From Octopus bimaculoides (taxonomy: Eukaryota): 64,000 nt of DNA. The notes below the pieces were generated by a model. That model was not told where the DNA came from, searched no databases, and saw only the letters and a list, made by a program, of their open reading frames with translations. Where the stretch lies: assembly GCF_001194135.2 (NCBI RefSeq), contig NC_068989.1:53144552-53208551 (forward strand), written 5' to 3'. Both the position numbers and the translations under genes were made by a program. Shown here piece after piece: positions 1 through 64,000 of this stretch; positions within the stretch are counted from its first letter, which is position 1; every line of letters starts with the position of its first letter.

Positions 1-245
1 ATTGTGCAGAAGCTGACCTGGCTACACCAAGCACAAACAAGGAACTTTGCCATACTCAAATTCGGTATGTGACAATCTAATTGTATACACAAGACAACAT
101 AATATAGTCATATGCAATACATATTGCCCACCAGATGCTCCAAACCACATAGGCAAATTTGAAGATTGCTTCACAAGAATTAAAGAAATCTTAATGAAAC
201 TGAAACAAACGTGACCATATTTCTTATGGGTGATTTCCACTACAC
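1..245 (+). mobile_element. CR1-like LINE fragment (AP-endonuclease region)
   Basis: Nucleotide similarity to the CR1 copy at ~7630-8110 (…ccagatgctccaaaccacataggcaaatttgaagattgc… vs …tggatgctccaaatcatgtaggcaagtttgaagactgc…); ends near an LMGDF motif. Confidence 0.75.
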
Positions 246-249
246 AGCC

Positions 250-722
250 ACTCCACATAAACACCCATTTTCTCCTCAGCAAACCAAACACAATACAGAC
301 TTTCCACGACAATCCACCTACTACAACCATTTTTTAGACCTAAATCAGAGAAACACAGATGTGAAATGGAACAAAATGTACAAGAACAACCGAAAATAAT
401 TAACTTATCAAAGAAAATCCTAAGTATTACACAAACTAAAATTCTAGCAAGAGGTTTAAAGTTTACTCCAGCCCCTCGCAGATCGAACCCGAATGAAATT
501 AAGGATAACACTATGGATTTCTGATGAAAATTATGCAAGAAGCACTTCACAACTACACCACCAAAGATGACTCAATAGTAAAAAACAAAAGTGAATACTG
601 TCCTACAAAGGGCAGAAATAAAGCACTTGATGCTTTTTGTGAACACATTACCAGTTTTCCTTTTAATACCCTATAAAAACAACAAATTAAATTCTGCCTT
701 AATGTAAATGAATGGAAAGTCC
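250..722 (+). mobile_element. Penelope-like element (PLE-1), 5' part of ORF, decayed
   Basis: Translates as INLSKKILS…ILARGLKFTPAP…DDSIVKNKSEY…NEWKVL, the typical PLE pre-RT region, with stops. Collinear with the RT that resumes at ~3634. Confidence 0.75.
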
Positions 723-865
723 TAATAGGTAGGAGGAGTCAGAACTCCTCAGAGACAGCGATGCCGCTGGAGAAAGAGGTGCCCCGTCTAATTTATACGT
801 CCTACCAGCGCTGGCGTGTATAAAAACTAACACAGATGACGAAATATATCACATGATTACTTGCA

Positions 866-899
866 TATAAATACACACAAAACAACTCGAAGCCAGTCC
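866..899 (+). promoter_or_regulatory. Putative viral capsid-gene core promoter
   Basis: TATAAATA at 866-873. CCAGTCC at 893-899 fits the Inr consensus YYANWYY with A+1 at 895, 29 nt from the TATA start. VP1 ATG is at 905. Confidence 0.55.
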
Positions 900-904
900 G
901 TGTT

Positions 905-2511
905 ATGCCTCCGCCAAAGAAACGTCCTAAAGAGAAAAAGTCATCAGAACTGCACGTCCCAGGCCACGATTTCTTAGGACCAGGAACAGACCTACATACA
1001 AGAAGATTTCAAGTGCCCCGAAACGAATTAGACGCTATAGCAAAAACACATGACTTACATTACGAGGATCCTACGAAGGACACCTGGGAATCAGACAAGC
1101 ACTTCATCGGCAGCGCTATCAAAACCGGACCACTTGGAGTCCTCTCAGCCGGAGCAATTAGTCTTAAGCATTATTGTGGACTTGANNNNNNNNNNCGAGG
1201 ATCCTACGAAGGACACCTGGGAATCAGACAAGCAATTCATCGGCAGTGCTGTCAAAACCGGACCACTTGGAGTCCTCTCAGCCGGAGCAATTAGTCTTAA
1301 ACATTATTGTGGACTTGATCAAAAATTCAGAGGCAACAGCGGCAATAGTGATAGCGTTACTCATTCTCAGTACGTTGTCGATCTTAAGAAAATGGCTGAA
1401 GCATCTACAAGCAACGAGGGCGCAGCAGGCGCAGCAACAGGCTGGGCAGGAAACCAAGTCAGAGGAGCAACCATCCCAGAAGCAACCGGCAATTTCAGCG
1501 GAGATGTGTGCTTCAAACGAAGATTCAGACATGGAGTTAAAACAACTCAAATGAATCAGGCAACAGTCGACTTCACTAAATTTCAAGGCAGTGAAAAAGG
1601 CTACCATGATGTCGGACACAACGCATACGGCATTGTAAATGCAGAAGACTACATAATACCATACTGGCTAACATCATGGGTCAATCCCATTCAGTTCGAA
1701 CAGACAATCAAGACAGCTACGTCATACCGAATTAAATCTGTCGGTTTCGAAATCTCTGACGTCATAGGTGGCGAATGGACATCAAGGAATAACGAAGAGG
1801 TATTCCTACCAAGCCCCCTGCCTTACTTCGAAATATGGATTGACAACGGCACATACGTAGGGCACGGCAACCTCAAAACCATTACTAAAGTGCCCAACAT
1901 GGGATTCTCATTAATACAACCAGAACAGTTCGTAAATATGGAGCTACCAAAATACAAATTCGCATATTGCGCACCGACAGCTTACGTCAATCAATTATCC
2001 GAATGCGGAATCACAGCAGACAAACAATCATGCACATCGAAAATCATAAGATTCCACGACTGGAGAGAAATGCCGAGCGTACAAAAAGTCAGACAAGGAG
2101 ATGTTTACAGCCACAAATGGGATAACCCATCACAGCTTCGAGTACCACTAACTAATACAAGTATAAATGACACATACACAAGGCATGGTTGCATCTTAAA
2201 CTACGGATCCTCTGTCAACGATGAAACACAACTAGGATTCAACTACACATGGGATGGATGTCTCGACGTCACCACAGCACCTGAGCTTGGAGTAGAAGGA
2301 AAAGAAAACCACGAAAGCTTCGGTGAAACTAGAAAACGCAAAAGACCACATAAAAAAGAAGACCTTAACTACACAGAAATTTCTGACATAAACTACGACC
2401 ACCAGCAACCAATTAACAAAAAGGACGGAACAAGAGGGATCAGCAGCGGCAGCATGGTTACAGCCAATAGAACTCTCATTAACAAAGTACTATACACTTC
2501 CGAAGACCCGC
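905..2511 (+). CDS. VP1: Parvoviral VP1/VP2 capsid protein with N-terminal PLA2 (3' end lost in gap; >=~490 aa after collapsing the 133-nt assembly overlap)
   Basis: N-terminal NLS-like PPPKKRPKEKK; Ca-loop HVPGHDFLGPGT; catalytic LDAIAKTHDLHY and ESDKHF; Gly/Ala-rich MAEASTSNEGAAGAATGWAG (likely VP2 start at 1392, AAAATGG context); helix-A/beta-D-like IPYWLTSWVNPIQFEQTIKTATSYRIKSVGFEISDV. No stop or frameshift once 1063-1185 and 1196-1318 are merged. Confidence 0.85.
1050..1554 (+). CDS. Overlapping +1-frame ORF in the VP1-unique region, ~123 aa, one predicted TM helix (X/ARF1/MAAP/SAT-like accessory protein candidate)
   Basis: ATG lies inside the catalytic His-Asp codons (cAT Gac). Merged product: MTYITRILRR…IIVDL-IKNSEATAAIVIALLILSTLSILRKWLKHLQ…ELKQLK*. 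Open in both copies of the duplicated segment. Confidence 0.55.
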
Positions 2512-3301
2512 NNNNNNNNNNNNNNNNNNNNNNNNNNNNNNNNNNNNNNNNNNNNNNNNNNNNNNNNNNNNNNNNNNNNNNNNNNNNNNNNNNNNNNNNN
2601 NNNNNNNNNNNNNNNNNNNNNNNNNNNNNNNNNNNNNNNNNNNNNNNNNNNNNNNNNNNNNNNNNNNNNNNNNNNNNNNNNNNNNNNNNNNNNNNNNNNN
2701 NNNNNNNNNNNNNNNNNNNNNNNNNNNNNNNNNNNNNNNNNNNNNNNNNNNNNNNNNNNNNNNNNNNNNNNNNNNNNNNNNNNNNNNNNNNNNNNNNNNN
2801 NNNNNNNNNNNNNNNNNNNNNNNNNNNNNNNNNNNNNNNNNNNNNNNNNNNNNNNNNNNNNNNNNNNNNNNNNNNNNNNNNNNNNNNNNNNNNNNNNNNN
2901 NNNNNNNNNNNNNNNNNNNNNNNNNNNNNNNNNNNNNNNNNNNNNNNNNNNNNNNNNNNNNNNNNNNNNNNNNNNNNNNNNNNNNNNNNNNNNNNNNNNN
3001 NNNNNNNNNNNNNNNNNNNNNNNNNNNNNNNNNNNNNNNNNNNNNNNNNNNNNNNNNNNNNNNNNNNNNNNNNNNNNNNNNNNNNNNNNNNNNNNNNNNN
3101 NNNNNNNNNNNNNNNNNNNNNNNNNNNNNNNNNNNNNNNNNNNNNNNNNNNNNNNNNNNNNNNNNNNNNNNNNNNNNNNNNNNNNNNNNNNNNNNNNNNN
3201 NNNNNNNNNNNNNNNNNNNNNNNNNNNNNNNNNNNNNNNNNNNNNNNNNNNNNNNNNNNNNNNNNNNNNNNNNNNNNNNNNNNNNNNNNNNNNNNNNNNN
3301 N

Positions 3302-3633
3302 CAATTAAACACTGTCACGATAAGAAACACTTTCACATAATATCTTTTCATAAAGAACATCCCTCAAACCAACACAGCTTTCAAATGCTGAAAAATATAC
3401 TAAGGAACAACATCGCCAAACCATACGACATGGCAGCCATGAAATTGTTTACTCCTTATGGATTTTGCAAGTATCTAACTCAAAACGATTCTTTAAGATG
3501 GGTAGTATGTGCTAATAACATAAACTCGGAGCAGCAAACAGCTTTACTTCAAAAGCTAACTGACAAAGACTACGATAACACTGATGACGACATGAAATTG
3601 AAATTGACCATTTATCCAATTTTAAATATAGAT
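3302..3633 (+). pseudogene. Probable parvoviral NS1 N-terminal HUH nickase fragment
   Basis: The frame of ORF 3385 extends upstream to IKHCHDKKHFHIISF (HUH motif), followed by an amphipathic helix and TPYGFCKYLTQNDSLRWVVCANN (motif-III-like Tyr). Not PLE-like. Judged by eye. Confidence 0.5.
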
Positions 3634-5460
3634 AGTCTATTCTATGGATTACCTAAAATACACAAAAATCCACATATTTGTAAAGCTTACAAAGTTTCTC
3701 CAAGCCTATGCATTAATGTTCCTCCCCCTACTGACCTCAAACTGAGACCCATCATTGCTGGCTGTTTGCAAAAACCACCATTTGAGCAACTTCCTCACAT
3801 TTTACTCAAACTGTTTCTAAAATATGTTAAAAGATTCATCAGGGATGACTTAGACATGCTTAACCACCTCCTGAAGACAATAAATGAAGGAACCCTGTTA
3901 GTATCATTCGATGTGGTGAATTTGTACACCAATATCCCACACGATTATGGTATAGAGGCAATCACCTTCTGGCTAGAAAAATACCCACAAGAAATCCCAG
4001 GACGCATCAACCACAGATTCATAATTGCAGCACTCAAATTCATCCTACTAAACAACTATTTCACGTTCGATACAGTTTACTATTGACAAAAATGTGGAAT
4101 TGCAATGGGAAGCCCAGCTGCACCAGTGATTGTGAACCTTGTAATGGGTTACCTAGAGCTTAAAATTCATCAATCATCACTACAAAAATATGGTACCTCT
4201 TTTCACTGCTATTTAAAGGAGAAGTGGAAGAGGTATCTGGACGATTGCTTTATACTTTGGAAAGACAGCATGGACAAACTCCTCGATTTCAAAATAGTGC
4301 TTAACAATATTGATAGCAACATACAAGTCACCATGGAACACAGCAGTAAACAACTCCCTTTTCTCAACATCCTAATTAAAATAGTCAATAACCACATCGA
4401 AACAGACATCTTCTATAAACCCACAGATTCTAAACAATACCTATTATTCAACTCATGCCACCCCAAACACATAAAAATTAATATAACTTATAATCTAGCA
4501 AAAAGAATCTGTACTATAGTTTCGGACTCCTATACTCATGAACAAAGACTCCTTGAACTCAGATCAATACTAATCAAAAGACATTACCCAATATCTTTAA
4601 TAAATGATGGAATTAAGCAAGCTAAGGAAATAGACATGCAAGCATGAAGGGAAGTCAACCAAAATACTAAACCAGACTTTAAAATATTCCCATACATCTC
4701 CACACATGACCCTAGAAACAATGAAGCCTTTAATGTTATCATCCAAAATCTACCCATCCTCACAAGAAATAAAATAACGAACAAAATTTCAGGCTCACAC
4801 AAAATGATCAAAAGTAAAATGTAAACTAAATGGTTGAAAAAAATATTAACCAATGCAAGTCTGTATCCATTAACAACAGAACCAGAAGTGAAAAAATGTG
4901 GTCGACCTAACTGTGGTACTTGCCCCCACCTTTTGGAGGGTTCAGAGTTCCACTTTAAACAAGGTGAAATATTTAAGATTAAATCAAATTTCACCTGTGC
5001 CTCGGAAAGTCTAATCTATGCCATTACATGTTTAGGGTGTGGTAATAATTATATTGGCCAAACAAGAATATCATTCAGAAGAACCACTCTCCAAAAACAG
5101 ACAAATACAGGTCAGTGGACACATAGGAAATTAGGATTAAGATTCCATGCACACCTTTCTAATTTTTCCCTTCTATCAATGTTCACAGAACACCTCAATA
5201 CAACAAAGAATGAAAAGAGGCAATCTTCCACAACTAAATATGAACACATATATATTATGTGTTCATATTATGTGTGCTATATAAGGCTGTTATAAAAAAT
5301 AATTCCTTTTACATGTCTTGATGTTTGTCTGTAACTGTTACCCTGATGATGGGGTCATCACCAGATTGCACTATGACGTGTATGGCCCACGGTGGTGAAC
5401 CCTTGAAATGGCCATAGGTGCTTGTGTGTGTTTTTGAGCAGTGTTTTTTATGAACTTTTG
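3634..5460 (+). mobile_element. PLE-1 3' part: reverse transcriptase + GIY-YIG endonuclease + 3' terminal repeat
   Basis: FYGLPKIHK, LRPIIAG, VSFDVVNLYTNIP, AMGSPAAP, WKRYLDDCF, KCGRPNCGTCP, LIYAITCLGCGNNYIGQT; one frame with stops at ~4084, ~4645 and ~4822. Confidence 0.92.
5339..5420 (+). ncRNA. Type I hammerhead ribozyme (PLE-associated)
   Basis: tacc-CTGATGA-(stem II gggtcatcacc/ggtggtgaaccc region)-GAAA-tggcca(palindrome)-TA-ggtg. Confidence 0.7.
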
Positions 5461-5639
5461 TAAGTTTGGTGAGTAGAGACGGATTTTACCTATGGAAGTC
5501 TGCTGTTATTACTTGTACCCTGAAGGAAGTACAGGACCTTCTAATATAACTTTAAATGTTAAATTATTTTAAACTTTTTTGTCATTTTTTGAATTTTTAA
5601 TCGCTTAATTTCATTCGAATTGGAATCTTTATAAAAAGG

Positions 5640-6062
5640 AGAAATATGACTTGCAAAAGAGAACTGAACCTTTAAACCCTAAACAACCCCATTTCGTTTT
5701 AAAAGACCATAAGATAAACTTTTGGAATAGCCCCAAATTACGTCTAATTTGTCCATCCAAATCTGATATTGGCATTCTTAGTAAAAATATACTTGACAAA
5801 TACATACATACTTTAGTCAAAAAATTGAAAATTAGTTTATGGTCCAATTCTTTGCAGGTAGTTGAATGGTTTCGTAACATTAATAACAAACATAACGCCA
5901 AATTTATCCAGTTTGACACATCTAACTTTTATTCATCAATTAACCCCATTATTTTAAACAAAGCACTTTGGTTTGCTCACAAGAAGGCAGGTATGCCTAG
6001 AGAGGAATTTAAAGTTATTAAAGCAGCAAGAAATTCTATAATTAAGTTCAACAAAAAACTAT
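5640..6062 (+). mobile_element. PLE RT fragment (second family), copy a
   Basis: PHFVLKDHKINFWNSPKLRLICPSKSDIG…KFIQFDTSNFYSSI. Confidence 0.85.
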
Positions 6063-6529
6063 ATATATATACGTACGCTCACACGGATCCTGGCCTTTCA
6101 ACTGGATTTGGAGTACCCAACTGCCGGAATTTTTTGTACCTCGGATTACTNNNNNNNNNNNNNNNNNNNNNNNNNNNNNNNNNNNNNNNNNNNNNNNNNN
6201 NNNNNNNNNNNNNNNNNNNNNNNNNNNNNNNNNNNNNNNNNNNNNNNNNNNNNNNNNNNNNNNNNNNNNNNNNNNNNNNNNNNNNNNNNNNNNNNNNNNN
6301 NNNNNNNNNNNNNNNNNNNNNNNNNNNNNNNNNNNNNNNNNNNNNNNNNNNNNNNNNNNNNNNNNNNNNNNNNNNNNNNNNNNNNNNNNNNNNNNNNNNN
6401 NNNNNNNNNNNNNNNNNNNNNNNNNNNNNNNNNNNNNNNNNNNNNNNNNNNNNNNNNNNNNNNNNNNNNNNNNNNNNNNNNNNNNNNNNNNNNNNNNNNN
6501 NNNNNNNNNNNNNNNNNNNNNGAACTTAT

Positions 6530-7130
6530 ATATTTCTAGGGAGGAAATTAATGTAATTTTAGCGGCCCGTAAATCTATCATCAAATTTAACAATAAACTT
6601 TGGATCCATAAGGATACTCCGGAGGCTTTTGATGTTCCTATGGGAAGTTCGGACTCAGCTCAAATAGCAGATGTGGTCTGTTCGTATGTATTATATGAAA
6701 TGGCAGACCAGTTCCCTAATATTAAGGGAGGTCTTTATAGGGACGATTGTCTGCTATACCTCCATAAGGCCTCTGCCCAGAGTATACAAAAAGTTAAAAA
6801 TAGATTAGCCAGATTCTTCAAAAGAATGGGCTTTGGCATTGTTTTTGAGGATGAGGTCTCTGTAGCAAACTTTCTGGACGTTACCTTAGATTTACATAGT
6901 AATACTCATTTCCCATTCCATAAACATTCAACTACTCTCAAGTACATAAGCCCCTTTAGTAATCATCCAAGACATATAACCAGTAATTTGGTTAGGAATA
7001 TCTCAATTCGACTTTCCAAACTTTCTTCTAACTCCCAAATTTTCAATAAGGAGGGTGACTTCTATAATTCAGCCTTATTTAGGGCTGGCTATAAGGAAAA
7101 GGTAGTGTACATTAACTCTTCTAGTGATCT
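6530..7130 (+). mobile_element. PLE RT fragment (second family), copy b
   Basis: FDVPMGSSDSAQIAD…GLYRDDCL…NFLDVTLDL…SNHP. Confidence 0.85.
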
Positions 7131-7209
7131 TTCTCCTTCTACACAACATGATACCCCCTTTACTAGCGTAGATGTACCCATTTCTATTCTTTCCCATTCT
7201 TCAGAAAGT

Positions 7210-9720
7210 AAACCCAAGTGCAAGTGCCTCTACCACCATCAAAGCGAAAAAGCGTGGAGGTGAAAGGGTCAAGAAAGAAGAATTAAAAGCAGGAAAAACC
7301 AAAACTAAAACAAAAGATGAAACAGCCAAAGAAAGAAGCAGACCTGAATAGCCATATAACAAAAAGGATAGAAAGAGACAGCACACACGAATATGCAAAT
7401 TCTATTTGAAAGGTGTCTGCTGGCATGGAAAGGGAGGTGCAAGCTGCCGTTTTGCACCAAAGACCCCACCACATAAACATGAAATAAGGCAGAAACCACC
7501 TGCCAAAAGGAAAGGACTATGCACCACCTGCCCCAAAATGGAGGTACGCAGATGTGTATGCAACAAACCAGACTTAACATGTTCTTGAATGGGCAGCTGC
7601 TGAACAACAATCTTTTTTGTGCATGGCATAAAAGATTGTACAACAGCTGATCTGGCTACATCAATTTCACAGATGGGACTATCCCCAATACACAAGACCA
7701 CCATAGCAAATAAACTCAAGGCAGGCACTACTGGCAACAACACACATCACATCACATCAGTGCTTTTACTGAACATCAGAGGACTGTTAACACTTAGTAA
7801 CAGGACAAAAATTCCTTTCTTGAGACCTTGTTGCATGCAATCAAGCCTTATGCATAGCACTTTCGGAAACACACCTGAAACCAGATAAAGCAAATGCAGA
7901 AATACACACACCACAGTATTATGTTGTATTATGGACCGACAGGAAAGAAAGGTGTACATATAAGACAACTCAATGTAGTACATATAAGACAACCCAATGT
8001 AGTTATATGTGCTACATATCACCCTCTGGATGCTCCAAATCATGTAGGCAAGTTTGAAGACTGCCTTACAAAAATAGAACAACAAATAAGTGTACTTCTT
8101 ATGGGAGACTTCAATATGCCAAATGTCAGATGGCCCAAGCGCCTTTCTCTCCCAGGAATGGCAGGATGCGAACAAGGGCAAGTGAAGTCCCTTGTGAACC
8201 TCATCAACACTTTGTACATGGAACAAATAGTACTCCAACCAACCAGGGCAGGTAACATATTGGATCTCTGCTTCACAAATAATATGGATCTCATCCATAA
8301 TGTGAAAGTGACACCGGCGCTACTCTCGGATCACAACATGATAGAGCTGACCATGTACGGACAAAGGAAACCATAGACATGCAGCCAACAAGAAACTCGC
8401 AGAATCTTTCCAGTTTGAAATTCCATAGGGCAAACTGGAAACAAAACTGGCCGAAATGTCTCTCCTCACCAGACATCGACATGAAACTTCAACAATTCAT
8501 GTATGTAATGCAAGCCATATGCTACAGATGTGTCTGGAGAAAAAGGCCACTGTACACAAAAACAAAATCCTCAGGGAGAGAAAAATTCTTATGAGACGGT
8601 GTACAAAAGTTTCAAATCGCCTAAACAAACAAATTGAAAGCAGTGAAAAGTCCCGCCTGAAAATGTAACTGCTGGAAATTTTAAAACATCTGCAACTCTC
8701 CCATGAAAAAGAAAGAGCAGATAAACAAGCCTGGGCTATAGACAATATAAAATCTAACCCCAGAACTTTCAACAAGTTTGCCAAAGAAACAGCTTCAGTG
8801 CACTGCAGGATAGGGCCACTCCTCAAAAACAATGGTACACTCACACGAAACCCAGTAAGGATAAGTGAAATACTAAATGAGCAAGTCAAAAGTATTTTCA
8901 CTCCACCCTGAGGACACTTGTAAGGCCAACTGATTTTTTTACCACAACAGATATAAAAACAGAGGCAGTGATGATCGATTACATCAATATAAAGGGAGAC
9001 GATGTAATAAGGGCTATAGATGAAATGAACCTAAACTCAGCTACTGGCCCTGATGGATTCCCAGCAATCTTTTTAAAAGTATATAACTGTGTCCTAACAA
9101 GACCACTGCAGATCACAAACTGCATGATCTCGGCATAGTCGGAAAATTGGGAGAATGACTTTCTAAAGGATAGAAGTCAGGAGGTAGTAGCCAATGACAC
9201 ACAAACAGTGAGCGATGTTCCGCAAGGCACTGTTTTGGGACCAGTACTGTTCATAATGGCCCTCTCAGACACGCCCTCAGCCACATAGAGAGCCATAATC
9301 ACAAGTTATGAAGATGATACAAAAGTCTCATAGGTAATACAGAACCCTGAAGACACTATGCACCTGCAATGTGAGCTGGATGAAATATACAAGTGGGCTG
9401 AAAAGAATAGCATGCAGTTTAATGCTGAAAAGTTTCAAGCCTTGTGCTATCAGCATGCAAACCTAAATGCAATACCCATTAAATACACTGGACCTGGAGG
9501 GATTGTAATCCCAGAGGTACAGTCATCCTTTCATGTGCATGTTGCTAAATTGGCAATGAAATGCAGGTGGCTGACAGGATGGATTCTTAGAACTTTTAGA
9601 ACAAGAAATCAGGAAGCCATGATGGTCCTTGTTTTAAGCTACTTTGATTACTGCTTTCAGTTATGGTCACCAACCAGTGTCAAATTAATCTCTGAACTTG
9701 AGGCAATCCAACGAAGCTAC
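7210..9720 (+). mobile_element. CR1-clade LINE, decayed (ORF1 CCCH-finger remnant, AP-endonuclease, RT with internal deletion)
   Basis: CWHGKGGASCRFA; LLNIRGL, MGDFNMP, QPTRAGNILDLCFTN, SDHN; ATGPDGF, VPQGTVLGP, YEDDTK, WAEKNSMQFNAEK. Confidence 0.9.
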
Positions 9721-10085
9721 ATTATATATATNNNNNNNNNNNNNNNNNNNNNNNNNNNNNNNNNNNNNNNNNNNNNNNNNNNNNNNNNNNNNNNNNNNNN
9801 NNNNNNNNNNNNNNNNNNNNNNNNNNNNNNNNNNNNNNNNNNNNNNNNNNNNNNNNNNNNNNNNNNNNNNNNNNNNNNNNNNNNNNNNNNNNNNNNNNNN
9901 NNNNNNNNNNNNNNNNNNNNNNNNNNNNNNNNNNNNNNNNNNNNNNNNNNNNNNNNNNNNNNNNNNNNNNNNNNNNNNNNNNNNNNNNNNNNNNNNNNNN
10001 NNNNNNNNNNNNNNNNNNNNNNNNNNNNNNNNNNNNNNNNNNNNNNNNNNNNNNNNNNNNNNNNNNNNNNNNNNNNNNNNNNNTA

Positions 10086-10591
10086 TATGTGGAAAATGGA
10101 GCAACAAATACAAGAAGCAATTCTGTTGGGCTAAGTATAATTAATTACGAGTAAGACCAGAGTTAGCCCCCTTTTCACCTAAATTTAGGGTTGCTCCCCT
10201 TTACTAACACCGCCGGTGCTATAAATATACGAAGCATCCCTCAATCAAAAAATCACGTGGAGATGCATTTGATTAAAATCGGAATTATGAACTTAAATAG
10301 CACACATCCTACATCCCCTTACAGGAAGACCAACACAACTTCAACTAAAACGTAAGGCTTTCTTTACCTAACGCTATTATTATACCACCATATACATTAA
10401 TATATCCACTAATCACTTCTCCTACATCTCTCCTACCATGAACTCTTAACATACTCCTCAACATTCTGAAGAGATCTGCCAAACCATTTGCCAGATTGAA
10501 ACGTGTGTAAATGACTCATTACATAACCTCCACAATGGCTAACTAGCCCAACAGAATTGCTTCTTGTATTTGTTGCTCCATTTTCCACATA
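10086..10591 (+). mobile_element. PLE terminal (pLTR-like) fragment bounded by a perfect 48-bp inverted repeat
   Basis: 10086-10133 is the exact reverse complement of 10544-10591; body homologous to 23043-23430; contains a hammerhead. Confidence 0.65.
10462..10513 (+). ncRNA. Type I hammerhead ribozyme
   Basis: catt-CTGAAGA-gatctg…cagatt-GAAA-cgtgtg-TA-aatg. Confidence 0.7.
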
Positions 10592-10789
10592 AATATAATT
10601 ATAAAATACGGTTTAAACAGTAAATTACCTGCCTCTGGATACCCTCTAACCAAGACGGTACCCGCACAGGTGATTCCCAGGAGTGCCTCCGGATTTAAAC
10701 ATCCCCTGGTTGCTTGGATGCTTCAGACTACCCCTGAAGGATTGAGGCAAGCCTATCATCTACCTATATATATATATATATAAATTGTA

Positions 10790-11100
10790 AATCCAAAAAA
10801 TAACAACAAAACTACAAAGGATTCCGCGGTACACGTGTTTCAAGCTTTATATGTGTATAATTTACAATACAAAGCTATCTTCAGCCGCAAAATTATTTCT
10901 CTCCCAGGAATATTATACCACATCGGCGTTAAGGTAAGAAGAGAGTTGTGACATAAGAGGTGAAGATCCTTTCGGTATTCTGTATAGTACTATACCTCGT
11001 ATAATTCTCCATTTACACATAATTTCTCCGGCCCTCCGAAAACCGTCCATACCTTGCCACGATTCAGTGTGTAGTGTTGAGTTGGTGGTTAAGAACAATA
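10790..11100 (-). mobile_element. PLE 3' terminal fragment (minus strand)
   Basis: Carries a canonical PLE-type hammerhead; only weak protein similarity upstream. Confidence 0.5.
10826..10888 (-). ncRNA. Type I hammerhead ribozyme
   Basis: Minus strand: gcgg-CTGAAGA-t-agctttgtat…atataaagct-t-GAAA-cacgtg(palindrome)-TA-ccgc. Confidence 0.75.
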
Positions 11101-11109
11101 CAATAAAAA

Positions 11110-11520
11110 GACATATATATATACACATACACACACACACACACATATATATATATACACACATATGTATACATATACATAAACATATATACACATACAT
11201 AAACATATATACACACACACAATGTACACATATATACATGCATACATATACATACATACATGCATATATATACATACATACACATATATACATACATACA
11301 CATATATACATATACATACATATATACATATACATACATATATACATATACATACATATACATACATATATACATATACATACATATATACATATACATA
11401 CATATATACATATACATACATATATATATACATATACATACATATATACATATACATACATATATACATATACATACATATATACATATACATACATATA
11501 TACATATACATACATACATT
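11110..11520. repeat. Compound TA/CA/TACA microsatellite
   Basis: Direct inspection (tatacacata-type units). Confidence 0.95.
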
Positions 11521-11639
11521 GAAGCCACAAATATCAACCTTGCTAAATAACTAGCTAATCTCCGGGTACATCGACTGAAGAAGCCTTTTATTCAACACTG
11601 TAGTGATTTTCGCCTGAAATTTGAATCTACCACACAACA

Positions 11640-14600
11640 AAATACTACAAACAGCATGGCTGGACATATGAACATCATCAACAGCAACAACATACCTACA
11701 GAACGAAAAGAGAACATCACAAAAGGTAAACAAACTTTTTCTAATTGTAGTTACAGAAGAAATCATAACTACACAACACATTTTTATTGGACAAAGAAAC
11801 ACCCACCAGTACATGAAAAGACTAAAATCCTACTGGGATGATCTACACCCAGAATTAAATAATTTTACTGCAAAACAACTACGCCAACAAGCAACATTTG
11901 TTTTAAGTAGGGAAAAAGTAAATGATTGTAATTTTATTCCAAACAAAAGTGAAATTTCAAACTTTAAAAACGAGGATGCAAACAATGACGCTGGAACAGC
12001 CATTGATTCTGTAGCTAACGACAATCCCACCCTAGATAGAAATAGCAGTAATTCTAGCAATACTGCTATAGCTAGTGGGAGGTGAGGGATGGTATCAAGC
12101 TCAACAGATGCTCCCTGTCAGTGTCCCCAGCCACCCATGGCTGAAGCGGCTGACCTATTTACCCAAACCGCTATCACTGACCACGAAGAATATGCATCAG
12201 TGAAACATGACCTAAATAATATATTCCATGAACACATTCCATTAACCTTACAAGACGCCCTTGAAAATAGGGGCTTCTCTCCCAAAACAAACCGAAGGCC
12301 GAAAGAGATTATATTAAGAGCAATCGATGACATACAAAGAGATTATCTACAATTATGCAATGATCCCTCGTTCTGGCAGATTAACGCTTGTATATATGCA
12401 TAGGCTGTTACTACGAACCAATATATGAAGGACACACACTCTATAAATAAACATAGAACGAATGAACATAAAACCATAACCGAGAGAACTGTGCCAGCAT
12501 GCGTTCTGAAAACAGAAGAGAATCGCGTGGTTACGGAAGACCATCAATCACGTGACAATGCTTATCGCCTGCAAAGAAACGGGCTACTATACGTCCCACC
12601 AGCAGAGATTGAAGAAAAGGATAGAAGTAATGTTTGGGGACAGTAAGAAAGCAACCCTCAGGTGCAAACTAATCACTCTCAAATAAGAATTGAAGGCTGT
12701 CAGTAAGAGACTCCGCTACCAGAAGAAAGTAGCTGAACGTAGAAGAATAAACAGAAAGTTTAACCAAAACCAGGCAGTGGTGTATAGAGACATGAGAGGG
12801 AAGACAGCGAGCATTACTGAACCTCCTTCGCAAGATGATGTAGACTCCTTCTGGAGAACGATCTGGGGAGAAGAGAAGGAGTTTCACCGAGATGCTCTAT
12901 GGCTACAGAAAATAAGAAATGATTATTGTCCGGGGATTATACCCAAGACATACAAGATTGACGGTGATGTTCTGGCAACTGTTGTCCCAAAACTCCATGA
13001 TGGTAAAGTACCGGGTAGGGACCTGATCATCGGATACTGGTACAAGAAGCTTACCTGTTACCAACCGTACCTTATTAAACTGTACCAGCAAGCCCTCAAT
13101 GGAGATGGCAGCATACCAGACTGGTTGGCTCTGGCGGAAACAAAGCTTGTTCCGAAAAGCAAGGAAACCCAATTGGCAAAAAATTACAGGCCTATTGCAT
13201 GCCAAAATTTAATGTACAAGATATATACAGCGTTACAGCATACCTAAACAGATTCCCCCAGGACCACTGTGAAAACAATAGTATAATCACAGCTGAACAA
13301 GCGGCTGGGAAGAAAGGAGTCTGGGGATGTACTGAACAACTACTAATAAATAAGGTTGTAATGACGGAGGTATGGCAGCACAGAAGAAATCTGGTCTCCA
13401 TGTGGCTTGACTGTCCCCCATTCGTGGATGCTAGAAGCCCTCCGACTTGCTAAAGTCCCAGGGAACTTGATTAATGCCATATCTAACCTGACATCTTCCT
13501 GGGCCACCATAGTGAAGTTGAATACAGTAAGTGGATGTATCACCAGCAAAAAAATACAATATTGCAGGGGGATATTCCAAGGAGACAGCCTCTCTGTGAT
13601 GCTGTTCATACTGTCGGTAAACCCATTATCATACATGCTGAAGAAGTCTGAAGGGTATCTAATTGGAGCGCAGGCAAACAGAAACACCAAAATTACACAC
13701 TGCTTCTTTGTGGATGATTTGAAATTGTATGCCAAGAACATGGATGATATGAAAAAAAGCCTCGACCTGGTCACAATATTTTCTGGTGATGTAGGACTAG
13801 AGTTTTGCCAAGATAAATGTTCCTATATGGTTGTGGAACGAGGAAAGGCTAAAAGCCACATCAACAACATCTCCATCAATGGCCTATCTGTTTCTCCAAT
13901 ATCTGATGAGGAATCCTACAGATGCCTGGGAGTAGATGAAAACATATCATACGAAGGCACTTGTAACAAGGAACGTGTTACTAAGGAATACAGAAATCGG
14001 GTTAGGAAAATATGGACCTTGAAACTCTGCATTCAATAAAGCAATAGCCCACAATGTGTTTGCAGTACCAGTTCTCGTACTGACATTTGGGATACTTGAC
14101 TGGACGATCGATGAAATCCGAGCCCTTGATGTGATGACCCGGAAAATACTAATGAGCACGAACAACTTTCAGATCAATAGCGACGTAGACCGCCTATACC
14201 TAAAACGAAATAAAGGAGGGAGGGGCCTAACATCAATTCAGACTGCCTTTGAATGCCGTGTCATATCTCTTCGACATCATTTCATAACCACCAAGTGTCG
14301 AAGTGCACCCCTTGATGAAGTCTGCATCATGAGATTAGGAAGGCAACTACTTGACAAGCATTCCCTATTAGACAACCCTGAACTCTTACCCAAAGAAATT
14401 GCAAGACTCTACCGTAACATAACATCGGAGGAGAGGATGAATGCATTCCAGCAGAAGACCATGCATGGATACGTTAACAGAAAGCTCCAGGGTGATAACA
14501 ACATTGACAACCAGAGCAGTCTATTGTGGACAAACAATCAGGTCACCCACTCTCACTTTGAAGGGTATGCCTTTGCTATTCAAGAACAAGAAATAGCAAC

Positions 14601-15112
14601 CAAATTCCTAATAAACAAACGGGACAGAAAGGCAGGCAAAGCGACACAATGTAATAACCGACGCAGACTCTGTGGAATCAGTATCGAAGATATCACCCAC
14701 ATCATCAGCAGCTGTCCAAAAATGTCATCACTGTATTACCTACCTACGAGACATGATGTTGTGGCCAAGACACTGTACAATGAAATCCGCCGACAGGATA
14801 ACCCCGGGGCTAAGGAGATGAAAACCCATAATGTGGTAGAGGCCATTACCACTNNNNNNNNNNAATGAAATCCGCCGACAGGATAACCCCGGGGCTAAGG
14901 AGATGAAAACCCATAATGTGGTAGAGGCCATTACCACTCACAATATGAAAGAGTATTGGAGGAATGTCCCAATAAAAACCACAATAAAATCCAGGCATAA
15001 TAGACCGGATATAGCAACCTGGGACAGAGAAGAGAAACTGTGTACAGTAGTAGAAATCAGCTGTCCTGTGGATGTCAACGTCACACTAAAGATTAGAAAA
15101 AAAGAGAACAAC
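11640..15112 (+). mobile_element. R4/Dong-clade non-LTR retrotransposon with restriction-like endonuclease, near full-length, frameshifted
   Basis: N-terminal WDDLHPE…LRQQA; RT AGKKGVWGCTEQLLIN, GIFQGDSLS, FVDDLKLY; RLYLKRNKGGRGL; CCHC-like RLCGISIEDITHIISSC; RLE HNRPDIATWDREEKLCTVVEISCP. Confidence 0.88.
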
Positions 15113-15480
15113 TCTGTAGAAAAGGCGCAGGTAGAAACTTCATAAGATGTACCCAGTGCAAACTATAGACACATAAAAGGTGCAGCAATATCACAGGATG
15201 GTTAACCAGGAAGATAGTTTTTGTGTGTGGCAGATGCTCAGTGGCAAAAAACACTGTAAATGAGTAGAAAACAACTTCTGCCACACTCCAAGGAGAAAAA
15301 CTAGACGTAGTTGATAGCTTCCGCTATCTAGGTGACCAAGTTAGCAGCGGGGGATGGTGCGCTGAAAGTGTAGCTGCTAGAATAAGAATAGCCTGGGTAA
15401 AGTTCAGAGAGCTCTTACCTCTGCTGGTGACAAAGGGTCTCTCTCACAGAGTAAAAGTCAGACTGTATGACGCATTGGTT
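15113..15480 (+). mobile_element. RTE-type LINE fragment
   Basis: Cys-rich CRKGAGRNFIRCTQC… followed by EKLDVVDSFRYLGD…AARIRIAWVKFRELLPLL. Confidence 0.8.
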
Positions 15481-15499
15481 TTGGGATGTGGGCATTTAT

Positions 15500-16150
15500 C
15501 CCTGAGTATAACCAATGTATAATTATCAAAAACTACCTAAAAGAAGCGCAAATAGGGAAATTATATGGTATACACCTCCATTTTCATTAAGAGTCAAGGG
15601 CTTAGCTAAGAAATTTTTGAATATAGTTAAAAAATGTTTTCCTAGGAACCATAAATATCACCACATATTTAATAGATCATCCATTAAAATATCATTCTCC
15701 ACAACACCAAACATAGGATTTTGCTCATGTAAAAATAACGAATTATGCCCGTTAAAAGGCAATTGTAAATGATCCAACGTAATATACAAATGCATAGTTA
15801 CATCAACTAATAATTCACATAATATGGTATATATAGGGAGGTCGATTAATTTTAAACAAAGATTTTTAGTTCACATTCTTTTAACCCAAATATAACTACT
15901 AATACCACATCATTAGCTACATATATACATAAACTCATGAAAAATAAAATCAACTACACACTAGAATGGTCAATAATAGACTCAGCCACACCATACAAAT
16001 TGCCGTCTTTGTACGAAAGAGTCACCACATATATTACTATATAAATACGACAATCTAATAAATAGTCAATCAGATGCTTTTACAACATGTAGACATAAGT
16101 TTTATAAAACCTTTAAATACTATGGAAGATCAAATAAAAATTAAATTTAG
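15500..16150 (+). mobile_element. PLE 3' fragment (linker + GIY-YIG)
   Basis: REIIWYTPPFS…IFNRSSIKISFSTTPNI…CPLKGNC…NVIYKC. Confidence 0.8.
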
Positions 16151-16199
16151 TACATATATACACTTGAGCATAGGTATTGAAGTGGAAATATATTAGAGA

Positions 16200-17850
16200 A
16201 GGTGTAGGGTCGAACTTACAAACTCTTCACATTCCACACAGTTTCACCTTCACCTCCTCCAACCTAATTTACTGCATCAAATGCACCCTATGCAACCAAC
16301 TCTACGTGGGGCAGACGGGCCGCCGGCTGGCCGACCGTTTCACCGAACACCTAAGGGACGTTCGGCTAGGTTCAGACTCCCTCGTCGCTTCCACTTGGCC
16401 AACCACTCTCCCTCTAACATCTCCGTTTTTGGCCTCGCCCTGCACCATGGGTCCACGCCCTCACGACTCCACTTGGAGCAACGCTATATTTTTAACCTTA
16501 ATTCTTCTTTCCCCTTCGGACTCAATACAGCCCCCTCCTCCTTATGATTCTCCCCTTTACGTCTATGCAACACTTTTCTTTATTTTTTTACCACCCCCTC
16601 GTCCCCTTTACATTATATCCATTATTCTCTTATTACACTCACTACATTTTTCCACTTTTTATCTCACCCTTTCCTACATGCACACATACCCACACAAAAA
16701 ATACACGCACCCATACACACACATGTAAGCACACCTACCCCCAACACACATGCATGCACTCACACGCTCAGACTCGCCCACACACTTATACAAACGCACA
16801 TACACACGCTAACAATCACGCAAGCATACACACACACACAAGCATACACACCCTTGCACACATAATCCACATATACCCCCATTCACAAATACCTCCCACA
16901 CACCTGACAACCCATACATACCCTCATTCACATATACCTCCCACACACCTTACATATATACTGCCCACATACATGCGCGCCCTAACACACACATAGACGA
17001 ACGCACATATATACACACACACACCCATATATACGCGCACGCCTACATACACATGCACACAGGAGTGCACACACATACCTGGCACACACATACACACTCA
17101 CATACATAACACACACGCACAAAAACATACACAATACACGCACACACAAAAAATATACACACATGCGCACGGAAACATACAGACACATATAAACACACAC
17201 ACACCCGTACCTAACACTCACAAACCCACACCCACGCACACTTCTCACCAACACTACACACTCACACACATGGGCATAAACAACACACGCACATACAATA
17301 GCAAATGCATGCACACACACGTACACAGCAACGCACATATACACACAAACACCCACGCACGCACAAAAACACACACGCGCACATACAAAATACACACACA
17401 CGTACACATACCCAACACCTACAACCCCACACAAACACGAACACACACATACTCAAAAAACCGCCTGTTGACCTTCCACCTAACACTGTCTATAAGTATC
17501 CACTAACCATTCCTGCTACTAATTCCTTCCACTACGTCATACACACGCACACACACACGTTGTTATCACACACACACTCGCTCACGCACAGATATTCATC
17601 TCCCTTTTTCACTCTCCTGTCTTAGAAAGAACTTTTCCCCCACCATCTCCTCCGGTCTTTTCACAATGTAACCTCGTGGTCATCAGTACCATTTTCCTCT
17701 TTCTCCGTTTTTCCATTCTCCGAACTTTCCATCTTTCCGACGAAGGGCTACGCCCGAAACGTCATACACTCTCTCTTTCCTTTCCCGAGCGTCCAATAAC
17801 ACTATCCGTATCACGTCCTCACTTTGTTGTTTTTTTGTTATTGTTTTTTG
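16200..17850 (+). mobile_element. PLE 3' fragment (GIY-YIG) with CA-rich low-complexity expansion (~16680-17590) and terminal hammerhead
   Basis: SSNLIYCIKCTLCNQLYVGQTGRRLADRFTEHLR; ends near a hammerhead core. Confidence 0.8.
17737..17763 (+). ncRNA. Minimal hammerhead core, U4C variant
   Basis: CCGACGA-a-gggc tac gccc-GAAA-cGTC; stem I poorly formed. Confidence 0.5.
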
Positions 17851-17854
17851 AACT

Positions 17855-17898
<44 letters not shown>

Positions 17899-18249
17899 GT
17901 ATTTTACTTGTTTCAGTCATTTGACTGTGGCCATGCTGGAGCACCGCCTTTATATATGTGCGTGTGTGTGTATATATATATGCACGTGTAAACATGTGTA
18001 TATGTATGTGTAAACACAGACTTCTCCTTTATCTTCTGTTTTCCCCTTGTTTTCTTATTCTTCTTTTTCGAATACCAAAATAAAGAAATAATTCTACAAA
18101 TATCGATAGACAAATTATTTTGAATGATCCTCCATTTATACATATATACACATAAGAAATAAAATAGACATAATTAAAATTGAATAAATATTCCTAGAAT
18201 TTGAACCCAGAAACCCACCAGTTATAACCTATAATAACTTATCAATGCC

Positions 18250-18462
18250 ACTTTCATGGAACAAATCATACTGCAACCAACCAGATCAGACAACATACTG
18301 GATCTCTGCTTCACAAACAATATGGACATTATCCATAATGTTAAAGTGACACCGACGCTAATCTCGGATCACAATATAATAGAGCTGTCTATGTATGGAC
18401 CAAAAGCTCCTGCAGACATACAGCCTATACGAAGCACCCAAAATCTCTCAAAACTAAACTAA
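18250..18462 (+). mobile_element. CR1-like endonuclease fragment
   Basis: MEQIILQPTRSDNILDLCFTNNMD…ISDHNIIEL, homologous to 8218-8376. Confidence 0.85.
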
Positions 18463-18479
18463 ACTGCTGCAGCAACTTC

Positions 18480-19750
18480 ACTCCTTGTTTGGCAGGATAT
18501 GGATTAGTGAACCTGTACCTGAGGATTGGAGAGATACAGTAATGGTGGTTTTATATAAGGGAAAAGGCAACAGGAATGATTGCGGCAATTATAGGGAAAT
18601 ATCATTGCTTTCTGCCGTAGAAAAGGTTTTATGCAGGGTACTTCTGGATCGTCTGCTGAAACATGTTGCAGATTGTGTTCTTCCAGAAAGTCAATCTGGC
18701 TTTCATGTGGGATACAGCACTGCAGATGTGATTTTCTCAGCTAGGCAGCTTCAGGAAAAATGTGTGGAATGGGGTCTGGATTTATATCAGGTTTTTGTCG
18801 ATCTGACAAAAGCCTTTGATACCGTTAATGCACAGTGGAAAGTCCTCCAGAAACTTGGTTGTCCTGAAAAGTTCCTTGTTTTGATTAGGTCTTTTCATGA
18901 AGACAAAGGGTAGGGTTAATGTTAGAGGTAAAATCTCGGAGCCCATCTCAATAAAAAATGGAGTGAAACAGCGATATTCTGGCACTGACCCTATTTGTCA
19001 TATATTTTGTGGTTTTCTGTATTGCGTTCATAAATTGCAGATATGGTGTTTACATCCATTATCGAACCTCTGGCAGCATATTTAATATCAGGCACTTTGC
19101 TGCAAAAGCAAAGGTATTTACCTCTATCATAAGAGACCTTTTGTATGCAGATGATCGTGATCTAGTAGCACACACAGAGATTGATATGCAACACATTTTG
19201 AATGCATTCTCTGATGCTTGCACTGCCTTAGGATTGACAGTCAGGCTCAAGAAAACTGATGTCATGTACCAACCTGCCCCTGGTAAGCAGTATAGTGAAC
19301 CAAATATCTATGTGTATGGTAAACGACTTGATCAGTTTGTCTACCTGAGAAGCACTTAATAGATAGAGCAATTTGGATACTGAAATTCCATACAGAATTA
19401 GGAAAGTGATGCTTTCGGAAGGTTAGAAAAGGCACCTCTGGAGTCGGTGAGACATATGTAGGAAGACAAAGATAAAGGTGTACAAGGAGTGTGTACTCTC
19501 TTTTCCTAATGTCTGCGAGACCTGGGTCACATATCGATACCACCTTAAACAGCTGGAACGTTTCCATCAGATATGTTTCAGATGGATCTATGATAATAAG
19601 TGGGAGGACTGCATCAGTCATCTTTAGATATTGGAAATATTTCCAGCAAGATTTGCCCCTTTTAATTAACCTGACCATAGCCAGCCAAAAATATTTTTGG
19701 TTCAGACGACCAACGTGAATTTCAGCACAAATCTCATTAGTAAATTTGTG
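18480..19750 (+). mobile_element. RTE (BovB-like) LINE RT fragment, decayed
   Basis: VPEDWRD…KGKGNRNDCGNYREISLLS…LPESQSGF…FVDLTKAFDTV; LLYADD. Confidence 0.88.
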
Positions 19751-19829
19751 AAACACAATTTCACTTTGTAAATAGTTGAGTTACAGCACCCAACATTATT
19801 TGATGCGATATCTGAGCTCTGCGTATTTT

Positions 19830-22800
19830 TTTAGAAAAATTAAATTCCGTAAACATACCAACCATCTACAGAAATATGAAAGAAAAAATTACAGAAATCA
19901 ACATCACGAACAAGATCTTCATTAAGACTAAAAACTTATATGCGGTTGATAAGGACGTTTACAAGCATCTAATTTTGAATTGCATCACTGACCCATACAA
20001 AAAAGACAACACAAATTTATACAAAGAGGTGAATTTGGAGGCAAGAAGAATAGCTAACAATCTTAAGATTAGCAATAGAATAGAATACCTTTCCCCCCAA
20101 CCTGCTTTTATTACCCCAAAAGACCATAAAGCCAATTTTAATAGAAACCCCAAATGTAGATTGATTAATCCTGCAAAAACTGAAATAGGGATTATTAGCA
20201 AATATATTTTAGACCGGATTTTAATTAAGTTAGATAGTGATTTAAATTTACGGATTTGGAAAAATAATAAGTCAGTTATAGATTGGTTTAAAGGGATTAG
20301 CCATAAGCATAGCTGCAAATTTACGCAGTTCGATGTTGTTGATTTTTACCCATCAATATCCAGACCTTTGCTCCTGAAAGCATTAGAATTCGCCAAGCAG
20401 TATGTCAACATCGATAGCTCGGAAATAGACATTATAATGCACGCAAGAAAATCACTTCTTTTTCTCGAGGAATCCACCTGGATTAAAAAGAGTGAAGATT
20501 CTCTTTTCGATGTACCGATGGGGACATACGACGGGGTTGAATTATGCACGCTAATAGGGGCTTACATTCTGCATTATTTAAAACTGGAATTTCCGTTTAT
20601 AGATGCAGGGTTATATAGGGATGACGGTCTTATAGTCACCCATAATTTAAACGGCCATGAACTGGATAAGCTCAGGAAGGATCTTATAACTTTCTTCCAA
20701 AGGATAGGTTTACGGATCACAGTAGATACTAACCTAAAAAAAGTAAATTTCTTAGATGTAAATTTAGACTTGAATTCGGATATATTTAAACCTTACCGTA
20801 AACCAAATGACAAACTATCCTATATTAGCAGAGAAGCCAACCATCCGCCTGTTATTCTTAGAAAATTAGTAACGTAGGTAGGCGAATTTCGTCAATTTCT
20901 GCGGACGAAGCAGTATTCCGTAATGCAGCCCCTTATCATAATAGTGCTTTAAGGAATAGTGGATTCTCTGAGAGGATCCAGTACACCCAGTCTAATGCTG
21001 GCAGCAGCGCAGTACGTAGAACTAGGACTACGAAAGTTTTGTGGTTCAACCCAACTATCAATATGGCCGTAAGAACTAATATAGGTAAGGAATTTTTAAA
21101 ATTGGTCACTAGGCACTTTCAACCTGATCATAAGTTTTACAGAATATTCAATAGAAGAACGCTTAAGATCAGCTATTCTTGCTGCAAAAACTTCAACTCT
21201 TTGATCAGCCAGCACAACAATAAGATAATTGCCAAAAACAATAATGTCGACTGACTCACAAAGAGCTGTAATTTCAAAGATCGAACCTCCTGTCCGTTGG
21301 AAGGGAGATGTCTAGAAAAGGGTATCGTGTATAGAGCCAAAGTCCAGAAAGAAGGCTCGCACGATTATAGAACTTATACAGGAGCTACAGAAAATTCTTT
21401 CAAAACCAGGCTGTATTCGCACAAAAATTCTTTTAGATACCCTGAAAATAGGACAAAGACGAGCCTGGCAAAATACGTCTGGCAATTAAAGGAAAACAGA
21501 GCCCAGCCTTTCAACGTGACATGGAGGATTTTAGGCAGAGCATCGCCTTACAGACACGGTGCCCATAAAAGACCATTGAAATGCAATCTCTATTTGTTGG
21601 AGAAACTGAATATCTTATTCCAAGATAAGAAGGCTCTAAACCAAAGACGCGAACTTTTAAATTCATGTAGACATGCATCCAAATAATTAATGTTGGCAAG
21701 TAATATACCGTATGGGTAGTATATATATATTTTTTTGATAAAGTTTGACTCCTTGTAACCATTGTGCAATCTTACTATTGGATTGGTACCGCATTGTAAG
21801 AATTTTGTATAGACCCCTACGTCATTTTAAGAAAAGCCTTCGACTGTTATATACATAGTTTTTTTCTTCTTCCTTGTTTTTACTTTATTCTATTCTATTT
21901 ATTTTAAAACACTTTGTATACAAATTTTACTGTTTTTATGAACGATTTGACATAGAATTCTATTATGCATGTATTTTCGCCCGATTTTAACTTTTATACA
22001 CCCAGCAGTTTCTTAAAAAGTTGTCTGCATATATACGCTGAGATCTGAAAGGGTTTTTTATGTAGATGTCAGTATTGTAACAATACTTATGTATTTGTAT
22101 GTGTGCGTCTATGCTTACATATAGGGCCTAGGTTTACACTTGTGCATACACAGTTATGATTTCGTGTGTGTGCGTTTTTGTGTATACATGGGTAAGAGTA
22201 TATGCTTATATTTATTTACACATACATGCATCTATTCGCATGTGTGCATCTATGTTATATATGGGAATGTGCGCTTAGGTTCACACTCACATACTTGAAT
22301 GTGTGCATACGCATGTATATGGCTATGTTTGTGAGTATTTACGTACATATCCCCATATATATCTATATATGTGATGCTAATATACATTTTTGTATACACA
22401 TATATACAGTCTAAATTTTATGTAGGTTTACTATATACGTTCTTTTTCTCTCTACTTCTTTCTTCCCATTCCCACCTTTCTTTCTTCCTTTCTGTCCTCA
22501 CGATAGCCACACTTTCTCCCTTTCTATATTAGTAACGTTGTTATCGATACGTTACTCTTTCCCTCTCTACTTTATAGGTTAAGATACAATTTTTGTTACC
22601 AGCGCATAAGTATTTTCGTGCGCGAGCTTAAATGCGCCTAGTATGCGTATATGCTATTGTAATTTTATTTTATTTTGAATGCAGCGTATATTTTATTTTA
22701 TTTTATTGTGTTAATTCGATTATATTATTAATTATTTACAATATGTACTTTGAACCCATTTTTCTATTTAAGGTTTTCTTCGATATTTTTTAAAATAGGA

Positions 22801-22985
22801 TGAATCTATATTAAATTCATTTGTTTTGTTCATTACGCATCCATGACCGTTATTTAAAATGACCAATCAAACAGATTTTATATTACTTTTGATTGCATTG
22901 TTATTCCTTTCCCATTTCTAACAAAACTGTCCGATGAACGGGAACGTGAAACTCAGAGTAACAGTCTTTTGTTATATTTCTGCTG
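19830..22985 (+). mobile_element. PLE-3: RT + GIY-YIG + long 3' region ending in a hammerhead
   Basis: KDHKANFNRNPKCRLINPAKTEIG, QFDVVDFYPSI, VPMGTYDG, LYRDDGL; CPLEGRCLEKGIVYRA…YTGATENSFKTRLYSH. Confidence 0.92.
22926..22965 (+). ncRNA. Minimal type I hammerhead, U4C variant
   Basis: actgt-CCGATGA-acg ggaa cgt-GAAA-ctcagag-TA-acagt. Confidence 0.7.
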
Positions 22986-23042
22986 CTTCTAAATAAAGTA
23001 TATATATGTACACACACACACACGCACATATATATATATCAA

Positions 23043-23440
23043 GTGGAGATGCACTTGACTAAAACTGGAACAATGTTCTTAAATAGCACCCACCCTATAT
23101 CCCCTTACAAGAAGACCAACACAACAACTAAAACGTAAGGCTCTATTTACCTATCACCACTATCACACCACCACATATATTACACCCAATAATTACTTCT
23201 CCTACATTTCGCACACCACAAACTTCGAATATACCCTTCAACACTCTGAAGAGATCGGCCAAACTACTGGCTGCATCGAAACGTACGTAAGTGACTAAGA
23301 CATAATATACAAAATGACTCATTACATAACCTAAACCTCCACACTGACTCATTTCACAAGTTCCACATAATAAAACAACAGCTATCTAGTCCAACGAAAA
23401 TGCCTTTTCTTGTATTTGTTGCTCCATTCTCCAAGTAAAT
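23043..23440 (+). mobile_element. PLE terminal fragment (same family as 10258-10590)
   Basis: Direct nucleotide similarity; shared end ttcttgtatttgttgctccatt. Confidence 0.7.
23242..23293 (+). ncRNA. Type I hammerhead ribozyme, intact core
   Basis: cact-CTGAAGA-gatcggcca…tggctgcatc-GAAA-cgtacg(palindrome)-TA-agtg. Confidence 0.8.
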
Positions 23441-23469
23441 ATATATAATATATATATATATCCTACTCA

Positions 23470-24764
23470 TACATGGAGACCCAAACTTCAATCCATAATT
23501 TTAAAATAAGACCGGTCATCAACTGCATTCAAAGTGCATATAAACAACTCTACAACCCAGGTACATATCTACCTGTTGATGAAGGCATGGTGGAGGGTAA
23601 AAGCAGAGTACGTTTCCGACAATATATGCCAGGAAAACCCACAAAGTGGGGGATCAAAGTTTGGAAGATTTGTGAAGCAGATATGGGGTACTGTTGTGGG
23701 TTTAGTTTTTATACAGGGAGAAGAGAAATGATCTAAGTCAGGGTACAACGAGGTCTGAAATTTATCATTTCCATACCATAACCAGGGCTGTATATTTTTT
23801 GACTTACTTTTTAGTTCAGTCAAACTTGTGGTAGATTTAGCTGTGACAACATACACATGTGCTACAGTAATTGCTTGTAGAAAAGGGCTGTCATTGGATA
23901 AAAAAAAAAAGCAAAATTTTTTTTTAAAAAGTGAAATAATCCAACAGCAGAAAGGAAATCTACCTATGCACAACCACGTGTAAATGAAAATGGCACCCTG
24001 TTTGTTAACCTCGATTATAACAGGTATATGGACGGAGTAGAACAGCTGAATCAAATGATAAGCTATTATCCAATTGGTACACTGGACAATAAATGGTGGT
24101 GATACCTGGATGTTCTTCCTAGCACCAACCACTCAAAGGTGTAGCCAGCCATTCCAAGAGTGTTCATATTATATACCAAATCAGGAGGAGCTCGAAAGCA
24201 GTGTGACGATCTGCAGTTCCAAGCAAATGTAGCAACACAGTTGAGGAAACGTTATTCCTTCAACAAAATAACAGTAGGACAGAAAGCCAAAGCCTGCCAG
24301 AGAGATATCCCTCCCATTTCAGCCAATCTCCACAAATTTAAAAAAAAAAAAGAAAAAAAAAATTAAGGTTGCAAACAGATGTGCTGTGAAAGTCTGCATC
24401 AACAAAACTCTTAGTGGATGGCCAGTTGAAACATCTTTCCAATGAGCATTCTGTAAGGTCGCATTATGTAGAATGGGATGTTTTACAAGTTTCTATGACA
24501 GAAATATTGCATGAATATTATTATATACATGTGTGATTACATTTTATAAATATTTTTAAAATTTACTGTTTCTACTTTTTATTTACCTGTAAATTGCAAT
24601 TTGCCTGCAAGGTGATAAGTTTTGATTTAATTTCTATTTTTAATCTTTATTATATACATTTTTAAGTATTCATGTATGTGTGCAAGTTCATTTCATTTAG
24701 TTGATATATAAGAACATACAATTATAAAAATGCAACAGGATTTTTTTAAACATCAAATGGTTAA
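23470..24764 (+). mobile_element. piggyBac transposase remnant with right end at TTAA
   Basis: PVDEGMVEGKSRVRFRQYMPGKPTKWGIKVWKICEA; DYNRYMDGVEQLNQMISYY; Cys-rich C-terminal remnant; …atgg|TTAA at 24761-24764. Confidence 0.85.
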
Positions 24765-24964
24765 GAGGGTCTATCTGAGTAAAATAGGAAGCAAAGGGGT
24801 CCACAGGTAAAAAATGTTTGCGAACCCCTATTCTAGATGGTTCTTTTCTCAACAACAACAACCCATGCTGCTGACACATGTTTAGAGTACTGCCAGAATT
24901 GAAAAACAGTCTGCTACTGTCCAGCAAAGATGCCTCCAAAGAAATCCTTGTTAAAATCACGGTA

Positions 24965-25311
24965 TAGCAACAGCTTGTTCGTGTGAGTGACCAATCACGT
25001 AACAGATCAACCAGACATCATGTAACAGATTGTTCTTGGAGCTTCCAGGATATTGTCTTAACAATACCTAGAAATAGGTACATTTTTGAGTGACAGTTTT
25101 TAGTGCATGGCAACATGCAGCTCAACTCCATAGCAACAGCTTGTTCATGTGAGTGGCCAAGTAATGGACCAATCACATAACAGACCAACCAGACATCATG
25201 TAACAGATCATTATTCTTGGAGCTTCCAGGATATTCTCTAAACAAGACCTACAAATAGGCACATTTTTGAGCACCAATTTTTAGTGTGTGGCAACATGCA
25301 GCTCAGCTCCA
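24965..25311. repeat. Diverged tandem duplication (166-bp and 181-bp units), each with GACCAATCA
   Basis: Units start at 24965 and 25131 (tagcaacagcttgttc…gcaacatgcagctca). Confidence 0.85.
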
Positions 25312-26328
25312 TATACTCTCTTGCGATTTATAACAGTGGTTATCAGAGCTCTTACGCAACCATAATATTCCATTAGAGTTGGCCGATATGAATTCTATGT
25401 GTATATTTTCTCCTGTCTTGGCAAGCTTAACTACATGGCCTTCTTAATCAACAATTTGTAAAAGCTACAGAATTATTTTTCACATTGTATCAAATTTGTT
25501 GCAGCAGCTAATTCACAACCAACAAGAAAATTACTTGTGCAGTGAAGTAAATCTTGTTAATTCATCACAGGTGTTGTGCATTCATTATATGCAGAACTGT
25601 CAATGTTCTGTCATTTCATATTCATGATAATCCTACAGACCATGACATAAGTTTAAGACTGGTTCTCAACAAGAATGCCTTAAAGCCAATGATCTAATTC
25701 TCAAAGCTGAATCTATATCAGAATTAGAGAGAAAACGCCAAGTATAGAAGACAGATCTAAAATAAAGGACATTAAACCAGGGTAAATTACCCAATATGAG
25801 ATAAAATGTAAAAATAAAATTCTTGGGGGAAATGAGGACTCATTAGATATAAGTAAAATTATATAAAAAAACATGTTCCTTACTATGATAGAAATTTTTC
25901 TTGCAACACTGCATCTGTCCAACGTAATGGATATGTAAATAGATTCATATAAATAGATTCAATAAATCTTTTGAATTCAGAGAATCTATGATTTTCTTCC
26001 TTTCAAATAAAGGGGTAACATTGGCATAAATAGATATATTTTAGGGTAATTGGTTAAAAAGTTCCCTGACCTACTACAATTTGGCTATAAAGCAAATTTA
26101 GCACTCACCCACATTGTCTAATCCCTCCCTCAAACCAACACAAACCACTTCATTCCTCCATACTGTTGGCCCAATTGAATTTCCTCCCAACTTCAGTTTT
26201 TTTTTCCTGATGGCATTTAACTTGCATGAGTGACAATATTAACAGTATCAATTTAATTAGTCCCATTAGAACAAGTAAAGAAAAAAAAAACCCTTACCCA
26301 CTCTATAGGATTGCCATGATATGAAAAC

Positions 26329-26370
26329 TAAGATACTTCCATGCATTGGACAATGCATGGAAGTATCTTA
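26329..26370. repeat. Perfect 20-bp inverted repeat with 2-nt spacer
   Basis: taagatacttccatgcattg-ga-caatgcatggaagtatctta. Confidence 0.9.
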
Positions 26371-26824
26371 TCAAAACTGTAACCAATGAGATTAACAAGC
26401 CTAACAATTTTGAAGAATCTTAATCACTCCTCAACCAAAAAATGGCCAGCTGCTTATATAAAAAGCTTTCCTACACACACACTCAAAGTATTTGCTGTCT
26501 AGCTTACATTGAAAACTACAAACAATAAAACCCCTCAAAGCTTTTCTTTATTGCTCTACAAGTCCAATTACCATGGGAAAATGTCCTGGCCACCACCATT
26601 AAACCTCACACTAAGGTTAGCTCCACCAGTTCTCTTCAAACTATTCAATCTATTCTGAAATTCAAAAACTCAAAACATGGTAGGAATTGAACTTAGTATT
26701 TTGCAATTTTGTTAAGCCTGTTACCCTCACTGCATCAATTCTGCTTGAATAGTTACAAAAAAGAAAAGATAACAAAAGTTGAAAAAAGAAAAAAAAAAGT
26801 CAAAAGTAAAGCCAGGAGGTGCCA

Positions 26825-26861
<37 letters not shown>

Positions 26862-27467
26862 TAAAATGCTTCTTGGAAGCAAAAGTGAAAGGTTTCAATA
26901 TTCACTCCAATTCAATGTTTCTCTTCTTGCAACAGCTTTTTCCAAATATCTAACTACCAACACAAACATTTTCAAGGTTGTTGTGCACCATCTGGATCCA
27001 CCAATGGGAAGAATCAAGTAAAGGTTCCTTCAAAGAAATAATAATAATAATGATGATAATAATAATGATAATAATGATAATAATAATAATAATAATAATG
27101 GTTTCAAATTTTGCCACAAGGGCAGCAGTTTCAGGGGCAGAGATGAGTCAATTACATTCACCCCATTGTTCAACAGGTACTTATTCTATCAACCCCAAAA
27201 GGATGAAAAGCAAAGTCAACCTCGGTACGTAGCGATGGGTGAAATACCACTAAGAATTTTGCCCAGCATGCTAACAATTCTGCCAGCTCACTACCTTAAT
27301 AATAATAATGAAATGATGATTTCAAATTTTGGCACAAGGCCAGCAATTTTGAGGGAGGGTGCTTGGTGATCACATCGAACCCAGTGCTTATTTTCTCAAC
27401 CCTGAGAGGATTAAAGGTAAAAATCAACCTTGGTGCAATTTGAGCTCAGAACATAAAGCCAGATGAG

Positions 27468-27840
27468 AGTGGCTGTGTGGTAAGTAGCTTACTTACCAAC
27501 TACATGGTTCTGGGTTCAGTCCCACTGTGTGGCACCTTGGGTGAGTGTCTTCTACTATAGCCTCGAGCCAACCAAAGCCTTGTGAGTGGATTTGGTAGAC
27601 AGAAACTGAAAGAAGCCTGTCGTATATATATATATGTATATGTACATGTGTGTGTGTGTGTGTGTGTGTGTTTGTGTTTATCCCCCCAACATCGCTTAAC
27701 AAACGATGCTGGTGTGTTTACATCCCCATGACTTAGTGGTTCGGCAAAAGACACCGATAGAATAAGTACTAGGCTTACAAAAAATAAGTCCTGGGGTTGA
27801 TCTGCTCGACTAAAAGGCAGTGCTCCAGCATGGCCGCAAG
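27468..27840 (+). mobile_element. tRNA-derived octopus-type SINE (OR-like) with internal TA/TG microsatellite
   Basis: A-box/B-box-like head ggctgtgtggtaag…gttcagtccc. Further copies at ~30045, 30290(-), 33440(-), 49990(-), 50327, 54890(-), 61882. Confidence 0.8.
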
Positions 27841-29523
27841 TATTTTGCCCAGCATGCTGCCTTGTAACTGATGATTTGAAATTTTGACACTAGACCAGAA
27901 GTTGTAAGGAGAGGATAATTTGATTACATCAACCCCCAGTACTCAACAGGTACTTATTTTATTGACACTCCTCCCCCCCCCCCGAAAAGGATGAAAAGCA
28001 AAACTGACCAGGATGAAATTTGAACTTTGGACATAAAACCAGATGAAATACCACTAAGCATGCCAATAATTCTGCCAGCTTGCCACCTTGTATCATAATA
28101 ATAATAATAATAATAATTGTTGTTGTTGATTGGTTCAAATTTTGGCACAAGGCCAGCCATTTCAACGGCAGGGTTACTTGATTACATAGACCCAAGTATT
28201 CAATAGGCACTTATCTTTATCAATCTTGAAAAGATGAAGGGCAAAATCAACCTTGGCAACATCTGAACTCAGAAAGTAGCTACATGTTTGCTGGTGAGAA
28301 AGAAAAATCTGTCACAGAAATAATCAGCTGTAAGCAGGTGTCATCATGGTCATCTATGATATGCTTTTGCAGAGTGCTGATGACACTACAAGAGTCTCCC
28401 AGATTCAATATCTCTTGGCAGAGATATTGGGATTGTTTGTCATTGCCTCACTCCAAGTGGATAGAGAGAGGTCCACATGGAGTTCATCCATCGTTCAATA
28501 GGTCTTGTTTTCAGTCCAACTGAGTGTGACCGATTTAATAAAGAATGTTAATGAAAAAGGGAGAGATGGCTAACAGCACAGAAAGGTTAATGAGAACAAA
28601 AAATAAATGATGGATTACATTGTATATATATTGGCATTCAATACAATTTCTGGATACCCAGGTATTATGAGAGAGAGAGAGACTAATAACAAGTTAAGAT
28701 TTACTGTCGAGAGAGAAGGGGCAGGTGAATGATGGGGAAATCACATGGTTTCAGGTTCAGTTCCACTATGTGGCACTATAGGCCAAAGCCTTCAACTAGA
28801 GTGTCGATCTGACCAGTTCTTAAGTAGATGGAATCTGAAAGAAGCATGCCATATACACATCTGTGTATATACATGTTTGAGTGAGTGAGTGTGCACGTAT
28901 AGGTACAGGCGTTTGTATTTTTGTCTCAACACTGTATGACAAATGTAAATAAGCCTTGTTCTTAATCTTCCATGAAAACTTATCAGACCATGGGAAAATA
29001 TTACCTTGTTTGGAAACAGCTAAGAGATGGCGACAAGAGCCCCTAACCATATAAATTTCTGCTTCAATAAATTCTGTTTAATCCATGAGAGCAGAGAAAA
29101 GTGGAAGTCAAAATAAAAACAGAAGCTCATTTTCTTTCAAAGAGAATAAGCTTTATGCCTATTTCTTTTTAAAATTACTATATATTCAATTTGTTTTATG
29201 TTGTTAGACAAATAACATGTTGTATTAGTTTGCTGATGTATTGTATGTGTGTTATTGGTTTACACTACATTCCAAATTTTTCATGTAAATACAAAAAAAA
29301 ACTGATGCTAATATTGTCTTTATATGGGCTATTTGCTACAGTAAAACTAGGTTTTAAAAGACAAAAACGAAACTATATTAATTAAATTGAGCATACCTTT
29401 TTCAATCTCTGTGTGCATGTGTGTAAATGTAAAGAGAGAAATACTGCTGTGTTAAATACCATACAACAAAAATTCTCAACATTATTTACATTTGACGGAT
29501 ATTTGTCCATCTCGTTTGTTGTT

Positions 29524-29569
29524 AACACAACGTTTCGGCTGATATACCCTCCAGCCTTCATCGGGTGTC
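29524..29569 (-). ncRNA. Minimal hammerhead in a dispersed repeat, U4C variant
   Basis: Minus strand: gacac-CCGATGA-a-ggctg…cagcc-GAAA-cGTT-gtgtt. The flank of the same repeat recurs at ~56538-56600. Confidence 0.5.
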
Positions 29570-31789
29570 TTGGGGAAATTTCGAACCTGGGTTCTCAGTC
29601 CTAAGGTATTTTTGGATATTACTATTATTATTATTATTCATGTCACTGCCTAGAATAGAACTTGGAATCTTGAGGTTAGTAGCCCGCGCTCTCAACCACT
29701 ACGCCATTATTCGATTTATCTCCACTTTTAGAGAATGCATCATGATCAATAAATGGCAATTATGACTAGCCCTACTCCAGAAGTGACATGCCATTGAAAA
29801 AAAATACATGATTGTCTGGAGACAAGAGGACAGTTTTCATCAGCACGACAACTGACCCGTCTCCAGCAGCCAAGGAACTTGAACTTATACAAAACATTGT
29901 AGAAAACAGTAATAGCAAAGGTAAATTTGCACAACCGGGCTAAGTGAAATAACTCGCTAAGGACCACTTTCTTAACTCATTTTTGTTTTTATTCTTTTAT
30001 TTTTTCACTTGTTTAAAGGAATGTGGCAAAAAGCATTTTAAAATGAGCTTGCTTCTCAACCACATGGTTCCAGGTTCAGTCCCACTGTGTGACACTGGGC
30101 AAATATCTTCTACTCTGCCTTCTACTCAACCAACCAAAGCCTTGTGAGTGGATTTGGTAGATGGTAACTGAAAGAAGCCTGTTGTGTGTGTGTGTGTGTG
30201 TGTGTATGGAGCTTGTGTGTGTATGCAGCCATGATGGAGCAGCACCTTGAAAGGTTTAAGTCAAACAAATCAGCTCTAGGACTTGTAGAAGGCAGAGTAG
30301 AAGATACTTGCCCAGAGTGTCACACAGTGGGACTGAACCCAGAACCATGTGGTTGAGAAGCAAGCTCATTTTAAAAAACTTTTTGCTACATTCCTTTAAA
30401 ATGAATTACAACTAGCTGGGTGATGATAAAATATCAACCCAAAGCTGCGGTTTGGTAGAATAGTTAAGGCACTGCACATGATACTTTCCAGCTTTTGTCC
30501 TGGCTCTTTGCACACTGAGTTCAAATCCCACCAAGGGCAACATGTGCTATTATGAACCTCTTAAAACAGCAAGAGATGAAGTATCTGGTGCATACCAATA
30601 TCAAATGCATCACCAATGTGACATGCTGATTTTATACAGGCCAATCAGTGTGCAAATATAAACTTATATTCTCTTTTACACACAACAAGAGAGTAACGTT
30701 CATTGAAAGACTTCTACTAAATTAAATTGATCAATATGTACCAGTAGAACAAAATATGCATGGAATGGCACAAGCAATTTAACACAGAAACCCCGAGATG
30801 AAATTATTAAACTATCAAATGGAAATACCTTGCAGTATTTGAATCCACTCTGCCACCCTATCTTTCACAACTTTCAGAGGCCTTGCAAAAAAAAAAGGGT
30901 TATAGGTATTGTTTTTCACTCATTAAATAATAAAAAAAAAATGTAATACATATGCAGATTGCAAATTTTGTCTCTTAATTGGGGCTACTCGCTACTTGAA
31001 AATTTTAATTTTTAACATTAAGAATTCTATCATCATATCACCATTTTAAAGATTATTTTTCCATACTTGCATGGGCCATTAAAATACATTAAGGGCTGAC
31101 TTTTCCAAGGCCAGAAACCATTTTTGATAGCCTCACTCGTTTCCAAACAAGGTAATAATCCTTCCATTGCCTATCAAACAATGAAGGGCATTCAGCCATA
31201 AAAACCAAACTATGAATGAAACACGAGCGAGAGGTTGTGCTTTGACTCATCCGAGAAAGCAGTAACTCTGAGTTTACTCCCTTCATACAGCATATAAAGC
31301 AAATCTATCTATCCATCAGAGTTTCCATTCGACGGTTGTAATCAAATTTAGATCGCAACTGTCCGACAAGTGGAAATGTGAAACTGAGGAAGTTTTATGA
31401 TGTCATTGCAGCTTTAATAAAAGAGCATATCACACTACCTTCAGTATTCGAGTACTATCCTTTACCACCTTGTTTTGCATTTATGTGCTTACTTGTATGT
31501 GCGTGTGTGTCTGCATGTGTGCATGCATGTGTGTGTGTGTGTGTGTGCATCAACGCTTAAATCTAACCTATTTTCTGTTACATTCCAGAGATTCAATGCT
31601 GAGTGGCAGAAACAGAAATATTGTTACAGCAAAAATTCTGCTCAATACCAGATTTGCTTTGTCAGTTTGCTTGACTTTAACCATTTGTGCATGTCCTTTA
31701 TTTATATATTTTATCTTTTACTTGTTTCAGATATTAGACACCGGGCATGTTGGGGCACTGCCTTGAAGAATTTTAACTCAAATGAAAAG

Positions 31790-32990
31790 AAGAAGTTTGC
31801 CTATGTTCAGTGAAGTGAGGATCAAAGAACTGAAGTGTTTCGAATTGCAAGACAATGTGTGAGAGAAAATTGCGATGTCACAGGAGAGAAGCATGTCTGT
31901 ATGGATGAGGGTGCACTTGCATTTCATGATTCTGCAAAGAAAGAGGCTTGGAAATGCCATTATGAAAGACTGCTGGACGTAGAGAATGACTAGGAGGAGG
32001 AGAGTCTGCCAAATGTTGACCTAATTGAGAGACCAACTACGTGAATCAATAGTACCTTGACAGATAAAGCAATTAAGGATACGGAAGCAGGGAAAGCCCC
32101 CAGCCCATCGGGAATCACTGCTGAGATGCTTAAAATATCTGGTTGTGTGGGTTATGGTCTAGTCACCCGTATTGTAAATCAGGTGGTTCATGAATGACTA
32201 GTGTACCAGCACCATAGTCAACTGCTACAAAGGTAAAGGTGATGCTTGGCATAGAAATAATTACAGAGGTATCAAATTGTTAAATCAGGTGATGAAAGTT
32301 ATGGAGAGATCATAGCTCAACTAATTAGGGACAGAGTTAGTCTAGATGAGATGCAGTTTGGTTTTGTGCCACAGAGAAGCACCACTGATGCTATATTTCT
32401 AGTAAGGCAGCTGCAGAAGAAACACACAGCCAAAGATAAACCACTGTACTTGGCTTTTGTCGATTTGGAGAAAACCTTTGACAGGGTTCCTTAATCTTTT
32501 ATCTGGTGGTCAATGCAGAATTTAGGGATAGACGAGTGGTTGGTAAGAGCTGTACAAGCCATGTACAGGGACGCCACCAGTAAGGTGAAGGTTGGCAATG
32601 AGTACATCGAAGAATTCAGCATACAATTGGGAGCTCACAAAGGATCGGACCTCAGCCCCCTCTTGTTCATCATAGTCCTCCAGGTAATAACAGAGGAATT
32701 TAAGACAGGCTGCTCCTGGGAAATGAAGCCAGTATGCTTCGCTAGATGTGCAATGTCAGTGTGTATGCTTGATAGAACATAAGAAGCATCAGATGTGGTG
32801 TGCAAGAGAGACAACTGTGCTGATATGGTCGTGTGATGCGGATGGATGAGGACAGCTGTGTAAAGAAGTGCTAATCTCTAACAGTGGAGGAAACCTGTGG
32901 TGGAAGTAGACCCAAGAAGACATGGGATGAGGTGGTGAAGCATGATCTTTCAACTTTGCGCCTCACAGAGGCAAGGACTAGTGATGGAGA
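31790..32990 (+). mobile_element. RTE LINE RT fragment with internal deletion
   Basis: GKAPSPSGITAEMLK; QFGFVPQRSTTDAIFLVRQLQ…FVDLEKTFD; GSDLSPLLF; C-terminal RPKKTWDEVVKHDL. Confidence 0.88.
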
Positions 32991-35900
32991 CCTTTGGCAA
33001 TATGCTGTGCTTGAGAAAATCCGTCAAGCCAAGTGAAATCATAGTCGTGGTTGATGTCATGTAACTGGCACCCATGACGGTGGCACATAAAAAGCACCTT
33101 TTCAGCATCGGACCTCACAGAGGCAATGACCAAGACATTTGGCAGTATGTCATGCTTGAGAAGACCCATCAAGTAAAATCACAGTTGTGGCAGATACTGA
33201 TGTCATGCAAATGGCACATAAAAGCACCCATTACACTCTCAGAGTGGTTGGTGTTAGAAAGAGCATCCAGCTGTATAAACCGTGCCAAATCAGACTGGAG
33301 TCTGGTGCAGCCTTCCAGCTTGCCAGCCCTGGTCAAACAGTCTGACCCATGCCAGCATGGACAACAGACGCTAAATGATGATGACTCAACCCCAATACTT
33401 TTTTTTTTTTCCCAATTTTAAAGCAGTGGTAGGAAACAAACACAAAGATACACACACAACAGGCTTCTTTCAGTTTCCGTCTACCAAATTCACTCGCAAA
33501 GCTTTGGTTGGCCTGACACTTGCCCAAGGTGAAACGCAGTGGGACTGAACCTAGAAAAATATGGTTGGGAAGCAAGCTTCTTACCACACAGCCACATGGG
33601 CCAAACGAAATCCACTGAAGCAGATTTACAGCCAGACATGCTTCCTATTGCAAACAAACAACGTTACTTGTTTGATAGTGATGATCATTTAGAATTAATT
33701 TGTGATGTCAACACAAGGCAATTGTGAGCACGCACACACGATGGACTCCTTTCAGTTTCCATCTAGCACTCACAAGGATTTGTTCAGATTGGAGCTGTAG
33801 TAGAAGGCACTTAAACCATGGTGTTACTCAATGGGGCTGAACCAGTACCCATATGATTACAATGTGGATTTCTTAGCCACAGTCATGTCTGTATACACAC
33901 ACAAACACATGCAAATGATAAAATACAAGCACAATAATAATGAAAACATCAAGCATCAAATCCTGTACTTGATGTTATATACTATATAATTTTAGTGACC
34001 CCAGAGGGATGAGGAAAGACCAAGTTGACCTCTATGAGATTTGAATACAGAATGTAAAAAGAAGAAATACAGCAAGACATTTTGTCCAAGATTTTAATGA
34101 TTCTGCCAATCCACAATTTCTGATTCAGACACAAGGCCAGAAATTTGGCTAAGTAAATTGGACCCAGTACTTGACTAGTACCCCCCCCCCCCCACTTGTT
34201 AATTGAATGACAATAATATTAGAGACACGCAGTTATAAGTATATACAAATCAACAACCATGGACAGTAAGATCCATGATTGTAGAGTCCAAGAAGTATAA
34301 AGTTCCAATTGCAATCTGGGCGGAGTGGTAGGAAAGTGATTCAGGTGAGATGAGGATTCAAGAGAGGAAGAAGAGGAAGTTCAGTCAGGTTGGATTAATC
34401 TATGTTATGTCTGCAGAGATACATTGTGTCCAAGCACTTATAACATGGATACACAACACTAACAAAATTTTAATTTTTTTTTCATATCTTTGGTTAGGAA
34501 GTGCTATTTATTTGCTTCCATCTAGCAATCAAAGGAAATCACTACTATTCCCTTTCAAACTTTGCTTTTGTGACCTGGACATCAATGTTTTGAACCTTGC
34601 CTATTTTCCATTACATATCAGACAGATTCAGTGCTGAGTTGCTGAAGCAGAAATACTGTTACAGCAAATATTCTGCTCAATAACATAGATTTGCTTTGTC
34701 AGTTTGCTTGGCTTTAACCATTTGAGCATGTCCCTTAGAGAGTGACAATATGTGCAACTCTAATCATTGGCAGGAGTAGTCGGAGAACATCATAGCCATG
34801 TGTTGAGAGGGATTCTTTGGGGGCTTGAAAAAATGTAATGAAAGCAAAGCTATTTTTAATACTTTCTACAGGTAAGCAAATAAATAACAGCTGCTACCCA
34901 AGGACAAAAGTACACAGTGTAACAAAGGCAGTGATTTACATTAAAGATAAATATGTTAATAATCTCAAGTAAGAGATAATTATACAGAAGATGCTTGCTT
35001 TTGTCAATGTCGAAAGAGTATTTTTTTTTTCTAATATTTATCTGTAATTTTTATCAACTTTTCTTCATAACTGAAACAATTTTCCATATTACACACACAC
35101 ACACACACACTTCTGCAAATGTGTTAATATTAAAGCAGAAGAGATACAGTTTGTAAACTATCTTTGGTTTTTTTATCCTTTCATTATTAATAAGCTAAAT
35201 GTCTTTAACTGCCTCTCTTCTCATGCCTACAATTAAGAATTATATTTACAGCACATCTTGCTAAAGAAATTCAATAATGGATGGCTCCATCTTTACCAAT
35301 TAGACAAATACTTGGCTTGTTTTTTCTTCATACCTCTTTGCTTCTAATTGTTACTTCAACAGATGTATTGACGACTATGAGGTAGCAAGTTCTATAGTAA
35401 TGTCGTTAGCAGAAGTCAGTAGTTTGAGTGGATGACACAGTTTCTATAAGAAAAACACAAATATCTGCCACTAAAGCAGGTTTCAAAATGATTGGAAGAA
35501 GACAGGAATAGAATCTGATTATGAAGAACACACATTCTGCTAAAAGAGCAGTGTCTGGAAGTGAATTCATTGTCAGTAAGGGAAGAAGAGATAGCTGACT
35601 ACAATTAAACCCAAGAACAGACACAGATACACACACATAGCATTTATGTGATTCTGGGACCAAGATCTGAATCATTGGCTATATTACTTCTGAGGTGGAA
35701 TGGATGTTTTCCAAAAGGAGTGCATTTATTTCATCTCTTTAGTAATAATGAGGATGATAATTATTCTTACTATAGGCACAAGGCCTGAAATTTTGGGGCA
35801 GGGGACTAGTCAATTACATCAATCCCAGTACATAACAGGTACTTATTTCATTGACCACAAAAGGAAGAAAGACAAAATTGGCCTCAGCAGAATTTGAACT

Positions 35901-36793
35901 CAGAATGTAACGACAGGCAAAATACAACTAAGCATTTCATTCAGCATACTAACGATTCTCCAGCCGCCTTAAAATAGTAAATGCCCTGATACAGTACCAC
36001 GTAGCAGCTCTCAAGGCTTTTGATCTCAACTGATTGGAAGTGTTATTACGTACATGTTTTGCCTTGGTGGCAAAGATGGGCTACAACAAAGCATCTCTGA
36101 TCACAAGTAGAAGTAGTGGGGGAGCATCATAGTCATGCGTTGAGAGGAATTTGGTGGGGGGTTCATAATTCACCTCTGGAAACATAGGTCTTTCATTCAT
36201 CATCCTTAAACTTTATTCAGGGACCTTTTGAGCAAGATGGGATACTCGACCCGAAGAAAATTCTAACTTCCCCACTGCGTTTATCTTGATATGAGATCAC
36301 CATGTCATGCACATATGGTTATGATGCATGTACCTGGTGTACCCTTATCAGACGGGTAGTCATGATGGGTATATTGGGTTTTGCATATTTTTACAGCAGT
36401 GTAACTTTGATGGCATGCACAGCTGTCTCAATAATAATAATGGTTTCACATTTTGGCACAAGGCAACCAGTTTCATTGATATTTTATTGACCAAGAAAGG
36501 ATGAAGGCGAAAGCAGGCCTTGGCGGAATTTGTAAACTCAGAATGTAAAGACAGATAAAATACTGTTAAGCATTTTGGCCAATGTGATGATTCCACCAGC
36601 TAGCTACCTTAATAGTAATAATTCTTTCTACTATACGCACAAGGCCTGAAATTTTGGGGGAAAGGACTAGTCAATTACATCAACCCCAGTACTTGACTGG
36701 TACTTATTTTATTGACCCTGATAGGATGAAAGGCAAAGTCGACCTTCATGGAATTTGAACTCTGAATGGACAAAAGCTTGCTACCTTAATAAT

Positions 36794-37041
36794 AAGAGCA
36801 CTCAGAGAGCGCAAACCTCCGCCAAGGCAACACCAATGTCCTCTCAACGATTAATAATCCAGAATCCTTGTCTGGTACTGGATTGATCCCAAAACCTAAT
36901 CAGTTTGTGTCAGTCACGAGGCCAAACATCCCTGAAAGTTTCATCCAAATCCATTCAGCGGTTCTTGAGATATCTCATCCACAGACGAACAAACAAACAC
37001 GACAGAAAACAATACCTCCACCTTCGCTAAGGCAGAGGTAA
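36794..37041 (+). mobile_element. Helentron-associated/DINE-1-like non-autonomous element
   Basis: 5' sub-terminal acctccgccaagg; 3' hairpin acctccaccttcgctaaggcagaggt followed by aataa repeats. Confidence 0.55.
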
Positions 37042-37775
37042 TAATAATAATTTCTTTATTGCAATAACAATCCTTTGTACAATAGGCACGAGGTCTGAAA
37101 TTTTACAGGAGGGGGCAAATTGATTACATCAACCCCAGTGCCTGACTGATACTTGTTTTATCAACCCCAAAATGATGAAAGGCAAAGTTGATCATGGCAG
37201 AATTTGAACACAAAATGTAAGGACACATGAAATGTCGCTAAGCATTTTGCCCAGTGTGATAATGACTGCCAGCTCTTGAGAAATTAGATGGCAGTAAGAA
37301 AGGACAATCCCAAAGAAATCTGTTGTTCTACAGGCCAAAGAATAAAGGTTTCCACAGGACACCTATGGTCAATGACAGAAACATAGACCAATCAATATAA
37401 CTTTGATGTGATTCAAGCTCAAGTTTCCAGAAACTATAATAACCACAAGCAAATGTTATCTATAAATAAGATATTAAGTCTAACTCATTAGTATTCAGAA
37501 TTCAAACGGTCTTGAATTAATCATGCGTTATCTCATTGCTTCAAGATTTCAGTGTTGTGACTGCTTCTTTTTTAGAATGACATTGGTGGATAGGCATGAG
37601 AGGCCAGATCTGGTCAGTTTGAACATAAAGCAGGTTGAATATTTGGGCCAGATATAACCGTTTTATATGCAAAGGTTTAAATGCAGAAGCATGTGATTAA
37701 AAAATTGGAAACCTACATATTCTTAAAAAATGGGACGGTGTATGTCAAGAATGCTTATAGGTCAGCAGAGAGTGG

Positions 37776-37837
37776 AGAGAGCAGAGAGAGAGAGAGAAAG
37801 AAAGTGTGGAGAGGGGGAAAGAAAGTGTGGAGAGAGG

Positions 37838-37875
<38 letters not shown>

Positions 37876-38017
37876 GAGTGGAAAGAGAGAGACAGAGTGG
37901 AAAGAGAGAGACAGAGTGGAAAGAGAGAGAGAGAGACAGAGTGGAAAGAGAGAGAGAGAGACAGAGTGGAAAGAGAGAGAGAGAGACAGAGTGGAAAGAG
38001 AGAGAGAGAGAGACAGA
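37776..38017. repeat. GA-rich minisatellite (gacagagtggaaa(ga)n) running into a gap
   Basis: Direct inspection. Confidence 0.95.
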
Positions 38018-39108
38018 NNNNNNNNNNNNNNNNNNNNNNNNNNNNNNNNNNNNNNNNNNNNNNNNNNNNNNNNNNNNNNNNNNNNNNNNNNNNNNNNNNN
38101 NNNNNNNNNNNNNNNNNNNNNNNNNNNNNNNNNNNNNNNNNNNNNNNNNNNNNNNNNNNNNNNNNNNNNNNNNNNNNNNNNNNNNNNNNNNNNNNNNNNN
38201 NNNNNNNNNNNNNNNNNNNNNNNNNNNNNNNNNNNNNNNNNNNNNNNNNNNNNNNNNNNNNNNNNNNNNNNNNNNNNNNNNNNNNNNNNNNNNNNNNNNN
38301 NNNNNNNNNNNNNNNNNNNNNNNNNNNNNNNNNNNNNNNNNNNNNNNNNNNNNNNNNNNNNNNNNNNNNNNNNNNNNNNNNNNNNNNNNNNNNNNNNNNN
38401 NNNNNNNNNNNNNNNNNNNNNNNNNNNNNNNNNNNNNNNNNNNNNNNNNNNNNNNNNNNNNNNNNNNNNNNNNNNNNNNNNNNNNNNNNNNNNNNNNNNN
38501 NNNNNNNNNNNNNNNNNNNNNNNNNNNNNNGAATGAGAGAGAAAAAAGGGAGAGAAAGAGAAAGCGAGAATGAAAGTGTGTGTGTGATTTGCTACTGTAA
38601 TAAATCTCACCCACCTTTTAAATTGAAAGGCAGAAAACTAGTCCCCTTCTCGCTTACATATACGAAAGAGTGCTGTAATGTTCCTCATGAAAAACCTGGC
38701 TGGAGGCCCAACCTGAGTTTTTTTTACAGGGCTAAGAAAAACTGAAGGACTGCTCCAATAAGTGTGTGAATCTGAGAGGGGAATATGTTGAATAAAATTA
38801 TAATTAACTGATCCTCTTGTATTTTCTTTTACCCAAAACCAGGAACTTTTCATCACCCACTTGTATTTCTCTTCAACATTCATATGTGCATATGCATATA
38901 CATGCACATATACATGAATACATGTATACATACATGCATATATTTACATGCCATGTACTGAATTTTGTATTTCTTTACATTAGCAAATCTATGACAGTCA
39001 GATATCAAACTGATTGAGGCAAAGTCCAGATGTAAATAATAAAAACACCCTTCATCACCAAAACATTCGTACTTCAAATGTCTCAAATTTATAAGCCAAA
39101 CTACTTAC

Positions 39109-39213
39109 TAGGACCGGCTATTTCTTCGGATTCCTGTACTAATTTTTCAATCAGCTTCTTTCCTTTCTCTATGTTCTCATATGTTAACTGCAAGCTCTCA
39201 TGAGGGTGCGAAA
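39109..39213 (-). CDS. Internal coding exon (105 nt, phase 1-1) of an unidentified host gene
   Basis: Acceptor ttttttttctttggttttcag, donor gtaagt; encodes (V)SHPHESLQLTYENIEKGKKLIEKLVQESEEIAGP. Confidence 0.72.
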
Positions 39214-41670
39214 CTGAAAACCAAAGAAAAAAAATACGTGTAAAAGTCTCCCCGTTTAGTTGTAAACAAAAAAAAACAAACAAACAAAAAGTTTTAAAAA
39301 AACAAAAATGAAAAGAGAAAACAGCTTAAAAACATTTTTATAATGATTTAAGCACAAGCATGGCTGTGTGCTTCTGAACCATGTGGTTTTGGGCTCAGCC
39401 CCTGTATGTGGCACCCTAGCCAATCATCTACTACATACCTAGACTCAAAGCAGAGAGCTGAGGGTTTTTGATCACTGCACAGGACCAAAGCCTCCACATC
39501 AGAAACGAAAGGAAACAATATAATTAAGCAGTAAGTAATTGCAGAATATGAAAAGATGGAGAAGAAACAATTAACCATAATATCTCTGGCTGCTCAGTCG
39601 TAGCCAACAAAGAATATATCCACAGACAAGACAGAATTGAGACTAACACTGGAAGTAATGAAATACCAACAGAAAAGAAGATGCACAGGCATATCCGAAG
39701 AAAGGCCTCCGAAAATGGCAAAGCAATCATACTCCAGAACAGTGCTCCACAACTGGTATGCCGAACACACTGGTGTGCCACAAGATGATGCTAGATGCGC
39801 TGCAGTGTAACCTGAATATAATTTTCTCTCTATGCTTTTAGTTCAGGTGTGCCACTGAATTTTGAAAAAGTGTACCACAAGTGCAAAAAAGGTTGCGAGC
39901 ACTATTCTAGGATATGCCAGTACACAGACAGGGAGAACAAGGCTAATCAAGGAGATATTATTGTCAAGGACCAGCAGGAAATCCTATATCACATATTAAT
40001 CTCAACAGATGGAAATGTGTCTCTAAACATTTTCATGATTTTGTCAATGGGCAGAACTTGATATAAGAAATGAAGCTGAGGATATAGAATAGGTCGACTG
40101 ATGTTTCACATTATCCATATATGTTATGTGCATTTAATTATTTTAAGAAATGTATGATTAAGTCTTACTATAGAAGCGGGATTAGTGTTAGAGCTGGAGT
40201 TAGTGATTCCATAAATCAAGATATCAGATACATAGGTTTCTACAGTCCTGAATCTTTTTATAAAGATTTTCTAGGATAGGAGAAAAGGGCATTATTACTA
40301 CATTAATAGGATCTAGGACAGATGAGAGGCAATGCAGACCTCACTAAGATCAGAATGCAAATGGATAAAACTGAAATAAAACTGTTTCCAACAATCTACT
40401 GCACTACTGCTTGTAAAACAATGACAGCAACAACTTTTAATATTGGCACAAGGTCACATATTTGCAGAGGAGGTGATATCACTGACTGAGTTAACTTTAG
40501 TATATTGTCTGAGAATTTAGTGACATAGACTGAAGTTAACTAATGGCCACTCAATCACTCATTAACACACTCCAACCACTAACCCTGAGACGAGATGTTT
40601 TCTCACTGTTGTTTCTTCAGATATTAAAGTGGCAATTGTTCTTTAAAACTGGTTAATTTTGTGTTGACTCCTGTCAGCATGCCTGATACACATTTCTCTA
40701 ATTTTTCTGCTGCTTAAGAGGAACATAAGCCCTTCCACATTATTCTGTCAAATGTAATGCTTTTTTATTCACATTGTTTTAAATTAATCATGCATTAATT
40801 TTGTAGGTTTGTAATTTTAATGAGCTAACTTGATTTTTAGAATAATGCTGTAGAGTTGGTGCATGAGGCCAGTCCTGGTGAATTTGGATATAAATATTTT
40901 GGCCAGGAAAAGCCGGTTTTTATGGCATGTATCTCACCATCTCTAAGGCCTGTGAGAGCAACAGGCACATTATTGACCTCCAAGCCAAACTATTTCGGCA
41001 AAAGACCCTTTAACATTTAAGCCAGCCATATATCCGACCCAAATAATCTGTCTTATGTTTAAACTCGCCATGTTCAACTTCCCACACCTAACCTACAAGG
41101 TCATTGTAAAATTAAACAATCACATCTTTGAAATCTCAATGATATAAGATAATGCAAGATTAATTCAAAATAATGTGAATAAATAAGCATTACATTTGAC
41201 AAAGAAATCAGAATGCTTAAAGGGTCACTGCAGTTAGACATTTAGTCCAAGACATCGTGATTTCTGCTAGAAGTTACGTCATCTCTAACATCCTCCTCTG
41301 TTTCTGTAATTTGTGGTCTATAGCATGCTGTGCACATACCACTGGTCCTCCCTAACTATAAGTTTCATGTATTTTTTGCCATTGTCCTTTGCTATGTTCC
41401 ATGAAAATATGCCTGGTCTTAGTTGGAAACAGGTCAGGATTGGCAAACAGGAAAGGTTTCTGAACTCAACAAATTACACCCAGCCCATATCAGGATTAAT
41501 TGATTTCAATGAATGTATGTAGAATGCAGAAACTAATATAACATTGGTGAAAAAGTGTGGAGTCACCACCTTTGGAAAGGAGAAGGAAATCTAAAATTGA
41601 AAAGTTTTATTGCACCAGAAGAGCAATAACCAATGGAAGCATATACCAGAGACCAACTATTACTGTAGAG

Positions 41671-41840
41671 CAGTGCTCCGCAACCTTTTTTTCACTTACA
41701 AACACCTATATTCCATTCAAAATTAAGCAGCACACCTGAAATAAAAAATATAATCAAAAGTATAGGGGGAAAAAAAATCATATTCAGGTTACTGTGGCAC
41801 ACCTAGCATCATCTCATGGCATACCAGTTGCAGAGCACTA
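41671..41840. mobile_element. hAT (Charlie-like) MITE, 170 bp
   Basis: TIR cagtgctccgcaac / gttgcagagcacta; 8-bp TSD CTGTAGAG at 41663-41670 and 41841-41848. Confidence 0.88.
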
Positions 41841-42526
41841 CTGTAGAGGACAATAAGATCAGATTATGTTAGCTTCTAAGAACAAGTTTAAAAGTATCAA
41901 GAGTTCAATTAATAATAAACATTTTTAGTACGTACATATGTATGTATATATATATAGTGATTATTTAGTCCTTTTTCTCTAATATTTTCATTTCCCACTA
42001 CCCCCATACTACTTACATCTTTTCACACATGCTCCTTTCCCACCATTTTTGCCCCCCAAAACCTCCTTTAACCTCTCAGCATTCACATTTCACAGCCTAA
42101 CATTCTAATAGTCAGTCTACTGTATTCTTTTCTCACTCCAAAACATTAAATCTCTCTTCATTCTCACCTCATATAAAATATTCCACTATTTTGAATCATT
42201 TTATATTACCATAAATTTATCAAGAGCAGAATAAATAAATAAATAAATAAATAAAAAAAAAATAAATTAAAAAAACTGATTAATCAAATCAGTATCTGTG
42301 AAATTGGAAATTTTAACGCATTATATAACAATTTATATTTAGCAAGATGCAGTACATTTCTACCAGCTCAAACTCCACGACTCCAATTTCATAGCCCTGC
42401 TAGAAAGCGGAATTAAGTATGTTCGAACACTTCCAAATAATATAGGAAGCAAAACATTCATCTCTTCAAGATAACAGCAAAATTACAACCAGAAAATAGA
42501 AATACTGAAAGAGAAGATGTTCTTAC

Positions 42527-42647
42527 CTCCTGACTTTGACATTAGGTCCTGTAATGCTGCTAACCTTACAGTAGCTAAATCCACATCTTTAGAAGACTGC
42601 TCCATCTCAGAGAGGCAATTACGGAGTTTTGCATTAGCACCTTTTAG
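42527..42647 (-). CDS. Internal coding exon (121 nt, phase 0-1) of the same unidentified gene
   Basis: Acceptor tttgtttttggtttcag, donor gtaaga; encodes LKGANAKLRNCLSEMEQSSKDVDLATVRLAALQDLMSKSG(G/V junction); splices in frame to 39213. Confidence 0.75.
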
Positions 42648-43517
42648 CTGAAACCAAAAACAAAGTAGATATTTATAGATCTCTTGGGAGTAGCCACTCA
42701 GAAACATCATCATCATTATCATCATTTAACGTCCATTGTCCATGCTGGCATGGGTTAGATGGTTTGACCAAAGCTGGTAAGTTGCACCATTTTTTAGTCT
42801 GATTTGGTATGGTTTCTATAGCTGGATGCCCTTCCTAACACCAAATATATATGTATAAAAATATACATGCATATAAGGGTCACTTTAAACCTTACAAAAG
42901 TTACAAAAAAATTTTCACTAGGGATAGTGACAAGAAAAAAAACCATCCAGTACACTCCGTAGTGTAGAAGACGCTTGCCCATGGGGTTGGAAAGAGAACT
43001 TCTCAACTGCACAGACATGCTCATGGCTTATAAAGTGTAAACCAGGAAACATTATTAGAAGAGAAAAGCTGCAGTGTGATAAAAGCATATAATTTGGATT
43101 AAAGGAGTATAACAGGAACACACACACAAACACAGCAAAACTTTTCTGCATTCTTTCTTCAACGCTAAGTTGGAACCATTACTTACAAACCATTACAAAG
43201 TAGTGATATTAATAACAGGCATTAAAAGTTCTTCAATAGCATACCTCTAGAGAGGTATATATATATATATATATATATATATNNNNNNNNNNNNNNNNNN
43301 NNNNNNNNNNNNNNNNNNNNNNNNNNNNNNNNNNNNNNNNNNNNNNNNNNNNNNNNNNNNNNNNNNNNNNNNNNNNNNNNNNNNNNNNNNNNNNNNNNNN
43401 NNNNNNNNNNNNNNNNNNNNNNNNNNNNNNNNNNNNNNNNNNNTACATACATACACACACACACAAATCACTAAACACAATCCACTACATACTCACAAAC
43501 TACAAAGAATTCACTCC

Positions 43518-43557
<40 letters not shown>

Positions 43558-44810
43558 ACTACACACACAAGTGCATAATAAGTAGATTACTGCCAAACAG
43601 TATGAGGACAGCTGAGAAAATGCAGTGCAGTTTGTAAAGCCTGAAAGCCATCAGTCCTAATTTAACAGGTTTATTTACCAATACTGATTGAAACCAATAA
43701 AGTGAAGATCACAGTAAGGTGGAGGAGTGGGGAGAAGAGAAAATCTTTTCAAAATGAACAGCAATGTTAGTAATGAAATTGCAAGTCTTTGAAGCACATT
43801 TGCATCATTATTGCTCAAACGTGCATACCAACATTTTCTCCTCCTACGCCACCAGATTTTCTATACCCAATTTAATTATATTCCTTCTCTTTTAGCTGTT
43901 CTGTCTTTTGCTTATATGAAAATAAACAGCAAATATTTGCCTTTAAAATCCGAAGGTCAAGTGATCAAGTGCCTAAGAAATTCAACTACTGACTAACAGG
44001 TTCATGGGAATTAATATCTGCAACAGACCTGTTGTTGTCTTTTGGCAAGACAATTCTGAAGTGACCCCTTACCACCTAACTCTTAGTAGAATACACACCT
44101 ATCTATTCTTAAGTCCTGAGACTGAGCTCAGAGATAGAATCAATCCTATATAAAAGATCTATCGCCTCTTGAGCTCTAATTCTATCAAGAAAGGCTCTCT
44201 TTGTAACTCCCTCAAACTGAGCACTGAGCTTATCGGATACTTGAAAGGAATGCTCAAGTAATATCCACTATAGACCAGATGGTACTGAACTCAAATGATA
44301 TTACATCCACTTTGTTGTACTAAACTTCATGAATCTCCCGGGATGGCAAAATCATCCCATGCTACTTTCTGATACAAACACTAGACAAGCAATATACTAA
44401 AATCTAACAATGTAGAGTATTGTAGTGAACAGGGACACACTGTTCATAGAAAAGGTTGCAAACAACAACGAAAGAACTTTCACACAGACAAACAACCAAA
44501 TGTTTAACCAGTACATAAACCCTTTCGTATTCAGATTACTCTGCCAAATTTAATACTTATTTACCCAAACTATTTTCAACTAATCATTTACCATCGCCTA
44601 GCTATGAGATTTTGATGATGATATTGTCTATTTTTTGAATTACATTGTAGGACAGGGGTGAGAGGCTGAATCTGGCCATTTTGAACATAAAACAGTAAGA
44701 ATATCTTGGCTGGATATGACCAGTTTAAATGATAAAGGGTCAAACAAATGATTGATTAGTTAGTTAGTTGAACATTTTATCCTTTAGCATTAAGATTACT
44801 TTGTCAAGTG

Positions 44811-45195
44811 TGTAGTAACGCCGTGCGCATGCGTAGTCTCACGCATGCGTGGAATTAAACAAGCAAGCGTTCCCGCTCAATTCATTCTCATTCTTGCTGG
44901 CCAGCAATAGAGCATGGACGTGTCAAGAGTGTCTCTAACATTCGAACTCTGGAGACAGTCTCTTTACGTGTTAAGCTGTCTCTCTACATCTTTCGGACTT
45001 ACACTAGACAGCTCGCTCACATCCACATAACAACAACAGAAGCTGTAACAACAAGAACTAAAGATGTATATATTTACCGTTTAAATAAAGTGTTGTTTAA
45101 GTTGATAGTCTGGAGTTCAGCGTATCGTTATATTCTGTAATTTTATATAGGAAAGTCAGGTATACATCTAATGATGTATAACCAACTTTCCTATA
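44811..45195 (+). mobile_element. Solo LTR (Gypsy-like) nested in a TTAA MITE
   Basis: Starts TGTAG, ends CTATA (CTACA expected); 4-bp TSD AGTG at 44807-44810 and 45196-45199; internal AATAAA; splits the MITE sequence gtca|agtg|taatgc. Confidence 0.72.
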
Positions 45196-46844
45196 AGTGT
45201 AATGCTTTTATGTTCTGTTATGTCTCAAACTACTGCTATCTAGCACCTTTGGATGATCTCTACTCAACCGCTACATAACTGCTACTCAACACACCTACCA
45301 TGGCCAGACTACCTCTATTTATATGTCTTGGGAGATCCTACTTCTTCACCTGGGGGCGTCGACACAGCATGTTCACAATGTTTTGAATTAATCATATATT
45401 GTCTCATTGTTTTGAGATTTTGATGTGGTTTGACACAGTAAGGTAGGTTTAAGAAGCTGGGTTTGGCCATTTTTACCAAAGTAGAACATTTGGATCAGAT
45501 ATGGCCAGTTTAAATGCTAAAAAGTTTAACCAACTGACTAATAATAAAGAAGTGGGATCAAACCTGTGCATGTGTTATTGGAATAATGACTCTCCAAGAC
45601 AAAATAGGTTTCAACACACAATTTCATATCAAGAATCTTGCCAACTAAATACAAAAACAAAATTATTACTATCCAAATTCATATAACCATCCGAACCGAC
45701 AGAAAGCAAGTTTTAAAAAAACAGAAAATTTCCAGTTGAGAAGAGAATTTAATTTTAGCTCTGTACATGAACCAACAACACTAAATTAGTTTATCCAATA
45801 TAACACCAAATCTTTTAGCTAAGGACTGCATCCACATATCAATTTGTTCACTCCACATTCTGCTCATCCAAAGATGATAAAAAAAAAAATATAAAAAAAG
45901 AGGGAAAAATGGTTTAGAAATATTTACAATGCTGTAGCAAGGTTGATGGAATCTCATCTAAATTTATCAGTATGTTTATTAGGAGTAAGACCTCTTCTAA
46001 GAGAGTGAACCGATTCAACAAAATCTATTTATGCCAAGTTTATTGCAATCTGCCAAGCTTTACAAAGAAAACCTACTCAAACATTCAGTTAAGACTCAAG
46101 CCTGACTTTCCAATTCAAGTAAAATATCAGTAAAAAATGTATAATCACCTTAGATAATTAATTCACTTAGCAACACACACATTTTAAAAAGTAAAAGACA
46201 GCTTAGCTGGTCATTATAGACTCTTCCTTAATTTAACCGTTTGGCATTTGAATCCATCACACCCAGCCTATTCAATGCTCAAACTTATCTAGATCTGGCC
46301 TTTCACACCTACAATGTCATTCAAAAAATAAACCATTAGGTCAATGAAATCTCAAAGATACAAAATACTGCATATTCAATTCAAAACAATGTGCATAAGC
46401 ATTACATTTAACAGGCTAACCAGAATGCCAAAGGGTTAAAAGCTCGTTATCATTTAAAATCTGCCTTCCATGCTAGCATGGGTTGGACAGTTTGACAGGA
46501 GCCAGCCAGGCAGGAGCGTGCACCAGACTTCTGTGTCTGTTTTGGCACGGTTTTTACAGTTGGATGCCCTTCTTAACACCAACCACCTGGCATTTAATGA
46601 TGAGCCACAACAAACTTATAGCTGCAAGCAAAACATGAAGCACAGTATGAATTTCCCAATATCTTCGGAGAACCAGGTAACACAGCGAATTTGCATAGTT
46701 GTTAAGGCATCAGATAGAATGCATAGCAGTATCTGCTTCAATTCTCTGCATTCTTGGTTCAAATCTAACGAAGATCAACTTTGCCCTCCATCCTTTCAAG
46801 GACTGATAGAACAAAACACTTCTCTAGTACAATGAATTGTGAAA

Positions 46845-47135
46845 GTGCGTGGCTCAGTGGTTACGGTATTCAGCACATGATCATAAGTTTGATTCTTGGT
46901 GGCACGTTCTGTCCTTGAGCAAGACACTTCATTTCCCATTGCTCCAGTCCACTCAGCTGGCAAAATAGAGTAGTACCTGTAGTTCAAGGGATCAGCCTCG
47001 TCACATCGCGTGTCATGCTGAATCTCCCTGAGAACTACAAGAAGGGTACGTGTATCCGTAGAGTGCATATTAATTCCATGAATTGATTGTTCCATTGATC
47101 GGATCAACTGGAACCATTGTTGTTATAACTGACAG
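46845..47135 (+). mobile_element. tRNA-derived SINE with central CCTTGAGCAAGACACT motif
   Basis: Head gtggctcagtggtta…; the 3' part is related to the minus-strand SINE at 49545-49930. Confidence 0.6.
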
Positions 47136-48747
47136 AATGCCAATTAGTTATGGATTAGTAGAAGTGTAACGATATCGAACTCAATGAGTTACTGGTTCTT
47201 TGCATCCAGAGTTCAAATCCTGCCACGGTCTACTTAGGTGCAAAGCTTAACTTGTTGCCAAATTTAGCTCTACCACCTGACACTTTAGTGGAGTCCACTC
47301 TACCGCACATGCATTCAGGCCACACCCTTGATTTGAGGATAACTTCCTCGTCACCAACGAAAGCCTAGTAAAAAGGGGTCGTTGCAATGTAATTTTAATT
47401 CAAAGGTAATCAGTAATCCAAAACAGAACCTGAATTCTCACAAAGTAAACTGATGATGTAGGGTTCATCATGCACATGTTTTGTGTACAAATAATCTAAT
47501 CAAATCATAAGATGACATAAATATTGTAAGATGACAAACAAGAGACAAAAGTATTGTATGCTTTACATCCACATTTAGTAAATTTAAATTAAAAAAGAAA
47601 AAGCTTTGCCTTTTAATTGACAGGAACAGGGTGTTTGCATTAATCACCTACATTTACTGTTTTTCTTTTCTTTCATCTCTTGGAGATAAAATTTTCTTAT
47701 TTGTATTACAGATACGCATATTTCAAAAAATCACCTTCAACAGACATAGTAAATGAGTTGAATGAAATGACTTGATTAATTTACATTAAAATCTGCCGAA
47801 GATGCAAATTTAGTTACAATGCTTGCTGCATAGCTAAATGGTTAATGTAGGAAAGAACATCGAAACTACTTTCATTAGTTATGCAAATGCCTGCATTTTC
47901 CAAACCATTTAAACATGTGAAGATTACAGTTCCTCACATTATAACACACAGAAGACAGATTTGCATAAGCATGGATTTTATAGTATAATATATTGGGCAT
48001 TGCTGTGTATTTAAATTTGCTTTGCAGGCACATGATTTTTTAGGTTCAATCACTTTGGCCCAGTGTCTTCTAATAGAGCCTCTAGACTGACCAACACTTT
48101 AACAAATGACTAAATGGAACTTGTCATGCATGTGAATTTATTTCCACATTCTTTCAGTGTAATGTCACTTGGGCAGCGGCAGCAGCAACATTTGCTTATG
48201 TCCTGCATAACAGTTTCTCAGTTCAATGCATGAGCAACTTCAGTAACGATTGAGTTTATGAAGGAAATCCATCCATAGAACACAGCCTTGAGAAGTCTTA
48301 TTTAACCCAGAGCAGCAGGGAAAAATAACAGTAAAAATGATTAATTACTACCATATATACTTGCAGATAAATTGCACTTTTTCTTTACCAAAACTTTTGA
48401 TAGAAGCCAGGGGTGCAACTTATCCACCCAACAATAGGGATCTGAAGCAGATGGCAGTGTATCAGTAGTCAAGTTGATTTATCAATTAGACTTTCATAAA
48501 ATCACTTCTGCAAAAAGTTTTAATATTTGTAAGCAAAGTTTTGAAATAAAGATGAATATTTGGTAATATCTAAAATATTAGTTATATTAAAAAAGGGCCA
48601 TCTAACTCCCCAAATAATAGTGTGACCTATCTACGAGTCAACTGCAAATACTTAATTTGAAAACTCCAAACTGAGGGTGCGATCTATTCACTGGTGTGGC
48701 TTATCTGCAAGTATATATGGTATAATTACTAATATAAATATACAAAA

Positions 48748-48960
48748 GTGGTGAGCTGGCAGAAACGTTAGCACACCAGGCAAAATGCTTAGCACTATTT
48801 CGTCTGTCTTTATGTTCCAAGTTCAAATTTTGCTGAGATCAACTTTGCCTTTCATCCTTTCGGGGTCAATATAAAGCAAGTGCCAGTTGCGCACTGAGGT
48901 CAATCTAATCAACTGGCCCCCTCCCTAAAAATTTCAGGCCTTGTGCCTAGAATAGAAAAG
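48748..48960 (+). mobile_element. Octopus-type SINE (OK-like)
   Basis: gagctggcagaaacgttagc…gttcaaatt…tttgcctttcatcctttcggggtc. Many minus-strand copies at ~27100-28270, 34000-34170 and 35780-37270. Confidence 0.75.
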
Positions 48961-49544
48961 AACATACACACACACACACACAGAACAGAACAGAACCAAA
49001 ACACCAGCCACAGAGATACATCGAGAAATTTAATGATGCCCTCATGTAAAAACCATATCACACACACATCACAAACATTAAAATATGGTTCCAGTAGAAT
49101 CAGAAAATGTCAGGAATCATTTCTGCATGTTTCCCAACAGGCACACAGACATCCAGTTAAAAGTGCTGAGGAAAAGATAAATATTAGCTCTACACACAAG
49201 CTACCAGCCCAACTCAATCAGGAAAATAAACATTTAGAAACCTTACTGTTTCAAACCAAACGCTTAGCACTAACAGGGAAAATATATAAAATACTAAAAA
49301 GATCAAACTTGAGCACATTCATGGTCTTAATATCACATTTGGAAGTAATACACACACCTCTTATTTGTTTCAATCATTTGACTGTGGGCATGCTGGGGCA
49401 CCATCCTGAAGAACCTTCAGTCAAATGAATCAGCCCCAATACTTATTTTAACTTCTTTTTCAAGTCTGGTACTAATGCAGTCAGTCTTTTGCTGAACCAC
49501 TAAGTTATGGGGGCATAAACACACCAACATCAGTTGTCAAACAG

Positions 49545-49930
49545 TTGTTGTTGGCACTCCATCGCTTACGACGTCGAGGGTTCCAGTTGATCCGATCAGC
49601 AGAACCGCCTGCTCATGAAATTAATGTGCAAGTGGCTGAGCACTCCACAGACACGTGTACCCTTAACGTAGTTCTCGGGGATATTCAGTGTGACACAGTG
49701 TGACAAGGCTGACCCTTTGAATTACAGGCACAACAGAAACAGGAAGTAAGAGTGAGAGAAAGTTGTGGTGGAAGAGTACAGCAGGGTGCACCAACATACC
49801 CTGCCGGAGCCTCGTGGAGCTTTAGGTGTTTTCGCTCAATAAACTCTCACAACGCCCGCTCTGGGAATCGAAACCGCGATCCTATGACTGCGAGTCCGCT
49901 GCCCTAACCACTGGGCTATTGCACCTCCAC
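49545..49930 (-). mobile_element. tRNA-derived SINE, young copy
   Basis: Minus-strand head gtggaggtgcaatagcccagtggttagggcagcggactcgc…ggtttcgattccc. Confidence 0.75.
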
Positions 49931-52042
49931 TGTCAAACAGTAATGGAAGACAAACAGACACATTTACACGTGCACACACACACAAGCTTCTGGTTTCTGC
50001 CCTACCAAATCCATTCACAAGGCTTTGGTTGGCCCAAGACTATAGTAGAAGACACTTGCCCAAGGTGTCACGCAGTGGAACTGAACCCTCGATCATGTGG
50101 TTGGAAAGCAAGCTCCTTACCACACAGCCACGACTGTGCCTAGTGTTTGTTTTTAGTTCTCTTCATAAATACACCTGGGTTGTTTGGAGTTGGATGGAAA
50201 GAAAATCGATTAACTTGCTTGGAAACTGGTGACAGTGACATCTGGAAGGGCATCCAACTGTTCTAACATACTCTCGTCTGACCCATGCAACCATGGAAAA
50301 GTAGATGTTAAAACAACGAAGATATAAGCGTGGCTTTGTGGTAAGAAGCTTGCTTCCCAACCACATGGTTCTGGGTTCAATCCCACTGCATGGCATCTTA
50401 GGTAAGTGTCTTCTTCTACAGCCTTGGGCCAACCAAAGCCCTGTGAGTGGATTTTGGTAGACAGAAACTGAAAGAAGCCTGTCATGTATATGTATATGTG
50501 TGTGTCTGTCCCCCCACCCCACCTGCCCCACCACTGCTTGACAACCCCATAACTTAGCAGTTCAGCAAAAGAGACTAATAGAATAAGTACTAGGCTTTAA
50601 AAAATAAGTCCTGGGGTTGATTTGCTTGACTAAAACCTTTCAAAGTGGTGCTCCAGCATGGCTGCAGTCAAATGACTGAAACAAGNNNNNNNNNNNNNNN
50701 NNNNNNNNNNNNNNNNNNNNNNNNNNNNNNNNNNNNNNNNNNNNNNNNNNNNNNNNNNNNNNNNNNNNNNNNNNNNNNNNNNNNNNNNNNNNNNNNNNNN
50801 NNNNNNNNNNNNNNNNNNNNNNNNNNNNNNNNNNNNNNNNNNNNNNNNNNNNNNNNNNNNNNNNNNNNNNNNNNNNNNNNNNNNNNNNNNNNNNNNNNNN
50901 NNNNNNNNNNNNNNNNNNNNNNNNNNNNNNNNNNNNNNNNNNNNNNNNNNNNNNNNNNNNNNNNNNNNNNNNNNNNNNNNNNNNNNNNNNNNNNNNNNNN
51001 NNNNNNNNNNNNNNNNNNNNNNNNNNNNNNNNNNNNNNNNAATTGCTTACAGCAACTACATCTGCTTCATCGATAATATTTTAGCTTTGAGCAAAATCCA
51101 ATTAGAAAAAATATAAAAGCAAATGTCTGAATATAAATTTAAAAAAAAAAAGAAACTTAATTAAATCTAAAGACTAAATTTTATTAGAACTTTCATTTGC
51201 TTTAAAAATAAGCGATCTTTAGAGAAGTGTTAAAGAAATGACAAATTTCAACTTTATGCTTCCAGTATTGTCTCTCTTCTTTTTTTCATATTTGTCTCCC
51301 TATCAACTAATAAAAAATTTTTATAAAGATGAATTTGCAATCACAAGATCATAAGCATTATTACTATGACAATAATTTTCAACACTAACAGAGAATGGAT
51401 AATTCTACAGTACAATAGACCACCAAACACTTCCTGGCAGTTTCCTTGAACTCTAGTTTTCATTTATTTAATCTTAAATGCTAATTTGTAAAAGCATCAG
51501 TAATTACAGGTAGCCAACAGGCCAATCACTGGTTCACCTGTATTTCTTAGAGTGAAAAATTTCAAGATTGGTGTTTGCAACCCATGCAAAATAAATATTA
51601 CGAGAGACATAGAAGGCCATTGTTCTATATTGTATCAGTGTCTATAGTTCAACAGCAGCTGATGAAATGAACAATCACCAACACATCTAGATGTATTGTG
51701 AGATACCTTGTGGTGTCTATTCCAGATTTTCTACATGTGGTGTTCTGCAGTGTTTTTTCTAATTCATATAGCCATTTAGTCAAAGTACTGATTACCGATT
51801 TAGTTGCAATGCACTCTAGGTAATTAACACTTGCGATGCCAATTCACCCAAGATGTCTTGTTTCCATGATACAAGCTTCCCTTTTAAGAGGTAAACTCCA
51901 TCAAAATTTCAGCTTAATTAATGACAAAATTATTTTACAAAATTCTTCAGTAGTTTCAAAATTAATTCACATAAAAGCAGTGTAATTCAACAAGAATATA
52001 ATAAATGACTTAATCCTTTAGCATTCAGATTTCTCCATCAAA

Positions 52043-52400
52043 TATATCATCATCGTTTAACGTCCGCTTTCCATGCTAGTATGGGTTGGACGATTTGACT
52101 GAGGACTGGTGAAACCAGATGGCTACACCAGGCTCCAATCTGATTTGGCAGGGTTTCTACAGCTGGATGCCCTTCCTAATACCAACCACTCCGAGAGTGT
52201 AGTGGGTGCTTTTACATGCCACCGGCATGAAGGCCAGTCAGGCGGTACTGGCAACGGCCACGCTCAAAATGGTGTATTTTACATGCCACCTGCACAGGAG
52301 CCAGTTCGGCGGCACTGGCAACGATCTCACTCGAATGTTTTTACACATGCCATCTGGCACAAGTGCCAGGAAGGCGATGCTGGGCACAGGTGCCATTGAC
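52043..52400 (-). mobile_element. RTE-3'-end-related dispersed repeat
   Basis: Near-identical to 63285-63472 (+). Related copies at ~33200-33380, 42720-42840, 46460-46600, 52860-53200 and 55400-55625; ends in (gat)n. Confidence 0.75.
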
Positions 52401-55400
52401 AGTTTTGCTTGCCCCAATAGGTCTTTGCAAGCCGAGTTTCGTTTCCAAAGTGATTATTTTTAGACTGACATTGTGGAATAAGTGTGAGAAGCCAAATGCA
52501 GTCGGTTTGAACTAATAAAACAAGAATATTTTGGCCAGATATGGCTGGTTTAAATGCTAAAGAATTAATTATGGTAGAAGATACTGCTCAAGAGGTTGCT
52601 AAGTGATAGCAAACCTGAAACCAGGTGGCCGCAAAGCAAACTCCTTAATACAGTGATACCTGTGGCCGCCAATTCTTACACGCTTGCTAGACCTTTCACA
52701 TTCAAGAATGCCTCTTGCCTTACACTCAGTCACCCATGTTTACATTCTACATAAACATTTCACCTGATAGTCAGCTACTTCTTCAACCTAACCGCTTTTT
52801 ATTGTAACCAACTTGCATCTGTCATAGCAAATGTATTATGTAAAAAGAATCCAGACCACACCGTGGAGTGGTTGGCATTTGGAAGGCATCTACTTGTAAA
52901 AACCATGCCAAAACTGATCTTGCCTGTGCTGGTGCCACATAAAAAGCACTCAGTCCACTCTACAGGGTCGTTGATGCTAGGAAGGACATCCAGCCATAAA
53001 AAGCATGCCAAAACTCACCTCGCCTGTACCAGTGCCATGTAAAAAGCACTCAGTCCACTCTACAGGGTCGTTGATGTTAGGAAGGACATCCAGCCACAAA
53101 AGCCATGCCAAAACAGACAGTTGCCTGGTGCAGTCTTCTACCTGGCTGGGTCCTGCCAAACCGTCCAAACCATGCCAGCATGGAAGACGGACATTAAATG
53201 ATGATGGTAATATCATGAATTATTGTGTCATGGATCCATCTTTATACCAACACTCATCCACACTTAACCCTATCATTAATGTATTTCTAACCAAAATATA
53301 TAACCTCCTTGACAATGTGCTTCAATTTAATTCGAAAGAAATCAAAAAGTTCAACTGGTTTTGTAAAATGACAACTTTTTTTTTACTAATGCACATATAA
53401 AACATGGCGTCTGGAATTTATCTTAAGAGGCTTTTGAATCTATTATATGATTTTTGTCTCAAAATGTATCCAATTACAGGTAGATACAGTAAAATGTAAC
53501 AAATTTTGCTTAAATAACTCCATATAAAATTAGTTGTCAGTTAATATTCAGCTGGGTATACGACAAAACTGTAATATAGAAGACTCACACACATTATTGG
53601 ATTTTTAATTGAACATAAATGCATATAAAACAGGTGCATCATAAAAGTAAAATAGCTCGAAATACTGGAATTTATGTCTGAGGCAAATACAAAACAAAAT
53701 CAATTTATACATACATACATACATACATACAAGACCTATACACTGATTCACTAATATAATTAATCAAAATTTGTCATTCACCTTACAGGTAAATTGAAAT
53801 TACAAATAAAATTAAAAACTGAAAACAAAGTAAGTTTGAAAAAGTATTTTATAAAATCAAATTATATATACACAAATTAAGCAATATTTCTGTCATAGAA
53901 ACTTGTATTAAATCTCACTACATAACACAACCTTGAGAGCACAAAGTTATTGGCATTCTCAACACAGTTTGAGGTTTTTTTTTTAAACATTTTTTTATTT
54001 TGTTTTATGGAGATTGGCTGAATTCAAAAAGATATATCCTTCCTTTCCCACTAATTTTTTTCAATGAACTGCTGGATCTCAACTACATTACAATATCTAA
54101 TTGGAACTATAGATGATCACATTATGTTTGAGGCTCTCACTATGTAAAATATAGTAAACACATTCACATATGCATGTGTCAGCATTTTAGATTTTATTAT
54201 ATTTGCCACAGAAGAGAAGAGAGCATCTTCACCTTGAAATCTTTGCCATTTGGTATGGTGTCTAGTCCTTGCCTTCATGAAGTTCAGTGCCCTAAGATCC
54301 ATCTTTAGCACTTCTAATCTCATCTTCTCCAGTCCAAGTTCCTTTCACATTTCATATGGACCACTTAGTTGTCATCCTCCACATGAATCACTTACCTGAG
54401 ACATGAACAGTCTCCTCTGTAACACACTAACATGAATGTGAGGACAGACAACAGAGTGAAAGACAATGCAAGTCCAGGAAGCAAAGGAGTATGACATAGG
54501 AGAGAGAGCGAGCAAAAGAGACAAAGGTAACAAAGGGAGCGAAAAAGAAGAGTTATCTACTCACCACCCAGACTTTCATTTTCAAGTCATCAATTTCTGC
54601 ATCGAGGAGAGATTCTTCTTGTGGAGTATATTGATGCATTTGTGGGGTATCTTCATTTAGCAGAATATAGGATGGAATACTAAAGATATTCTTTAAAACA
54701 TAACACTGAAAAACAATTAAAATTCCGTGAATGTGGAGTTAAGATGAGAGAGCTGGAGACAAAAACGCCACCAGAAATCTATAACTAAACTTAGAAGAAA
54801 TGACACAGATAAGAATATGAATTAACCCTTTAGCTTTCAGATTTGACAAATGTAATGCTAATTTTTTTTTTTTTTATCTTTTACCCTTTTACTGGTTTCA
54901 GTCATTTGACTGCAGCCATGCTGGAGCACCACCTTTTAGTAAAATAAATCAACCCCAGGACATTCTTTGTAAGCCTGGTACTCATTCTATCGGTCTCTTT
55001 TGCTGAACCACCAAGTAACAGTGACATAAACACACCAACATCGGTTGTCAAGTAATGGGGGCGGGGACAAACACAAACAGAGATACACACACACACACAC
55101 ACATACAACTGGCTTCTTTCAGCTCCTGTCTACCAAATACACTCACAAGGCTTTGGTTGACCTGAGGCTATAGCAGAAGACACTTGCACAAGGTGCCATG
55201 CAGTGGGACTGAACCTGGAACCATGTGGTTGGGAAGCATGCTTCTTACCACGCAGCCAATATTTATTCACATTGTTTTGCATTAATTATGCATTAGCTTC
55301 TAGCTTTCGGTGGTGTGTTCGAGAATACTGGTGGCACATATGAGCATTGGGCATCATGGCGGCAGTAACAGGTGACCAAGATATTTGGCGATATACCATG

Positions 55401-58400
55401 CTTGTGTAGACTTGTCAAGCCGAGACCATAGTTGTGGCTGATGGCACGTAAAAAACACCCACTACACTCTGGGAGTGGTTAGTGTTAGGAAGGGCATCCA
55501 AGCATAGAAACTTTGCCAAATCAGATCAGAACATAGTGCAACCCCCCTCCCCCACCTGCTCACCAGTCTTCAGTCAAATCAGCCAACCCATGCCAGCATG
55601 GAAAGCGGATGTTAAATGGTGATGATGATGACATTGCAGGGGATATGCGAGAGGTTGGATCTGTCAGTTTGAGCATAGAACACAGAATATTAGATTAAGG
55701 CAGGTTCTGGCCAGTTTAAATGCTAAAGGGTCTAAAATAGACAGAAAAACAAAATGCGTACATGAGTGTGTATGTATGACCCCAAAACAAGCACCTACAT
55801 ATTAAATGTTATAAAGATGTTCCAGATCAATCTTTCAAGTGGATACACTTTTAATCCCACAAATTCGATATTATAATTTGTGTTTACAACTTTAGCTGTG
55901 CTATTCTATCATCTCAAGGCAATTACTCAGTCAGCTAATGTAAACAGGACAGGTAATTCTATCACAATATCATGTTAACCTACTAGCACCAAATATCTGA
56001 CAAATTGTTTTAAGAGGATAAAAACAGTAGTTTTAATATAGTAGAAACAATTTATAGAATCTGACTAAAAAACAGAATGGTAAGGGTTCTGAAGTATAAT
56101 TAATAAGCAATCACTTGGCTAGAAATAGCTGTTGCTCTTCTCTGCCTCCAAGTGATACTTACAAAATTTAAGAACAGAAAGAGTTCCCTTTTGTTACTAT
56201 ATTTCAAACCAAAATACACCCCGTGTGAGTTTCAATTATATTCTAAAATAATCAAGAATTTAGGTTGAAGTCAGGAAGCACCAACAAGATGGAATTTTTT
56301 CCATTTTGACAGGAATTATTCAGATTTTTTGCTTTTAACAGTGCTCTGGACTGTCTTTTTAGCAAATAAAGGTTAGTGACAAAACTTTGTGCTGCATTAC
56401 TTTTGTGAAATTTTGTCAGTGAACAGGTCACAGTTTCAAAGTGAAGAAAATATTTTGACACAAATGAAATTTTAATGTTGAAATGAAACCGGTACTACTT
56501 TTATAGAGGTCCTTTAACGGTACTACTTAAATACAAGTGTTAACAACAAACAAGATGAGGACGAATATCCGTCAAATGCAAATAATGTAAATAATTCCTC
56601 ATTTCTTAAATATAGAACTGTATTAAATACAAGTGTTACATGCAAAATATTTTAAATGTACGCTGTGGACACGTAATGACACCCTAACTCTAAAACTAAC
56701 CTTCCCTTCATATCTTTACATAGATGCATTGGGACCTCTGAATTTAAGTAGTGCCATGAAACTAATGGTTTCTGTATGTTCTTGAATGGCTTACAAGCAT
56801 CTACACTACAATTGTTTTTGTTTCAGCACATGATCTCAGATCAAGTCACTTGCTATGCAAGTACATCTCTAATTTTGTTAAATCACTGTGGATTAGGCTC
56901 TCCAATATTTTAATTTCTAAACAGAAACAATCAGAGGCAGGAAGTAGGATTGCAAAAAATTCATAATTTCTCAAATTTTCTTTTTTATAGCATATAAATG
57001 TATCTATGGAGGGAAATATTGAAAAACATGAATACATGCGAGAGTGATAAAGAAACAAGGAGGTTGTCTTTGGATATGCTAGAAACAACAACCAAATCGC
57101 CCTTAAATCACTCCCTTTTCCCTCTGAAAATATTAATTTTTAAAAACATTTTTTTACCGAAAATGCTCTTACCATGGTTTTGAAGTGCAAAAAAAAAAAA
57201 GCATTAGCAAAAATAGATCCGGAGTGGGATGATGAGGGATGGGATGTAAAAATAAGAGTTTACACAACTTCTTCATACAAAGATGCCCTCCGCCCAACCC
57301 CATCATTTTGAAGACTGGTTTTAAAAAAAAAATGAGGAAAATCTGAAAAAAAATCTTCCCCACAAATTTCTTTATAACAGTAATNNNNNNNNNNNNNNNN
57401 NNNNNNNNNNNNNNNNNNNNNNNNNNNNNNNNNNNNNNNNNNNNNNNNNNNNNNNNNNNNNNNNNNNNNNNNNNNNNNNNNNNNNNNNNNNNNNNNNNNN
57501 NNNNNNNNNNNNNNNNNNNNNNNNNNNNNNNNNNNNNNNNNNNNNNNNNNNNNNNNNNNNNNNNNNNNNNNNNNNNNNNNNNNNNNNNNNNNNNNNNNNN
57601 NNNNNNNNNNNNNNNNNNNNNNNNNNNNNNNNNNNNNNNNNNNNNNNNNNNNNNNNNNNNNNNNNNNNNNNNNNNNNNNNNNNNNNNNNNNNNNNNNNNN
57701 NNNNNNNNNNCCCTTTTATTTATATGACTTTTTCATTTCATGTTTATTTCATTCATTCTTTGCAATGTTCTCCCTCACCACACACACTGCAAAGCTTACA
57801 GAAGGGCTGATGAATTGAAATCTCTATGTTGCTTTGAGGGGAAGGTAAAACCTGACAAACTGCTTCACCCTCTGTTGTTGGACTACTGTGAGGTTTGTTT
57901 AAAATAGAGAGACTGTGATATAATAAAGAAAGCAATACATACTAAGCAAGTGAGCACTGTTATTATAAAGAAATAATTAGATGTAAAATATAAAAATTAT
58001 TAAAATCGGGAATCAAATGTGAAAATATTATCAAGCAGAAAACCGCCCGGAAGGCAGTCTTTCTGCTACTAACTATAATTTTTATAATTATATACCTACA
58101 TCTATATACACATGCATACGCACACACAAACACACACACTTCTATTTACTATCCTACTCAGGCATCACCCACTCCTACCTAGGCATTGTCTTAATTCACA
58201 TACACACAATCGTAACCTATACGTATGCAATAGCTTTACACGCATGGAAGTAAATAAATTCTTAAAAAAAAAAATTTTCTCTAATAATTTTAGTATTTTC
58301 CTATGAGCGTGTGTATTTTACAACTGTACTTATCTGTACTCATATTCCTGATATCATTTATTGATCTTGATATTGGTGAACAATCAAAGCCTGATGATAG

Positions 58401-61400
58401 TACTTTTGATTTTGTTGTTTAATGCTAGGTCGACCATGATTGAGCAGAGACCTATGATCCTCCAACCATGACAATTCCATCCGTTTGAAGAGGACATATA
58501 GGAAAGACTACAATAGTTAACATGCTAGCCCACTTTTTTTTTTTTTTTTCAAGTGAGTGGGGAGAGTTTTGAAAGAGATTACACAGCTATTTCTAACAGG
58601 ACTGAACAACGACATAGTATTTACTGGTGGTGGTTTCATCGCTAATGAGGAAACTCAACACAAACAGCCTTTCAACTAATTAAACTTAACAGACACTGCC
58701 TTCAAGCCACACCGTACCAAGATAATATAGTCCCAAATACATAATGCTTGGGAGAGAAGCAAACCTGAACAAAATACTGACCACCCCCACTTTAATCATC
58801 ATGGTAGACTACTAGCTTCTGGTGTTTAAGCTCAAATCCGGTGTAGGTATTATATTATCTCTGGACAGGATATACCTAATTTTGCACTGCTTTTACCAGT
58901 CTACAGAACTGGTTATCAAGGATTTTCTAGAGAAAATTAACTGTGCTAGGTGACTGAACTGCCAGTCAGGTGAAAGTTGTTTAATTTTAGCCAGTCCTGA
59001 GAACTGTATTGTGGATCAGGTTAATTAATTAGTAATGAATCTGTACCTAGAATATATATAAAAATTCTAGTGCTGATCTCTCAAAGTAGATAGAAGATGT
59101 GGCGGTAGAAGACCCAGGAAGACATGGGATAAAGTAGTGAAGAATGACCTCAGGTTGCTGAACATTTCTGGCAAGATGACAAAGGACCGAGATACATGGT
59201 GCCTCGTGGTACTCAAAATCACCCATGCTCCACAGCAGAAGTGTTAAGTCAAGTCTGATCCCTCTGATGGAGGGGACTAACTGACAAGATTCCTGTGCTA
59301 GTGCCACACAAAAACCATTCGTGGCTGAGCTACATAATAGTGCCCATGCAGTGTCACATAACAGCACCTATGAGGTGCTACATAAACGCACCCAACATAC
59401 ACTGTAAAGTTGTTGGCGTTAAGAAGGGTAGCCAGCTATAGAAACCATGCCAGCTCTGGTCAAACCATCCAACTCATGCTAGCATGACATCCATTCATTT
59501 TCCAAACCACACTCACAAGACTGAGCACAGCAGAAGCTAATGGAACAAACTTATTGAGTGATTAAAATTTAGTAGTGAGCTGCTCCCTTTAAATGATACC
59601 TATTTACAGTTCAGTGGACTGAGCCACTGAAAACTGAGCAGGTTTTGCCCTCCAAACAGTGCAACAATAATTGCAGGATATGAAGGATCAATCTTTCAGT
59701 TAATTAATCTGTCACTAAGTTAACATAGTAAGCTGCAAATCATATCTTTTTTATATGCTGGCATGGTTTGGACAAGTTATGCCAATCAAGTTAGTTATTT
59801 AGTGTTTACTGACCTACTAGACGGCTTGGAGAAGGAGACTTCCCAATTTTGTTAGTTTCTATGCTAAAATGTAACCTCAACTCTTCAGAGTGTACTGGGT
59901 GCAGTTCAACGTGGAACCAACACTACAGGGGTCATCATATCTTGGTCAAGACTAAAAAGGTCCTTTTGATTCTTATGTTGTCAGCTTGATTCACTAACCA
60001 CTTTAAAGAGTGCATTGGCTGCTTTTTATTGTAGCAACACTGGTGAGGTTGCTGTGTAACTCATAACCTACAGAACATCCCATAACAACAGGAGAGGGAA
60101 GTGTGATGATATAAGTTGAACTTAAGGTGAGGTTTCAAAGGAACTGATGATCAATACCCATCATAGCAACAGATACCCCTAACAGTCATCTCACTTGCCT
60201 TATTCAACCAATGAAACCAATATGGTATGCCAACCACATAACTACACTAAAAAGTAGATCTTATCCTGACTGACAGGGCAGAAAACAGGGTTACAGATAA
60301 TGGAGTGGAGGTCATTTGGTAATGCTTTAACTGCTTTTACAAATATCTCAAATACCTTCACCACTCACCATCAGTAAATACTAAAAATACAATGAACCAG
60401 CACAGGAGTCTCTACTGTCATTAGACATGCTAGAAATAGCAGCCAAATTCTGTTAAATCACTGCTGGTAGTCTTAAAACAGAAAGCACACATTGGATAAT
60501 GTTGTTGAATATAATAAAGATATGATGGCTAGAATATTCTTCTCATATTATATTTTCCTGATCAGGGCTGAGCTGGAAGGTTAAACAGCTAAAACTGTAA
60601 TAAACCAACAGGGGAGCCACAAGGTAGTCAATCTACCTGATAAACAGTAGCCAAATTTCTCTTCAATCACACATTGTCCTCAAAAAGAAAGGAAGGACAA
60701 GATGGTCATGGCTGTGTGAACCTTGGGTTAAACAAAAGAAAAAAAAACTGATTTACTGGTAACTATGAAATCAATAAATAGCATTAGGAATAGCAAAGGC
60801 TATGATGCTTAGAAGAGAAAGTTAAAATACATATAATAAATAGAAGATAAACCACAATATAAAAACAATAAATAGGAGAAAGTAATAGCAGTGAATGAAG
60901 AAACTAAAATACATATTCCAAAATATTTTAGAGAGAAAGAAAAAAAAATCAGCACCTGCCAAAGAAAGATAATGTTCTTTCCAGAGAAATGAAAAGTGAA
61001 AAGGAAGGAAAAATTTAGCTTCCATCAAAGAACATTACTTTCGGATCACAGACCCCTTTTAATTTTGTCATTACTCATTAACTAATGTGAAAAATTAAAA
61101 AAGTTTGCTTTTTTTTCTTCTCTTTAATCGCTTCTTACAATGAACACACATGCAAAAGAAAAAAAAAAAAACAAAAAAAAAACGAAAAATTTTTTTAAAA
61201 ATCATTAATGACAAGGATATAACTTATGCTAACAAAATTCATAGAGATATAAAGAGGTAGTGCTGCCTTCTCTTGGTACCATTCACAAGAACACTATATT
61301 CAAAAGGACTGGTTAACAGCTGAATTATATAAATTCGTAACATTGAATCCTCATACAAAAACACAACAGTGTACATCACACCTTAGGAGAGGGACATCGT

Positions 61401-62520
61401 TTGCCGGTCAGTTCTGTGCAAGGTGGTAGGCAAATCTGGCTCATCTTTGAATGGAGGTTATGATTTATATCCTACAGATCAGCTAACCAAGGGCAGAAGG
61501 TTAAATGAATAACAACATGCCTGTTGTTAATAATCCCTTGGTATGCAGATTTCTGACAAATTAAAGCCTATTTATTCACATTGTTCTGAATTAATCATGC
61601 ATTATAGTTTTGAGATTTCAACAAGAAACTGGACATGGCCAGTTTCAACACAAAATGGGTAGAATATCTGGGCCAGGTATGACCGGTTTAAATACTATAG
61701 GGTTAAACATAGAAAAGATGGTCATGCTGGAAGACCTTTCATGTGTAAGCCTAGAGCTAAACAGTAACAGAAAATTCTTTGGATGCTCACTGGTATCCAC
61801 GAATAGTGATGGCTAACACACAAAACCCAAGAACTGGTATTTGAAGAAAGATCAGAAACTAAAATTAAACATATAGGCATAGGAGTGGCTGTGTGGTAAG
61901 TAACTTGATTACGAGCCACATAGTTCCGGGTTCAGTTCCAATGTGTGGCACCATGGTCTTCTACTATAGCCTCAGGCTGACCAATTTGGAGTGGATTTGG
62001 TAGACAGAAACTGAAAGAAGCCCGTTGTATATATGTATATATGTATGTGTGTGTATATGTTTGTCTCCCCAACATCACTTGACAGCCGATGCTGGTGTGT
62101 TTACGTCCCCGTAACTTAGTGGTTCAGCAAAAGAAACTGATAGAATAAGTACCAGGCTTACAAAGAATAAGTCCTGGGGTCGATTTACTCAACTAAAGGC
62201 AGTGCTCTAGCATGGCCACAGTCAAATGACAAACAAGTAAAAGAATAATATTTCAGTATCTTAGACAGAATTCAAAGAATGTGGGACTTACTCTACCATT
62301 ATCATTCATTTTTAGGGCTGTGAGCTGACAGAACTGCTAATATGTCAAGCAAAATACTTAATGGCAATAAGTCTATCTTTACAGTCTGAGTTCAAATCTT
62401 GTTGCAGTCGACTTTGCCTTTCATCCTTTGGGAACTGATAAAATATGTACCATTAAGTATTGGGGTTGATGTAATCAACTTCCCCCTCCCCTCAAAAGCT
62501 ACTGGACTTGCACCAAGATT

Positions 62521-62747
62521 TTAACCTTTAGCATTTAAACCGGCCATATCTAGCCAAAACATTCTACTTGCTTTATGTTCCAATAGGCCAGACCTGGCAT
62601 CTCATACCTACCCCAGAATGTCATTTTGAACACAAACACTAACAGTATCGAAATCTCGAGGTTACAAGATAATGCAGGATAAATTCAAAACAATGTGAAA
62701 AAGTAAGCGTTACATTTGACAGAGTAATCTGAATGCTAAAGGGTTAA
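62521..62747. mobile_element. piggyBac-type TTAA MITE
   Basis: TTAA-cctttagcattta … tgaatgctaaaggg-TTAA. Related copies at ~37480-37680, 40720-41225, 44520-44745, 46233-46440 and 61500-61706. Confidence 0.8.
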
Positions 62748-63239
62748 GCAAATATTAACCTTTCGTCCGTGTGTCACATACAAAACGCAGAACACATTTC
62801 CCTGGTGTCCATGCATCAAATGATACACATACACAATTTTTTTTTTCAGCCAGAGTTACACAGGCCTTATAAAACGAAAGCTTTATATTACTCAGAATGT
62901 ATGAAATGGGGGGAGGGGGCTAACTACCAGTCTGAAAACAAGCATGGACATTTAGGACATACTTATGAAAATATTTTGGACAGGGAGAGAGTTGAAAAAC
63001 ATGACTTCACTCCAAACTACACCATTTCCTCCAATGGAATTAGACACAAACCAGCAATGGTCTTAGAAATAGCAATCAAATTTCCGTCAAATCATAACCT
63101 ACAGACTTAAGTAAAGTTACTTTTTATATTGAAGTCTTAGATGTACTGTGTCTGAAATAAAAACCATCACCACAAGAATCATAGATACACAATATCAGAA
63201 CACATCTTTACAGTATGTGCATGTCTAAAGCATATCTCA

Positions 63240-63277
<38 letters not shown>

Positions 63278-63481
63278 CGCTTGACTGGCCTCCGTGCGGG
63301 TGGCACGTAAAAGCACCCACTACACTGAGTGGTTGGCGTTAGGAAGGGCATCCAGCTGTAGAAACTCTGCCAAATCAGATTGGAGCCTGGTGTAGCCATC
63401 TGGTTTCACCAGTCCTCAGCCAAATCGTCCAACCGATGCTAGCATGGAAAGCGGATGTTAAACGATGATGATTATATATAG

Positions 63482-63516
<35 letters not shown>

Positions 63517-63862
63517 TACATACACACACACACTTGCAATCAATGTTTCAATGAACGTTTGTAATTCTGTGCATGCACTTACATGCACTCGATAACTGCC
63601 ACAGAGTGAATGTACACACACTGATGCCTCTGTATAAACGATCCTACTATAAACATATATTCGATAACATAATTGCCCTTTGTAGTTGCTAATTATATAT
63701 GCACACATCATGAGAAATATGTATGTGCATGCAATCAAAGCAACGGCGATAATAATTTCTCCACATATGTACACATGAGAATAAAAGTCTTCATCTATAT
63801 ACACCTAAGATGTAGCAGTCGTGCATTTCTCATATACATAAATAGATATATGTATATAGTTG

Positions 63863-64000
63863 CACACACACACACACACACGTACGTCTATACAAACACA
63901 CACACACACGTACGTCTATACAAACACACACACACACACGTACGTCTATACAAACACACACACACACACGTACGTCTATACAAACACACACACACACACG
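63863..64000. repeat. 28-30 bp minisatellite cgtacgtctatacaaa(ca)n
   Basis: Units start at 63881, 63909, 63939 and 63969. Confidence 0.95.

What the first reader, a model, noticed from the sequence alone, without database searches (positions are those of the whole stretch)
1..24764. ~25-kb unidirectional TE/EVE cluster, candidate flamenco-like uni-strand piRNA locus
About 16 of 17 orientable pieces (CR1 x3, PLE x8 of 9, RTE x2, R4, piggyBac, parvoviral EVE) are on the + strand. The two-sided binomial p is ~3e-4 if the pieces are treated as independent, which overstates significance. The region is wall-to-wall diverse fragments and nearly SINE-free, unlike 25-64 kb. A minus-strand transcript, the same direction as the host exons at 39-43 kb, would be antisense to all of them. 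Known: this layout marks uni-strand piRNA clusters (Drosophila flamenco, EVE-rich Aedes clusters). It would imply piRNA-based antiviral memory in a cephalopod. An alternative is purging of sense-oriented LINEs from an intron of the minus-strand gene.
Basis: partly seen in the sequence, partly recalled or inferred. Interest (0 to 1): 0.75.

Follow-up and report, generated by a model that had tools for sequence, protein, structure and literature searches.

The report
Co-oriented transposon nest with viral insert
A 25-kb stretch of an octopus-like genome is packed with retrotransposon pieces and one parvovirus-like insert that all point the same way; this is real and unlikely to be chance, but sequence alone cannot show that it makes piRNAs, and more ordinary causes are at least as likely.

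Summary
The core observation holds. In 1-24764 every protein-coding transposon or viral remnant I could detect lies on the + strand. These are 12-13 pieces from at least 10 insertions: four LINE pieces, four or five Penelope-like pieces, two piggyBac pieces and one EVE with a parvovirus-type PLA2 domain. None lies on the - strand (Pfam on 110 open segments per strand; two homolog libraries). Identified pieces cover 71% of the readable bases. The short multi-copy repeats that fill 25-64 kb are almost absent here (0.18% against 13.6% of bases).

Three things differ from the finding:
- I found no minus-strand piece.
- The + run does not stop at 24764: LINE fragments at 32.2 and 39.4 kb are also +.
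- No minus-strand host exon was found at 39-43 kb. The only host-like exon is a Mis12-like one at 54.6 kb, on the - strand.

One Penelope-like copy is split by an 8.4-kb block of same-oriented LINEs, so this is a nested island.

The piRNA-cluster reading cannot be tested here. Antisense bias inside a minus-strand transcription unit, or same-strand nesting, explains the layout equally well. I put the piRNA reading at about 0.15.

The parts
17..211 (+). LINE endonuclease-like fragment (LINE-a), related to the endonuclease region of LINE-b
   Evidence: 64% aa identity and 76.5% nt identity to 7975-8082, same orientation. No Pfam hit of its own.
857..2510 (+). Parvovirus-like EVE: VP1-type PLA2 domain (about 947-1078) followed by a long open frame that runs into the gap at 2512. 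It contains the 10-N gap, which is an unmerged overlap.
   Evidence: Phospholip_A2_4, E 2.6e-7 and 1.6e-8. The 438-aa frame at 1197-2510 has no interruption. Only two homologs were found, both EVE-like. No Pfam, PDB or IMG/VR match for the body.
3304..5079 (+). Penelope-like element copy 1 (RT region); starts at the gap
   Evidence: RVT_1 at 3838-4275, E 2.3e-8. Penelope-like library hits at 3826-5079. About 2 in-frame stops in the first 450 codons.
5612..6151 (+). Penelope-like element copy 2a (N-terminal and RT part); runs into the gap at 6151
   Evidence: tblastn with 120 library proteins, best E 4e-30. HMM positions 64-201.
6523..7152 (+). Penelope-like element copy 2b, 5' half; its 3' half is at 15512-16141
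   Evidence: HMM positions 181-379, E 9e-57. Colinear with 15512-16141 against 37 reference proteins, with a median gap of 5 residues.
7350..9729 (+). LINE-b: zinc-finger ORF1-like part (about 7388-7478), endonuclease (8002-8343), RT (9145-9492). Heavily decayed; runs into the gap at 9732.
   Evidence: Exo_endo_phos_2 E 6e-11 and RVT_1 E 6e-12. zf-CCCH. 14 in-frame stops between the two domains.
10252..10608 (+). piggyBac-related fragment, a copy of the region upstream of the transposase domain at 23038-23452
   Evidence: 77.5-81% nt identity, same orientation.
11728..15151 (+). LINE-c, near full-length ORF2 (endonuclease, RT, C-terminal region); contains the 10-N overlap gap
   Evidence: tblastn with 150 of 150 library proteins, best E 5e-145. 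HMM positions 302-1067. RVT_1 E 2e-12. At least 4 frameshifts.
15512..16141 (+). Penelope-like element copy 2b, 3' half
   Evidence: HMM positions 381-559. Colinearity with 6523-7152.
16174..16725 (+). Open frame with a weak GIY-YIG endonuclease match
   Evidence: GIY-YIG E 0.0013, 19.4 bits, below the curated cut-off of 22.6.
18238..19356 (+). LINE-d (endonuclease piece plus RT), same family as LINE-b
   Evidence: 76% aa and 80% nt identity to 8200-8410. RVT_1 E 7e-11 and 2.5e-4. YADD box on +.
19828..21716 (+). Penelope-like element copy 4, full length relative to the about 600-aa family
   Evidence: HMM positions 2-585, best E 2e-142. 48% identity to P0001-P0003. 1 stop and 1 frameshift.
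23038..23733 (+). piggyBac fragment with part of the transposase domain
   Evidence: DDE_Tnp_1_7 at 23449-23733, E 3.2e-18, profile positions 105-179 of 349.
32235..32734 (+). LINE RT fragment outside the finding's range, same orientation
   Evidence: RVT_1 x2, best E 2e-6. tblastn with 47 library proteins, best E 1e-11.
39384..40046 (+). LINE C-terminal fragment outside the finding's range, same orientation.
   Evidence: tblastn with 61 library proteins, best E 2e-10. HMM E 1.6e-6.
54574..54705 (-). Candidate host exon, Mis12-like (kinetochore protein), middle of the domain
   Evidence: Pfam Mis12 E 6.5e-6 as a lone segment. 20.5 bits in a frame tile, profile positions 80-127 of 231, below the cut-off of 25.7. 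No PDB or database homolog found.

Best explanation
The region is an ordinary nested island of retroelements with no special RNA function.

How it was built:
- An older Penelope-like copy was split by LINE insertions.
- Further LINE, Penelope-like and piggyBac copies landed in or beside the earlier ones.
- One parvovirus-like sequence also integrated, and its readable part is unbroken.

Why all sense strands are on +. Two known, non-exclusive causes would give this:
- The island lies inside or just downstream of a minus-strand transcription unit (a Mis12-like exon lies at 54.6 kb). LINE and Penelope-like copies in the sense orientation of the host transcript carry polyadenylation and splice signals and are removed by selection, so antisense copies remain.
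- Target-primed reverse transcription prefers the T-rich strand opposite the A-rich sense strand of elements already present. New copies therefore nest head-to-tail.

What is shown: the pieces, their strands, the nesting and the repeat contrast. What is inferred: both causes of the co-orientation, and the position relative to a host gene.
For: - All detectable coding remnants in the whole 64-kb window are on +, not only those in 1-24764. Pfam gave + hits and no - hits in both halves. Both libraries hit + only, including 32.2 kb and 39.4 kb.
- A minus-strand Mis12-like exon lies at 54574-54705. The island therefore lies 3'-ward of it on the transcribed strand.
- Short SINE-like repeats in 25-64 kb are roughly balanced in relative orientation: 4:4, 4:3, about 6:2 and 2:2 in four families. 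This is expected if selection acts mainly on long elements that carry signals.
- Nesting is direct. The halves of one Penelope-like copy at 6523-7152 and 15512-16141 are colinear against 37 references. The 8.4 kb between them holds two LINEs in the same orientation.
- The + strand is A-rich, with AT skew of 0.12-0.25 over 1-16 kb. That makes the opposite strand the T-rich target.
- Antisense bias of intronic LINE and LTR elements is established in mammals (PMC3088655, PMC3517506).
- piRNA clusters have a low base rate: 0.27% of the Lymnaea stagnalis genome (PMC6128900).
Against: - Published intronic antisense bias is moderate. With a 2:1 prior, 10 of 10 in one orientation still has a probability of about 0.017, and 0.056 with a 3:1 prior.
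- The host gene rests on one exon whose score in the tile lies below Pfam's cut-off. No other exon was found, so an intronic position is not shown.
- The near absence of SINE-like repeats is not explained, even in the old, decayed parts (LINE-b has 14 in-frame stops).
- The same-strand nesting preference comes from my own knowledge of LINE biology. It was not tested for these families.
Confidence: 0.62

Rival explanations
1. Uni-strand (flamenco-like) piRNA cluster. A long minus-strand precursor is transcribed through the island, perhaps from a promoter to the right of 25-40 kb. It is processed into piRNAs antisense to all the LINE, Penelope-like and piggyBac copies and to the parvovirus-like EVE.
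For: - At least 10 of 10 independent insertions are co-oriented, binomial p 0.002.
- The content is nested, diverse and 71% transposon or EVE.
- An EVE is present.
- Molluscs, including Octopus bimaculoides, have piRNA-producing loci with ping-pong and phasing signatures (PMC12479628, PMC6128900).
- From my own knowledge, EVEs in Aedes are concentrated in such clusters.
Against: - No small-RNA or transcript evidence is available here.
- The orientation run has no boundary at 24764 and continues to at least 40 kb.
- The base rate is low: 0.27% of a snail genome (PMC6128900). Clusters there were enriched for Gypsy and DNA transposons, not for LINEs.
- At the paralogous EVE locus in O. vulgaris the LINE fragments are opposite to the EVE.
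- The EVE's unbroken 438-aa frame and dN/dS of 0.13-0.26 against its paralogs show only that it diverged as a virus and that its readable part is unbroken. They say nothing about piRNA use.
- The window was picked out for this pattern, so there is a selection effect.
Confidence: 0.15
2. Chance plus insertion mechanics only. The co-orientation comes from a few events (tandem or nested head-to-tail insertion, duplication of composite blocks) in untranscribed DNA, with no selection and no function.
For: - Several pieces collapse into fewer events. Two Penelope-like pieces are one copy.
- LINE-a, LINE-b and LINE-d are one family, and the two piggyBac pieces are copies of one another.
- From my own knowledge, Penelope-like elements commonly form partial tandems.
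Against: - Even after collapsing, at least 10 events of four unrelated element types share one strand.
- The copies are 76-81% identical, not recent block duplicates.
- LINE fragments 8 and 15 kb outside the island share the orientation.
Confidence: 0.18
3. Assembly artefact. The island is a scaffold of repeat contigs whose order and orientation are unreliable, so the pattern is not a property of the genome.
For: - Five gaps lie in 25 kb.
- Two are unmerged overlaps, and one joins two non-identical copies.
- A perfect 48-nt inverted repeat abuts the gap at 9732-10083.
Against: - Each of the six contigs between gaps carries + pieces on its own. Random mis-orientation of contigs would mix strands, not unify them.
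- The largest contig (14864-38017) alone holds five + pieces of three types plus the 32-kb LINE fragment.
Confidence: 0.05

Closest known systems
Drosophila flamenco and other uni-strand piRNA clusters (van Lopik et al. 2023, cited in PMC12479628)
   Same: Tens of kilobases of nested, fragmentary transposons nearly all in one orientation, so that one transcript would be antisense to all of them.
   Different: flamenco is defined by small RNAs, a mapped promoter, a precursor transcript and conserved synteny. It is dominated by Gypsy-type LTR elements. Here there are no RNA data, the content is LINE, Penelope-like and piggyBac, and no orientation boundary was found inside the window.
EVE-rich piRNA clusters of Aedes mosquitoes (for example PMC7522710)
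   Same: A non-retroviral viral fragment embedded among co-oriented transposon fragments.
   Different: In Aedes the EVEs derive mostly from RNA viruses, produce mapped piRNAs, and one has been shown to limit its cognate virus. Here the EVE is parvovirus-like (PLA2 domain only), has no known exogenous relative, and no piRNAs are shown.
Antisense orientation bias of LINE and LTR elements in introns (PMC3088655, PMC3517506)
   Same: Long elements that carry signals are antisense to a host transcription unit, while short SINE-like repeats are roughly balanced.
   Different: The published bias is a modest genome-wide skew, not 10 of 10 in one locus. An intronic position is not demonstrated here, and the bias has not been measured in cephalopods as far as I found.
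Nested transposon islands of large genomes
   Same: Elements are inserted into elements (a Penelope-like copy split by 8.4 kb of LINEs), and 71% of the bases are transposon-derived.
   Different: Uniform orientation and the lack of the genome's commonest short repeats are not general features of such islands.

Membership tests
Uni-strand (flamenco-like) piRNA cluster | Dense 24-31 nt, 1U-biased, 2'-O-methylated small RNAs mapping to one strand | not testable with these tools
   No small-RNA data can be reached. Public O. bimaculoides libraries exist (PMC12479628).
Uni-strand (flamenco-like) piRNA cluster | Transposon fragments overwhelmingly in one orientation | tested here: met
   All 12-13 detected pieces are +, none is -. 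The direction of transcription is unknown.
Uni-strand (flamenco-like) piRNA cluster | Nested, fragmentary, diverse transposon content | tested here: met
   71% coverage, four element types, and one copy split by others.
Uni-strand (flamenco-like) piRNA cluster | Single promoter and a long one-strand precursor transcript; a defined cluster boundary | tested here: inconclusive
   No transcript data. The orientation run has no boundary at 24764 and continues to at least 40 kb.
Endogenous parvoviral element | VP1 unique region with a PLA2 domain | tested here: met
   Phospholip_A2_4, 31.2 bits against a cut-off of 23.9, E 2.6e-7; E 1.6e-8 as a lone segment.
Endogenous parvoviral element | Capsid body recognisably related to parvoviral VP | tested here: not met
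   No Pfam family, no PDB sequence match at E up to 1, and no relative in IMG/VR. The AlphaFold model was unusable (pLDDT 27.6), so the fold could not be compared.
Endogenous parvoviral element | NS1/Rep gene | tested here: not met
   No such family in any open segment of at least 45 aa on either strand. The part upstream of 857 holds other elements.
Endogenous parvoviral element | Physically joined to host DNA | tested here: met
   The contig 1-1185 holds both a LINE fragment (17-211) and the PLA2 domain.
Penelope-like elements | RT followed by a GIY-YIG endonuclease in one ORF | tested here: inconclusive
   RVT_1 passes for copy 1. GIY-YIG is only a sub-threshold hit at 16174-16725. Four full-length relatives give no Pfam family at E 0.01, and a 40-sequence profile gives no PDB hit. 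The assignment rests on motifs I recognise from my own knowledge.
piggyBac | DDE_Tnp_1_7 transposase domain | tested here: met
   66.6 bits against a cut-off of 22.4, E 3.2e-18, partial domain.
Intronic antisense-biased transposons | The region lies inside a gene transcribed from the opposite strand | tested here: inconclusive
   One minus-strand Mis12-like exon at 54574-54705. No other exon was found.

The most novel reading that the evidence does not exclude
The island, possibly extending to about 40 kb, is a uni-strand piRNA cluster of an octopus that has captured a parvovirus-like sequence whose readable part is still unbroken. It would yield antisense piRNAs against that virus lineage. 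This would be the first EVE-bearing flamenco-type locus described in a cephalopod.
Probability: 0.15. Interest if true: 0.65.

Novelty: new member of a known kind. Interest (0 to 1): 0.35.

Why it matters
If small RNAs do come from the minus strand here, EVE-based piRNA memory of DNA viruses would extend beyond arthropods to cephalopods, and octopus researchers would have a concrete locus to follow. If they do not, the locus is still a clear case for measuring how strongly transcription or target choice orients LINE and Penelope-like insertions in a large mollusc genome. The EVE lineage is also of interest in itself. At least three diverged copies exist in octopus-related data, no exogenous relative is known, and I found no paper on it.

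Tried and rejected
- Whole-frame Pfam tiles with X at stops were too insensitive and costly, so I switched to pooled open segments.
- PDB sequence searches found nothing useful for the EVE body, the Penelope-like ORF, a short LINE-like segment at 15268-15519, the Mis12-like exon, or a 40-sequence Penelope-like profile.
- The AlphaFold model of the EVE frame, built from a 3-sequence alignment, failed (pLDDT 27.6). No fold search was run.
- The IMG/VR scan for EVE relatives found none.
- The last homolog search, on the 61-aa Mis12-like segment, found no candidate. The host gene could therefore not be mapped.
- Pfam on minus-strand segments and full frames of 38531-44500 found no exon.
- An exact-product look-up of a window ORF found no record, so the source assembly was not identified.
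- Weak HMM hits (E 0.1-50) are also + biased, because the + strand is A-rich. They were rejected as evidence. For the same reason, the excess of long open frames on + is not evidence by itself.
- The weak minus-strand LINE hit at 18915-19401 was rejected as the antisense of a true + RT.
- Long open frames on both strands at 10.9-11.6 kb and 16.8-17.5 kb are simple repeats.
- Rfam and tRNA scans found nothing.
Full report
SCOPE AND METHOD

The window has nine N runs, five of them inside 1-24764. It is A-rich on the + strand throughout, with AT skew of +0.01 to +0.25, strongest over 1-16 kb. An A-rich strand has fewer stop codons. The excess of long open frames on + (5361 against 2630 residues in frames of at least 100 aa) is therefore not evidence on its own, and I relied on homology.

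I scanned every stop-free open segment of at least 45-46 aa against Pfam, pooled by strand and by half of the window. I also built two local libraries of relatives and searched them against the window with tblastn and HMMs:
- 120 Penelope-like proteins.
- 150 LINE proteins.

THE OBSERVATION

In 1-24764 the + strand segments hit these Pfam families (places):
- RVT_1 x4 and Exo_endo_phos_2 x2.
- Exo_endo_phos, DDE_Tnp_1_7 (piggyBac type) and Phospholip_A2_4 (parvoviral VP1 type), once each.
- A weak GIY-YIG and a zf-CCCH.

The 110 minus-strand segments hit nothing related to transposons or viruses, and the ten longest gave nothing individually. Both libraries hit the + strand only, down to domain E 0.1. 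The single weak minus hit, at 18915-19401, is the antisense of a + strand RT that carries a YADD box.

The pieces are these:
- LINE-a, 17-211.
- The EVE, 857-2510.
- Penelope-like copy 1, 3304-5079.
- Penelope-like copy 2a, 5612-6151.
- Penelope-like copy 2b, in two halves at 6523-7152 and 15512-16141.
- LINE-b, 7350-9729.
- A piggyBac-related fragment, 10252-10608.
- LINE-c, 11728-15151.
- A weak GIY-YIG frame, 16174-16725.
- LINE-d, 18238-19356.
- Penelope-like copy 4, 19828-21716.
- piggyBac, 23038-23733.

Together they cover 71% of the readable bases. By eye I also see a Penelope-like N-terminal motif near 402-522 and a LINE RT tail at 15268-15500, both on +. Neither reached significance, so I do not count them.

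After collapsing related pieces I count at least 10 independent insertions, all +. The two-sided binomial p is 0.002, or 0.0005 if the two fragments further right are added.

REPEAT CONTRAST

Self-blastn shows short multi-copy repeats at depth 3 or more over 13.6% of 24765-64000 (25 islands). In 1-24764 they cover 0.18% (one 42-nt island). Repeats flanking an unrelated Octopus vulgaris locus match only 27-62 kb of the window, at up to 90.6% identity. That also places the window in or near the octopuses. Within 25-64 kb these repeats are roughly balanced in relative orientation.

GAPS

- Both 10-N gaps are flanked by direct duplications (123 nt at 96.7%, 75 nt at 100%). The same peptide is encoded on both sides, and the frames agree when the duplicated stretch is counted once. 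They are unmerged contig overlaps, not breaks in the elements.
- The flanks of 6151-6521 overlap by about 50 residues in Penelope-like coordinates at 65% identity, with no nucleotide match. They belong to two copies or to a misjoin.
- The gaps at 2512-3301 and 9732-10083 cut open frames or separate different elements, so continuity there is unknown.
- A perfect 48-nt inverted repeat abuts the gap at 9732-10083.

Mis-orientation of contigs cannot create the pattern, because each contig carries + pieces on its own.

ANATOMY

The pieces at 6523-7152 and 15512-16141 were compared separately with 37 reference proteins. The first ends, and the second starts, at adjoining reference positions (median distance 5 residues). 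One Penelope-like copy was therefore split by an 8.4-kb block. The block holds LINE-b, a piggyBac fragment, an (ACAT)n array and LINE-c, all in the same orientation.

The state of decay differs between elements:
- LINE-b has 14 in-frame stops between its two domains.
- LINE-c has at least 4 frameshifts.
- Penelope-like copy 4 has one stop and one frameshift.
- The EVE frame has none over 438 codons.

The island therefore grew over a long time.

THE EVE

The PLA2 domain is significant. The 438-aa body has only two homologs:
- An Octopus vulgaris hypothetical protein, P0122, which also has a PLA2 hit.
- A 255-aa product, P0121, from a Logan assembly contig.

The body has no Pfam, PDB or IMG/VR match, and the structure prediction failed. 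Calling it 'parvoviral' therefore rests on the PLA2 domain alone.

Between the copies dN/dS is 0.13-0.26, with dS near saturation. The copies therefore diverged under purifying selection, most simply as viruses before separate integrations. At the O. vulgaris locus the flanks are not syntenic with the window. The two LINE fragments there are opposite to the EVE.

SURROUNDINGS

The + run does not end at 24764. RVT_1 segments near 32.2-32.8 kb and a LINE C-terminal fragment at 39384-40046 are also +.

On the minus strand of 24765-64000 the only meaningful family is Mis12. I located it at 54574-54705, profile positions 80-127 of 231, with 20.5 bits in the tile against a cut-off of 25.7. This is a candidate middle exon of a minus-strand gene whose later exons would lie towards the island.

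I found no exon at 38531-44500 and could not map the rest of the gene.

INTERPRETATION

The layout is what a uni-strand piRNA cluster looks like. It is also what antisense bias in a minus-strand transcription unit would give (PMC3088655, PMC3517506), and what head-to-tail nesting into A-rich elements would give.

Points for the ordinary readings:
- The orientation extends across the window towards a minus-strand exon.
- Only the long, signal-bearing elements are biased.
- piRNA clusters have a low base rate: 0.27% of the Lymnaea stagnalis genome (PMC6128900).
- The window was selected for this pattern.

Points for the piRNA reading:
- Published intronic bias is too weak to make 10 of 10 likely (0.017 at a 2:1 prior).
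- The EVE is present.
- piRNA loci exist in octopus (PMC12479628).

The absence of SINE-like repeats from even the old parts of the island is explained by neither reading.

My estimates are:
- 0.62 for an ordinary nested island oriented by transcription-linked selection and/or target choice.
- 0.18 for insertion mechanics and chance alone.
- 0.15 for a piRNA cluster.
- 0.05 for an assembly artefact.

NOVELTY

Co-oriented transposon islands, intronic antisense bias, and piRNA clusters with EVEs are all known kinds. What is new is modest: a previously undescribed parvovirus-like EVE lineage in octopus (no paper found), and a specific, testable candidate locus.

Noticed in passing
window 1063-1318 and 14779-14938: Both 10-N gaps are flanked by direct duplications (123 nt at 96.7%, 75 nt at 100%). 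These are unmerged overlapping contig ends. The apparent frame changes there are assembly artefacts.
   Followed up: yes
window 5993-6070 and 6532-6609 (flanks of gap 6151-6521): The two flanks encode overlapping parts of the Penelope-like protein at only 65% identity, with no nucleotide match. The scaffold joins two different copies, or the copies are in tandem.
   Followed up: partly
window 10086-10133 and 10544-10591: A perfect 48-nt inverted repeat lies immediately after the gap at 9732-10083. It may be an assembly palindrome or the terminal repeats of a roughly 500-bp DNA element.
   Followed up: no
window 54574-54705 (-): A Mis12-like (kinetochore protein) exon candidate, the only host-like coding signal found in the window. 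The database search with the 61-aa segment that contains it (54556-54738) found no candidate sharing three 5-residue words.
   Followed up: partly
No minus-strand Pfam hit in 38531-44500.
   Followed up: yes
L001 10001-11461 (O. vulgaris OX597831.1) and L002 (Logan SRR11869391 contig): Paralogous copies of the EVE: 57% and 72% aa identity, dN/dS 0.13-0.26, dS near saturation. The O. vulgaris copy has 2 stops in the aligned frame. The Logan contig carries five same-strand ORFs, including a PLA2 ORF, and is reported in 4 samples. No exogenous relative was found.
   Followed up: partly
window 24765-64000: At least four families of short interspersed repeats, in both orientations, make up about 14-24% of this part. 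Their near absence from 1-24764, even from old decayed elements, is unexplained.
   Followed up: partly
window 24989-25313: A 181-bp unit in 1.8 tandem copies (87% matches), just right of the finding's end.
   Followed up: no
window 11113-11519 and 16817-17449: An (ACAT)n-type microsatellite and a CA-rich low-complexity tract give long spurious open frames on both strands.
   Followed up: yes
whole window: Sub-threshold HMM and tblastn hits are themselves strongly + biased because the + strand is A-rich. Weak matches and ORF lengths cannot be used to count orientation here.
   Followed up: yes
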